From: Hydrolagus colliei
Taxonomy: Eukaryota
DNA length: 64,000 nt
Assembly: GCA_035084275.1 (NCBI GenBank)
Contig: CM068767.1
Location: 8,742,001 to 8,806,000 of the forward strand
Direction: 5' to 3'
Positions within the stretch are counted from its first letter, which is position 1. The number at the start of each line of letters is the position of its first letter. This document shows, piece by piece, positions 1 to 64,000 of this stretch. Both the position numbers and the translations under genes were made by a program. Below the pieces are notes generated by a model. It made no database searches. It saw only the letters and a list, made by a program, of their open reading frames with translations, and had not been told where the DNA came from.

Positions 1-308
1 ATAGTAACAATTTGGCCTTTGTTGTCATGGTGCTAGGAAAGGGGGTTTGGATTTGAGGGAATGATGGGGATAACAATGGGATCAGGCGGAAGTTGCTTGA
101 TGAGCCAAAAATGCTTGTAGGGACATGAGGCCCTTCAGTAAGTAAGCAGCAAGAGCTGAGTCTGACAGTCATCTCGTACGAGAGTCACTGGTTGTTTCTA
201 TTGAGAAATGGAGATGAGGACCCAAGTGTCATAACATAACGTTGCTGAGAGGGTGAGCTCAATCTAACACTGTGGCTGGGTGTGTGCCCCATCTTGGGTT
301 TGACTGTA

Positions 309-1250
309 CAACAACAACAAACTTATATTTGTACAGCACCTTTCACGTCGGGAGGATATCCCAACACGCTGGACAGTCAGTGTTTCAGACCCAAGCTAGA
401 GTCGGGGACAGGGAGGGAAAGGGGGAGATTTGGGGTGACTGCTGGGACCGTCGAAGTGGAGGGACTTAAGGTGGGACTTGAAAGAGGCTGGGTGGGGGTG
501 GATAGGGGGGGGAGGGGGGGGAGGGGGTGGCGAGGCGGAGGGACTGTGGGATAGAGTTCCAGAGGTTGGGGGCAGAGTGGCTGAAGGCTTGCCTGCCAAT
601 GGTGGGGCGGCTGAGCAGAGAGGGAGGGCAGGTTGGTAGATGGTTAGGAGATCGCAGAGGTAGACAAGCAGAGCATTGGTGTAGTCGAGCCTGGATGTAA
701 TGAATGAATGAGGGTTTCAGCGGCCTGAGGGGTAAGGTAATGGCGGAGTCGGACAATATTGTGGTGGTGATGGAAGGCAGAGCGTCATGGCTTGGATGTG
801 GGAGGGAAAAGACAGTTGAGAATCAAACAAGGCACCGAGGTTCCTGTCTGACCTGGTGAGGTAGAAGGTGCAACCATGGAGGTTGATGCCATCAGTGCCT
901 GATGTGTTAATGTGTTGCCATGGGCCAATCAGGAAGGCATTAGTTTTATTCACGTTCAACTGTAGAAAATTAGCTCTCATCCAGGACTTGATGTCTGAAC
1001 GGCAGTCTGTCAGGGCAGTTGTGGTGCTGGAATGGATCGTAGAGGCAGAAAGCTAGAGCTGGGTCTAGAAGTTGACCCCATGTCTACGGATGATATCACC
1101 GAGGAGGAGTATGTAGGATAGAGCTCTGGGGAACGCCACAGATGACAGTGTAATGACTGGAGGAGAAGCCATTGGTGGCGACAAAGTGGCGACAGTGAGA
1201 AAGGTAGACTGTAGAGTGCAGTAGGAAGGCAAGAGGGAGTGAGGTGACAA
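309..1250 (-). mobile_element. Degenerate L2-clade LINE fragment (RT C-terminus plus 3' end with (GTT)n tail)
   Basis: Minus-strand ORF pieces LLGDIIRRHGVNF, MRANFLQLNVNKT..RNLGALFDSQLSF and TIGRQAFSHSAPNLWNSIP are typical of L2 ORF2. They are frameshifted, and an (aac)n tail lies at ~309-322. Boundaries are approximate. Confidence 0.85.
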
Positions 1251-2399
1251 TTGTGTTATTGTACAATGTGCAGTATTCAGAGAGAGGGCGGAATTGGCTT
1301 TTGAGAATTTTAGGAAGTATTGGGAATAAATTAGGAAACCTTTTTACATAGAACCTGCGTGGTTGAGAAGATGGAGAAGATTTGGGGTGGGGATGGGTGG
1401 GTTACCAGTGCGGGGCATCGGTGGGGAGGATCAGAGATGGGTTATGCTTGGACAGTAAAGCGAGTGAAGTTCCTTTGCTCATGTGAGAACTGTGGATAGT
1501 TTTGAATTGGTTCCAGGGTTCCGTCTACTGCTTTTAATCCCATTGTAAAGCAGGTTTGGGATTGAGTAAATTCACTGTTAAAACTATTCGAGTTTGAGGT
1601 TTGCGTCATTCATGACCTGTGTCAATATTATTAAAAAATGACCGAAGCACATCATTCATTTGTACAGTCAATTACAATCATGTATCTAATTGATAAGTGT
1701 ATCATTAAGTTAAGTGTATGGAACTTTATTTCAGAAAGGCAAGCCAAGCTCGGGCTGTTCAATATAGTTAATGCAGTATAACCACACAAGCTGAACCATA
1801 TAAATAGATAAATTTCAATTCCAGAATAACTTGTTTGCTGCAAGATTGTATTCATTAAAAAGAAATGATCATTATTGTCTGTGAAGCAACTAATCTGTTA
1901 TACGATTTGGCCGAGCATCTAACCCAGCCAGGACTGAGCATGCTCCCCCAGCACCAAGCTGCTTGATCACATACTCTCATCAGAACAAGGTAACCAGCGG
2001 AGATCATGTCAGGAACCTGGGGCAGGGGAGGCCTTGACCCATCGATCGATCAGCGCAGCTCGCTCGGGGATCCGTCTCTCACTGACTCCACCTTGTCTCA
2101 CTCACCGTAGCGGCTCAGAACAAGGAGTTAAAGACGCAATCGTGTGAGAATCCGCTGCCTGTGTTCAGTGTTTGGTTGGGAGTAAAAACAAATAGCCGGC
2201 ATTTCTTACAATACCAAATTGCCAAATTGTCGGGCAGTAGCCAGCAAGTGTGGTGATAAAAATTTTGTTGAAGGCAGTGTAAATCTCCCTCTGTATTCTC
2301 CATCCCGGGTGAGAGTTTGTTAGATACAACCAACGAAGTAGCACCAACGAAGTTGCTCTAGATCGATTGCAAACTGGACTGTGACTGTCTTGTAGGGAC

Positions 2400-2470
2400 A
2401 AGGCAGAGAGAGAAGGCAGAGAGAAAGAGAGAGAAAAGAGTGGACAGAGAGAAAGAGGTGGAGAAAGGGG
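2400..2470. repeat. GA-rich low-complexity tract
   Basis: Imperfect (GA)n/(AGAG) purine run. Confidence 0.7.
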
Positions 2471-3221
2471 AGCAACAGTCTATCAATCTGGACCACACTC
2501 TCTCATCGTCTCATTGACTGCGCTTTTGGTCAACACCCTCGAGTTTCTCCTTCTTCTCCTCGCTGCTGCCCGTCATCTCTATGAAGCGTTTTATCCTTTG
2601 TGAAAGGCCCAGCGGAAATGCAAATTCGATGAAAGGTAAGGAATGGCAATGTTTGGGGAGAGCTGAAAGTGGGTAGGACAAGCGAACAGGTTCAGCAATT
2701 AATCTCGGGCCTTGTCATCTTGCCTCAGACCATTATCTCTAAGCCTGTCTTTCATTTTACCACCTGGGGCTGATCTGGGTCTCAGACAAGGGCTGATATT
2801 CTTTGCCCTGTCTACACGTGGCAAGCAACCACATGATGGCAGAAAGAAAGCCAGAAGTGGCTTTAAGGCTGCCTTTGTAACATGGGCGGCCCCCAGCACA
2901 GTGGCAGCTTTGTGAGCTCTCCGTCCCTCTCCCTGGAACTGAAGGGATTTCCACACTGCCCCTGGCACCAGGATACTCGGGACATGTGACCAGGGTTCAA
3001 GGTAAAAGTAGCGATTCAGAAAAATAAATAAGAATTCCAGCTGAGAGATTTTCATCTCGCTTTGTGCAAAATAACATAAACAACCTCACCACCAAATTTC
3101 ATTTTGTGTTTCATCTGGTTTGAAGTTTTGTTTTCTGCCGCAGACGTGGCTCAAGCTTATGGTTTCATCTGCCAGGGATAGCTTCTCCAACCTGGACAAG
3201 CAGTGAGTAGAGGGAGCTTTA

Positions 3222-3385
3222 GTCTCAAAACCCTCCTCTTCAACCGTGCCTTCAATCACCCCCATGCCCTCTACACTTACCCGTTCCCAACCCCAAGCTC
3301 TGTTTCAAAATACTGATTATCCAGAGCTTGGGATGTCCTCCCGATGCTAAAAACACACTATACACATGTCATTTTGTTGTTGTTC
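3222..3385 (+). mobile_element. L2 LINE 3' end fragment
   Basis: ctcaaaaccctcctcttc...gggatgtcctcccgatg...ttttgttgttgtt; same 3' end and tail as the other L2 copies in the window. Confidence 0.6.
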
Positions 3386-3386
3386 A

Positions 3387-3452
3387 TCTGGGAGTGTGGA
3401 TGGACAGTGTAGAGGGAGCTTTACTGTGTCTCTAACCCTGACCTGGGAGTGA
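3387..3452 (+). repeat. Short interspersed/satellite-like repeat of the type common in chondrichthyan genomes
   Basis: ctgggagtgtggatggacagtgtagagggagctttactgtgtctctaaccctgacctgggagtg; a partial copy (agtagagggagcttta) also occurs at ~3207. Family recognised from memory, not from a search. Confidence 0.45.
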
Positions 3453-3489
3453 AGATGGGTGGATAGTGAAGATGGAGCTTTCTTGTGTC

Positions 3490-3640
3490 TCAGGCACCTC
3501 AGGCGCTGACAACATCAGCATTCAAGGCTGTTCTCTCCACCTCTTGAAACCAGTCAGGAATCTGGGTGTCTTGTTTGACCCCGAACTGTCCTTCCTCCCT
3601 TATATCCGCTCTATGACCGGTACAGCCTGTTTTGGTCTCT
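3490..3640 (+). mobile_element. L2 LINE RT fragment
   Basis: Translates LLKPVRNLGVLFDPELSFLPYIRS (L2 ORF2 'VRNLGVxFDxxLSF' motif); followed by (GT)n. Confidence 0.75.
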
Positions 3641-3911
3641 ATGTGTGTGTGTATGTGAGGATGTGTGTGCGTGTGTGTGTGAGGGATGGTGGGGTTGGGG
3701 CTGAACGTAATGTGGGGTTTGCATCCCAAAGGTTAGAGAACACCAAGAGTGTTAGTTTAGTGACTCTCTCTGAGTGTGGCAGCGAGTGAGAGGCAATTGT
3801 TTTCTGATGCTCTCATTCTCTCTCCTCTCATTGCTCAGTGAGCTGAGAGGTGTGTTTAGGCTGATTCACTGCAGTCACAAGATGCATTGTGTCCTATTTT
3901 TAACTAATTCT

Positions 3912-4262
3912 AATAATAATAATCATCGCGTTTGATATCGCGCTTTTCGCATCTTATCGATGTTCCAAAACACTTCACAGAATACACTGTAAAGTGAATT
4001 GACTGTATATATTTGTGGGCGAAACGCGGCAGCCAATTGCGCACAGCAGCGTCCCCCACACAAACAGTCGTGGATTGAAATGGCCAACTTTATTATTGTG
4101 GTTTTTGTGGAGGGATTATTATTTGGCGTGTGTGTGGATTCAGGAAACTTGCCCAAGGTTCGCCCTGACGAACCTGCCTGCCTGGATTCGAACACAGGTC
4201 TCCCCAGCTTGGTCTCCCCAGCTTGCAAGACAAGTGCTCTAACCACCGAGCCACAGGAGCTC
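3912..4262 (-). mobile_element. Full-length tRNA-derived SINE with L2-like 3' tail
   Basis: The reverse complement carries a tRNA-like head (tgtggctcggtggttagagcacttg...gttcgaatcc), body ctgtgcgcaattggctgccgcgtttc and (ATT)n tail; homologous to the copy at 7588-7828. Confidence 0.85.
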
Positions 4263-7073
4263 CAAAATATATGTCAAATTTTGTGTGGGGGTGGGGGGGG
4301 TGTTAATTGAGTCAGAAGAGGCCAGTTGCTCGCTCCTCTCCTGAGGCAGATGGTAATGGATGGTGGGGCTGGGACATGTCTGCATGTGGGCAGTGGGCAA
4401 TCTCCAGCTTTGCTGACGGTCGTCACACTCCGTGGCACAGGGAAATGTGGTCAGGGTCGGTCGGTCTCCAACGCGGGCGGAGGAGAGGAGATGCACAGCT
4501 CTGGAAATTTCCTTACCACCCCAACCTGTCGGGTGTGTTCCATAACAATTCCGGGGAAATTATTGCCCAGAAATATTTTCGTAGAAATAACAATTCTCGC
4601 ATTTGTTTACAGGACCTTCCACGTTGGGAGGCGCTTCGCAAGATTCTCCGTAAAGTGTAGTGATTGCATGTTGCGGACGAACACAGCGGCCAACTTGTAC
4701 ACAGTGATGTCCCACGAATAGCCATCACCACCAACAACAACAACAACAACTTTTATTTAGCGCCCTTTGCATCCTGGAGAGAATTCCTTCTCTCCCCTCC
4801 CATCTCATTCCACATTTCTCCCACAAATATACAGTCAATTCACTTTACAATATAGCCTATGAAGTGCTTTGAGACGTCTAGAAGATGTGAAAAGCTGCTA
4901 TATCAAAATGCAAGGATTATTATTATCTCAAGGTCTCTCTTTTCTATCAGTCGCTAACTCACCCTGTCTCTCTCTTTCTCTCTCTGGGCTTGCTCTATTT
5001 CAATATCTCAGCAAAGAGCCGGAGAGGAAATTGAACCTGTGACCTCAGGTCTGTGTGGCTCCTTGAACTGGCAACAAAGCCCTCGAAGGAGCAAAAGAGT
5101 TTTTCCGCTGAGGTCTCTTGTCATTCACGACATCCCCCACAGGTCATCCCCTCGTGACAGCTTAGCTCAGCTACTCGCCTCTATCATAAACAACCCAAAT
5201 ATTCTCCCGCCACATAAAGTCAGGACAGCCATGTGATATGTACCCCTCGCCCACTCCCCCAAGAATTCCAGTGGCTCTCAGTCACTGCCAGGCAGCTCCC
5301 AAACATGCCAATGGATTGGTCTCACTTCAGCTCCACAAACATCACCAGTCAAACTAAATGGCCCGATTCTCTGAGTGTCTAAATCTCGCCGCCGACTCCA
5401 TCTCATGACTGACACCCTTTCATTCATTCATATGAAATGATACCCTTGTTACCAGCTGGTTCTGATGGGTCTGTTTCTGTGCTGTAACATGCTCTGAGGT
5501 TATTACATCTGCATCAGTTACAGATGTCTCTTATTTCTCACCATTGCTTTTGTATCTGTGTGTCCTCCCTCCTTGTGTTGTAGCCCGTGCTTCAACGAAT
5601 GTGCCCTGCTTTTGCTGCCATGTGCGAGGGCGCGTAAACCATGCAGTAAAAATAGCCCAGTCCGTAAATTATACAGTAACTAGAGAAAAAAAGCGGGAAA
5701 AATTACCTCTCAGAATTGAGGCTTTTGAAGCTAAACTTGACGTTAAAGTTTTGTTGTAATCAACACCAACAGCTGACAACTGAGCAGAAATGAATCTGAT
5801 ACTCTGAGTTTGTTTAGAGAGAGCTGATAGATGTTTCCCATGACTACATTGGAGGGTCAGCCTGCACTGTTTGGTCAAGTCCCTATATGGGGGCTGGAAC
5901 CTCCAACTTTCTGATCTCGAGCCGAGAACGTGACCGACTGAGTCCTAGAACATGAGCAAACAGAGCGTCTGGGATGAGCTCTCACTCAGAGACAGTCATA
6001 TCCGCTGTGCCAGCGTGGTACATCCCCAGTAAAATATGGGAATTCCTGCTTGCCGTATTTACAGCCATGTGAAATAGGAGACAGTGGTGTTCCCTGTCTG
6101 CAATGCTGTCATCTTTCTTGAAGAAAACTATTCTGATTATTGCGTTTGCATCTGGAACAGGTTTAGACAAGAGCACTAGATAAATCACCATTTGTTTCAG
6201 TTCTTCCAGCTCCTACTGATAGAAAAAAAAACTAGCTTCTGCCCGGCCAGATGGCAGGTGCTGCTGTTGAATCCAATCGTTGCTTTGTGATGGACAATGG
6301 AGAGAGGCTGGGACTCACCTCTGGGACTTGAATTCAAACCAAGACTCATGTCCAAATCCCTTCATCTTCTCTGCCTGACTGTAAAACTTCCTTAAAAACC
6401 CATCTTTCTGCCTGCAGTTAACTCTTCAAATTCTTCTTCCCCCTCCTCTCTGCTCACTGCTCCTATGTCCAAAGTCCCCCAATTATTTTGATTTTTCAAT
6501 CAGAACTCGGGCTGAATATGGTTATGAAACAACTTTATCTATTTTCTCATTTGAAACCTACTTCAGGCGAAATTATTTAATCATCTGATAATGCAGAGGC
6601 AGTGTGTGGGCAGACTCAGACAGCAGTGAGCATTCACTATATTTGGAGTCCTCTCCACTGTCTCAGGATAGTGAGAGACCAGCATTGGCCATGGGGATCC
6701 CACGTAGTGAGAAGGAAATGTTGAGATGTACACATAAAAAGAGGAACATACAAACCGAGAGAGGATTTAATAATGTCCATTGACCCCCTCCCGTCCTAAA
6801 TCCAACTACAAGCTTGGTTGCAAACTGTTGATGCATTGGGATGTCTTCCCGATGTGAATGGTGCCTTATAATTGCAAATTGTTTTTGTTTTATTTTTATT
6901 CTACTTACATTTGTAAAGGTTTTGGACAAAACAATTGCAGACACGTTTTTCTGCCCTGCTCAGAAGGTGAAAAATGGAATTAAGAACTAGAAGGAAATTG
7001 GTGGGTTCACAGCAATATCCCACAAACAGCTATCACGAGAATTATTTTATCTGGGGATTATTGGCTAGGATTT

Positions 7074-7467
7074 GGAGTCTGCAACTCAGTAGTTAGAGCA
7101 CTAGCCTTACAAGCAAGAGACCCAGGTTCAATTCCAGGCAGGACGAAACCTTGGCCAAATTTCTTTACCCCACACACCTGATAATAATCCCTCCAGAATT
7201 TTTTTTTTTTTTTTGTCACTTAATCCATGACTATTTGTGGGACACTGCTGTGCCCAATTTGCTGCCATGTTTTGCCCACAAAATATACAGTCAATTCATT
7301 TTGTGAGATAACTGTATATTTTGTGGGCAAAACATGGCAGCAAATTGCCCTCCCTCCCCCCCACTGCTCTGGTCCCAACCTTGGGACTTTGTTATATTCT
7401 GTGAAGTGCTTTGAGACGTTGATAAGACGTGGAAAACGCTATATAAATGTAAGGATTATTATTATAA
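7074..7467 (+). mobile_element. tRNA-derived SINE copy containing an internal inverted duplication
   Basis: Head agttagagcactagccttacaagcaagagacccaggttcaattcc, shared body, tail gattattatta; perfect 37-bp inverted repeat at 7255-7347. Confidence 0.8.
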
Positions 7468-7587
7468 CTGCTTGTGTGCAATTGTCTGCCGCTTTTCACC
7501 CAGAAAATTCACTCTACAGTGAAGTACTTTGAGATGGTCTCGAAGACGTAATCAGGCCCTATTTAATATCAAACGGAAGGATTAGGC

Positions 7588-7828
7588 GGGGTCCTGTGGC
7601 TCGATGGTTAGAGCACTCGTCTTGCAAATGAGAGCGCTGGGTTCGATTCCCGGCAGGGCGGGCGAAACCTTGGGCAAGTTTCCTTACTCCACACGCCTGA
7701 TAATAACCCCTCGAAAAAAAAATTGCTGCGCGCAATTAGCCGCCGTGCTTCACCTACAAAATACACAGTCAATTCACTTGACAGTATATTCTGTGAAGGA
7801 CTATATAAAATGCAAGTATTATTATTGA
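7588..7828 (+). mobile_element. tRNA-derived SINE with intact Pol III A and B boxes
   Basis: A box TGGCTCGATGG (7597-7607), B box GGTTCGATTCC (7640-7650), shared body and tattattatt tail; internally deleted relative to 3912-4262. Confidence 0.85.
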
Positions 7829-7849
7829 ATAAATTGCTCGGGCCATTGG

Positions 7850-8199
7850 TCACTGGGTGCAGCTGGTGTCTGTGCAGCGCCACCCGGTGGCCATGGGTGG
7901 GTAACACGGCAGCGGTGTGAGCGCTGGACAGGTGTCGGCGGGACTGCGCATGCTCAAGAGCAGCTCAAGTCAGTGGGGGGGGGGGGCGGTCACTGCCTTT
8001 GGCTTCCGGGTCAGAGTGCGAGCAATGGCGGCGCCCACGCTCGGTTACGGACGTGCTCAGGTAACGGGCAGCGTTCGCTCCGGGACCGCGCTCGGTGTGG
8101 CCCCGGTTTCCGGTGGTCCCTGTAGCTCAGCGCTCGCCTCACACACAGCGAGAGAGGCCTGGGTGTCCATTCCCCGCAGGTCAGGGCCAAACCTCGGGC
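7850..8199 (+). promoter_or_regulatory. CpG-rich housekeeping promoter and probable first exon of mrps16
   Basis: Local GC/CpG enrichment; NRF1-like TGCGCATGCTCA (7945-7956, one mismatch to TGCGCATGCGCA); GC box GGGGCGG (~7983-7989); ETS/GABP CTTCCGG (8003-8009); YY1-like ATGGCGGC (8025-8032); donor CAG|gtaacg at 8060/8061. NRF1, GABP and YY1 sites are typical of nuclear-encoded mitochondrial genes. Confidence 0.7.
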
Positions 8200-8451
8200 N
8201 NNNNNNNNNNNNNNNNNNNNNNNNNNNNNNNNNNNNNNNNNNNNNNNNNNNNNNNNNNNNNNNNNNNNNNNNNNNNNNNNNNNNNNNNNNNNNNNNNNNN
8301 NNNNNNNNNNNNNNNNNNNNNNNNNNNNNNNNNNNNNNNNNNNNNNNNNNNNNNNNNNNNNNNNNNNNNNNNNNNNNNNNNNNNNNNNNNNNNNNNNNNN
8401 NNNNNNNNNNNNNNNNNNNNNNNNNNNNNNNNNNNNNNNNNNNNNNNNNNN
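8200..8451. other. Assembly gap (252 N)
   Basis: Run of N. Confidence 1.
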
Positions 8452-9239
8452 ACAAAAACAATAATAAATTGGGTATTTCAACCCATGTCTGTCCAGTAGA
8501 CTTGATAAGGCGATATGTTAAACGCAAAGTTTACTATTTGGTATTGTCCTGATGTGCTGCAACAAATGTAGAGATTATTACTATTACACAATGACAGTAA
8601 AATAAATACCCTTTGCAGCCTCGCTGGCAACCAAAGGATTCAATTTGAAATTTAGATTGATACACACAGATACGCAGACAGATATTTAGTCTTTTTAGGT
8701 ACTTGGCTGGGAGGACTACTGTGGGGGGAATCCTTTTTAAAATAGATAATTATTTTGAAATATAATCTTTGGTACAACGTACAACTTAAATAAAACACAA
8801 CATAATTTGTTGTATTTTTCACATGTATCCCGATACAACAACTTACATAACAAAACATTCCCTTCTCTACATTATTTGTTTTAAAAGAGGGAAGATTCCC
8901 AGCTACGCTTTGTTGTAGAAACCATACATATCTCATATTTTGAGGATAAATTAAAGCATTTTTTAAATATAGCTCATCAACTATATTTTTATCAGGGAAA
9001 GGAGCTCCCTGAAAAAAAATGCACATGTCACGCATGCAAGAGATAAAGGCCACAAGGTAAAAATCAGATCCCTCTTGTCACTTGGTTATTGTGGATACAC
9101 AGAACAGACACTAAATAATAATAATAATCCTTGCATTTGCCTCATCACGTCTTTGAGCTGTCTCAAAGTGCTGCAGTGTAAAGTGTGAAGTGTGGTGACT
9201 GTGTGTTGTGGGTGAAACACAATATTATCATAAAATAAG

Positions 9240-9495
9240 TTGAGGAAACATTTCACTCAGAGGGTAGTGAATTTATGGAATTCACTACCCCCCGAAGGCT
9301 GTAAATGCTCAGTCCTTGAACATTTTCAAGGCTGAGACTGATAGATTTTTTTTTAAATAAAGCATTAGGGGATATGGGGTTAGGGCAGGTAATTAGAGTT
9401 AGGTCAGAAGATCAGCCATGATCATATCAAATGGCGGGACAGGCTCGAGGGGCCAAATGGCGTACTCCTGCTCCTAATTCTTATGTTCTTATGTT
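9240..9495 (+). mobile_element. CR1-clade LINE 3' end
   Basis: ttcactcagagggtagtgaatttatggaattcactaccc (FTQRVVNLWNSLP, CR1 ORF2 C-terminus), then a 3' UTR gatcagccatgatc..aatggcg..ggctcgaggggccaaatggc.tactcctgctcct ending in a (tcttatgt)n tail. Confidence 0.85.
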
Positions 9496-9722
9496 GGTCT
9501 CCTTTCGTCTAGCATTTCTAACGTTCTTGGTAAGGATTTCTTTTTAATGCTAATCCCAATCCTAACGTATTGATCTTTAATTTTCGTCTGGATGGATTGA
9601 AGTTTTGAAGCTCCAGTAATTGTGAAGCGGGTGAAAATGTCACATTTCTAGCAACGATGAAAGATAAGGTTTGATTCTAATGCTTTTTATTTCCAGGTGT
9701 AACTTTTGACCAAGGAGGAGTC

Positions 9723-9735
9723 ATGGTACATCTCT
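9723..9735 (+). CDS. mrps16: Mitochondrial ribosomal protein S16 (bS16m), coding exon 1
   Basis: Acceptor ttccag|9697; ATG GTA CAT CTC T|gtgagt encodes MVHL, matching the vertebrate MRPS16 N-terminus; 13 nt, phase 1. Confidence 0.92.
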
Positions 9736-9868
9736 GTGAGTAGAGTATTGTGCGGATTGTCCATTCCTGGGGTTGGTTGTGCCTGTAATTACTGTGACCT
9801 GCTTTGAGATGTTCTTCCCACCGTATCAAATGCAAGGATCCTTAAGTGTTTTTTCCGCCTCTTCACAG

Positions 9869-10129
9869 CCCCGTTGCTGCTGAAACGCTACCACAAAGGG
9901 TTTGTGGCTATCCGGCTGGGGCTGGGTGGGTGCACCAATCGACCCTTCTACAGGATCGTGGCAGCTCACAACAAGCGAGCTCGGGATGGCAAGTACCTGG
10001 AGCAGCTGGGCTCGTATGACCCAGTGCCCAATGTCTTTGCCGAAAAGTTGGTCAGTTTGAATTATGAGAGGCTTCGTTACTGGATGGCATGTGGAGCTCA
10101 ATTGACTAAACCGGTGGCCAAACTTCTAG
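9869..10129 (+). CDS. mrps16: Mitochondrial ribosomal protein S16, coding exon 2
   Basis: ttcacag|CC...CTA G|gtattg, 261 nt; encodes (S)[86 protein letters not shown], the ribosomal S16 domain. Confidence 0.97.
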
Positions 10130-10174
10130 GTATTGAGCGCTCTGGGACTCTACGCTGCATGACTGCGCTATACA

Positions 10175-10380
10175 CAGTAAAAAGCCTGTTTGTTCGGCAC
10201 CCGATCAACCATAACTTCCCTGTGACCTGCATCGCAAAAAAAAAAGGTCCTCATTCGATTAACCGGAATTTATCCGGAAAAAGGCACTGAGAAAAAAACT
10301 TTTTTCGGCCGAATATCCGGCAGGCACTTTAAGTGGCGTTGGCTAGGTCCCGAGGGTGCCAGATAAACTGGCTTTTACTG
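10175..10380. mobile_element. Tigger/pogo-like (Tc1-mariner) MITE in mrps16 intron
   Basis: Imperfect TIRs CAGTAAAAAGCCTGTTTGTTCGGCACCC and GGGTGCCAGATAAACTGGCTTTTACTG; TA on the right flank, CA (probably a mutated TA) on the left. Confidence 0.6.
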
Positions 10381-10544
10381 TAAAATGTTGTTGTATTCGG
10401 TAAACGTGAAAGAAGTGAGGGCGGCAGAACAGGAGGTCGCGGAAATGATTAAAACCACAGCAGTAGGGTTGCCTCTTGCTGGTGTTGGGAGAAAAAGAGC
10501 ACTGAGCTTTGCTGAGGATGGATTGTTACCTTATTATACAATAT

Positions 10545-11285
10545 TAAATTATATTTGTACAGCGCCTTTCACTTCGGGAGGATGTCCCAATGAACTGGAT
10601 AGTCAGGAATTTGGACCTGAGCTGGAAGTCGGGATCGGGGAGGGTGACCAAAGTCAAAGAAAAGGTTTTTGAGACACACTTTGAAGAAGGCAATGGAGGG
10701 AACTAGGCAAAGGGAATGTGGGGACGAGTTCCATAATGGAGGGAGAAGATGGTGGGGAAGCATCAGTGGAGCCGCGTGAAGGGTTTGGATGATGAAGTCA
10801 TTGAGCCTGCTGTGAGAGAGGATATGAGTTGCAGAATTCTGAATGATCTGCAGCTTGCGGAGGGAAGAGTTGGGAAAGCCAGCAAGCAGGAAGTTGGCGT
10901 AGTTGAGCCTAAATCTGATGAATGTTTTGAGGATGAGGGTTTTGGCAGCCTGAGGGGTGAAGCAGTGGCGGAGCCCGGGGAAGGCAGAGTTGATCGTGGA
11001 GCAGAAAGGACAGTTGAGGGTCAAACAAAACGCCAAGGTTCCGGATGGCTCAGTTAGGTGGAGTGTACATCATTGGATGTTGACGCTGTCGGTGCCTGAG
11101 GTGTGGAGGCACTGTCACGAGCCGATCGGGAGAGTCTTGGTCTTGTTCACGTTCAACTGTAGAAAGTTTGGTCTCATCCAGGACTTGGATGTCTGACAGA
11201 CATTCCGTCAGGACAGCACTGGTCTTGGAGTCGAGGGTGGAGGCAGAGAGATAGAGTTGGGTGCCATCTGCATACACGTGGAAGA
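10545..11285 (-). mobile_element. L2 LINE fragment in the last mrps16 intron
   Basis: Minus-strand MYADGTQLYLS (degenerate YADD) and RLNYANFLLAGFPNSSLRKLQIIQNSATHIL; 3' end matches the other L2 copies. Confidence 0.88.
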
Positions 11286-11570
11286 TGACCTCTTCTTAAA
11301 ATCAAAGGCTTCCACAATATTATTTCAGCCACGATTTTTGAATGTAAAGGCAGCCAAAAGGGGGGTAACTAGAGAGCTCTTTCAGAGGAGACATCAGCAC
11401 GTTATGAGAATGGACTCTTTTCCTGCTGTGAAATTCTGATTGTAACAAAGCTCCCTGAATTGCCCAACACGTCTGGGAAGTGTTGACTGTTTGTGGAAAC
11501 TGAGAAGGAGCTGGGTTTGATCTTTCCTCTTAACGTTTGTTGTGAATTGGTTCTTTTTCCGCTGTTTTAG

Positions 11571-11704
11571 GCCTGGCTGGGTTTTTCCCGCTGCATCCTA
11601 TGACTGTCACCACGGCAGAGAGACTGCTGAGGCTGCGAGCACGCGCTGTGCCCACAGAGCCCGCGGATGAGGTGAAAACGGCAGATCCCAGGGATGTGGC
11701 CTAG
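11571..11704 (+). CDS. mrps16: Mitochondrial ribosomal protein S16, coding exon 3 (to TAG)
   Basis: gttttag|GC CTG GCT GGG TTT TTC CCG CTG CAT CCT ATG encodes [44 protein letters not shown]. Total CDS 13+261+134=408 nt, 135 aa. Confidence 0.95.
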
Positions 11705-11777
11705 GGGACAATGGCCCCACGAGAGGACTGGCAGCCTCAACAAAGAAACGTATATAAAGTGCATCGGATTAGTCCAG

Positions 11778-11783
11778 AATAAA
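11778..11783 (+). terminator. Polyadenylation signal of mrps16
   Basis: AATAAA ~75 nt downstream of the stop codon. Confidence 0.65.
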
Positions 11784-12529
11784 CAATTATTCATTCATCC
11801 ATTCATTCACAGTAGCACGGTTCACAGCTGGCTGCTGCCTGGCTGAGCTGGGCTGTCGAGGGCAGGTTTGTCCAGTCCTTCAGAATGGGTTCAGACGCCC
11901 CTGGTAAACCAGCTTTCTTTTTCACCTCTTCTTTTTTCCTCTTCAACTCACGGCACCTGGCATCAGCCCGGGAGATTTTAAATAACATGTCAGTGCAGTC
12001 GCTGAGCTGCTGACCCAGTCATCTCCTCTCCTCGCCCCCCCCCCCCCCAGTGTAATGGTGCCTGTTTATCCTGATGCCTCTCAGGCTCGAATAAAATTGG
12101 ACTGTGGCAACTGAGCTTGGTGCTGGGAGCCGGAAAATTAAACAACTCTGGCTTCTGCTCTGCACAGACCTGCGGTACTCAATCACCTCCACTGGGTGGT
12201 GCCTGGGCAGTCTGGTCACTGGCCTGGATTGGAGTTCTTTGCCTCTGTGTTTGGCATTGAGCAGCCTCCAGTCTCCAAGCGCAATCGACCGCTTTGAGAG
12301 AGATTTCTGCTGTGTTGGGAGTGAGCCGCAGCCGACAATAAATGCTTCACTGTCTTCCTTGTGTATGTTTGAATCAATCCGTGCAGTGCGGGGCTGGTCT
12401 CCACCTGATACACACTCATGTCCTCAGTTGGCAGTACGCTTGGCCCCTTACAACACACTCCAGGGGCCAGTGTTGGGCCACGCTGCCGCATGGTCCGAGA
12501 GGGAGATGTTGCCCACTAAACCCCTCTAC

Positions 12530-12690
12530 CAACCTGTCTTGCCTGCTTCACGTCCGCTGCTTTGCCCGTCCCACCATTGGAGGGTGGGCCTTCAGCTTCT
12601 CTGCCCCCATCCTGTGGAACTCCATCCCACAGTCCCTCCACCTCGCCCGCTCCCTTGCCTCCTTTAAGAACCATCTAAAGACCTTGCACT
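12530..12690 (+). mobile_element. L2 LINE ORF2 C-terminal fragment
   Basis: TIGGWAFSFSAPILWNSIPQSLHLARSLASFKNHLKTL. Confidence 0.8.
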
Positions 12691-13719
12691 TCGATATTCC
12701 GATTTTGTGTTGTGACTTAGTGTACAGCTGCTCCCAGGGTGAACGCTGAGAGATTCTCTCACCATAGGTTGCTAATGTGTGTTGGCACTCTGACCTCAGA
12801 GAGGGTGTTGACCTGGGTGAAGAGAGAATGTCAGTGCAGGCGTACGCTTGCTGCCAAGTGTTTCGCGAGGCGGGTATTACTGCATCACCAAAGCAACCGC
12901 ATTGCCAATAACTCGGGAGACCAGGGAAGGGTTCATTAATTTAACGTTACAACCAATTATGTTACAAAAGCCAATGTCAAGCTTATAGAGCCTCTCCTCC
13001 CAAATGTTGTTCCCCTGGGAGATGCTGTTCTCTTCCCCCAGCGAAGGTGAGGATGGATCCCGGCTGCCCGGTCTACAGTGTAGTGTGTGTGCGCGTGTCA
13101 GAGGTTGGCTGCAAGATGGGAGTAAATGGGGGAAGGTGATACTGTCGATCAGGTTTGTTGGATTCCGTACGGTATTGTGTTACTTCTCCAGCGACTGGTG
13201 GGGAATTCTGACGGGGAACTGATGTTGAGGAATGTTGTGCGTGCTGTACGGTGAGTTATGGGCCCATTGTGCTGGGGAAGAATGATGGCTAGAGTGCTTA
13301 GGTCGCTGCCAGTGTGCAGTTCGCAGACCTCATCAATGACCCTTTGAAGGTGCTGCATGAATCACCCGCTTTGTGACAAGAAAATCCGAATTACAATCTG
13401 CGGGTCAGGTGCCGACCACATAAACCCGGCCAGGCTGGGCTAGGACCTGCTGTACACGGCTGTGGCTGCAGTCGGGGGTTTGGGTGAGGTTGTGGAAGCA
13501 TTGAGGCTGAAACTTGTCCTCGTGCAGCTGCGGGCGGAGTCACAGGCCTGGTTCCTGTCAGACCTGGGATCAGATAAAACACCTGGCAGTGGCTTGAGTC
13601 CAACCTTGCTCCATTAGTGCCAATGTTACCAAGTCAACATCTTATCAGCTATTGCGTTTGTCCCCTACCAACTTGTCCACAGCCTCCACTTAATGGGTTC
13701 TGGCCAGCTTCACATCCCC

Positions 13720-13880
13720 CGCATTGCCACCACACCATTGGTGGGCAGGCTTTCAGCCACTCTGCGCCCACCCTCTGGAACTCTGTCCCACAGTCCTTCC
13801 GCCTTACCGCCTTCCTTGCCTCCTTCAATACCAGTCTCAAGACCCTCCTCTTTGACTGTGACTTTGATCATCCTCCTATC
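13720..13880 (+). mobile_element. L2 LINE ORF2 C-terminal fragment
   Basis: TIGGQAFSHSAPTLWNSVPQSFRLTAFLASFNTSLKTLLF. Confidence 0.8.
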
Positions 13881-14309
13881 CATGGAGAGTGAATGACCAC
13901 GGGAGGAAAGTTCAGAGGACCACTGACCCATGGTTGTATTAATAAATGTGATGGGTTATTAGAGACAAAAAGGAGATTCGCTCTCTTCAGGAGAGTGGAA
14001 TGTTAAATCTATATGGAAGGATGTGTTGCAGAGAATTGTAAATAAAGAATAATTCTGATTTAAGAAAAGTAACCGACTGAGAGCTTTCCAAATACACTTC
14101 AGTGTAAAGAGCCTCTGTTACTTTAGCTGTTAGCCTGACTCAATCTGTGGTGCTCAGTTGATCAGTTGGGATCTCTAGCCAATAACCAGCTCAAGTTCTT
14201 ACCACCAGGTGAGACAATAACTACAGCTTTTAAATGCATAAAATTTGGATTGGTTTTATATTTAGACAAATAAATTCCCAAAATTACATTTAAATGCGAT
14301 TTTCATGTT

Positions 14310-14790
14310 GGGAGCACATCCCAAGGCACTGGACAGTCAAGAGTTTCAGATCTAAACTGGAGTCAGGATCGGTGAAGGTTGAGGGAAGGTAAGGGGGGAG
14401 GGGGGGGGGGGGGTGACCGGTGGCATGGTCAAAGATGAGGTCTTGAGGCAGGACTTCAAGGACGCAAAGGTTGGGGCCAGAGTGGCTGAAAGGTCGCCCA
14501 CCAATAGTATGGCAGGTAGATTGGGGAACATAGAGCTGGAGCCTGCTGAGTGAAGGGAGAGGACAGTTTGATAAGGGATTTGAAGGTTGTGGAGTTAAAG
14601 TGGGGCAAGGCCATGGAGGGTTTTAAAGGTGAGGATCTGGGATGACCGACGAGGAGGGAGTTTCCGTAGTTAAGTCTTGATATGATGAATGCATAGGTGA
14701 GGGTGAGGCAGTGTCGGAGTCTGGAAATGTTACGAAGGTGGTAGAAGGCAGCGCTGGACATGGCGCAGATGCGTGGGAGAAAGGACATGT
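14310..14790 (-). mobile_element. L2 LINE fragment
   Basis: AFYHLRNISRLRHCLT..AFIISRLNYGNSLLVG on the minus strand, plus an L2 3' end. Confidence 0.8.
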
Positions 14791-15764
14791 TATTGGGCGA
14801 GGGGCTGGTTTCAGCCGTTGATCACCTGTTGATATCCAACGTTGGGGGTCAAATAGTAGCCTGCGACAGTGCTTGAGTCTCTCCCAGTGTTCAGACCAAC
14901 AATCCTCCAGATAAAGTTCAGACCAACAATCCTCCAGTCATCTCATGGTTTGTCAGGCAGCTGCTTTTGCCTAGAAATTGTCAATTACCTATACAGCACT
15001 CAGATTAGCTATATAGATATTTTTAAGTTCAAGCTAGTGCTGCATCAAATACAAGGACAGGTATCGTATGTCACTTGTACATTTCCTGATGAAAGCAAAG
15101 CCTGGGAGGTGTGAGCAGAGCAGTTAGTTTACAGGGTGTTGCCCGTTTCTACACTATTGACTCGAAGTCAGGGGACGTCACTGTTGTTCACAAACACTTC
15201 TTCAGCAAACACATTTTGCCCGAGAAAAAAATTGATTTCTTGAAATTAATCAATAATTACATTTATAGAGCGCATTTCACGTTGGGAGGACGTCCCAAGG
15301 CGCTGAACAATCGGGTTTGTTGTGGATACCGGGACAGTGATCAGGGGCTGATTGCAACAATCCCCTTTCAGACTAAAGGAATGCATCGAGCACAACAGTT
15401 CGGCTTTAGGTTACAGATCGATTACAATGTTCTTTTTGATAAGGGCTATGATTTACAAGGGACATCCTTTGAACCTGAGTCATTCTCAGCCAAGACTGAG
15501 TGTGAAACTTTCTCCTTTCCTACTTAGCTCCTTCTCGCTTCCTATTCTCGGGATCTCTTTTTCCCCCACCCCACCTTCCTGCTCTCTCCAACTTACTCCG
15601 CACTCTCTCGCTCCAACTTCTCACACTCTCTCTTTGCACCTTTATCAGCTCCAGCTCAACCACTCGAACCCCCTGCTCCTCCGCCCAGCACACAGAGGGC
15701 TAGAATCTGTGGCACAAGCAACAATTCAACCACCTCAATCTTCAGAGATTTTCACTTTGACTTT

Positions 15765-15970
15765 GCTTAGTGATAATATCTGGAGGCATGAGATTAACAA
15801 CAACAATTTTATTATAAAACACCCTTCACATAGGGGTGAACGGGTGCCTAACTTCCACATGTATGCAGATGACACCGAACTCCAGCTCTTCCTCCTCCCT
15901 TGATTCCAGGACTATTGGTATCTGTCAAACCTGACGTCCTGCAATAAGAACCAATTTTCTCCAGTTGAAT
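15765..15970 (+). mobile_element. L2 RT fragment (YADD region)
   Basis: LLSDNIWRHEI...NFHMYADDTELQL. Confidence 0.65.
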
Positions 15971-16785
15971 GTCTGAGAACCTCCTATTAGCACCTCCTCA
16001 GCTCAAGTTGGATACAGAATTAACAGGTAGTACATCCTGCAATGCCAATGATCAGAAATCTAAAGCTGGCTTGCAGGGTTGCCTACAGCTGTTCTGTTCA
16101 CTGACTACTCTCTGGATCTTTTTGTTTCAGCATATTTCTTCCTTCACATCATTCAAAGGGTTAAAAGAATTCTTGTCGTCAACAAATTCAAATAAATCAT
16201 CAGCACGATTAGGCTCCTGTAAGGGCAGAAATTCTGTAATCTTTAACTTTTAAATCAAAAGCCCTGAAAGGTCACGTATTGTTTTCATGTTGAATCATGC
16301 TGGATTATTTGGAAATGTGTATGGTACAACGTGAAGTCACAAAGCCTAATGGGCTTACCAGAATCTCGAGTTGTTCACCGATGCTTTGCAATCAATTCAG
16401 CTCAGACTACAACAACAACAAAATTGCATACAGTACATAGAGCGCACCAAGACATCCTCTTTGCAAAACACATTTGCAGAAAGATGGTTGGATTGTCATG
16501 ATGTACAAAATAGCCAACACCCATTTCAGTTGAGTTGGGTGGCTGCCATTGTTTTCCATTACATAGAATAGCCTCAGTCCAGTTAGTGTGAGTCCAATTC
16601 GCTTGATGGTAGCGTACTCTGTGGCCATAGTTGGAGATTACTATTGTATTATGCATGATTTTATTTCCCTGCTTACAGTACAAAACCTGTATCCTGTTAC
16701 ACCCATTAAGCATTTTGAGATGAACTCCTAACGTGAAAATAAATGTTTGTGTAAATGTAAATTGTATCATTGCACTGACGGAAAC

Positions 16786-16835
16786 GTTGAGTGGTTGCAA
16801 CTAGACAACTGGTTGTCTAGTTGCAACCACTTAAC
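16786..16835. repeat. Near-perfect 24-bp-arm palindrome
   Basis: GTTGAGTGGTTGCAACTAGACAAC-TG-GTTGTCTAGTTGCAACCACTTAAC; one mismatch. Confidence 0.9.
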
Positions 16836-18832
16836 AATGATCAGTATTTAGACAATGACCTTAGTTTGCAATTTGGATAAGAAGGATTAGAAAACATAGT
16901 CAACTTCTCTGGTTTTGTAGATGAAAGCATTCCATTATATTTCTGTAATGAATCAGAACTATTTGATGACGTGATTGATCACCATTTCTGAGTGTTGGGG
17001 ACAGGTCTCGTTGACCTGAAGCTTCTGATTCAAGAGAAGAAAGGGGAGGTTGTGTTTCTGTTGCACCGAAATGAGTTTCAGATTGTTTTCCACTATTGTT
17101 TTACTGCCAGAGGTAGCACCCATTCTTGAAGGCAAAAGCCAAAAGCAGTTATGCATATGCAAACAGCAAATTTCCACACACAGTCCTGAGCTGAGCAGTT
17201 TACCTGTAGGCTCGTCAGACTTGTCTTCACCCCCACTCTTTGTATATCTGACTCTGCCGCACACTCCCCTTCGCTGGAATGTGTGGGAAGCCTGTGAATT
17301 AATCCTGTGAATGTAAACCAGTAAACGCGCAAGAGAGAAAAAAAAAGTTGACAAAAATTAGACAATTTATTATGTGTCCGGGATTGTTAAATCGATTAGA
17401 TGCACACCCACAGCACAGCAAAAGCAACTCAGATAGATACGCCAATGTAGAATAAGGTGACAGCGTTAATCAGAGTTAATCGTAGAAATTCTGTCAAAGC
17501 AATATCTCACACAGCGGCATTTCCAGAGTTGATAGAATTAAAGATGTCTCCGACTATTTAAATCATTTCTAACTGCCTCAGCTTGGCTTTCATTGAGGGA
17601 ACACCTGTGGTCCTGCGGGAGATTCCTTGGCAACGTAGAAGGATTATTCCCCCCGTTCCTGAACCCGCTTCTCACAAACAGCTGCTCAGGAACATGCAGT
17701 TAAATAGGAGGTGCTACTCAAGTCCGTTGGCTGGAAAGTGGCAAGAAGAAGGAAGTTTTGGTAACTTTTGTAACTTATTCCATCTTGCAATTCTTAGGTT
17801 CTAACTTTTAACCTGTGCTTTCCAAAGGTGTAAGGAAGCCGAACCAAACATAAACTGTGTGCTCTCCATCACCACATTTTCACGTGAGCATCAGAGCAAA
17901 ATACATCAATAAAGACGCATTTGGTGCATTTGATATAGCGCCTTTTCAGGTTGTTTTTAAATGGGTGGGAACGGTGGCAGTGGGCAGCGAGAGGTACATG
18001 ATGTTTGTAAGTAGTGGGGCAAGGTGGTGGAACTGGGAGGTAAGGAGGTTAGGAATAGGTGATACTAGATAACAATAATCCTTGCATTTGATTTGGCACC
18101 TTATCACTACTTCAAGACGTCTCATAGTGCTTCACATACTTTGTCCATAGTGTGAAGTAAATTGACTGTACTTCATGGCTGCCCATCTACAAAATCCAGT
18201 CACTACACTTCTGAAGAACGTTCTGTGAAGCTCTTTGCGACATCCTCCTGACAATGAAAGGCACCTGATCGAGTACAAGGGGTATCAATACTATTTAATT
18301 GGCTCTCACGGGGAAAATTGAAGCCATTTCCAAGAAGGACTGTATTCCTTTTGACCTTCACGTTGTGGTCGAAAGTTAAGCAGACTCTGGCTGAGAATGA
18401 GTCAGCAAGGGGGGAGTGAATGAAATACGTCGGAAAACAATGTCTACTTACAATTTCAATTGCAAATCCCCGTTTGGTCTGTGACCAGTCGCATGGGAGG
18501 ATTACACAAGTGCTTCAAGGTGTAACTTACTGAGTAATATTCATCCGATAACAGTGCCAGGAATATGCCTGCAGCTCCCCAGCCACACGGTTTGTTGTGT
18601 TTGCAGCAAATCTCACTCTGAACTCCACCCAGAGAAAAGTGCGTGAACTCGGGGAGTATCTCAGTCTTGGGGGAACTTTCAATCCCTGTTGGTTTGTTTT
18701 TTTGGGGGTGGGTGGGGAAGTGAGGGAAGCAGGAGAAGTGTCTATGTGTGTGTTGTGTGTGTTTTTTGTTGAAGAGCGAAGCTGATCCGACCGGTGGGAA
18801 TAAATTGTGTCTGGATCTGATTTGGTGTCATT

Positions 18833-18944
18833 ATGCGGCAGTCTACCGCACAGAAGATCTTCAGAAGGACTACTCTGAGAGAGCCAAAGGATAACACATG
18901 GTTTGTTCTCCTGACTTTAGTGCTTGTGCAGCTTCATTCACAGG
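18833..18944 (+). CDS. Probable first coding exon (signal-peptide-like) of the giant mucin-like gene
   Basis: In-frame TGA 15 nt upstream; encodes MRQSTAQKIFRRTTLREPKDNTWFVLLTLVLVQLHSQ (basic n-region, hydrophobic h-region); strong donor CAGG|gtaagg in phase 1, compatible with the phase-1 acceptor at 24160. Confidence 0.65.
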
Positions 18945-19451
18945 GTAAGGAAACGTTCAGAACTACTTCCCCACACACCCCCCCCCCCCCACCACACACA
19001 CACACACACATTGATTTTCAAGCTCCTATATGATGGCGGGAGGGATGGGGAGGGGGTTTCAAGCCGCACGTTGAAGGAATGAAACAGGGAATCAATCAAA
19101 GCCACCTACCTGCGTGTTGTTGTCGTTGCTATAGAAATATATCTACCGATTGGATTTTTTGTGATGTGTCAGTCTCATGCTGAATACAATAAATCATCAA
19201 CATAATACCTGTATTTGAAACAGTCACCAGAATTTGTCAAAGTCGCTGTCTAACCTAGTGACTAGGTGTGTGGGAGAACGCAGCAGTCATACTACAGTCG
19301 ATCAGAAATTTTCGTTGGGTTTGTCAGAATCCTTGTAGATATCTGGCATCACCATGCTTGCCTTGCCACTATCCTAACCAGACTTACCATCATTATAATA
19401 ATAATAATAATAATAATAACAAGAATTCCTGCATTTGATATAGTACAGTAC

Positions 19452-19738
19452 CTGTGTTTCAAATCCAGGCAGGTCAGGGAGAAACCGTGGGCAAGTTTCC
19501 TTACTCCACACGTCTTAATAATAATTTTTTTAAAAAACCCAAAAACCTATAATAAATTGGTCATTTCAATCCACGACTGTTTGTGTGGCGGACACTGCTG
19601 TGCACAATTGGCTGCCGCGTTTCACCCACAAATATATACAGTCAATTCACTTTACAGTATATTCTGTGAAGCGCTTTGGGACGTTGATAAGATGTGAAAG
19701 GCGCTGTATCAAATGCAAGGATTATTATTATTATTATC
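19452..19738 (+). mobile_element. 5'-truncated tRNA-derived SINE
   Basis: Same body (ctgtgcacaattggctgccgcgtttcacccacaaatatatacagtcaattcac) and (ATT)n tail as the other copies. Confidence 0.85.
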
Positions 19739-20841
19739 ATGTTTTGGAGATGTCTCAAAGGTTTTCACAGCATAAACTGTAAAGTGTAGTGACTGTATAA
19801 TATTGTGGGTGAAACACAGCAGACTTTGTTCCACCTACAGATGGAAATTCCTGTGTCGGAGATCGAATTTCCACTCACTTGAAATGTTCCAATTCATCCA
19901 CTGTCTCTTTATGGGTTTAGGTGGATAGGTTATGGGTTTTAGGTTAAAGATCCAATGGCACGACTGAAAAAGAGAATGGCATCTCTCATAGCGTCCTGGC
20001 CAACCATCCTCTGAAATAAATTATTCCTTCACTTCATGGGTGTCTGTGAGCCATTTCTGTGCACAAATGGCTGTCACATTAATCTACAAAAATACAGTCA
20101 CTACACTTTACAGTAACAACAACAACTTCTATTTATCTTCTTCCTCCACGGCGGACGGTGTCTCAGAGCGCTTCACACTAATGGGTAAATCCTATGCAGA
20201 GCTTTGAGACACCCTCCCAATGTAAGCAGAGCTATACCAATACAAGTTTTAAATATTAGTAGAGTACTGTAGTAAGTAATTATAATACAGAATAAATACA
20301 AACATAAGGGAACATAAAATACCAGAGAATTTTTTTATGTGTGTGTGTGTGTGGGGGGGAGGGTGGATGAAAGTTGAATAAGGTAAAGGTTTCAAAAACA
20401 AATCTTCTGCTGAAAGTGGAAATCGATCCGTTTGTGGGGGTTGGTATTGTTCAATGGTATGTGAGGCAACGTTTGGGAAGTTTTGTGTGTGTGACTGAGG
20501 ACAGATGGAGCAAAGGTCTGAAACTGTTGCTATGGAACTGTTACTGTAGAACAATAAGCTGCCGAGTTCCAACTTTGAATTGTTATGAGTTAAGGTTCTT
20601 TGCCAGAGACCCTAAGCGGAGCAAAGAATTTACTTTGGATCGATAAAGCCGAGTTGCAGTGGCTTGGTTCGCAAGTCACACACAGTTAATGTGAGGAACA
20701 TTAACTTGGATGGTTGAGAAAGTAGTTAAATTGTAAGCAGTGTGTGGCTTGCGTTGGTTGTCATGTAATGAGTCTCTCTACCCTTCCAACCTGTAGGAAT
20801 CATTGCTCAACGGGACATATGCCCAAGCTGCAGCTGGGAAG

Positions 20842-21054
20842 ATAATAATAATAATAATAATTATTATTATTATTATCCTTGCATTTGATATAGCGCTCTT
20901 CACGTCTTCTTGACGCAAAGGGAATTGACTGTATATTTGTGGGCGAAATGCGGCAGCCAATTGTGCACAGCAGTGTTCCCCATAGTCGTGGATTGAAATG
21001 ACCAATTATATTATTGTATTGTTTTTTTTGTGGGAAGGGATTATTATTAGGCGT
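20842..21054 (-). mobile_element. Partial SINE copy with (AAT)n/(ATT)n microsatellite
   Basis: Reverse-complement match to the SINE body and tail. Confidence 0.8.
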
Positions 21055-21689
21055 AAATCAATGTCTAACAGACCTGAAGAAAATACAGTAGGTTCAGTAA
21101 AGGTTAGCCAATACAAAATTAATTATGTGATAGTCGTAGGGATGGTGGAAGTGGTCTCATGCGTTTCATGCTAAATTGTGTTATCCACCGGGAAGTTCAC
21201 AAGGAGTTCCCGGTAATCACCACTGACCTCATGAGAACTAAAACTCGCACTTGGCGGTTGTCAATGACCAACTCGTGACTGTCACCCTGGGGTGGGTGGG
21301 GTGGAGAGGGGTGTGAGTGAGGGCCATAAGTGGTGTCTGCTTGGAGTTGAACAGCCTTCTGTTGTAACTCAGTTCCTGAGCCAGCTAGGTCCACACTGCT
21401 CCAAGGCACAGCTAATGGCAGCCCAGCCTGGCTCATTGGCAGCATTGGAAGGGCAGACCAGTCACTGGATTCAGCGACCAATTCAGCTCCCAATAACCCT
21501 GCTGTTAAAGCCAAGCTATGTGGTTTTAGCTGGTTAGACACCAATCCATGGTCTGGGGTCCCGAAGCCTAGCTCTTGCCAACTTGAGCCTAATACTTTCT
21601 AGTATTAGTGAGGCAGGTTGTGTCCCTGCAGAGAGAGAGTGTAAATCCCATTTCAAAAATCTATCTCTGTGATTTCCATCTGACCTGCC

Positions 21690-21905
21690 GCATTTCCACA
21701 CCCTCCCTTCCCTTTCCCCCACCCACCCAGCCCCGCAACTCCATCTTCCCTCCACACCTTCAAATCCCACCTGAACTCCTTCCTTTTTGATCATGCTTAC
21801 ACTCACCTGCCCCCTCCCTCTCTCGGTGTCAGACTCTGCCACTGTCAAGCAATCAAGGATGCCGCACCGTGTCAAGGGCTCTATATTAATGCAAGTTGTT
21901 GTTGT
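21690..21905 (+). mobile_element. L2 LINE 3' end
   Basis: caccttcaaatcccacctgaactccttcctttttga...ggatgccgcaccgtgtcaagggctctatattaatgcaagttgttgttgt. Confidence 0.6.
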
Positions 21906-22113
21906 GGCTGAAGATGGATGCATGGTTTGGATACCCTTAAGCATGGTGATGCGTTTCCACATGTGTCAGACTCCCTGCTAATAATTTGCTGGGGGTTTTT
22001 CTCGCTTCAACGATGAAAACAATGAATTTGCTATTCTTAAGTTTCCCTCCCCAACTCGAACTTGAGGTATTAATTTGCAACAGAACTGGAGTAGGTGTGG
22101 GTAATCACAGCTA

Positions 22114-22150
22114 CTAGCGCCACCCTCTGGCAGAAAGCAGTAGCTGCAGG
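22114..22150 (-). promoter_or_regulatory. Candidate CTCF site with upstream motif
   Basis: Minus strand reads TGCAG-N13-CCAGAGGGTGGCGCTAG, resembling the CTCF core CCASYAGRKGGCRS (two mismatches) plus the upstream TGCAG module. Confidence 0.4.
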
Positions 22151-22351
22151 TGGCAAAAATGGTTCAAAGTGGTATCTAAATTATACCTGTGCAGTGGTGT
22201 GGTGAACGGAAATTGATTCAATTCAATAGGATTTCAGTGAAAAAGAGGCATATTATTTTATCATCAAAAATAAGGTGTATAGAGATGTATTCCTCTGAGT
22301 CCAAAGTGAAATGCGTTTGAGAGAGGGATACAGAGTTGTTCTTTGTGACAG

Positions 22352-22429
22352 CTCAGATTTGTTTTTGTGTCAGTAACCAGAGGAACTGTGATGGAGATAT
22401 TAAGAATATCAATTTCCCATCATCACCAG
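22352..22429 (+). CDS. Candidate small phase 1-1 exon of the mucin-like gene
   Basis: ttgttctttgtgacag|CT CAG ATT TGT...TCA CCA G|gtgcaa; 78 nt, open, encodes (A)QICFCVSNQRNCDGDIKNINFPSSP and preserves frame between 18944 and 24160. The donor is weak. Confidence 0.4.
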
Positions 22430-23097
22430 GTGCAAAAAAAGTCATTGAGATTTTACACTCCTTTTGTGTAGCTGAGTAATTGAACTAGCTTGCGCTACCT
22501 GGCACTCACATGAGCACAGATTAGAAAGGAAAGGTTCTGAGAATTCATGCCTATCTTTCAAATGACTAAGCGTGGTTTACTGATGATTATATTTATGCAA
22601 ATGGGCTTCAAAGATTGGGTTGGCTTCCCCTGGGACAAAGAAGGTCAAAAGTCAGAGAGGTTTATGAAAGAATAAGATCAGAATTGTCAACAGCAAACAA
22701 CAAAATTGATTTATATACCACCTTTCATATTGGGAAGGTTTCCCAAGAGGCTGTCACTGAAAGGATAAGGGCAATCGTTTCATTGCAGACGGTTATGGTA
22801 ACATGGAACTCTTTCCCACAAGTGGTTGTAGAGCCTAGACCACGACAATGTTTGTAAATGAATTGCAGGAAAAAGAGGAAGAATAGGATGATAAAATGAT
22901 AGAATGAAAGTGCAGGGAACGGCAATGAGAGCAGATCAGCTGTACCCTAGTTGCAGCTTTGATTGCAACCAGAGGATCTATTATGGCATGTAGATTAACA
23001 CATACACAGATAGACCCAAATAAAGACATTTTGTTTTTATCTGACTCAGCTGGGAGGGCTCCTTTTGGAAGGAAACAGTGGGAGAAATTGAATATAT

Positions 23098-23430
23098 TTT
23101 CTCTCCCAGTCTCTCTGTCTCACTAAGTCTCTCTCAGTCTCTTCCTCTTTCTGTTGCTCTCTCGTTCTGTCTCTCCCAGTCTCTCTGTCCCAGTCTCTCC
23201 CTCAGATTCTTTTTCTCTCTCTCTCAATCTTTCTTTCCCAGTATCTCTCTCTCTCTCTCTCTCTGTCTTTCGCTGCCACACAAAACAAACAGTGACTACA
23301 CTTTGTAATATATATTCTCTCTCGCAATGTCTCTCTGAATCAATATCTTTCTCCCAGTCTCTCTCTGTCTCTCTCAGGTTATCTCACCATCTGAGTCCCT
23401 CTCTCAGCCTCTATCTTTGTCTGTCAGTCA
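23098..23430. repeat. CT-rich low-complexity tract
   Basis: Imperfect (CT)n / tctctcccagtctctctgtc motifs. Confidence 0.8.
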
Positions 23431-24159
23431 TGGGCGGACTCCAGCTCCCCGACCACCAGAAAAAATGCAATCCATTTATTGTGGAATATAGATGTATCTT
23501 TCTGAATGATGTGTGATTTGCTCTGTCACTAAGCAATTGCAGAATAGGATGCATACCTCATATTTGGGGGGTTAATTAACGTATTGTTCAACATAGCTCA
23601 TCATTGATAGATTGAACCCCAACCCTCTCCAAAAAAAAAGGCCCATGACACTGCCAGCTGAAAGATCTTTCCAATGAGTTATAAATGATTTGTCTATGTC
23701 AATCAGTTACTGCTTGATTGATGGACAGACAGACGGACAGAGAGACAGACATTTTGTCTTTAATACTACAGATAGGTCCAGTAGATGAGCAAGTGACAAT
23801 TCAGGATCAGTTGGTAATTGACCACATTCTGTGCTAAAATCTCCATGACGAGGGTGGCTAATCACATATTCGGCTCCGTACACCTCAAGGACACTTACAA
23901 AAGACCCTTGATCTTTGTTATTTGACTGGTTACGTTGATGTATAATTCAGTATCTTATTTGAATCAAATATTACACAACTTTATTGATGAAAATAGAGAC
24001 CAGGATCACATAATTCCATACCAAAGGACAATTATTTATGGGTAGAGACACCTTCATATGGAAAACACAAACAAATGAGCAAATTTATGAGCAGCACCAA
24101 AAGAAGTACAGGATTCCATAAAATTCCTGTTGATAACCCGAACTTATTTTATTCTACAG

Positions 24160-27100
24160 GAGACAGTACAACAATTTTCTATCCACAAACCTCTCAAAAG
24201 GAAAGTGCTACTCAGAAAGCAACATCAAATGCAATTCAACGCAGAAATCAATCATCTAATATTCCTGCATCATTCTTTCCCATTTCTACTCCTACGACTC
24301 CATCCGAGGTAAGCAGCTCATCTGAGTCACCCGTAACCTCTCCTGCTGAAGAACCATCATCTTCTACTGAACCAACATCGCAAGTGACAACTATGATTAC
24401 AGATAGTGCTCCTGTCTCTCAGGAAAGCAGTAGCTTTGCTTCCTCCTCAAGATCTCAAACAACTCAGTCATCGACTCCCTCTGACACTTCCTCACAGTTG
24501 CTTCCAATTTCTGAAATTGCATCTACACATCTCTCAACTGGTGGCACATCATTTAGCCCTGCAAAATCCTCATCTGATGCTTCTACAGACACAGGTGAAC
24601 CACAAACCCTCTCCACATGGTCAACTGCAGTTGATAATGAACCTTCCACAAGCTCAATACCACTTTCCACATCACAAGAATCATACCTCACAACAGAATC
24701 AACATTCTCCCCGGAAGAGCCAACCACAGCAATCACTCCAACTGTACCTATTTCAAAAACACAAACATCCCCCTTCACAAGTTCTGTGTCATACCCATCA
24801 CAGTCACATGCCACCCCTTTGTCAATGGAAACTTCTGCTTCATCAAAAATAACGTCGGATGAAACCGCTCAAACTGCTCACCGTGTTCCCTCATCTCCAG
24901 AGACCTCAACTTCTTTACCTCCCTCTACACTGGAGTTATCAACGCTGGTAGAAACTTCATTCCAAAGTCTCAATACTATGTCAGACATCACTTCCACACA
25001 AGAATCCAGTCATTCATCATATTTGACATCAGGATCCTCATTGCCCCCGAAAACTGAGGCAACACCAGAAGCTGTCTCGACAACTCTTTCATCCATTGCC
25101 ACGAAAGAGGCTGCCACTGAGCAGGTTTCACAATCTGCCTTCGACGTGTCCAGTGACACACTGAAAACATCAGTTGGATCAGATACAACAACAATAACAC
25201 CAATCACTTCTTTCTCTATGCACACAGAAACAAGCTCTTCCAATCTTCCAGGGCTATCAGAGCAGACCATCACTCCATCTGAGTCACACATATCTAGCTC
25301 TGAAATGGAAACCTCTTCAATGCTGCAATCAACAGCATCTGTAGCAATTGCAGATGATCTGACACGCGTGGTTTCTGAGCGGATAGCAAGCTCTGATTCT
25401 ACAATTTACTCCACAGTTGAGCCAACATCCGTTTCTGAGTTTTCATCTACAGAAGATTCTACTTCCACAGTACCATCCAACAGTCAAGAACCTCGCTCCT
25501 TATCCCACGTTGCAACAATCTCAACAACATTTGTCACTCCTGAAGTAACATCACGTTCAATGTTGATGTCAACAAAATCAAGCATCACTGAAGACAATCT
25601 ATCAACCTCTTCTTCTCATTCCACCGTTGAAATATCCAGTATCATTCCAAAGTCAACCATGCTACCTGAAAAATCGCCAACTAGCACAGTTACTCAGTCC
25701 ACTCAAAGCATTGAAATCAGTTCTCGTGCAGCTTCTTCAATTAAGGAAAGCAGCTCATCTGAGTCACACGTAACCTCTCCTGCTGAAGAACCATCATCTT
25801 CCACTGAACCAACATCGCAAGTGACAACTATGATTACTGATAGTGCTCCTGTCTCTCAGGAAAGCAGTAGCTTTGCTTCCTCTTCAAGATCTCAAACAAC
25901 TCAGTCATCGACTCCCTCTGACACTTCCTCACAGTTGCTTCCAATTTCTGAAATTGCGTCCACATATCTCTCAATTGGTGGCACATCATTTAGCCCTGCA
26001 AAATCCTCATCTGATGCTTCTACAGACACAGGTGAACCACAAACTCTCTCCACATGGTCAACTGCAGTTGATCATGAACCTTCCACAAGCTCAATACCAC
26101 TTTCCACATCACAAGCATCATACCTCACAACAGAATCAACATTCTCCCCGGAAGAGCCAACCACAGCAATCACTCCAACTGTACCTGTTTCAAAAACACA
26201 AACATCCCCCTTCACAAGTTCTCTGTCATACCCATCACAGTCACATGCCACCCCTTTGTCAATGGAAACTTCTGCTTCATCAAAAGTAAGTTCGGTTGAA
26301 ACCGCTCAATCTGCTCACAGTGTTCCCTCATCTCCAGAGACCTCAACTTCTTTACCTCCCTCCACAATGGAGTTATCAACGCTGGTAGAAACTTCATTCC
26401 AAAGTCTCAATACTATGTCAGACATCACTTCCACGCAAGAATCCAGTCATTCATTATATTTGACATCAGGATCCTCATTGCCCCCGAAAACTGAGGCAAC
26501 ACCAGAAGCTGTCTCAACAACTCTTTCATCCATTGCCACGAAAGAGTCTGCCACTGAGCAGGTTTCACAATCTACCTTCGACGTGTCCAGTGACACACTG
26601 AAAACATCAGTTGGATCAGATACAATAACACCAATCACTTCTTTCTCTATGCACACAGAAACAAGCTCTACCAATCTTCCAGGGCTATCAGAGCAGACCA
26701 TCACTCCATCTGAGTCACACATATCTAGCTCTGAAATGGAAACCTCTTCAATGCTGCAATCAACAGCATCTGTAGCAATTGCAGATGATCTGACACGCGT
26801 GGTTTCTGAACAGATAGCAAGCTCTGATTCTACAATTTACTCCACAGTTGAGCCAACATCCGTTTCTGAGTTTTCATCTACAGAAGATTCTACTTCCACA
26901 GTACCATCCAACAGTCAAGAACCTCGCTCCTTATCCCACGTTGCAACAATCTCAACAACATTTGTCACTCCTGAAGTGACATCACGTTCAATGTTGATGT
27001 CAACAAAATCAAGCATCACTGAAGACAATCTATCAACGTCTTCTTCTCATTCCACTGTTGAAATATCCAGTATCATTCCAAAGTCAACCATGCTACCTGA

Positions 27101-30100
27101 AGAATCGCCAACTAGCACAGTTACTCAGTCCACTCAAAGCATTGAAATCAGTTCTCGTGTAGCTCCTTCAACTGAGGAAAGCAGCTCATCTGAGTCACAC
27201 GTAACCTCTCCTGCTGAAGAACCATCATCTTCCACTGAACCAACATCGCAAGTGACAACTATGATTACTGATAGTGCTCCTGTCTCTCAGGAAAGCAGTA
27301 GCTTTGCTTCCTCCTCAAGATCTCAAACAACTCAGTCATCGACTCCCTCTGACACTTCCTCACAGTTGCTTCCAATTTCTGAAATTGCGTCCACACATCT
27401 CTCAACTGGTGACACATCATTTAGCCCTACAAAATCCTCATCTGATGCTTCTACAGACACAGGTGAACCACAAACCCTCTCCACATGGTCAACTGCAGTT
27501 GATAATGAACCTACCACAAGCTCAATACCTCTTTCCACATCACAAGCATCATACCTCACAACAGAATCAACATTCTCCCCGGAAGAGCCAACCACAGCAA
27601 TCACTCCAACTGTACCTGTTTCAAAAACACAAACATCCCCCTTCACAAGTTCTCTGTCATACCCATCACAGTCACATGCCACCCCTTTGTCAATGGAAAC
27701 TTCTGCTTCATCAAAAGTAAGTTCGGTTGAAACCGCTCAATCTGCTCACAGTGTTCCCTCATCTCCAGAGACCTCAACTTCTTTACCTCCCTCTACAATG
27801 GAGTTATCAACGCTGGTAGAAACTTCATTCCAAAGTCTCAATACTATGTCAGACATCACTTCCACGCAAGAATCCAGTCATTCATTATATTTGACATCAG
27901 GATCCTCATTGCCCCCGAAAACTGAGGCAACACCAGAAGCTGTCTCAACAACTCTTTCATCCATTGCCACGAAAGAGTCTGCCACTGAGCAGGTTTCACA
28001 ATCTACCTTCGACGTGTCCAGTGACACACTGAAAACATCAGTTGGATCAGATACAATAACACCAATCACTTCTTTCTCTATGCACACAGAAACAAGCTCT
28101 ACCAATCTTCCAGGGCTATCAGAGCAGACCATCACTCCATCTGAGTCACACATATCTAGCTCTGAAATGGAAACCTCTTCAATGCTGCAATCAACAGCAT
28201 CTGTAGCAATTGCAGATGATCTGACACGCGTGGTTTCTGAACAGATAGCAAGCTCTGATTCTACAATTTACTCCACAGTTGAGCCAACATCCGTTTCTGA
28301 GTTTTCATCTACAGAAGATTCTACTTCCACAGTACCATCCAACAGTCAAGAACCTCGCTCCTTATCCCACGTTGCAACAATCTCAACAACATTTGTCACT
28401 CCTGAAGTGACATCACGTTCAATGTTGATGTCAACAAAATCAAGCATCACTGAAGACAATCTATCAACGTCTTCTTCTCATTCCACCGTTGAAATATCCA
28501 GTATCATTCCAAAGTCAACCATGCTACCTGAAGAATCGCCAACTAGCACAGTTACTCAGTCCACTCAAAGCATTGAAATCAGTTCTCGTGTAGCTCCTTC
28601 AACTGAGGAAAGCAGCTCATCTGAGTCACACGTAACCTCTCCTGCTGAAGAACCATCATCTTCCACTGAACCAACATCGCAAGTGACAACTATGATTACT
28701 GATAGTGCTCCTGTCTCTCAGGAAAGCAGTAGCTTTGCTTCCTCCTCAAGATCTCAAACAACTCAGTCATCGACTCCCTCTGACACTTCCTCACAGTTGC
28801 TTCCAATTTCTGAAATTGCGTCCACACATCTCTCAACTGGTGACACATCATTTAGCCCTACAAAATCCTCATCTGATGCTTCTACAGACACAGGTGAACC
28901 ACAAACCCTCTCCACATGGTCAACTGCAGTTGATAATGAACCTTCCACAAGCTCAATACCACTTTCCACATCACAAGCATCATACCTCACAACAGAATCA
29001 ACATTCTCCGCGGAAGAGCCAACCACAGCAATCACTCCAACTGTACCTATTTCAAAAACACAAACATCCCCCTTCACAAGTTCTGTGTCATACCCATCAC
29101 AGTCACATGCCACCCCTTTGTCAATGGAAACTTCTGCTTCATCAAAAGTAAGTTCGGTTGAAACCGCTCAATCTGCTCACAGTGTTCCCTCATCTCCAGA
29201 GACCTCAACTTCTTTACCTCCCTCTACAATGCAGTTATCAACGCTGGTAGAAACTTCATTCCAAAGTCTCAATACTATGTCAGACATCACTTCCACGCAA
29301 GAATCCAGTCATTCATTATATTTGACATCAGGATCCTCATTGCCCCCAAGAACTGAGGCAACACCAGAAGCTGTCTCAACAACTCTTTCATCCATTGCCA
29401 CGAAAGAGTCTGCCACTGAGCAGGTTTCACAATCTACCTTCGACGTGTCCAGTGACACACTGAAAACATCAGTTGGATCAGATACAATAACACCAATCAC
29501 TTCTTTCTCTATGCATGCAGAAACAAGCTCTACCAATCTTCCAGGGCTATCAGAGCAGACCATCACTCCATCTGAGTCACACCTATCAAGCTCTGAAATG
29601 GAAACCTCTTCCATGCTGCAATCAACAGCAGCTGTAGCAAGTACAGATGATCTGACACGCGTGGTTTCTGAGCGGATAGCAAGCTCTGATTCTACAATTT
29701 ACTCCACAGTTGAGCCAACATCGGTTTCTAAGTTTTCATCGACAGAAGATTCTACTTCCACACTACCATCCAACAGTCAAGAACCTCGCTCCTCATCCCA
29801 TGTTGCAACAATCTCAACAACATTTGTCACTCCTGAAGTAACATCACATTCAATGTTGATGTCAACAAAATCAAGCATCACTGAAGACAATCGATCAACG
29901 TCTTCTTCTCATTCCACAGTTGAAATATCCAGTATCATTCCAAAGTCAACCATGCTACCTGAAGAATCGCCAACTAGCACAGTTACTCAGTCCACTCAAA
30001 GCATTGAAATCAGTTCTCGTGTAGCTCCTTCAACTGACGAAAGCAGCTCATCTGAGTCACACGTAACCTCTCCTGCTGAAGAACCATCATCTTCCACTGA

Positions 30101-33100
30101 ACCAACATCGCAAGTGACAACTATTATTACTGATGGTGCTCCTGTCTCTCAGGAAAGCAGCAGCTTTGCTTCCTCCTCAAGATCTCAAACAACTCAGTCA
30201 TCGACTCCCTCTGACACTTCCTCACAGTTGCTTCCAATTTCTGAAATTGCGTCCACACATCTCTCAACTGGTGGCACATCATTTAGCCCTACAAAATCCT
30301 CATCTGATGCTTCTACAGACACAGGTGAACCACAAACTCTCGCCACATGGTCAACTGCAATTGATAATGAACCTTCCACAAGCTCAATACCTCTTTCCAC
30401 ATCACAAGCATCATACCTCACAACAGAATCAACATTCTCCCCGGAAGAGCCAACCACAGCAATCACTCCAACTGTACCTATTTCAAAAACACAAACATCC
30501 CCCTTCACAAGTTCTGTGTCATACCCATCACAGTCACATGCCACCCCTTTGTCAATGGAAACTTCTGCTTCATCAAAAGTAACGTCGGTTGAAACCGCTC
30601 AAACTGCTCACAGTGTTGCCTCATCTCCAGAGACCTCAACTTCTTTACCTCCCTCTACAATGGATTTATCACCGCTGGTAGAAACTTCATTCCAAAGTCT
30701 CAATACTATGTCAGACATCACTTCCACACAAGAATTCAGTCATTCATCATATTTGACATCAGGATCCTCATTGCCCCCGAAAACTGAGGCAACACCAGAA
30801 GCTGTCTCAACAACTCTTTCATCCATTGCCACGAAAAAGTCTGCCACTGAGCAGTTTTCACAATCTACCTTCGACGTGTCCAGTGACACACTGAAAACAT
30901 CAGTTGGATCAGATACAACAACAATAACACCAATCACTTCTTTCTCTATGCACACAGAAACAAGCTCTACCAATCTTCCAGGGCTATCAGAGCAGACCAT
31001 CACTCCATCTGAGTCACACCTATCTAGCTCTGAAATGGAATCCTCTTCCATGCTGCAATCAACAGCATCTGTAGCAAGTACAGATGACCTGACACCCGTG
31101 GTTTCTGAGCGGATAGCAAGCTCTGATTCTACAATTTACTCCACAGTTGAGCCAACATCCGTTTCTGAGTTTTCATCTACAGAAGATTCTACTTCCACAG
31201 TACCATCCAACAGTCAAGAACCTCGCGCCTCATCCCATGTTGCAACAATCTCAACAACATTTGTCACTCCTGAAGTAACATCACATTCAATGTTGATGTC
31301 AACAAAATCAAGCATCACTGAAGACAATCTATCAACGTCTTCTTCTCATTCCACCGTTGAAATATCCAGTATCATTCCAAAGTCAACCATGCTACCTGAA
31401 GAATCGCCAACTAGCACAGTTACTCAGTCCACTCAAAGCATTGAAATCAGTTCTCGTGTAGCTCCTTCAACTGAGGAAAGCAGCTCATCTGAGTCACCCG
31501 TAACCTCTCCTGCTGAAGAACCATCATCTTCCACTGAACCAACATCGCAAGTGACAACTATGATTACTGATAGTGCTCCTGTCTCTCAGGAAAGCAGTAG
31601 CTTTGCTTCCTCCTCAAGATCTCAAACAACTCAGTCATCGACTCCCTCTGACACTTCTTCACAGTTGCTTCCAATTTCTGAAATTGCGTCCACACATCTC
31701 TCAACTGGTGGCACATCATTTAGCCCTACAAAATCCTCATCTGATGCTTCTACAGACATAGGTGAACCACAAACCCTCTCCACATGGTCAACTGCAGTTG
31801 ATAATGAACCTTCCACAAGCTCAATACCTCTTTCCACATCACAAGCATCATACCTCACAACAGAATTAACATTCTCTGCGGAAGAGCCAACCACAGCAAT
31901 CACTCCAACTGTACCTATTTCAAAAACACAAACATCCCCCTTCACAAGTTCTGTGTCATACCCATCACAGTCACATGCCACCCCTTTGTCAATGGAAACT
32001 TCTGCTTCATCAAAAGTAACGTCGGATGAAACAGCTCAAACTGCTCACAGTGTTCCCTCATCTCCAGAGACCTCAACTTCTTTACCTCCCTCTACAATGG
32101 AGTTATCATCGCTGGTAGAAACTTCATTCCAAAGTCTCAATACGATGTCAGACATCACTTCCACACAAGAATCCAGTCATTCATTATATTTGACATCAGG
32201 ATCCTCATTGCCACCGAAAACTGAGACAACACCAGAAGCTGTCTCGACAACTCTTTCATCCATTGCCACGAAAGAGTCTGTCACTGAGCAGGTTTCACAA
32301 TCTGCCTTCGACGTGTCCAGTGACACACTGAAAACATCAGTTGGATCAGATACAACAACAATAACACCAATCACGTCTTTCTCTATGCACACAGAAACAA
32401 GCTCTACCAATCTTCCAGGTCCATCAGAGCAGACCATCACTCCATCTGAGTCACACCTATCTAGCTCTGAAATGGAAACCTCTTCCATGCTGCAATCAAC
32501 AGCATCTTTAGCAAGTACAGATGATCTGACACGCGTGGTTTCTGAGCGGATAGCAAGCTCTGATTCTACAATTTACTCCACAGTTGAGACAACATCCGTT
32601 TCTGAGTTTTCATCTGCAGAAGATTCTACTTCCACACTACCATCCAACAGTCAAGAACCTCGCTCCTCATCCCACGTTGCAACAATCTCAACAACATTTG
32701 TCACTCCTGAAGTAACATCACATTCAATGTTGATGTCAACAAAATCAAGCATCACTGAAGACAATCGATCAACGTCTTCTTCTCATTCCACCGTTGAAAT
32801 ATCCAGTATCATTCCAAAGTCAACAATGCTACCTGAAGAATCGCCAACTAGCACAGTTACTCAGTCCACTCAAAGCATTGAAATCAGTTCTCGTGTAGCT
32901 CCTTCAACTGAGGAAAGCAGCTCATCTCAGTCACACGTAACCTCTCCTGCTGAAGAACCATCATCTTCCACTGAACCAACATCGCAAGTGACAACTATGA
33001 TTACTGATGGTGCTCCTGTCTCTCAGGAAAGCAGCAGCTTTGCTTCCTCCTCAAGATCTCAAACAACTCAGTCATCGACTCCCTCTGACACTTCCTCACA

Positions 33101-36100
33101 GTTGCTTCCAATTTCTGAAATTGCGTCCACACATCTCTCAACTGGTGGCACATCATTTAGCCCTACAAAATCCTCAACTTCTACAGACACAGGTGAACCA
33201 CAAACCCTCGCCACATGGTCAACTGCAATTGATAATGAACCTTCCACAAGCTCAATACCACTTTCCACATCACAAGCATCATACCTCACAACAGAATCAA
33301 CATTCTCTGCGGAAGAGCCAACCACAGCAATCACTCCAACTGTACCTATTTCAAAAACACAAACATCCCCCTTCACAAGTTCTGTGTCATACCCATCACA
33401 GTCACATGCCACCCCTTTGTCAATGGAAACTTCTGCTTCATCAAAAGTAACGTCGGATGAAACCGCTCAAACTGCTCACAGTGTTCCCTCATCTCCAGAG
33501 ACCTCAACTTCTTTACCTCCCTCTACAATGGAGTTATCATCGCCTGTAGAAACTTCATTCCAAAGTCTCAATACGATGTCAGACATCACTTCCACACAAG
33601 AATCCAGTCATTCATTATATTTGACATCAGGATCCTCATTGCCACCGAAAACTGAGACAACACCAGAAGCTGTCTCGACAACTCTTTCATCCATTGCCAC
33701 GAAAGAGTCTGTCACTGAGCAGGTTTCACAATCTGCCTTCGACGTGTCCAGTGACACACTGAAAACATCAGTTGGATCAGATACAACAACAATAACACCA
33801 ATCACGTCTTTCTCTATGCACGCAGAAACAAGCTCTACCAATCTTCCAGGTCCATCAGAGCAGACCATCACTCCATCTGAGTCACACCTATCTAGCTCTG
33901 AAATTGAAACCTCTTCCATGCTGCAATCAACAGCATCTTTAGCAAGTACAGATGATCTGACACGCGTGGTTTCAGAGCGGATAGCAAGCTCTGATTCTAC
34001 AATTTACTCCACAGTTGAGCCAACATCCGTTTCTGAGTTTTCATCTACAGAAGATTCTACTTCCACACTACCATCCAACAGTCAAGAACCTCGCTCCTCA
34101 TCCCACGTTGCAACAATCTCAACAACATTTGTCACTCCTGAAGTAACATCACACTCAATGTTGATGTCAACAAAATCAAGCATCACTGAAGACAATCTAT
34201 CAACGTCTTCTTCTCATTCCACCGTTGAAATATCCAGTATCATTCCAAAGTCAACCATGCTACCTGAAGAATCGCCAACTAGCACAGTTACTCAGTCCAC
34301 TCAAAGCATTGAAATCAGTTCTCGTGTAGCTCCTTCAACTGAGGAAAGCAGCTCATCTGAGTCACACGTAACCTCTCCTGCTGAAGAACCATCATCTTCC
34401 ACTGAACCAACATCGCAAGTGACAACTATGATTACTGATAGTGCTCCTGTCTCTCAGGAAAGCAGTAGCTTTGCTTCCTCCTCAAGATCTCAAACAACTC
34501 AGTCATCGACTCCCTCTGACACTTCCTCACAGTTGCTTCCAATTTCTGAAATTGCGTCCACACATCTCTCAACTGGTGGCACATCATTTAGCCCTACAAA
34601 ATCCTCATCTGATGCTTCTACAGACACAGGTGAACCACAAACCCTCTCCACATGGTCAACTGCAGTTGATAATGAACCTTCCACAAGCTCAATACCTCTT
34701 TCCACATCACAAGCATCATACCTCACAACAGAATCAACATTCTCCCCGGAAGAGCCAACCACAGCAATCACTCCAACTGTACCTATTTCAAAAACACAAA
34801 CATCCCCCTTCACAAGTTCTGTGTCATACCCATCACAGTCACATGCCACCCCTTTGTCAATGGAAACTTCTGCTTCATCAAAAGTAACGTCGGATGAAAC
34901 CGCTCAAACTGCTCACAGTGATCCCTCATCTCCAGAGACCTCAACTTCTTTACCTCCCTCTACAATGGAGTTATCACCGCTGGTAGAAACTTCATTCCAA
35001 AGTCTCAATACGATGTCAGACATCAGTTCCATACAAGAATCCAGTCATTCATTATATTTGACATCAGGATCCTCATTGCCCCCGAAAACTGAGACAACAC
35101 CAGAAGCTGTCTTGACAACTCTTTCATCCATTGCCACGAAAGAGTCTGCCACTGAGCAGGTTTCACAATCTACCTTCGACGTGTCCAGTGACACACTGAA
35201 AACATCAGTTGGATCAGATACAACAACAATAACAACAATCACTTCTTTCTCTATGCACACAGAAACAAGCTCTACCAATCTTCCAGGGCTATCAGAGCAG
35301 ACCATCACTCCATCTCAGTCACACCTATCCAGCTCCAAAATGGAAACCTCTTCCATGCTGCAATCAACAGCATCTGTAGCAAGTACAGATGATCTGACAC
35401 CCGTGGTTTCTGAGCGGATAGCAAGCTCTGATTCTACAATTTACTCCACAGTTCAGCCAACATCCGTTTCTGAGTTTTCATCAACAGAAGATTCTACTTC
35501 CACACTACCATCCAACAGTCAAGAACCTCGCTCCTCATCCCATGTTGCAACAATCTCACCAACATATGTCACTCCTGAAGTAACATCACATTCAATGTTG
35601 ATGTCAACAAAATCAAGTATCACTGAAGACAATCGATCAACGTCTTCTTCTCATTCCACCGTTGAAATATCCAGTATCATTCCAAAGTCAACAATGCCAC
35701 CTGAAGAATCGCCAACTAGCACAGTTACTCAGTCCACTCAAAGCATTGAAATCAGTTCTCGTGTAGCTCCTTCAACTGAGGAAAGCAGCTCATCTGAGTC
35801 ACACGTAACCTCTCCTGCTGAAGAACCATCATCTTCCACTGAACCAACATCGCAAGTGACAACTATGATTACTGATGGTGCTCCTGTCTCTCAGGAAAGC
35901 AGCAGCTTTGCTTCCTCCTCAAGATCTCAAACAACTCAGTCATCGACTCCCTCTGACACTTCCTCACAGTTGCTTCCAATTTCTGAAATTGCGTCCACAC
36001 ATCTCTCAACTGGTGGCACATCATTTAGCCCTACAAAATCCTCATCTGATGCTTCTACAGACACAGGTGAACCACAAACCCTCTCCACATGGTCAACTGC

Positions 36101-39100
36101 AGTTGATAATGAACCTTCCACAAGCTCAATACCTCTTTCCACATCACAAGCATCATACCTCACAACAGAATCAACATTCTCCCCAGAAGAGCCAACCACA
36201 GCAATCACTCCAACTGTATCTGTTTCAAAAACACAAACATCCCCCTTCACAAGTTCTGTGTCATACCCATCACAGTCACATGCCACCCCTTTGTCAATGG
36301 AAACTTCTGCTTCATCAAACGTAACGTCGGATGAAACCGCTCAAACTGCTCACAGTGTTCCCTCATCTCCAGAGACCTCAACTTCTTTACCTCCCTCTAC
36401 AATGGAGTTATCATCGCTGGTAGAAACTTCATTCCAAAGTCTCAATACGATGTCAGACATCACTTCCATACAAGAATCCAGTCATTCATTATATTTGACA
36501 TCAGGATCCTCATTGCCACCGAAAACAGAGACAACACCAGAAGCTGTCTCCACAACTCTTTCATCCATTGCCACGAAAGAGTCTGTCACTGAGCAGGTTT
36601 CACAATCATCCTTCGACGTGTCCAGTGACACACTGAAAACATCAGTTGGATCAGATACAACAATAATAACACCAATCACTTCTTTCTCTATGCACACAGA
36701 AACAAGCTCTACCAATCTTCCAGGGCTATCAGAGCAGACCATCACTCCATTTGAGTCACACCTATCTAGCTCTGAAATGGAAACCTCTTCCATGCTGCAA
36801 TCAACAGCATCTGTAGCAAGTACAGATGATCTGACACGCGTGGTTTCTGAGCGGATAGCAAGCTCTGATTCTACAATTTACTCCACAGTTGAGACAACAT
36901 CCGTTTCTGAGTTTTCATCTGCAGAAGATTCTACTTCCACACTACCATCCAACAGTCAAGAACCTCGCTCCTCATCCCACGTTGCAACAATCTCAACAAC
37001 ATTTGTCACTCCTGAAGTAACATCACATTCAATGTTGATGTCAACAAAATCAAGCATCACTGAAGACAATCGATCAACGTCTTCTTCTCATTCCACCGTT
37101 GAAATATCCAGTATCATTCCAAAGTCAACCATGCTACCTGAAGAATCGCCGACTAGCACAGTTACTCAGTCCACTCAAAGCATTGAAATCAGTTCTCGTG
37201 TAGCTCCTTCAACTGAGGAAAGCAGCTCATCTGAGTCACACGTAACCTCTCCTGCTGAAGAACCATCATCTTCCACTGAACCAACATCGCAAGTGACAAC
37301 TATGATTACTGATGGTGCTCCTGTCTCTCAGGAAAGCAGCAGCTTTGCTTCCTCCTCAAGATCTCAAACAACTCAGTCATCGACTCCCTCTGACACTTCC
37401 TCACAGTTGCTTCCAATTTCTGAAATTGCGTCCACACATCTCTCAACTGGTGGCACATCATTTAGCCCTACAAAATCCTCATCTGATGCTTCTACAGACA
37501 CAGGTGAACTACAAACCCTCTCCACATGGTCAACTGCAGTTGATAATGAACCTTCCACAAGCTCAATACCTCTTTCCACATCACAAGCATCATACGTCAC
37601 AACAGAATCAACATTCTCTCCGGAAGAGCCAACCACAGCAATCACTCCAACTGTATCTGTTTCAAAAACACAAACATCCCCCTTCACAAGTTCTGTGTCA
37701 TACCCATCACAGTCACATGCCACCCCTTTGTCAATGGAAACTTCTGCTTCATCAAACGTAACGTCGGATGAAACCGCTCAAACTGCTCACAGTGTTCCCT
37801 CATCTCCAGAGACCTCAACTTCTTTACCTCCCTCTACAATGGAGTTATCATCGCTGGTAGAAACTTCATTCCAAAGTCTCAATACGATGTCAGACATCAC
37901 TTCCATACAAGAATCCAGTCATTCATTATATTTGACATCAGGATCCTCATTGCCACCGAAAACAGAGACAACAACAGAAGCTGTCTCCACAACTCTTTCA
38001 TCCATTGCCACGAAAGAGTCTGTCACTGAGCAGGTTTCACAATCATCCTTCGACGTGTCCAGTGACACACTGAAAACATCAGTTGGATCAGATACAACAA
38101 TAATAACACCAATCACTTCTTTCTCTATGCACACAGAAACAAGCTCTACCAATCTTCCAGGGTTATCAGAGCAGACCATCACTCCATTTGAGTCACACCT
38201 ATCTAGCTCTGAAATGGAAACCTCTTCCATGCTGCAATCAACAGCATCTGTAGCAAGTACAGATGATCTGACACGCGTGGTTTCTGAGCGGATAGCAAGC
38301 TCTGATTCTACAATTTACTCCACAGTTGAGACAACATCCGTTTCTGAGTTTTCATCTGCAGAAGATTCTACTTCCACACTACCATCCAACAGTCAAGAAC
38401 CTCGCTCCTCATCCCACGTTGCAACAATCTCAACAACATTTGTCACTCCTGAAGTAACATCACATTCAATGTTGATGTCAACAAAATCAAGCATCACTGA
38501 AGACAATCGATCAACGTCTTCTTCTCATTCCACCGTTGAAATATCCAGTATCATTCCAAAGTCAACCATGCTACCTGAAGAATCGCCGACTAGCACAGTT
38601 ACTCAGTCCACTCAAAGCATTGAAATCAGTTCTCGTGTAGCTCCTTCAACTGAGGAAAGCAGCTCATCTGAGTCACACGTAACCTCTCCTGCTGAAGAAC
38701 CATCATCTTCCACTGAACCAACATCGCAAGTGACAACTATGATTACTGATGGTGCTCCTGTCTCTCAGGAAAGCAGCAGCTTTGCTTCCTCCTCAAGATC
38801 TCAAACAACTCAGTCATCGACTCCCTCTGACACTTCCTCACAGTTGCTTCCAATTTCTGAAATTGCGTCCACACATCTCTCAACTGGTGACACATCATTT
38901 AGCCCTACAAAATCCTCATCTGATGCTTCTACAGACACAGGTGAACCACAAACGCTCTCCACATGGTCAACTGCAGTTGATAATGAACCTTCCACAAGCT
39001 CAATACCTCTTTCCACATCACAAGCATCATACGTCACAACAGAATCAACATTCTCTCCGGAAGAGCCAACCACAGCAATCACTCCAACTGTATCTGTTTC

Positions 39101-42100
39101 AAAAACACAAACATCCCCCTTCACAAGTTCTGTGTCATACCCATCACAGTCACATGCCACCCCTTTGTCAATGGAAACTTCTGCTTCATCAAACGTAACG
39201 TCGGATGAAACCGCTCAAACTGCTCACAGTGTTCCCTCATCTCCAGAGACCTCAACTTCTTTACCTCCCTCTACAATGGAGTTATCATCGCTGGTAGAAA
39301 CTTCATTCCAAAGTCTCAATACGATGTCAGACATCACTTCCATACAAGAATCCAGTCATTCATTATATTTGACATCAGGATCCTCATTGCCACCGAAAAC
39401 AGAGACAACAACAGAAGCTGTCTCCACAACTCTTTCATCCATTGCCACGAAAGAGTCTGTCACTGAGCAGGTTTCACAATCATCCTTCGACGTGTCCAGT
39501 GACACACTGAAAACATCAGTTGGATCAGATACAACAATAATAACACCAATCACTTCTTTCTCTATGCACACAGAAACAAGCTCTACCAATCTTCCAGGGT
39601 TATCAGAGCAGACCATCACTCCATTTGAGTCACACCTATCTAGCTCTGAAATGGAAACCTCTTCCATGCTGCAATCAACAGCATCTGTAGCAAGTACAGA
39701 TGATCTGACACGCGTGGTTTCTGAGCGGATAGCAAGCTCTGATTCTACAATTTACTCCACAGTTGAGACAACATCCGTTTCTGAGTTTTCATCTGCAGAA
39801 GATTCTACTTCCACACTACCATCCAACAGTCAAGAACCTCGCTCCTCATCCCACGTTGCAACAATCTCAACAACATTTGTCACTCCTGAAGTAACATCAC
39901 ATTCAATGTTGATGTCAACAAAATCAAGCATCACTGAAGACAATCGATCAACGTCTTCTTCTCATTCCACCGTTGAAATATCCAGTATCATTCCAAAGTC
40001 AACCATGCTACCTGAAGAATCGCCGACTAGCACAGTTACTCAGTCCACTCAAAGCATTGAAATCAGTTCTCGTGTAGCTCCTTCAACTGAGGAAAGCAGC
40101 TCATCTGAGTCACACGTAACCTCTCCTGCTGAAGAACCATCATCTTCCACTGAACCAACATCGCAAGTGACAACTATGATTACTGATGGTGCTCCTGTCT
40201 CTCAGGAAAGCAGCAGCTTTGCTTCCTCCTCAAGATCTCAAACAACTCAGTCATCGACTCCCTCTGACACTTCCTCACAGTTGCTTCCAATTTCTGAAAT
40301 TGCGTCCACACATCTCTCAACTGGTGACACATCATTTAGCCCAACAAAATCCTCATCTGATGCTTCTACAGACACAGGTGAACCACAAACGCTCTCCACA
40401 TGGTCAACTGCAGTTCATAATGAACCTTCCACAAGCTCAATACCTCTTTCCACATCACAAGCATCATACCTCACAACAGAATCAACATTCTCCCCGGAAG
40501 AGCCAACCACAGCAATCACTCCAACTGTACCTATTTCAAAAAGACAAACATCCCCCTTCACAAGTTCTGTGTCATACCCATCACAGTCACATGCCACCCC
40601 TTTGTCAATGGAAACTTCTGCTTCATCAAAAGTAACGTCGGATGAAACCGCTCAAACTGCTCACAGTGTTCCCTCATCTCCAGAGACCTCAACTTCTTTA
40701 CCTCCCTCTACAATGGAGTTATCACCGCTGGTAGAAACTTCATTCCAAAGTCTCAATACGATGTCAGACATCAGTTCCATACAAGAATCCAGTCATTCAT
40801 TATATTTGACATCAGGATCCTCATTGCCCCCGAAAACTGAGACAACACCAGAAGCTGTCTTGACAACTCTTTCATCCATTGCCACGAAAGAGTCTGCCAC
40901 TGAGCAGGTTTCACAATCTACCTTCGACGTGTCCAGTGACACACTGAAAACATCAGTTGGATCAGATACAACAATAACACCAATCACTTCTTTCTCTATG
41001 CACACAGAAACAAGCTCTACCAATCTTCCAGGGTTATCAGAGCAGACCATCACTCCATTTGAGTCACACCTATCTAGCTCTGAAATGGAAACCTCTTCCA
41101 TGCTGCAATCAACAGCATCTGTAGCAAGTACAGATGATCTGACACGCGTGGTTTCTGAGCGGATAGCAAGCTCTGATTCTACAATTTACTCCACAGTTGA
41201 GACAACATCCGTTTCTGAGTTTTCATCTGCAGAAGATTCTACTTCCACACTACCATCCAACAGTCAAGAACCTCGCTCCTCATCCCACGTTGCAACAATC
41301 TCAACAACATTTGTCACTCCTGAAGTAACATCACATTCAATGTTGATGTTAACAAAATCAAGTATCACTGAAGACAATCTATCAACGTCTTCTTCTCATT
41401 CCACCGTTGAAATATCCAGTATCATTCCAAAGTCAACAATGCCACCTGAAGAATCGCCAACTAGCACAGTTACTCAGTCCACTCAAAGCATTGAAATTAG
41501 TTCTCGTGTAGCTCCTTCAACTGAGGAAAGCAGCTCATCTGAGTCACACGTAACCTCTCCTACTGAAGAACCATCATCTTCCACTGAACCAACATCGCAA
41601 GTGACAACTATGATTACTGATGGTGCTCCTGTCTCTCAGGAAAGCAGCAGCTTTGCTTCCTCCTCAAGATCTCAAACAACTCAGTCATCGACTCCCTCTG
41701 ACACTTCCTCACAGTTGCTTCCAATTTCTGAAATTGCGTCCACACATCTCTCAGCTGGTGGCACATCATTTAGCCCTACAAAATCCTCATCTGATGCTTC
41801 TACAGACACAGGTGAACCACAAACCCTCTCCACATGGTCAACTGCAGTTGATAATGAACCTTCCACAAGCTCAATACCTCTTTCCACATCACAAGCATCA
41901 TACCTCACAACAGAATCAACATTCTCCCCGGAAGAGCCAACCACAGCAATCACTCCAACTGTACCTATTTCAAAAACACAAACATCCCCCTTCACAAGTT
42001 CTGTGTCATACCCATCACAGTCACATGCCACCCCTTTGTCAATGGAAACTTCTGCTTCATCAAAAGTAACGTCGGATGAAACAGCTCAAACTGCTCACAG

Positions 42101-45100
42101 TGTTCCCTCATCTCCAGAGACCTCAACTTCTTTACCTCCCTCTACAATGGAGTTATCACCGCTGGTAGAAACTTCATTCCAAAGTCTCAATACGATGTCA
42201 GACATCACTTCCATACAAGAATCCAGTCATTCATTATATTTGACATCAGGATCCTCATTGCCCCCGAAAACTGAGACAACACCAGAAGCTGTCTCGACAA
42301 CTCTTTCATCCATTGCCACGAAAGAGTCTGCCACTGAGCAGGTTTCACAATCTACCTTCGACCTGTCCAGTGACACACTGAAAACATCAGTTGGATCAGA
42401 TACAACAATAACACCAATCACTTCTTTCTCTATGCACACAGAAACAAGCTCTACCAATCTTCCAGGGCTATCAGAGCAGACCATCACTCCATTTGAGTCA
42501 CACCTATCTAGCTCTGAAATGGAAACCTCTTCCATGCTGCAATCAACAGCCTCTGTAGCAAGTACAGATGATCTGACACGCGTGGTTTCTGAGCGGATAG
42601 CAAGCTCTGATTCTACAATTTACTCCACAGTTGAGACAACATCCGTTTCTGAGTTTTCATCTGCAGAAGATTCTACTTCCACACTACCATCCAACAGTCA
42701 AGAACCTCGCTCCTCATCCCACGTTGCAACAATCTCAACAACATTTGTCACTCCTGAAGTAACATCACATTCAATGTTGATGTCAACAAAATCAAGCATC
42801 ACTGAAGACAATCGATCAACGTCTTCTTCTCATTCCACCGTTGAAATATCCAGTATCATTCCAAAGTCAACCATGCTACCTGAAGAATCGCCGACTAGCA
42901 CAGTTACTCAGTCCACTCAAAGCATTGAAATCAGTTCTCGTGTAGCTCCTTCAACTGAGGAAAGCAGCTCATCTGAGTCACACGTAACCTCTCCTGCTGA
43001 AGAACCATCATCTTCCACTGAACCAACATCGCAAGTGACAACTATGATTACTGATGGTGCTCCTGTCTCTCAGGAAAGCAGCAGCTTTGCTTCCTCCTCA
43101 AGATCTCAAACAACTCAGTCATCGACTCCCTCTGACACTTCCTCACAGTTGCTTCCAATTTCTGAAATTGTGTCCACACATCTCTCAACTGGTGGCACAT
43201 CATTTAGCCCTACAAAATCCTCATCTGATGCTTCTACAGACACAGGTGAACCACAAACCCTCTCCACATGGTCAACTGCAGTTGATAATGAACCTTCCAC
43301 AAGCTCAATACCTCTTTCCACATCACAAGCATCATACCTCACAACAGAATCAACATTCTCCCCGGAAGAGCCAACCACAGCAATCACTCCAACTGTACCT
43401 ATTTCAAAAACACAAACATCCCCCTTCACAAGTTCTGTGTCATCCCCATCACAGTCACATGCCACCCCTTTGTCAATGGAAACTTCTGCTTCATCAAAAG
43501 TAACGTCGGATGAAACCGCTCAAACTGCTCACAGTGTTCCCTCATCTCCAGAGACCTCAACTTCTTTACCTCCCTCTACAATGGAGTTATCAACGCTGGT
43601 AGAAACTTCATTCGAAAGTCTCAATACTATGTCAGACATCACTTCCACACAAGCATCCAGTCATTCATCATATTTGACATCAGGATCCTCATTGCCCCCG
43701 AAAACTGAGGCAACACCAGAAGCTGTCTCAACAACTCTTTCATCCATTTCCACGAAAGAGTCTGCCACTGAGCAGGTTTCACAATCTACCTTCGACGTGT
43801 CCAGTGACACACTGAAAACATCAGTTGGATCAGATACAACAACAATAACACCAATCACTTCTTTCTCTATGCACACAGAAACAAGCTCTACCAATCTTCC
43901 AGGGCTATCAGAGCAGACCATCACTCCATCTCAGTCACACCTATCCAGCTCCGAAATGGAAACCTCTTCCATGCTGCAATCAACAGCATCTGTAGCAAGT
44001 ACAGATGATCTGACACCCGTGGTTTCTGAGCGGATAGCAAGCTCTGATTCTACAATTTACTCCACAGTTGAGCCAACATCCGTTTCTGAGTTTTCATCAA
44101 CAGAAGATTCTACTTCCACACTACCATCCAACAGTCAAGAACCTCGCTCCTCATCCCACGTTGCAACAATCTCAACAACATTTGTCACTCCTGAAGTAAC
44201 ATCACATTCAATGTTGATGTCAACAAAATCAAGCATCACTGAAGACAATCGATCAACGTCTTCTTCTCATTCCACCGTTGAAATATCCAGTATCATTCCA
44301 AAGTCAACCATGCTACCTGAAGAATCGCCGACTAGCACAGTTACTCAGTCCACTCAAAGCATTGAAATCAGTTCTCGTGTAGCTCCTTCAACTGAGGAAA
44401 GCAGCTCATCTGAGTCACACGTAACCTCTCCTGCTGAAGAACCATCATCTTCCACTGAACCAACATCGCAAGTGACAACTATGATTACTGATGGTGCTCC
44501 TGTCTCTCAGGAAAGCAGCAGCTTTGCTTCCTCCTCAAGATCTGAAACAACTCAGTCATCGACTCCCTCTGACACTTCCTCACAGTTGCTTCCAATTTCT
44601 GAAATTGCGTCCACACATCTCTCAACTGTTGGCACATCATTTAGCCCTGCAAAATCTTCATCTGATGCTTCTACAGACACAGGTGAACCACAAACCCTCT
44701 CCACATGGTCAACTGCAGTTGATAATGAACCTTCCACAAGCTCAATACCTCTTTCCACATCACAAGCATCATACCTCACAACAGAATCAACATTCTCCCC
44801 GGAAGAGCCAACCACAGCAATCACTCCAACTGTACCTATTTCAAAAACACAAACATCCCCCTTCACAAGTTCTGTGTCATACCCATCACAGTCACATGCC
44901 ACCCCTTTGTCAATGGAAACTTCTGCTTCATCAAAAGTAACGTCGGATGAAACCGCTCAAACTGCTCACAGTGTTCCCTCATCTCCAGAGACCTCAACTT
45001 CTTTACCTCCCTCTTCAATGGAGTTATCAACGCTGGTAGAAACTTCATTCGAAAGTCTCAATACTATGTCAGACATCACTTCCACACAAGAATCCAGTCA

Positions 45101-48100
45101 TTCATTATATTTGACATCAGGATCCTCATTGCCCCCGAAAACTGAGACAACACCAGAAGCTGTCTCGACAACTCTTTCATCCATTGCCACGAAAGAGTCT
45201 GCCACTGAGCAGGTTTCACAATCTACCTTCGACCTGTCCAGTGACACACTGAAAACATCAGTTGGATCAGATACAACAATAACACCAATCACTTCTTTCT
45301 CTATGCACACAGAAACAAGCTCTACCAATCTTCCAGGGCTATCAGAGCAGACCATCACTCCATTTGAGTCACACCTATCTAGCTCTGAAATGGAAACCTC
45401 TTCCATGCTGCAATCAACAGCATCTGTAGCAAGTACAGATGATCTGACACGCGTGGTTTCTGAGCGGATAGCAAGCTCTGATTCTACAATTTACTCCACA
45501 GTTGAGACAACATCCGTTTCTGAGTTTTCATCTGCAGAAGATTCTACTTCCACACTACCATCCAACAGTCAAGAACCTCGCTCCTCATCCCACGTTGCAA
45601 CAATCTCAACAACATTTGTCACTCCTGAAGTAACATCACATTCAATGTTGATGTCAACAAAATCAAGCATCACTGAAGACAATCGATCAACGTCTTCTTC
45701 TCATTCCACCGTTGAAATATCCAGTATCATTCCAAAGTCAACCATGCTACCTGAAGAATCGCCGACTAGCACAGTTACTCAGTCCACTCAAAGCATTGAA
45801 ATCAGTTCTCGTGTAGCTCCTTCAACTGAGGAAAGCAGCTCATCTGAGTCACACGTAACCTCTCCTGCTGAAGAACCATCATCTTCCACTGAACCAACAT
45901 CGCAAGTGACAACTATGATTACTGATGGTGCTCCTGTCTCTCAGGAAAGCAGCAGCTTTGCTTCCTCCTCAAGATCTCAAACAACTCAGTCATCGACTCC
46001 CTCTGACACTTCCTCACAGTTGCTTCCAATTTCTGAAATTGCGTCCACACATCTCTCAACTGGTGGCACATCATTTAGCCCTACAAAATCCTCATCTGAT
46101 GCTTCTACAGACACAGGTGAACTACAAACCCTCTCCACATGGTCAACTGCAGTTGATAATGAACCTTTCACAAGCTCAATACCTCTTTCCACATCACAAG
46201 CATCATACCTCACAACAGAATCAACATTCTCCCCGGAAGAGCCAACCACAGCAATCACTCCAACTGTACCTATTTCAAAAACACAAACATCCCCCTTCAC
46301 AAGTTCTGTGTCATACCCATCACAGTCACATGCCACCCCTTTGTCAATGGAAACTTCTGCTTCATCAAAAGTAACGTCGGATGAAACCGCTCAAACTGCT
46401 CACAGTGTTCCCTCATCTCCAGAGACCTCAACTTCTTTACCTCCCTCTACAATGGATTTATCAACGCTGGTAGAAACTTCATTCGAAAGTCTCAATACTA
46501 TGTCAGACATCACTTCCACACAAGAATCCAGTCATTCATCATATTTGACATCAGGATCCTCATTGCCCCCGAAAACTGAGGCAACACCAGAAGCTGTCTC
46601 AACAACTCTTTCATCCATTTCCACGAAAGAGTCTGCCACTGAGCAGGTTTCACAATCTACCTTCGACGTGTCCAGTGACACACTGAAAACATCAGTTGGA
46701 TCAGATACAACAACAATAACAACAATCACTTCTTTCTCTATGCACACAGAAACAAGCTCTACCAATCTTCCAGGGCTATCAGAGCAGACCATCACTCCAT
46801 CTGAGTCACACCTATCCAGCTCCGAAATGGAAACCTCTTCCATGCTGCAATCAACAGCATCTGTAGCAAGTACAGATGATCTGACACCCGTGGTTTCTGA
46901 GCGGATAGCAAGCTCTGATTCTACAATTTACTCCACAGTTGAGCCAACATCCGTTTCTGAGTTTTCATCAACAGAAGATTCTACTTCCACACTACCATCC
47001 AACAGTCAAGAACCTCGCTCCTCATCCCATGTTGCAACAATCTCACCAACATATGTCACTCCTGAAGTAACATCACATTCAATGTTGATGTCAACAAAAT
47101 CAAGTATCACTGAAGACAATCTATCAACGTCTTATTCTCATTCCACCGTTGAAATATCCAGTATCATTCCAAAGTCAACAATGCCACCTGAAGAATCGCC
47201 AACTAGCACAGTTACTCAGTCCACTCAAAGCATTGAAATCAGTTCTCGTGTAGCTCCTTCAACTGAGGAAAGCAGCTCATCTGAGTCACACGTAACCTCT
47301 CCTGCTGAAGAACCATCATCTTCCACTGAACCAACATCGCAAGTGACAACTATGATTACTGATGGTGCTCCTGTCTCTCAGGAAAGCAGCAGCTTTGCTT
47401 CCTCCTCAAGATCTCAAACAACTCAGTCATCGACTCCCTCTGACACTTCCTCACAGTTGCTTCCAATTTCTGAAATTGCGTCCACACATCTCTCAACTGG
47501 TGACACATCATTTAGCCCTACAAAATCCTCATCTGATGCTTCTACAGACACAGGTGAACCACAAACGCTCTCCACATGGTCAACTGCAGTTGATAATGAA
47601 CCTTCCACAAGCTCAATACCTCTTTCCACATCACAAGCATCATACCTCACAACAGAATCAACATTCTCTCCGGAAGAGCCAACCACAGCAATCACTCCAA
47701 CTGTATCTGTTTCAAAAACACAAACATCCCCCTTCACAAGTTCTGTGTCATACCCATCACAGTCACATGCCACCCCTTTGTCAATGGAAACTTCTGCTTC
47801 ATCAAACGTAACGTCGGCTGAAACCGCTCAAACTGCTCACAGTGTTCCCTCATCTCCAGAGACCTCAACTTCTTTACCTCCCTCTACAATGGAGTTATCA
47901 TCGCTGGTAGAAACTTCATTCCAAAGTCTCAATACGATGTCAGACATCACTTCCATACAAGAATCCAGTCATTCATTATATTTGACATCAGGATCCTCAT
48001 TGCCACCGAAAACAGAGACAACACCAGAAGCTGTCTCCACAACTCTTTCATCCATTGCCACGAAAGAGTCTGTCACTGAGCAGGTTTCACAATCATCCTT

Positions 48101-51100
48101 CGACGTGTCCAGTGACACACTGAAAACATCAGTTGGATCAGATACAACAATAATAACACCAATCACTTCTTTCTCTATGCACACAGAAACAAGCTCTACC
48201 AATCTTCCAGGGCTATCAGAGCAGACCATCACTCCATTTGAGTCACACCTATCTAGCTCTGAAATGGAAACCTCTTCCATGCTGCAATCAACAGCATCTG
48301 TAGCAAGTACAGATGATCTGACACGCGTGGTTTCTGAGCGGATAGCAAGCTCTGATTCTACAATTTACTCCACAGTTGAGACAACATCCGTTTCTGAGTT
48401 TTCATCTGCAGAAGATTCTACTTCCACACTACCATCCAACAGTCAAGAACCTCGCTCCTCATCCCACGTTGCAACAATCTCAACAACATTTGTCACTCCT
48501 GAAGTAACATCACATTCAATGTTGATGTCAACAAAATCAAGCATCACTGAAGACAATCGATCAACGTCTTCTTCTCATTCCACCGTTGAAATATCCAGTA
48601 TCATTCCAAAGTCAACCATGCTACCTGAAGAATCGCCGACTAGCACAGTTACTCAGTCCACTCAAAGCATTGAAATCAGTTCTCGTGTAGCTCCTTCAAC
48701 TGAGGAAAGCAGCTCATCTGAGTCACACGTAACCTCTCCTGCTGAAGAACCATCATCTTCCACTGAACCAACATCGCAAGTGACAACTATGATTACTGAT
48801 GGTGCTCCTGTCTCTCAGGAAAGCAGCAGCTTTGCTTCCTCCTCAAGATCTCAAACAACTCAGTCATCGACTCCCTCTGACACTTCCTCACAGTTGCTTC
48901 CAATTTCTGAAATTGCGTCCACACATCTCTCAACTGGTGACACATCATTTAGCCCAACAAAATCCTCATCTGATGCTTCTACAGACACAGGTGAACCACA
49001 AACGCTCTCCACATGGTCAACTGCAGTTGATAATGAACCTTCCACAAGCTCAATACCTCTTTCCACATCACAAGCATCATACCTCACAACAGAATCAACA
49101 TTCTCCCCGGAAGAGCCAACCACAGCAATCACTCCAACTGTACCTATTTCAAAAACACAAACATCCCCTTTCACAAGTTCTGTGTCATACCCATCACAGT
49201 CACATGCCACCCCTTTGTCAATGGAAACTTCTGCTTCATCAAAAGTAACGTCGGATGAAACAGCTCAAACTGCTCACAGTGTTCCCTCATCTCCAGAGAC
49301 CTCAACTTCTTTACCTCCCTCTACAATGGAGTTATCACCGCTGGTAGAAACTTCATTCCAAAGTCTCAATACGATGTCAGACATCAGTTCCATACAAGAA
49401 TCCAGTCATTCATTATATTTGACATCAGGATCCTCATTGCCCCCGAAAACTGAGACAACACCAGAAGCTGTCTCGACAACTCTTTCATCCATTGCCACGA
49501 AAGAGTCTGCCACTGAGCAGGTTTCACAATCTACCTTCGACCTGTCCAGTGACACACTGAAAACATCAGTTGGATCAGATACAACAATAACACCAATCAC
49601 TTCTTTCTCTATGCACACAGAAACAAGCTCTACCAATCTTCCAGGGCTATCAGAGCAGACCATCACTCCATTTGAGTCACACCTATCTAGCTCTGAAATG
49701 GAAACCTCTTCCATGCTGCAATCAACAGCCTCTGTAGCAAGTACAGATGATCTGACACGCGTGGTTTCTGAGCGGATAGCAAGCTCTGATTCTACAATTT
49801 ACTCCACAGTTGAGACAACATCCGTTTCTGAGTTTTCATCTGCAGAAGATTCTACTTCCACACTACCATCCAACAGTCAAGAACCTCGCTCCTCATCCCA
49901 CGTTGCAACAATCTCAACAACATTTGTCACTCCTGAAGTAACATCACATTCAATGTTGATGTCAACAAAATCAAGCATCACTGAAGACAATCGATCAACG
50001 TCTTCTTCTCATTCCACCGTTGAAATATCCAGTATCATTCCAAAGTCAACCATGCTACCTGAAGAATCGCCGACTAGCACAGTTACTCAGTCCACTCAAA
50101 GCATTGAAATCAGTTCTCGTGTAGCTCCTTCAACTGAGGAAAGCAGCTCATCTGAGTCACACGTAACCTCTCCTGCTGAAGAACCATCATCTTCCACTGA
50201 ACCAACATCGCAAGTGACAACTATGATTACTGATGGTGCTCCTGTCTCTCAGGAAAGCAGCAGCTTTGCTTCCTCCTCAAGATCTCAAACAACTCAGTCA
50301 TCGACTCCCTCTGACACTTCCTCACAGTTGCTTCCAATTTCTGAAATTGTGTCCACACATCTCTCAACTGGTGGCACATCATTTAGCCCTACAAAATCCT
50401 CATCTGATGCTTCTACAGACACAGGTGAACCACAAACCCTCTCCACATGGTCAACTGCAGTTGATAATGAACCTTCCACAAGCTCAATACCTCTTTCCAC
50501 ATCACAAGCATCATACCTCACAACAGAATCAACATTCTCCCCGGAAGAGCCAACCACAGCAATCACTCCAACTGTACCTATTTCAAAAACACAAACATCC
50601 CCCTTCACAAGTTCTGTGTCATCCCCATCACAGTCACATGCCACCCCTTTGTCAATGGAAACTTCTGCTTCATCAAAAGTAACGTCGGATGAAACCGCTC
50701 AAACTGCTCACAGTGTTCCCTCATCTCCAGAGACCTCAACTTCTTTACCTCCCTCTACAATGGAGTTATCAACGCTGGTAGAAACTTCATTCGAAAGTCT
50801 CAATACTATGTCAGACATCACTTCCACACAAGCATCCAGTCATTCATCATATTTGACATCAGGATCCTCATTGCCCCCGAAAACTGAGGCAACACCAGAA
50901 GCTGTCTCAACAACTCTTTCATCCATTTCCACGAAAGAGTCTGCCACTGAGCAGGTTTCACAATCTACCTTCGACGTGTCCAGTGACACACTGAAAACAT
51001 CAGTTGGATCAGATACAACAACAATAACACCAATCACTTCTTTCTCTATGCACACAGAAACAAGCTCTACCAATCTTCCAGGGCTATCAGAGCAGACCAT

Positions 51101-54100
51101 CACTCCATCTCAGTCACACCTATCCAGCTCCGAAATGGAAACCTCTTCCATGCTGCAATCAACAGCATCTGTAGCAAGTACAGATGATCTGACACCCGTG
51201 GTTTCTGAGCGGATAGCAAGCTCTGATTCTACAATTTACTCCACAGTTGAGCCAACATCCGTTTCTGAGTTTTCATCAACAGAAGATTCTACTTCCACAC
51301 TACCATCCAACAGTCAAGAACCTCGCTCCTCATCCCATGTTGCAACAATCTCACCAACATATGTCACTCCTGAAGTAACATCACATTCAATGTTGATGTC
51401 AACAAAATCAAGTATCACTGAAGACAATCTATCAACGTCTTATTCTCATTCCACCGTTGAAATATCCAGTATCATTCCAAAGTCAACAATGCCACCTGAA
51501 GAATCGCCAACTAGCACAGTTACTCAGTCCACTCAAAGCATTGAAATCAGTTCTCGTGTAGCTCCTTCAACTGAGGAAAGCAGCTCATCTGAGTCACACG
51601 TAACCTCTCCTGCTGAAGAACCATCATCTTCCACTGAACCAACATCGCAAGTGACAACTATGATTACTGATGGTGCTCCTGTCTCTCAGGAAAGCAGCAG
51701 CTTTGCTTCCTCCTCAAGATCTCAAACAACTCAGTCATCGACTCCCTCTGACACTTCCTCACAGTTGCTTCCAATTTCTGAAATTGCGTCCACACATCTC
51801 TCAACTGGTGACACATCATTTAGCCCTACAAAATCCTCATCTGATGCTTCTACAGACACAGGTGAACCACAAACGCTCTCCACATGGTCAACTGCAGTTG
51901 ATAATGAACCTTCCACAAGCTCAATACCTCTTTCCACATCACAAGCATCATACGTCACAACAGAATCAACATTCTCTCCGGAAGAGCCAACCACAGCAAT
52001 CACTCCAACTGTATCTGTTTCAAAAACACAAACATCCCCCTTCACAAGTTCTGTGTCATACCCATCACAGTCACATGCCACCCCTTTGTCAATGGAAACT
52101 TCTGCTTCATCAAACGTAACGTCGGCTGAAACCGCTCAAACTGCTCACAGTGTTCCCTCATCTCCAGAGACCTCAACTTCTTTACCTCCCTCTACAATGG
52201 AGTTATCATCGCTGGTAGAAACTTCATTCCAAAGTCTCAATACGATGTCAGACATCACTTCCATACAAGAATCCAGTCATTCATTATATTTGACATCAGG
52301 ATCCTCATTGCCACCGAAAACAGAGACAACACCAGAAGCTGTCTCCACAACTCTTTCATCCATTGCCACGAAAGAGTCTGTCACTGAGCAGGTTTCACAA
52401 TCATCCTTCGACGTGTCCAGTGACACACTGAAAACATCAGTTGGATCAGATACAACAATAATAACACCAATCACTTCTTTCTCTATGCACACAGAAACAA
52501 GCTCTACCAATCTTCCAGGGCTATCAGAGCAGACCATCACTCCATTTGAGTCACACCTATCTAGCTCTGAAATGGAAACCTCTTCCATGCTGCAATCAAC
52601 AGCATCTGTAGCAAGTACAGATGATCTGACACGCGTGGTTTCTGAGCGGATAGCAAGCTCTGATTCTACAATTTACTCCACAGTTGAGACAACATCCGTT
52701 TCTGAGTTTTCATCTGCAGAAGATTCTACTTCCACACTACCATCCAACAGTCAAGAACCTCGCTCCTCATCCCACGTTGCAACAATCTCAACAACATTTG
52801 TCACTCCTGAAGTAACATCACATTCAATGTTGATGTCAACAAAATCAAGCATCACTGAAGACAATCGATCAACGTCTTCTTCTCATTCCACCGTTGAAAT
52901 ATCCAGTATCATTCCAAAGTCAACCATGCTACCTGAAGAATCGCCGACTAGCACAGTTACTCAGTCCACTCAAAGCATTGAAATCAGTTCTCGTGTAGCT
53001 CCTTCAACTGAGGAAAGCAGCTCATCTGAGTCACACGTAACCTCTCCTGCTGAAGAACCATCATCTTCCACTGAACCAACATCGCAAGTGACAACTATGA
53101 TTACTGATGGTGCTCCTGTCTCTCAGGAAAGCAGCAGCTTTGCTTCCTCCTCAAGATCTCAAACAACTCAGTCATCGACTCCCTCTGACACTTCCTCACA
53201 GTTGCTTCCAATTTCTGAAATTGCGTCCACACATCTCTCAACTGGTGACACATCATTTAGCCCAACAAAATCCTCATCTGATGCTTCTACAGACACAGGT
53301 GAACCACAAACGCTCTCCACATGGTCAACTGCAGTTCATAATGAACCTTCCACAAGCTCAATACCTCTTTCCACATCACAAGCATCATACCTCACAACAG
53401 AATCAACATTCTCCCCGGAAGAGCCAACCACAGCAATCACTCCAACTGTACCTATTTCAAAAACACAAACATCCCCCTTCACAAGTTCTGTGTCATACCC
53501 ATCACAGTCACATGCCACCCCTTTGTCAATGGAAACTTCTGCTTCATCAAAAGTAACGTCGGATGAAACCGCTCAAACTGCTCACAGTGTTCCCTCATCT
53601 CCAGAGACCTCAACTTCTTTACCTCCCTCTACAATGGAGTTATCACCGCTGGTAGAAACTTCATTCCAAAGTCTCAATACGATGTCAGACATCAGTTCCA
53701 TACAAGAATCCAGTCATTCATTATATTTGACATCAGGATCCTCATTGCCCCCGAAAACTGAGACAACACCAGAAGCTGTCTTGACAACTCTTTCATCCAT
53801 TGCCACGAAAGAGTCTGCCACTGAGCAGGTTTCACAATCTACCTTCGACGTGTCCAGTGACACACTGAAAACATCAGTTGGATCAGATACAACAATAACA
53901 CCAATCACTTCTTTCTCTATGCACACAGAAACAAGCTCTACCAATCTTCCAGGGTTATCAGAGCAGACCATCACTCCATTTGAGTCACACCTATCTAGCT
54001 CTGAAATGGAAACCTCTTCCATGCTGCAATCAACAGCATCTGTAGCAAGTACAGATGATCTGACACGCGTGGTTTCTGAGCGGATAGCAAGCTCTGATTC

Positions 54101-57100
54101 TACAATTTACTCCACAGTTGAGACAACATCCGTTTCTGAGTTTTCATCTGCAGAAGATTCTACTTCCACACTACCATCCAACAGTCAAGAACCTCGCTCC
54201 TCATCCCACGTTGCAACAATCTCAACAACATTTGTCACTCCTGAAGTAACATCACATTCAATGTTGATGTTAACAAAATCAAGTATCACTGAAGACAATC
54301 TATCAACGTCTTCTTCTCATTCCACCGTTGAAATATCCAGTATCATTCCAAAGTCAACCATGCTACCTGAAGAATCGCCAACTAGCACAGTTACTCAGTC
54401 CACTCAAAGCATTGAAATCAGTTCTCGTGTAGCTCCTTCAACTGAGGAAAGCAGCTCATCTGAGTCACACGTAACCTCTCCTACTGAAGAACCACCATCT
54501 TCCACTGAACCAACATCGCAAGTGACAACTATGATTACTGATGGTGCTCCTGTCTCTCAGGAAAGCAGCAGCTTTGCTTCCTCCTCAAGATCTCAAACAA
54601 CTCAGTCATCGACTCCCTCTGACACTTCCTCACAGTTGCTTCCAATTTCTGAAATTGCGTCCACACATCTCTCAGCTGGTGGCACATCATTTAGCCCTAC
54701 AAAATCCTCATCTGATGCTTCTACAGACACAGGTGAACCACAAACCCTCTCCACATGGTCAACTGCAGTTGATAATGAACCTTCCACAAGCTCAATACCT
54801 CTTTCCACATCACAAGCATCATACCTCACAACAGAATCAACATTCTCCCCGGAAGAGCCAACCACAGCAATCACTCCAACTGTACCTATTTCAAAAACAC
54901 AAACATCCCCCTTCACAAGTTCTGTGTCATACCCATCACAGTCACATGCCACCCCTTTGTCAATGGAAACTTCTGCTTCATCAAAAGTAACGTCGGATGA
55001 AACAGCTCAAACTGCTCACAGTGTTCCCTCATCTCCAGAGACCTCAACTTCTTTACCTCCCTCTACAATGGAGTTATCACCGCTGGTAGAAACTTCATTC
55101 CAAAGTCTCAATACGATGTCAGACATCAGTTCCATACAAGAATCCAGTCATTCATTATATTTGACATCAGGATCCTCATTGCCCCCGAAAACTGAGACAA
55201 CACCAGAAGCTGTCTCGACAACTCTTTCATCCATTGCCACGAAAGAGTCTGCCACTGAGCAGGTTTCACAATCTACCTTCGACCTGTCCAGTGACACACT
55301 GAAAACATCAGTTGGATCAGATACAACAATAACACCAATCACTTCTTTCTCTATGCACACAGAAACAAGCTCTACCAATCTTCCAGGGCTATCAGAGCAG
55401 ACCATCACTCCATTTGAGTCACACCTATCTAGCTCTGAAATGGAAACCTCTTCCATGCTGCAATCAACAGCCTCTGTAGCAAGTACAGATGATCTGACAC
55501 GCGTGGTTTCTGAGCGGATAGCAAGCTCTGATTCTACAATTTACTCCACAGTTGAGACAACATCCGTTTCTGAGTTTTCATCTGCAGAAGATTCTACTTC
55601 CACACTACCATCCAACAGTCAAGAACCTCGCTCCTCATCCCACGTTGCAACAATCTCAACAACATTTGTCACTCCTGAAGTAACATCACATTCAATGTTG
55701 ATGTCAACAAAATCAAGCATCACTGAAGACAATCGATCAACGTCTTCTTCTCATTCCACCGTTGAAATATCCAGTATCATTCCAAAGTCAACCATGCTAC
55801 CTGAAGAATCGCCGACTAGCACAGTTACTCAGTCCACTGAAAGCATTGAAATCAGTTCTCGTGTAGCTCCTTCAACTGAGGAAAGCAGCTCATCTGAGTC
55901 ACACGTAACCTCTCCTGCTGAAGAACCATCATCTTCCACTGAACCAACATCGCAAGTGACAACTATGATTACTGATGGTGCTCCTGTCTCTCAGGAAAGC
56001 AGCAGCTTTGCTTCCTCCTCAAGATCTCAAACAACTCAGTCATCGACTCCCTCTGACACTTCCTCACAGTTGCTTCCAATTTCTGAAATTGTGTCCACAC
56101 ATCTCTCAACTGGTGGCACATCATTTAGCCCTACAAAATCCTCATCTGATGCTTCTACAGACACAGGTGAACCACAAACCCTCTCCACATGGTCAACTGC
56201 AGTTGATAATGAACCTTCCACAAGCTCAATACCTCTTTCCACATCACAAGCATCATACCTCACAACAGAATCAACATTCTCCCCGGAAGAGCCAACCACA
56301 GCAATCACTCCAACTGTACCTATTTCAAAAACACAAACATCCCCCTTCACAAGTTCTGTGTCATCCCCATCACAGTCACATGCCACCCCTTTGTCAATGG
56401 AAACTTCTGCTTCATCAAAAGTAACGTCGGATGAAACCGCTCAAACTGCTCACAGTGTTCCCTCATCTCCAGAGACCTCAACTTCTTTACCTCCCTCTAC
56501 AATGGAGTTATCAACGCTGGTAGAAACTTCATTCGAAAGTCTCAATACTATGTCAGACATCACTTCCACACAAGCATCCAGTCATTCATCATATTTGACA
56601 TCAGGATCCTCATTGCCCCCGAAAACTGAGGCAACACCAGAAGCTGTCTCAACAACTCTTTCATCCATTTCCACGAAAGAGTCTGCCACTGAGCAGGTTT
56701 CACAATCTACCTTCGACGTGTCCAGTGACACACTGAAAACATCAGTTGAATCAGATACAACAACAATAACACCAATCACTTCTTTCTCTATGCACACAGA
56801 AACAAGCTCTACCAATCTTCCAGGGCTATCAGAGCAGACCATCACTCCATCTCAGTCACACCTATCCAGCTCCGAAATGGAAACCTCTTCCATGCTGCAA
56901 TCAACAGCATCTGTAGCAAGTACAGATGATCTGACACCCGTGGTTTCTGAGCGGATAGCAAGCTCTGATTCTACAATTTACTCCACAGTTGAGCCAACAT
57001 CCGTTTCTGAGTTTTCATCAACAGAAGATTCTACTTCCACACTACCATCCAACAGTCAAGAACCTCGCTCCTCATCCCACGTTGCAACAATCTCAACAAC

Positions 57101-60100
57101 ATTTGTCACTCCTGAAGTAACATCACATTCAATGTTGATGTCAACAAAATCAAGCATCACTGAAGACAATCGATCAACGTCTTCTTCTCATTCCACCGTT
57201 GAAATATCCAGTATCATTCCAAAGTCAACCATGCTACCTGAAGAATCGCCGACTAGCACAGTTACTCAGTCCACTCAAAGCATTGAAATCAGTTCTCGTG
57301 TAGCTCCTTCAACTGAGGAAAGCAGCTCATCTGAGTCACACGTAACCTCTCCTGCTGAAGAACCATCATCTTCCACTGAACCAACATCGCAAGTGACAAC
57401 TATGATTACTGATGGTGCTCCTGTCTCTCAGGAAAGCAGCAGCTTTGCTTCCTCCTCAAGATCTCAAACAACTCAGTCATCGACTCCCTCTGACACTTCC
57501 TCACAGTTGCTTCCAATTTCTGAAATTGCGTCCACACATCTCTCAACTGTTGGCACATCATTTAGCCCTGCAGAATCTTCATCTGATGCTTCTACAGACA
57601 CAGGTGAACCACAAACCCTCTCCACATGGTCAACTGCAGTTGATAATGAACCTTCCACACGCTCAATACCTCTTTCCACATCACAAGCATCATACCTCAC
57701 AACAGAATCAACATTCTCCCCGGAAGAGCCAACCACAGCAATCACTCCAACTGTACCTATTTCAAAAACACAAACATCCCCCTTCACAAGTTCTGTGTCA
57801 TACCCATCACAGTCACATGCCACCCCTTTGTCAATGGAAACTTCTGCTTCATCAAAAGTAACGTCGGATGAAACCGCTCAAACTGCTCACAGTGTTCCCT
57901 CATCTCCAGAGACCTCAACTTCTTTACCTCCCTCTTCAATGGAGTTATCAACGCTGGTAGAAACTTCATTCGAAAGTCTCAATACTATGTCAGACATCAC
58001 TTTCACACAAGAATCCAGTCATTCATCATATTTGACATCAGGATCCGCATTGCCCCCGAAAACTGAGGCAACACCAGAAGCTGTCTCAACAACTCATTCA
58101 TCCATTTCCACGAAAGAGTCTGCCACTGAGCAGGTTTCACAATCTACCTTCGACGTGTCCAGTGACACACTGAAAACATCAGTTGGATCAGATACAACAA
58201 CAATAACAACAATCACTTCTTTCTCTATGCACACAGAAACAAGCTCTACCAATCTTCCAGGGCTATCAGAGCAGACCATCACTCCATCTCAGTCACACCT
58301 ATCCAGCTCCAAAATGGAAACCTCTTCCATGCTGCAATCAACAGCATCTGTAGCAAGTACAGATGATCTGACACCCGTGGTTTCTGAGCGGATAGCAAGC
58401 TCTGATTCTACAATTTACTCCACAGTTCAGCCAACATCCGTTTCTGAGTTTTCATCAACAGAAGATTCTACTTCCACACTACCATCCAACAGTCAAGAAC
58501 CTCGCTCCTCATCCCATGTTGCAACAATCTCACCAACATATGTCACTCCTGAAGTAACATCACATTCAATGTTGATGTCAACAAAATCAAGTATCACTGA
58601 AGACAATCGATCAACGTCTTCTTCTCATTCCACCGTTGAAATATCCAGTATCATTCCAAAGTCAACAATGCCACCTGAAGAATCGCCAACTAGCACAGTT
58701 ACTCAGTCCACTCAAAGCATTGAAATCAGTTCTCGTGTAGCTCCTTCAACTGAGGAAAGCAGCTCATCTGAGTCACACGTAACCTCTCCTGCTGAAGAAC
58801 CATCATCTTCCACTGAACCAACATCGCAAGTGACAACTATGATTACTGATGGTGCTCCTGTCTCTCAGGAAAGCAGCAGCTTTGCTTCCTCCTCAAGATC
58901 TCAAACAACTCAGTCATCGACTCCCTCTGACACTTCCTCACAGTTGCTTCCAATTTCTGAAATTGCGTCCACACATCTCTCAACTGGTGGCACATCATTT
59001 AGCCCTACAAAATCCTCATCTGATGCTTCTACAGACACAGGTGAACCACAAACCCTCTCCACATGGTCAACTGCAGTTGATAATGAACCTTCCACAAGCT
59101 CAATACCTCTTTCCACATCACAAGCATCATACCTCACAACAGAATCAACATTCTCCCCAGAAGAGCCAACCACAGCAATCACTCCAACTGTACCTATTTC
59201 AAAAACACAAACATCCCCCTTCACAAGTTCTGTGTCATACCCATCACAGTCACATGCCACCCCTTTGTCAATGGAAACTTCTGCTTCATCAAAAGTAACG
59301 TCGGATGAAACCGCTCAAACTGCTCACAGTGTTCCCTCATCTCCAGAGACCTCAACTTCTTTACCTCCCTCTACAATGGAGTTATCACCGCTGGTAGAAA
59401 CTTCATTCCAAAGTCTCAATACTATGTCAGACATCACTTCCACACAAGAATCCAGTCATTCATTATATTTGACATCAGGATCCTCATTGCCCCCGAAAAC
59501 TGAGACAACACCAGAAGCTGTCTCGACAACTCTTTCATCCATTGCCACGAAAGAGTCTGCCACTGAGCAGGTTTCACAATCTACCTTCGACCTGTCCAGT
59601 GACACACTGAAAACATCAGTTGGATCAGATACAACAATAACACCAATCACTTCTTTCTCTATGCACACAGAAACAAGCTCTACCAATCTTCCAGGGCTAT
59701 CAGAGCAGACCATCACTCCATTTGAGTCACACCTATCTAGCTCTGAAATGGAAACCTCTTCCATGCTGCAATCAACAGCATCTGTAGCAAGTACAGATGA
59801 TCTGACACGCGTGGTTTCTGAGCGGATAGCAAGCTCTGATTCTACAATTTACTCCACAGTTGAGACAACATCCGTTTCTGAGTTTTCATCTGCAGAAGAT
59901 TCTACTTCCACACTACCATCCAACAGTCAAGAACCTCGCTCCTCATCCCACGTTGCAACAATCTCAACAACATTTGTCACTCCTGAAGTAACATCACATT
60001 CAATGTTGATGTCAACAAAATCAAGCATCACTGAAGACAATCGATCAACGTCTTCTTCTCATTCCACCGTTGAAATATCCAGTATCATTCCAAAGTCAAC

Positions 60101-63100
60101 CATGCTACCTGAAGAATCGCCGACTAGCACAGTTACTCAGTCCACTCAAAGCATTGAAATCAGTTCTCGTGTAGCTCCTTCAACTGAGGAAAGCAGCTCA
60201 TCTGAGTCACACGTAACCTCTCCTGCTGAAGAACCATCATCTTCCACTGAACCAACATCGCAAGTGACAACTATGATTACTGATGGTGCTCCTGTCTCTC
60301 AGGAAAGCAGCAGCTTTGCTTCCTCCTCAAGATCTCAAACAACTCAGTCATCGACTCCCTCTGACACTTCCTCACAGTTGCTTCCAATTTCTGAAATTGC
60401 GTCCACACATCTCTCAACTGGTGGCACATCATTTAGCCCTACAAAATCCTCATCTGATGCTTCTACAGACACAGGTGAACTACAAACCCTCTCCACATGG
60501 TCAACTGCAGTTGATAATGAACCTTCCACAAGCTCAATACCTCTTTCCACATCACAAGCATCATACCTCACAACAGAATCAACATTCTCCCCGGAAGAGC
60601 CAACCACAGCAATCACTCCAACTGTACCTATTTCAAAAACACAAACATCCCCCTTCACAAGTTCTGTGTCATACCCATCACAGTCACATGCCACCCCTTT
60701 GTCAATGGAAACTTCTGCTTCATCAAAAGTAACGTCGGATGAAACCGCTCAAACTGCTCACAGTGTTCCCTCATCTCCAGAGACCTCAACTTCTTTACCT
60801 CCCTCTACAATGGATTTATCAACGCTGGTAGAAACTTCATTCGAAAGTCTCAATACTATGTCAGACATCACTTCCACACAAGAATCCAGTCATTCATCAT
60901 ATTTGACATCAGGATCCTCATTGCCCCCGAAAACTGAGGCAACACCAGAAGCTGTCTCAACAACTCTTTCATCCATTTCCACGAAAGAGTCTGCCACTGA
61001 GCAGGTTTCACAATCTACCTTCGACGTGTCCAGTGACACACTGAAAACATCAGTTGGATCAGATACAACAACAATAACAACAATCACTTCTTTCTCTATG
61101 CACACAGAAACAAGCTCTACCAATCTTCCAGGGCTATCAGAGCAGACCATCACTCCATCTGAGTCACACCTATCCAGCTCCGAAATGGAAACCTCTTCCA
61201 TGCTGCAATCAACAGCATCTGTAGCAAGTACAGATGATCTGACACCCGTGGTTTCTGAGCGGATAGCAAGCTCTGATTCTACAATTTACTCCACAGTTGA
61301 GCCAACATCCGTTTCTGAGTTTTCATCAACAGAAGATTCTACTTCCACACTACCATCCAACAGTCAAGAACCTCGCTCCTCATCCCATGTTGCAACAATC
61401 TCACCAACATATGTCACTCCTGAAGTAACATCACATTCAATGTTGATGTCAACAAAATCAAGTATCACTGAAGACAATCTATCAACGTCTTATTCTCATT
61501 CCACCGTTGAAATATCCAGTATCATTCCAAAGTCAACAATGCCACCTGAAGAATCGCCAACTAGCACAGTTACTCAGTCCACTCAAAGCATTGAAATCAG
61601 TTCTCGTGTAGCTCCTTCAACTGAGGAAAGCAGCTCATCTGAGTCACACGTAACCTCTCCTGCTGAAGAACCATCATCTTCCACTGAACCAACATCGCAA
61701 GTGACAACTATGATTACTGATGGTGCTCCTGTCTCTCAGGAAAGCAGCAGCTTTGCTTCCTCCTCAAGATCTCAAACAACTCAGTCATCGACTCCCTCTG
61801 ACACTTCCTCACAGTTGCTTCCAATTTCTGAAATTGCGTCCACACATCTCTCAACTGGTGACACATCATTTAGCCCTACAAAATCCTCATCTGATGCTTC
61901 TACAGACACAGGTGAACCACAAACGCTCTCCACATGGTCAACTGCAGTTGATAATGAACCTTCCACAAGCTCAATACCTCTTTCCACATCACAAGCATCA
62001 TACGTCACAACAGAATCAACATTCTCTCCGGAAGAGCCAACCACAGCAATCACTCCAACTGTATCTGTTTCAAAAACACAAACATCCCCCTTCACAAGTT
62101 CTGTGTCATACCCATCACAGTCACATGCCACCCCTTTGTCAATGGAAACTTCTGCTTCATCAAACGTAACGTCGGATGAAACCGCTCAAACTGCTCACAG
62201 TGTTCCCTCATCTCCAGAGACCTCAACTTCTTTACCTCCCTCTACAATGGAGTTATCATCGCTGGTAGAAACTTCATTCCAAAGTCTCAATACGATGTCA
62301 GACATCACTTCCATACAAGAATCCAGTCATTCATTATATTTGACATCAGGATCCTCATTGCCACCGAAAACAGAGACAACACCAGAAGCTGTCTCCACAA
62401 CTCTTTCATCCATTGCCACGAAAGAGTCTGTCACTGAGCAGGTTTCACAATCTGCCTTCGACGTGTCCAGTGACACACTGAAAACATCAGTTGGATCAGA
62501 TACAACAACAATAACAACAATCACTTCTTTCTCTATGCACACAGAAACAAGCTCTACCAATCTTCCAGGGCTATCAGAGCAGACCATCACTCCATCTGAG
62601 TCACACCTATCCAGCTCCGAAATGGAAACCTCTTCCATGCTGCAATCAACAGCATCTGTAGCAAGTACAGATGATCTGACACCCGTGGTTTCTGAGCGGA
62701 TAGCAAGCTCTGATTCTACAATTTACTCCACAGTTGAGCCAACATCCGTTTCTGAGTTTTCATCAACAGAAGATTCTACTTCCACACTACCATCCAACAG
62801 TCAAGAACCTCGCTCCTCATCCCATGTTGCAACAATCTCACCAACATATGTCACTCCTGAAGTAACATCACATTCAATGTTGATGTCAACAAAATCAAGT
62901 ATCACTGAAGACAATCTATCAACGTCTTATTCTCATTCCACCGTTGAAATATCCAGTATCATTCCAAAGTCAACAATGCCACCTGAAGAATCGCCAACTA
63001 GCACAGTTACTCAGTCCACTCAAAGCATTGAAATCAGTTCTCGTGTAGCTCCTTCAACTGAGGAAAGCAGCTCATCTGAGTCACACGTAACCTCTCCTGC

Positions 63101-64000
63101 TGAAGAACCATCATCTTCCACTGAACCAACATCGCAAGTGACAACTATGATTACTGATGGTGCTCCTGTCTCTCAGGAAAGCAGCAGCTTTGCTTCCTCC
63201 TCAAGATCTCAAACAACTCAGTCATCGACTCCCTCTGACACTTCCTCACAGTTGCTTCCAATTTCTGAAATTGCGTCCACACATCTCTCAACTGGTGACA
63301 CATCATTTAGCCCTACAAAATCCTCATCTGATGCTTCTACAGACACAGGTGAACCACAAACGCTCTCCACATGGTCAACTGCAGTTGATAATGAACCTTC
63401 CACAAGCTCAATACCTCTTTCCACATCACAAGCATCATACGTCACAACAGAATCAACATTCTCTCCGGAAGAGCCAACCACAGCAATCACTCCAACTGTA
63501 TCTGTTTCAAAAACACAAACATCCCCCTTCACAAGTTCTGTGTCATACCCATCACAGTCACATGCCACCCCTTTGTCAATGGAAACTTCTGCTTCATCAA
63601 ACGTAACGTCGGATGAAACCGCTCAAACTGCTCACAGTGTTCCCTCATCTCCAGAGACCTCAACTTCTTTACCTCCCTCTACAATGGAGTTATCATCGCT
63701 GGTAGAAACTTCATTCCAAAGTCTCAATACGATGTCAGACATCACTTCCATACAAGAATCCAGTCATTCATTATATTTGACATCAGGATCCTCATTGCCA
63801 CCGAAAACAGAGACAACACCAGAAGCTGTCTCCACAACTCTTTCATCCATTGCCACGAAAGAGTCTGTCACTGAGCAGGTTTCACAATCATCCTTCGACG
63901 TGTCCAGTGACACACTGAAAACATCAGTTGGATCAGATACAACAATAATAACACCAATCACTTCTTTCTCTATGCACACAGAAACAAGCTCTACCAATCT
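24160..64000 (+). CDS. Giant PTS (Pro/Thr/Ser-rich) mucin-type exon, open to the window end (partial)
   Basis: Acceptor ttattttattctacag|GA; codons start at positions divisible by 3: (G)DSTTIFYPQTSQKESATQKATSNAIQRRNQSSNIPASFFPISTPTTPSEV-SSSSESPVTSPAEEPSSSTEPTSQVTTMITDSAPVSQESS... I translated unit 1 fully and found no stop. The ORF track lists no stop-terminated ORF in this frame despite in-frame ATGs (e.g. 24393), and all unit lengths are multiples of 3. Confidence 0.9.
24312..64000 (+). repeat. Coding tandem array: 27 complete plus ~0.65 units of 1431-1437 bp (477-479 aa)
   Basis: Equivalent positions recur at 24406, 25843, 27274, 28705, 30136, 31573, 33010, 34441, 35878 ... 61723, 63160; spacings are only 1431, 1434 or 1437; units differ by scattered substitutions. 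Confidence 0.98.

Follow-up and report, generated by a model that had tools for sequence, protein, structure and literature searches.

The genome of the chimaera Hydrolagus colliei contains a reading frame of such length that two questions arise: whether it is a genuine coding exon and, if so, to which family of proteins its product belongs. The window analysed here is a stretch of 64,000 nucleotides from contig CM068767.1 (assembly GCA_035084275.1, positions 8,742,001 to 8,806,000 of the forward strand). On its + strand, the frame whose codons fall at positions 0 mod 3 has no stop from 23997 to the window end, a run of 13,334 codons; the runner-up in all six frames of the window is 215 codons. 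A preliminary description of this DNA had proposed that about 13,280 codons, rich in S, T, P and E, run from an acceptor at 24160 off the end of the window. Translation from 24162 gave 13,279 codons with no stops and a composition of 27.9% S, 18.1% T, 8.0% E and 7.3% P, and the acceptor is as described, with a pyrimidine tract and an AG ending at 24159, from which the exon begins at 24160 in phase 1. Beyond the window the open frame reaches a GTAAGT donor 1,256 bases past the end, and no in-frame stop occurs until 128 bases into the following intron. The predicted exon (exon 2 of the model below; 24160..64000, +, in the window) therefore measures 41,097 bp, with no assembly gap. We consider it likely that this 41-kb open frame is the single stalk exon of a predicted membrane mucin.

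The size of the exon is, however, no record. The largest human coding exons had been taken to be about half as large, which proved incorrect: exon 2 of human MUC3B is given as 39,267 bp (13,089 aa) in PMC9578598, which also gives 32,428 bp for the MUC12 exon in T2T-CHM13, and the longest allele of MUC12 codes for 23,080 aa (PMC13345508).

The exon opens with a unique S/T/P-rich head (24160..24306, +), followed by a tandem array of 28 units (24307..64000, +) that ends about 470 bases past the window. Its last 1,256 bp, at the start of the sequence past the window (L003), comprise the end of unit 28, a unique S/T tail, a first EGF-like domain (EGF1) and the donor. The 27 whole units are each 1431-1437 bp (477-479 aa); between any two of them there are 1-55 nt differences (median 33), and no pair is identical; units 12-14 nearly equal units 21-23, indicating a recent block duplication. 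A search for a sub-repeat inside the unit found none, nor did the unit show similarity to the stalks of seven relatives. Tandem Repeats Finder is blind to the array because its maximum period is 500. Since any array made homogeneous from an open unit will itself be open, the chance test was run on a single unit: in 20,000 shuffles the best frame held at least 5 stops, with a mean of 17.5. Among the 163 distinct unit variants 7.6 stops would be expected and none occurs (P=4e-4); synonymous variants number 52 where 40.8 are expected (P=0.028), and all three distinct indels are of 3 or 6 nt and keep the frame. Amino-acid constraint within the array is weak (omega-like 0.76). The array has probably grown by unequal crossing-over, while selection would purge stops and frameshifts.

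Around the giant exon, a ten-exon model could be assembled that joins in frame via GT-AG and whose translation has one stop, at its terminus. Predicted exon 1 (18833..18944, +) comprises an ATG, a basic n-region of 22 residues, a hydrophobic core at residues 23-34 and a phase-1 donor, and in the model it splices in frame to exon 2 by GT-AG. It likely encodes a signal peptide, with a long n-region and modest hydrophobicity (19-residue mean of at most 0.96); we infer this exon from the chimaera sequence only, because the N-terminus is absent from all relatives inspected. Past the window, on the + strand of L003, follow three predicted SEA exons (2275-2396, 2527-2591 and 5320-5519), two predicted exons for EGF2 and the transmembrane helix (6062-6224 and 7280-7444), and three tail exons (7823-7893, 8142-8287 and 8751-8807) that end in ...DEKQE and the stop codon; an AATAAA is found about 190 bases 3' of the stop. 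The modelled protein is a single-pass protein of 14,065 aa with a backbone of 1.47 MDa, in keeping with the >1.3 MDa claimed earlier. Its predicted order is signal, PTS stalk, EGF, SEA, EGF, transmembrane helix and tail. The stalk would comprise 13,656 cysteine-free residues, 53% of them S, T or P, including some 6,270 Ser/Thr; the hydropathy peak of 3.25 at residue 13,950 marks the transmembrane helix.

A scan of the downstream exons for domains thus yielded one SEA, two EGF-like domains, one transmembrane helix and a stop. The model agrees with the preliminary description of a giant mucin-like coding exon belonging to a membrane-tethered glycoprotein. Readings of the gene as an adhesion GPCR, as MUC16 or as a secreted gel-forming mucin were rejected, the model having one SEA, one transmembrane helix and a stop after the stalk; MUC16, by comparison, has many tandem SEA domains. 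The EGF-like domains flank the SEA domain by their cysteine pattern, and G-S-I-L-A occupies the SEA cleavage hairpin of the model. Pfam matches to EGF (E=0.004) and SEA (E=0.0014) both fell below the cut-off; with single exons, only a weak EGF match was found, and the three SEA exons gave no score individually.

Further evidence for the SEA domain comes from Callorhinchus milii. Its 'mucin-3A' (XP_007896060.2, 344 aa) is colinear with the C-terminal part of the model, with 261 of 345 residues identical (76%), and matches this locus alone in the genome (7 matches of 10 candidates); it is likely, from sequence, to be the orthologue of the chimaera gene. A word-indexed protein search found the C. 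milii record only, and a full HMMER search gave 153 hits. The record begins at EGF1, without stalk or signal peptide, and the chimaera model adds about 13,700 residues to it; an earlier version (377 aa) was named 'mucin-4-like'. The stalk is missing from both versions, an instance of the assertion that PTS exons often go unannotated. The AlphaFold model of the orthologue (pLDDT 81.7) matches SEA domains with Z 11.8 and 11.4, the former at an rmsd of 2.9 over 115 aligned residues. In VIA-align the best five rows are all SEA-bearing chains (Z 9.6-11.8), with the next row at 7.4, and a search of solved structures by sequence gave two chance hits only. In the orthologue model, helix 254-287 is the transmembrane helix and G-S-I-L-A sits in the hairpin joining strands 103-112 and 116-125; all 31 aligned relatives have the cleavage-site Gly. 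The SEA fold is present in the predicted structure of the orthologue.

By analogy with known SEA mucins, the product would enter the ER, cleave itself between Gly and Ser in the SEA domain with the two halves remaining bound, and become densely O-glycosylated on the approximately 6,270 Ser/Thr of the stalk. The protein might then be displayed as a long bottle brush, forming a sugar coat on epithelial surfaces that could act as a barrier against microbes and be shed under shear.

Could the array be an artefact of assembly, a shorter one having been over-expanded? Unit pairs 14/23, 16/26 and 17/20 do differ by a single nt and blocks recur, but the lack of any identical pair among the 27 units in an ungapped exon argues against this, as does sequencing depth. 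Within the unit, unsplit contigs from three runs of two samples (X5 being of another sample and study) have 32-46x (X1), 21-32x (X3) and 19-31x (X5) the depth of unique flank, where the assembly predicts 12-25; contig-depth figures of this kind are no direct copy number, and X1 and X3 are possibly the source of the assembly. The range of 19-46x fits the assembled copy number rather than the far smaller number of units that would have undermined the preliminary description, and we regard over-expansion as extremely improbable. Decay of the gene, with the array held open merely by homogenising gene conversion, would accord with the weak amino-acid constraint and with an apparent frameshift in a related organism, where a single contig (X6) carries a net insertion of 16 bases near the end of exon 2. 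Twelve of these bases agree with the longer loop seen in the EGF domain of C. milii; the remaining 4 would cause a frameshift, and the tethered form may therefore be broken there. The ten exons of the chimaera gene are nevertheless all intact, identity to C. milii extends across SEA, EGF, transmembrane helix and tail, and stop variants are absent, so that decay is hardly credible. A gene that is real but usually spliced, with most of the array removed through internal donors and the 41-kb exon a minor or tissue-specific form, is suggested by a consensus-like phase-0 donor, GAG/GTAAGC, at the array start (24309..24314, +) and by GTAAGT sites in units 2-4 only (26286, 27717 and 29148, +), which are possible alternative 5' splice sites. 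These four consensus-like donors, which lie within the exon's first 5 kb, could give rise to short spliced products, and the 49 best-scoring database relatives (P0001-P0049) are only 147-1133 aa long. The phase of the donor at 24309 (0), however, differs from that of the next acceptor (1); no acceptor with at least 10 pyrimidines lies inside the exon; stops have been purged across the array; and those same-clade relatives that were inspected begin either at EGF1 or within the S/T stalk, the pattern that truncated models would show. Routine removal of the array is accordingly very unlikely. In the unclassified runs X13 and X14, the pieces listed are repeat-like only, and no predicted splice site coincides with any of the 15 joints shown.

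Which mucin family the gene belongs to is less obvious from its architecture. In the order of its predicted parts it resembles human MUC3B, MUC3A, MUC12 and MUC17 (7q22): a putative signal, one giant PTS exon, EGF-SEA-EGF, a transmembrane helix and a tail. The unit of 477-479 aa differs from the 17-aa perfect repeat of MUC3A/B. The C-terminus (...DEKQE; ...DKARE in C. milii) lacks the class I PDZ motif of MUC3/12/17, which is also absent from the shark and frog clade members shown. Compared with the G-S[V/I]VV cleavage motif of MUC3/12/17 (PMC13643018), GSILA keeps the catalytic Gly-Ser and differs in the last two residues. MUC4 (NIDO-VWD-C8-EGF) has NIDO, AMOP and VWD between stalk and EGF, whereas the chimaera stalk runs directly into EGF1 within exon 2 and the model has no NIDO, VWD or C8. 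MUC4 has been described as without SEA (PMC13643018), and the four MUC4-like rows shown lack the Gly-Ser motif, yet the membrane-proximal module of MUC4-like proteins is sister to that of the chimaera gene in our trees. The predicted model of the aligned region of a MUC4-clade protein has the SEA strand-helix order; Foldseek matches to it are weak, with nothing at E<=0.001 and SEA-bearing chains ranking 2, 3 and 8 behind a transposase.

The trees were built from 34 rows picked for coverage and names, and then from 36, the two extra rows being genes of this genome; the rows came from an 83-row tree, itself a quick search only, and the outgroup rows are long and unnamed, with no named MUC13 or HEG1 row. 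The pig 'mucin-3B-like' P0102 served as marker of the MUC3/12/17 clade. Support for the clade of the chimaera gene is 95/94 and 84/84 in the two trees, and for its union with the MUC4-like rows 98/96 and 99/98. Its members include Pristis, Chiloscyllium, Polyodon, Carassius, Oncorhynchus, Solea, Synchiropus, Hyperolius, Bufo and Xenopus, with no amniote among those named. These ten records are labelled 'mucin-3A/3B/17-like' in the databases; all are short models of 289-943 aa that share 31-45% identity with the C. milii protein. The gene might instead be a plain chimaera orthologue of the MUC3/12/17 cluster that has moved to another chromosome. Domain order and the single giant stalk exon are shared with that cluster, the nearest ESM Atlas clusters are named mucin-12 and mucin-17 (0.95-0.97), and the MUC3/17-clade gene that this genome carries on chromosome C42 (support 93/96) has the same downstream exon phases (1,0,2,1,2,2), bar one extra intron, and exons of 163 and 165 bp in common, although its EGF1 is a separate exon. 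The AU test, however, rejects a joint clade with MUC3/12/17 (p-AU 0.0039), and the presence of the C42 gene, the lack of a PDZ motif and the different neighbours likewise make such orthology unlikely. Of the families that had been offered, the MUC3/12/17-like layout stands as a description of the domains, while tree and neighbours set the gene apart, beside MUC4-like proteins. By sequence it appears to be part of a lineage found in sharks, ray-finned fishes and frogs that is sister to the MUC4-like proteins and outside the MUC3/12/17 cluster. We estimate a probability of roughly 0.8 that the gene encodes a 14,065-residue single-pass membrane mucin of SEA type, with a stalk of 28 units from one exon, in a lineage sister to MUC4-like proteins. 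HEG1 rows in the Atlas score 0.83-0.85 and are leads only.

The MUC3/12/17 locus lies between ACHE and TRIM56/SERPINE1. Within about 180 kb of the chimaera gene (284 of 1074 candidate frames scanned) we found Pax, MRPS16, ODAD1, atrophin, Mig-6, class C GPCRs, DVL, Ig V-set and NOL9. None of 39 esterase, 65 serpin or 4 AMOP matches falls on its chromosome, C34; a search with the AChE tetramer family gave no match anywhere in the genome and is hence uninformative. The only two DVL loci found are on C34 and on C18, where two MUC4-like copies reside together with the other DVL gene. The chimaera gene, the MUC4-like and the MUC3/17-like genes therefore occupy three different chromosomes. C42 has no DVL, esterase or serpin match, and MUC3-type synteny of its gene is thus not supported. 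We give even odds to the reading that the gene represents an unrecognised third lineage of vertebrate membrane mucins, seen here at full length for the first time: a whole-genome-duplication paralogue of MUC4 and MUC3/12/17 that lies on the DVL1/TAS1R chromosome, kept in cartilaginous fishes, ray-finned fishes and frogs and mislabelled mucin-3A/3B/17. Literature found on the paralogon was chiefly cancer cytogenetics and contributed nothing to this question.

The lineage result outweighs the size result in importance. Published passages trace the first MUC3 cluster (PMC9578598) and the deepest Muc4-like protein (PMC4948705) to amphibians; contrary to this, the chimaera genome appears to hold MUC4-like and MUC3/17-like genes and a third lineage. 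If this is true, MUC4 and the MUC3 cluster would date to the jawed-vertebrate ancestor, and the membrane-proximal region of MUC4 would be a degenerate SEA domain. Studies of fish mucosal immunity that use the names 'muc3b' or 'muc17' may be measuring this other gene. Mucin exons of 40 kb would not be a primate peculiarity, a cartilaginous fish having reached the size of MUC3B with a very different unit of 479 residues, and the locus offers a clean case for how such a giant exon is defined, transcribed and kept in frame. Elsewhere in the genome, a multi-SEA locus was observed on C33.

A forward-strand frame stays open from 23997 through the end of the window, 13,334 codons in all, while the runner-up stop-free stretch in our six-frame scan of the window spans 215 codons. 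Counted from 24162, where the preliminary description had begun a coding frame running past the window end, it holds 13,279 codons (S 27.9%, T 18.1%, E 8.0%, P 7.3%). That claim is upheld, and the neighbouring stretches extend the frame to a GTAAGT donor 1,256 bases beyond the window. The predicted giant exon (exon 2) of 41,097 bp has no gap. The window covers C34:8742001-8806000 of a 1.0 Gb genome, and the nearby N stretches (window 8200-8451; L009, about 6160-6359) both lie outside the mucin gene. It is joined by GT-AG to a likely signal exon (exon 1, 18833-18944, + strand), an unsupported candidate that we count among the model's weak points, and is followed in L003, the stretch directly 3' of the window, by eight exons with GT-AG joins (2275-2396, 2527-2591, 5320-5519, 6062-6224, 7280-7444, 7823-7893, 8142-8287 and 8751-8807, counted from the window end).

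The joined model encodes 14,065 aa with a single stop and a backbone of 1.47 MDa. Its stalk of 13,656 residues is free of Cys and contains 6,267 Ser/Thr; acidic residues number 1,518 and basic ones 395. The C-terminal exons, modelled before any homologue had been seen, are colinear with Callorhinchus milii XP_007896060.2, "mucin-3A" (261 of 345 identities). Unlike the H. colliei model, neither this record nor its 377-aa forerunner includes a stalk. An AlphaFold model of the C. milii orthologue (pLDDT 81.7) finds its best structural matches in SEA-bearing chains (Z 11.8 and 11.4; Foldseek E 2e-4 and 9e-4), with the Gly-Ser of the cleavage site, then I-L-A, at the expected hairpin. The EGF1 loop at the end of exon 2 (L003:1168-1211) has 4 residues fewer here than in C. 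milii and sharks.

Most of the exon is a + strand tandem array that begins near 24307 and ends some 470 bases beyond the window end, with 28 unit starts 477-479 codons apart. The 27 whole units differ pairwise by 1-55 nt (median 33), with no identical pairs; units 12-14 recur as a block as units 21-23, and no internal periodicity was found within the unit. Among 20,000 shuffled units, the best frame always contained at least 5 stops. Unit variants were scored against the majority codon over the 28 units, with expectations drawn from the observed mutation spectrum. The 163 distinct single-base variants comprise 52 synonymous, 111 non-synonymous and no nonsense changes, versus 40.8, 114.6 and 7.6 expected (P=4e-4 for the nonsense absence, P=0.028 for the synonymous excess, distinct alleles being only an approximation to independent events). 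All 3 distinct indels measure 3 or 6 nt. The reading frame of the array is guarded; its residues are barely so (omega-like 0.76).

Read depth, proposed in the preliminary description as a check on unit number, gave no sign of far fewer units than assembled. Unsplit in-unit pieces reached 32-46x the unique-flank depth in contigs of public run X1 (n=5), 21-32x in X3 (n=4) and 19-31x in X5, from another sample and study (n=5), against an assembly-based expectation of 12-25 for such intervals, seven short allele-split pieces being excluded; by the tool's own warning these figures are not copy numbers, X1 and X3 may be the assembly's source, and we read them solely as no sign of an over-expanded array. 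Run X6, from a related organism, gave 14-49x (n=7), so the array is present there too. Weighing against the mucin reading are four donor-like sites early in the giant exon and an apparent frameshift in the related organism, of which one contig has 12 bases at the EGF1 loop plus a 4-base insertion. The locus is genuine and probably codes for protein, and its assembly is approximately correct.

Published reports put human MUC3B exon 2 at 39,267 bp and that of MUC12 at 32,428 bp in T2T-CHM13 (PMC9578598), and give 23,080 aa for the longest MUC12 allele and 55,233 bp for the size range (PMC13345508, preprint), which would imply an exon >65 kb. These sizes make the earlier benchmark for the largest human coding exons out of date. 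The H. colliei mucin is ordinary in size among the largest SEA mucins, and its lineage placement, not its size, is the part worth following.

A full HMMER search yielded 153 relatives; records were retrieved for 20 of them, 19 of which carried names. Trees were built on the membrane-proximal module. Group A unites the H. colliei gene with sequences from C. milii, shark, sawfish, paddlefish, teleosts and frogs (support 95/94; 84/84 with two rows added); none of its 11 named rows is from an amniote. MUC4-like proteins form group B, whose seven rows in the careful tree include four with NIDO, VWD and C8 domains, one with C8 and EGF, one with EGF and somatomedin B, and one with no family. Group C holds MUC3/17-type rows of reptile, frog and mammal, including pig "mucin-3B-like". 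Groups A and B were joined at 98/96 and 99/98 in two trees, the root being soft because the outgroups are long, unnamed rows. A single clade of A with C, a grouping named after sight of the first tree, was rejected (p-AU 0.0039). In P0058, a protein of the MUC4-like clade, residues 213-335 have a predicted fold with SEA-like element order; Foldseek support for an SEA fold in MUC4-like proteins is weak, which also counts against our overall reading, and MUC4 is described as lacking SEA (PMC13643018).

Lang 2007 reportedly counted seven SEA mucins in Xenopus. Listings and main texts of the largely open-access literature searched contained no account of lineage A and none of a membrane mucin from a chimaera, although the lineage may already have been noted in Lang 2007 or in supplements. 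MUC3/12/17 were reported absent from chicken and fish (Lang 2006, PMC1552070), amphibians are the earliest placement of the MUC3 cluster (PMC9578598) and of Muc4 (PMC4948705), and a carp survey named one "muc17" and did not find muc3 or muc4 (PMC11414713).

The neighbour scan covered 284 of 1074 candidate frames. Just 5' of the mucin lies an MRPS16-type gene (window 9871-10128 and about 11571-11700, +; Pfam Ribosomal_S16, E=1.8e-23), and farther upstream are a paired-box and homeobox gene, judged from its neighbours to be presumably PAX7-type, and a weak aldo-keto reductase match (L026:3294-3623, -; L028:6592-6903, -; L038:9516-9692, +). Downstream are an ODAD1/CCDC63-type coiled-coil gene about 3.5 kb past the mucin stop (L004, about 2200-7300, +; Pfam ODAD1_CC), atrophin, Mig-6, at least 3 class C GPCR genes, DVL, an Ig V-set gene and NOL9. 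We take this set to be that of human 1p36; 1p36, 3q26-29 and 7q22/17p13 are duplication paralogues. The GPCR genes, which occupy both strands of L010-L012 (C34:8,877,000-8,898,000) beside DVL and the Ig V-set gene, fit the published elephant-fish cluster of TAS1R taste receptors, whose flanks from human through elephant fish are DVL1 and MXRA8 (PMC10781636).

Two MUC4-like C-termini with equal scores lie 140 kb apart on sequence C18 (20.71 and 20.85-20.89 Mb; L044-L051), and one of them has additional MUC4-like exons on its upstream side. A cartilaginous fish carries MUC4-like genes. The sole other DVL found in the genome is also on C18, 7 Mb from these genes. A group C mucin (tree support 93/96) occupies C42:2,176,000-2,207,500 (L043, L039-L041). 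Its stalk frame, 6.3 kb long, is of GPTTT type and is accompanied by EGF-SEA-EGF-TM exons; the C-terminus is probably T-x-V, 200 bases of N fall within the tail region, and part of a second copy lies about 17 kb upstream. The loci on C34 (the present mucin), C18 and C42 would fit three paralogues of the early vertebrate genome doubling, but the DVL on C18 is 7 Mb off. On C33 (2,925,000-3,075,000), about 25 SEA matches, many 1.1 or 1.7 kb apart, probably represent a MUC16-like gene.

By analogy with MUC1 and MUC17 (PMC13643018), the predicted protein would pass into the ER, undergo self-cleavage within SEA, receive dense O-glycans on the stalk, and form a barrier on the epithelial surface that could be shed under force. 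With 0.25 nm per glycosylated residue, the stalk would be about 3.4 micrometres long. MUC17 has a class I PDZ motif as anchor, whereas the H. colliei mucin has none, so its retention is likely unlike that of MUC17. Several clade members retain two stretches in the tail, one aromatic-acidic and the other V-D-T.

Follow-up and report, generated by a model that had tools for sequence, protein, structure and literature searches.

In a chimaera (a cartilaginous fish), we found a 479-aa Ser/Thr-rich unit repeated 28 times in tandem throughout the ectodomain of a predicted SEA-type membrane mucin, likely an epithelial sugar-coated spacer; we put the probability of this reading at roughly 85%. The window (the whole stretch of DNA that was analysed, 64,000 nt) ends within the last copy. 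Features beyond it are given as positions on contig C34 of the same genome, and numbers above 64000 extend the window numbering (C34 genome position minus 8,742,000). The unit and its array were located as follows.

24312..25748, + strand: repeat unit 1, 479 aa, frame 1, no stop in the translation
24312..64000, on to C34:8806427 (= 64427), + strand: tandem array of 28 copies, unit 1,431-1,437 nt, all indels in frame

The array and its reading frame

Translation of 24312-25748 reproduced the length, the absence of Cys and the single Trp (context QTLSTWSTAV) given in the initial annotation for unit 1. The period of ~480 aa proposed there was also recovered, because 27 of the 28 tandem copies were 477-479 aa long. 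The last copy, which starts at 63066 and ends 427 nt beyond the window end, was 454 aa. Every copy lacked Cys, had one Trp and carried at least one N-glycan sequon. Length differences among copies were whole codons throughout, and pairwise DNA identity among the 28 copies averaged 97.8% (range 96.1-99.9%), so that the periodicity is far beyond chance. A search of the animal's own genome with the first 489 nt of the unit gave at least 28 matches, all inside the array, and none elsewhere at E<=0.001 (these counts are lower bounds).

Leaving out five codons around an indel, we counted 162 distinct single-base variants relative to the majority codon, 52 synonymous and 110 nonsynonymous. Under the observed mutation spectrum, 7.6-7.8 stops were expected among these variants and none was seen (P about 0.0005); likewise, 3.1-4.8 Cys gains were expected and none was seen (P 0.04-0.009). 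The dN/dS-like ratio was about 0.84. The lack of stops together with this ratio therefore indicated that the frame is under selection while its residues are nearly free, and selection probably also excludes Cys from the unit.

The reads of 6 of the 19 runs were compared with the locus. Run X5 (organism A), whose sample and study differ from those of X1-X4, yielded contigs that bridge both array ends at depths of 50-57: one, of depth 57, ran from the intron through the exon start into unit 1, and the other, of depth 50.5, crossed the 3′ junction. Unit contigs from X5 had depths of 961-1,483, roughly 17-28x the flank (contig depths are not copy numbers). Runs X9 (organism C) and X6 (organism B) gave unit-length contigs of 1,467 and 1,412 nt that were about 3.5-3.7% different from unit 1; each had a head-to-tail joint back 1,437 nt, with depths of 50.4 and 21.1, respectively, versus 2-4 in the flanks. 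In X13 (organism D), unit contigs reached a depth of 702-1,065 versus 56-92 in the flank, and flank differences were about 2-6%. The contigs from X6, X9 and X13 therefore showed that close relatives carry the unit in amplified form, with the same period in organisms B and C, a point that the initial annotation had raised for other chondrichthyan genomes.

These read data, with both junctions in an independent sample and the tandem joint in relatives, argue against an assembly artefact or an accidental open frame in a non-coding or pseudogenic satellite. So do the missing stops and the in-frame indels, the structured differences between copies, the intact downstream exons, and the two other frames of unit 1, which hold 13 and 32 stops. 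Either possibility would agree with the RefSeq model of Callorhinchus milii, which starts at the EGF and has no PTS, and with the absence of RNA reads on the exons in the single-cell RNA runs X15 and X16 (organism D, tissue unspecified; 27-30% of each run used), where depth over the array end and the EGF exon was 0-0.2 and the joints listed included no splice joint at these exons. We give very little credence to an artefact or a satellite, and we concluded that the array is a genuine coding VNTR, well supported and set in a gene whose kind can be recognised.

The predicted gene and its SEA-type end

Across the window and the adjoining genome stretches, an open frame that begins at 23997 continues for 13,796 codons without a stop. 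From the DNA we predicted a 10-exon model of 14,065 aa (1.47 MDa) with the layout signal peptide-PTS-EGF-SEA-EGF-TM-tail and GT-AG borders in 9 of 9 introns. The PTS of the model comprises 13,656 aa, with 6,267 Ser/Thr and no Cys. Its parts are listed below.

18833..18944, + strand: predicted exon 1, putative signal peptide (ATG, long basic n-region, hydrophobic core, phase-1 donor)
24160..64000, on to C34:8807256, + strand: predicted giant exon 2, 41,097 nt, phase 1-1, AG/GT borders
24160..24311, + strand: unique PTS N-terminal to the array, 50 aa, not significantly similar to the unit
C34:8806428-8807117, + strand: unique 3′ PTS, about 230 aa, containing a diverged partial unit copy
C34:8807118-8807256, + strand: EGF1, Pfam E=0.0043, below the cut-off
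C34:8808275-8808396, 8808527-8808591 and 8811320-8811519, + strand: SEA, three exons, match to the C. milii protein
C34:8812062-8812224, + strand: Cys-rich/EGF2 exon, AG/GT borders, C. milii match
C34:8813280-8813444, + strand: end of EGF2 and TM exon, AG/GT borders, C. milii match
C34:8813823-8813893, 8814142-8814287 and 8814751-8814807, + strand: tail exons, stop in the last, AG/GT borders, C. milii match

Splice signals at 24160 (acceptor) and 65256 (donor) delimit the giant exon, which has the EGF-like domain at its end; eight exons lie 3′ of it, up to 72807. Exon 1 was selected by eye from the sequence; its donor scores 5.0 and it splices in frame to 24160, and scans restricting the hydrophobic core to the first ~20 residues did not pick it. 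Three weaker first-exon candidates, at 3807, 9431 and 22013, were not retained. Pfam found no family in the 230 aa ahead of EGF1 and no match in the two of the gene's own SEA exons that were tested. The SEA region of the model contains a G-S autoproteolysis motif that is at least 90% conserved in the homologue alignment, and the TM segment is hydrophobic, with a basic stop-transfer motif after it and then a tail of ~95 aa.

The C-terminal 375 aa of the model were 74% identical to C. milii 'mucin-3A' (XP_007896060.2), which matched all nine exon pieces at 50-79%. When the 66-aa third SEA exon was used as query, the same protein was the one relative among 22 candidates (78% identity). Judged by these protein identities, the animal is most likely a chimaera other than C. 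milii. An earlier version of this record was named 'mucin-4-like'. Pfam SEA matched 38 of the 69 aligned homologues, and the C. milii protein itself had a weak match (E=0.0013). For the C. milii protein, AlphaFold reached a pLDDT of 85.3 with an alignment of 69 rows and 42 with the single sequence. The top five VIA-align hits to the alignment-based model were SEA-bearing chains (Z 9.4-11.7, rmsd 2.7-4.8 over 98-120 residues; next Z 7.8), and all four Foldseek matches under E 0.001 were SEA-bearing as well (E 1.8e-4 to 9.3e-4); the model also has a helix, 254-286, at the TM. We infer that the chimaera gene has the SEA fold demonstrated on the model of its C. milii orthologue.

Likely orthologues also include Pristis pectinata 'mucin-17' (XP_051895312.1), the Polyodon, Carassius and Oncorhynchus proteins called 'mucin-3A/3B-like', and frog 'mucin-17-like'; several of these database names are plainly automatic. 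The likely orthologues have the EGF-SEA-EGF-TM-tail region in common with the chimaera gene, at identities of 74% in C. milii, 42-45% in shark and ray, and 30-38% in bony fishes and frogs. The PTS in the orthologue database models examined is at most a few hundred residues long, and none of them contains an array of ~478-aa units.

From its sequence, we predicted that the gene is an SEA-type transmembrane mucin with the architecture of MUC3/12/13/17, i.e. one-exon PTS repeats, an EGF-flanked SEA and a TM. The unit is not free-standing but forms the stalk of this identifiable membrane mucin. By analogy with MUC3/12/17, the product may be secreted, densely O-glycosylated, self-cleaved at the SEA, tethered to the membrane and active in a surface barrier. 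With about 6,270 Ser/Thr O-glycosylated, the chain would be stiff and stand as a stalk, held by the self-cleaving SEA domain and the membrane anchor. Mucin chains extend by 0.25 nm per residue, at which each unit would measure about 120 nm and the stalk would reach up to about 3 micrometres. In human MUC3A, MUC3B, MUC12 and MUC17 (7q22), a single giant PTS exon likewise precedes SEA, TM and tail; it measures 39,267 bp in MUC3B and 32,428 bp in MUC12 (PMC9578598), and MUC12 alleles reach 23,080 aa (PMC13345508). The total size, the make-up and the likely surface-barrier job of the chimaera gene are ordinary for mucins.

Composition, length and origin of the unit

Pfam at E<=1 gave no family in unit 1 or in unit 9, in accord with the initial claim that the unit has no folded domain; a MUC16-type SEA repeat or a CysD cassette is thus absent by this search, and the unit has no Cys. 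In unit 1, S+T make up 45.3%, with P 35, E 38, D 15, K 10 and R 7. Every 40-aa window of the unit that was tested had 40-52% S/T, and runs free of S/T never exceeded 6 residues. The FoldIndex of the unit was about 0.02, which is borderline.

As a composition control, we used 37 PTS segments (14,869 aa) from homologous mucins. Cys and Trp each amounted to 0.2% in these segments, so that 0.93 of each is expected per 479 aa and P(0 Cys)=0.39; 23 of the 37 segments had no Cys and 30 had at most one Trp. The control therefore ruled out "no Cys, one Trp" as a distinguishing feature, which the earlier reading had highlighted. The acidic character that it ascribed to the scaffold was moderate, with E+D at 11.3% in unit 9 versus 7.7% in the pooled homologue segments, and fell inside the homologue range of 3.7-19.2%. 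We concluded that only length sets the unit apart and that its Cys/Trp make-up is ordinary for PTS.

The human unit lengths quoted in the initial annotation agreed with Table 1 of PMC6163557, and canonical human mucin units span 8-169 aa (PMC6163557 Table 1; PMC9712336), those of MUC3/12/17 being 17, 28 and 59 aa (PMC6163557 Table 1). "Exceptionally long" holds against that human list only, as two other mucins come nearer. The closest precedent for a very long mucin unit is BSM1 (Muc19), a secreted gel-forming VWD mucin encoded by a single ~58-kb exon. A 1997 report by Gum and colleagues is said to describe imperfect MUC3 repeats with a period of ~375 aa. BSM1 has more than 50 tandem repeats of 329 aa, according to a title in the reference list of PMC3056801, and its unit is about 150 aa shorter than the chimaera one. 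Imperfect repeats in MUC3 are also mentioned in PMC9578598; the 375-aa period appeared nowhere in the text covered by our literature search, which took in few subscription papers. The same search found no description of this gene, of a mucin unit of ~480 aa or of a third paralogue. Compared with BSM1 and the MUC3 period, the excess in length is therefore about 1.3-1.45x, and within this incomplete literature search the unit is longer than any mucin repeat found, by a modest margin that widens the known range of mucin repeat units by the same factor. The full MUC3B and MUC12 sequences (supplements of PMC9578598 and PMC13345508) might hold higher-order periods near or above 478 aa. Human MUC6 resembles the array in that 27 copies of a long PTS unit (169 aa) share one exon, where partial copies and small in-frame indels also occur (PMC9712336), but it is gel-forming and its unit is 2.8 times shorter.

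The unit had been described as a complex, unique PTS segment, and its internal structure agreed with this. The best ungapped self-match scored 22.8, inside the range of codon-shuffle maxima (20.2+/-3.0; 95th percentile 25.6), and this comparison revealed no significant internal sub-repeats. TRF found no sub-repeat of period <=500 nt in the array; it overlooked the array itself because 500 nt is its longest period. When gaps were allowed, weak self-matches appeared at offsets of ~159 and 105-112 aa (z 3.6-3.9). They could be what is left of older sub-repeats, and 159 x 3 = 477, as would be seen if the unit were a higher-order repeat of decayed sub-units of ~159 or ~110 aa instead of a unique segment. 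Those z values, however, are uncorrected (18 windows, 30 shuffles each), and the ungapped and TRF results argue the other way. Periodicity is also lacking in several PTS stretches of orthologues (326-437 aa), which could be the sort of material from which such a unit derives. We regard decayed sub-units as unlikely; were they real, they would be compatible with a tandem stalk as the best explanation.

How the copies relate to one another bears on the initial proposal that the unit was amplified en bloc. Copies 11-14 are duplicated as copies 20-23, with 1-4 differences per pair, and several copies are front/back mosaics. Four-gamete failures rose from 13% under 200 nt to 35-48% at 400-1,200 nt, with 33% in the last and smallest bin. 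Singletons were concentrated in copies 1-7 (51 of 66), and unit 1, which lies at the edge, alone held 15 of the 66, more private variants than any other copy. For about half of human mucins, section 7 of PMC13345508 describes arrays that degenerate at their edges. In the 3′ unique PTS, a 156-nt piece is 81% identical to the middle of the unit (score 207 versus a shuffle maximum of 70). Because of the recombinant mosaics, the duplicated copy blocks and this diverged partial copy, the array is not the product of one en-bloc event, although the unit was amplified as a whole. An old array under ongoing unequal crossover fits better than one recent block amplification.

Based on these patterns, we propose that a long non-repetitive PTS stretch was duplicated once, which would have set the 1,437-nt period, and that later unequal crossover and conversion expanded and homogenised the array, leaving mosaic copies and ragged ends. 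Selection holds the frame open while most amino acids drift; other mucin repeats are described in PMC9417175 as keeping their S/T content under otherwise neutral drift. We take the near-neutral drift as an argument that the first duplication produced the period incidentally, i.e. that the unit length is likely a frozen accident of its breakpoint and not a functional ruler.

Alternatively, the 478-aa period may itself be functional, with a fixed pattern (sequon, Trp, acidic patches or protease sites) repeated at ~120-nm spacing as a multivalent ligand or ruler. Every copy does carry a sequon, and none of the 28 copies varies at the Trp codon; we rejected the invariant Trp as a functional sign, because 162 variants over ~474 codons leave any codon invariant about 70% of the time. 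The slight excess of synonymous variants (52 versus 41.3 expected, P=0.058) points towards constraint, whereas the dN/dS-like ratio points away from it. Organisms B and C share the 1,437-nt period, but the relatives are close, as the flank differences in X13 attest. Among 5.8 billion proteins searched, unit 1 had no match to proteins of 840-2,395 aa and unit 9 none to proteins of 263-839 aa; since the top ~8,000 candidates were scored, this null is weak evidence and is silent on C. milii. The unit showed no likeness beyond composition to the PTS of shark, ray, frog and fish orthologues (z<=2.8, 9 tests). We therefore consider a functional period improbable, and prefer the accidental breakpoint.

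Read in this way, the array would mean that a mucin VNTR can arise from any long non-repetitive PTS stretch, with selection afterwards acting mainly on the frame, perhaps on Cys, and not on a motif. The data give no hint of a new mechanism. The 162 variant alleles per unit make the array well suited as a natural record of unequal crossover within a coding exon.

Lineage among membrane mucins

A search of 1.84 billion representatives gave 162 matches at E<=0.001; among the 150 listed, the best named ones were shark, ray, frog, paddlefish, goldfish and salmon proteins labelled 'mucin-3A/3B/17-like' or hypothetical. In a quick tree of 59 hand-picked rows, the group of the chimaera gene (SH-aLRT 99) comprised 19 rows, 12 of them source-named and none a named amniote. 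The two further groups consisted of MUC4-type proteins (98) and of the mammalian MUC3A/12/17, joined by gecko and frog members (100); Xenopus laevis had a member in every group. The grouping was the same in a careful tree of 20 rows, where support for the chimaera gene's group was 80/98. The three named mammalian MUC3A/12/17 members tested were 20-24% identical to the chimaera gene over the C-terminal region and fell in a separate clade. An AU test did not reject a grouping of the cartilaginous-fish genes with MUC3A/12/17 (p=0.077). One query (Xenopus mucin-17-like) found no MUC3/17-clade gene in the chimaera's own genome, and an SEA family search of this genome gave at least 23 matches elsewhere.

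The MUC3 cluster also differs in its C-terminus and its neighbours. Its proteins end in a class I PDZ-binding motif (PMC9578598), whereas the chimaera model, like the C. milii protein, terminates in charged residues and has no such motif at the tail end. Within +/-100 kb on C34 lie a PAX3/7 gene, an SGPP-like gene, an ODAD1/CCDC63-like gene, a Mig-6-region gene and family-C GPCRs. The first of these we take to be PAX7, and the name of the SGPP-like neighbour is likewise our assumption. Human PAX7, ERRFI1 and TAS1R lie at 1p36. The genes within this +/-100 kb did not form a neighbourhood of the 7q22 type that flanks MUC3. The other PAX3/7 gene is on contig C18, together with an SGPP paralogue and FARSB. 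A Mig-6-region gene lies 13 Mb beyond them, no more than 11 kb from one of two MUC4-type genes. An assignment of the C34 neighbourhood to PAX3-SGPP2-FARSB was dropped, as FARSB and another PAX3/7 and SGPP are on C18.

MUC4-type non-mammalian proteins have a related EGF-(SEA-like)-EGF-TM-tail end. MUC4, however, has NIDO-AMOP-VWD, whereas the chimaera PTS runs directly into EGF1 within one exon, and the human MUC4 unit is 16 aa compared with ~478 aa. We ruled out MUC4 identity on the lack of NIDO-AMOP-VWD between PTS and EGF1 and on the separate MUC4-type genes on C18. The gene likely represents a third paralogue lineage, found in cartilaginous and ray-finned fishes and frogs, and not an orthologue of MUC3A/12/17, with the AU value of 0.077 not decisive. 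The neighbours shared by C34 and C18 suggest a duplication sister of MUC4 with a MUC3-like layout.

Taken jointly, the unit may be the longest PTS repeat unit of a vertebrate mucin that is internally non-repetitive (478 aa x 28, in several chimaera species), and its gene may belong to an unnamed third SEA-type lineage, a genome-duplication sister of MUC4 that lacks NIDO-AMOP-VWD, persists in cartilaginous fishes, ray-finned fishes and frogs, is not among the named amniote matches and is mislabelled 'mucin-3A/17'; for this combined claim we would offer slightly less than even odds. Lang et al. 2006 stated that MUC3/12/17 were not found in fish or chicken (PMC1552070). Should the paralogue reading be true, 'muc3/muc17' is the wrong name for these genes in fish and frogs, and a third branch has to be added to the history of membrane mucins.

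Sequon variant among the array copies

The 28 tandem copies of the Ser/Thr-rich unit in the mucin's giant exon did not all carry the same N-glycosylation sequons. A second sequon was found in seven of them (copies 9, 10, 11, 17, 20, 27 and 28). These seven form one variant family, in which the second sequon is a gain.

Genes neighboring the mucin

The features flanking the mucin gene on contig C34 were as follows (L numbers denote neighboring genome stretches).

Window 8009–8068, + strand: putative first exon, housekeeping-type, of a small gene
G000:C34:8730393–8734216 (L012, L011): SGPP-like gene, head-to-head with the PAX7-like gene
L002:3234–7903: ODAD1/CCDC63-like coiled-coil gene (Pfam ODAD1_CC, E = 9.6e-10)
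L007:8649–9521 (G000:C34:8873649–8874521): Mig-6 homology region in an ERRFI1/TNK2-like gene (Pfam, E = 1.5e-7)
L008–L010 (G000:C34:8877654–8894540): two or more GPCR genes of family C (TAS1R-like), lying on opposite strands

The putative first exon is GC-rich, with an ATG at 8025 in good Kozak context and a strong donor after 8060; window 13192–13250 and 14158–14208 are possible further exons of this gene. Downstream, the first exon seen of the ODAD1/CCDC63-like gene lies ~3.4 kb past the mucin stop codon. The ERRFI1/TNK2-like gene was absent among the matches listed in the genome-wide family search.

The gene head-to-head with the PAX7-like gene, which we take to be SGPP-like, has paralogues on C18 and C17, giving three in this genome; mammals have two SGPP paralogues. 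The C18 copy has the other PAX3/7 gene on one side and FARSB on the other, which makes it possible that the C34 copy is an ohnologue linked to PAX7.

Mucin-type loci on other contigs

G000:C18:20711464–20712105 and 20850924–20851565: two MUC4-type C-terminal regions
G000:C33:2925956–2952943: tandem array of SEA-encoding exons, spacing ~1,117 nt

The two C18 regions are near-identical, are spaced 139 kb apart, and adjoin a Mig-6-region (TNK2-like) gene. In Lang et al. 2016 (PMC4948705), the deepest-branching animal cited as having a Muc4-like protein is Xenopus; therefore, MUC4 in the chimaera, if true, would widen the range beyond the limit cited there. On C33, 13 SEA-exon matches fell within 2925956–2939516, with further ones past that, in a MUC16-like layout.
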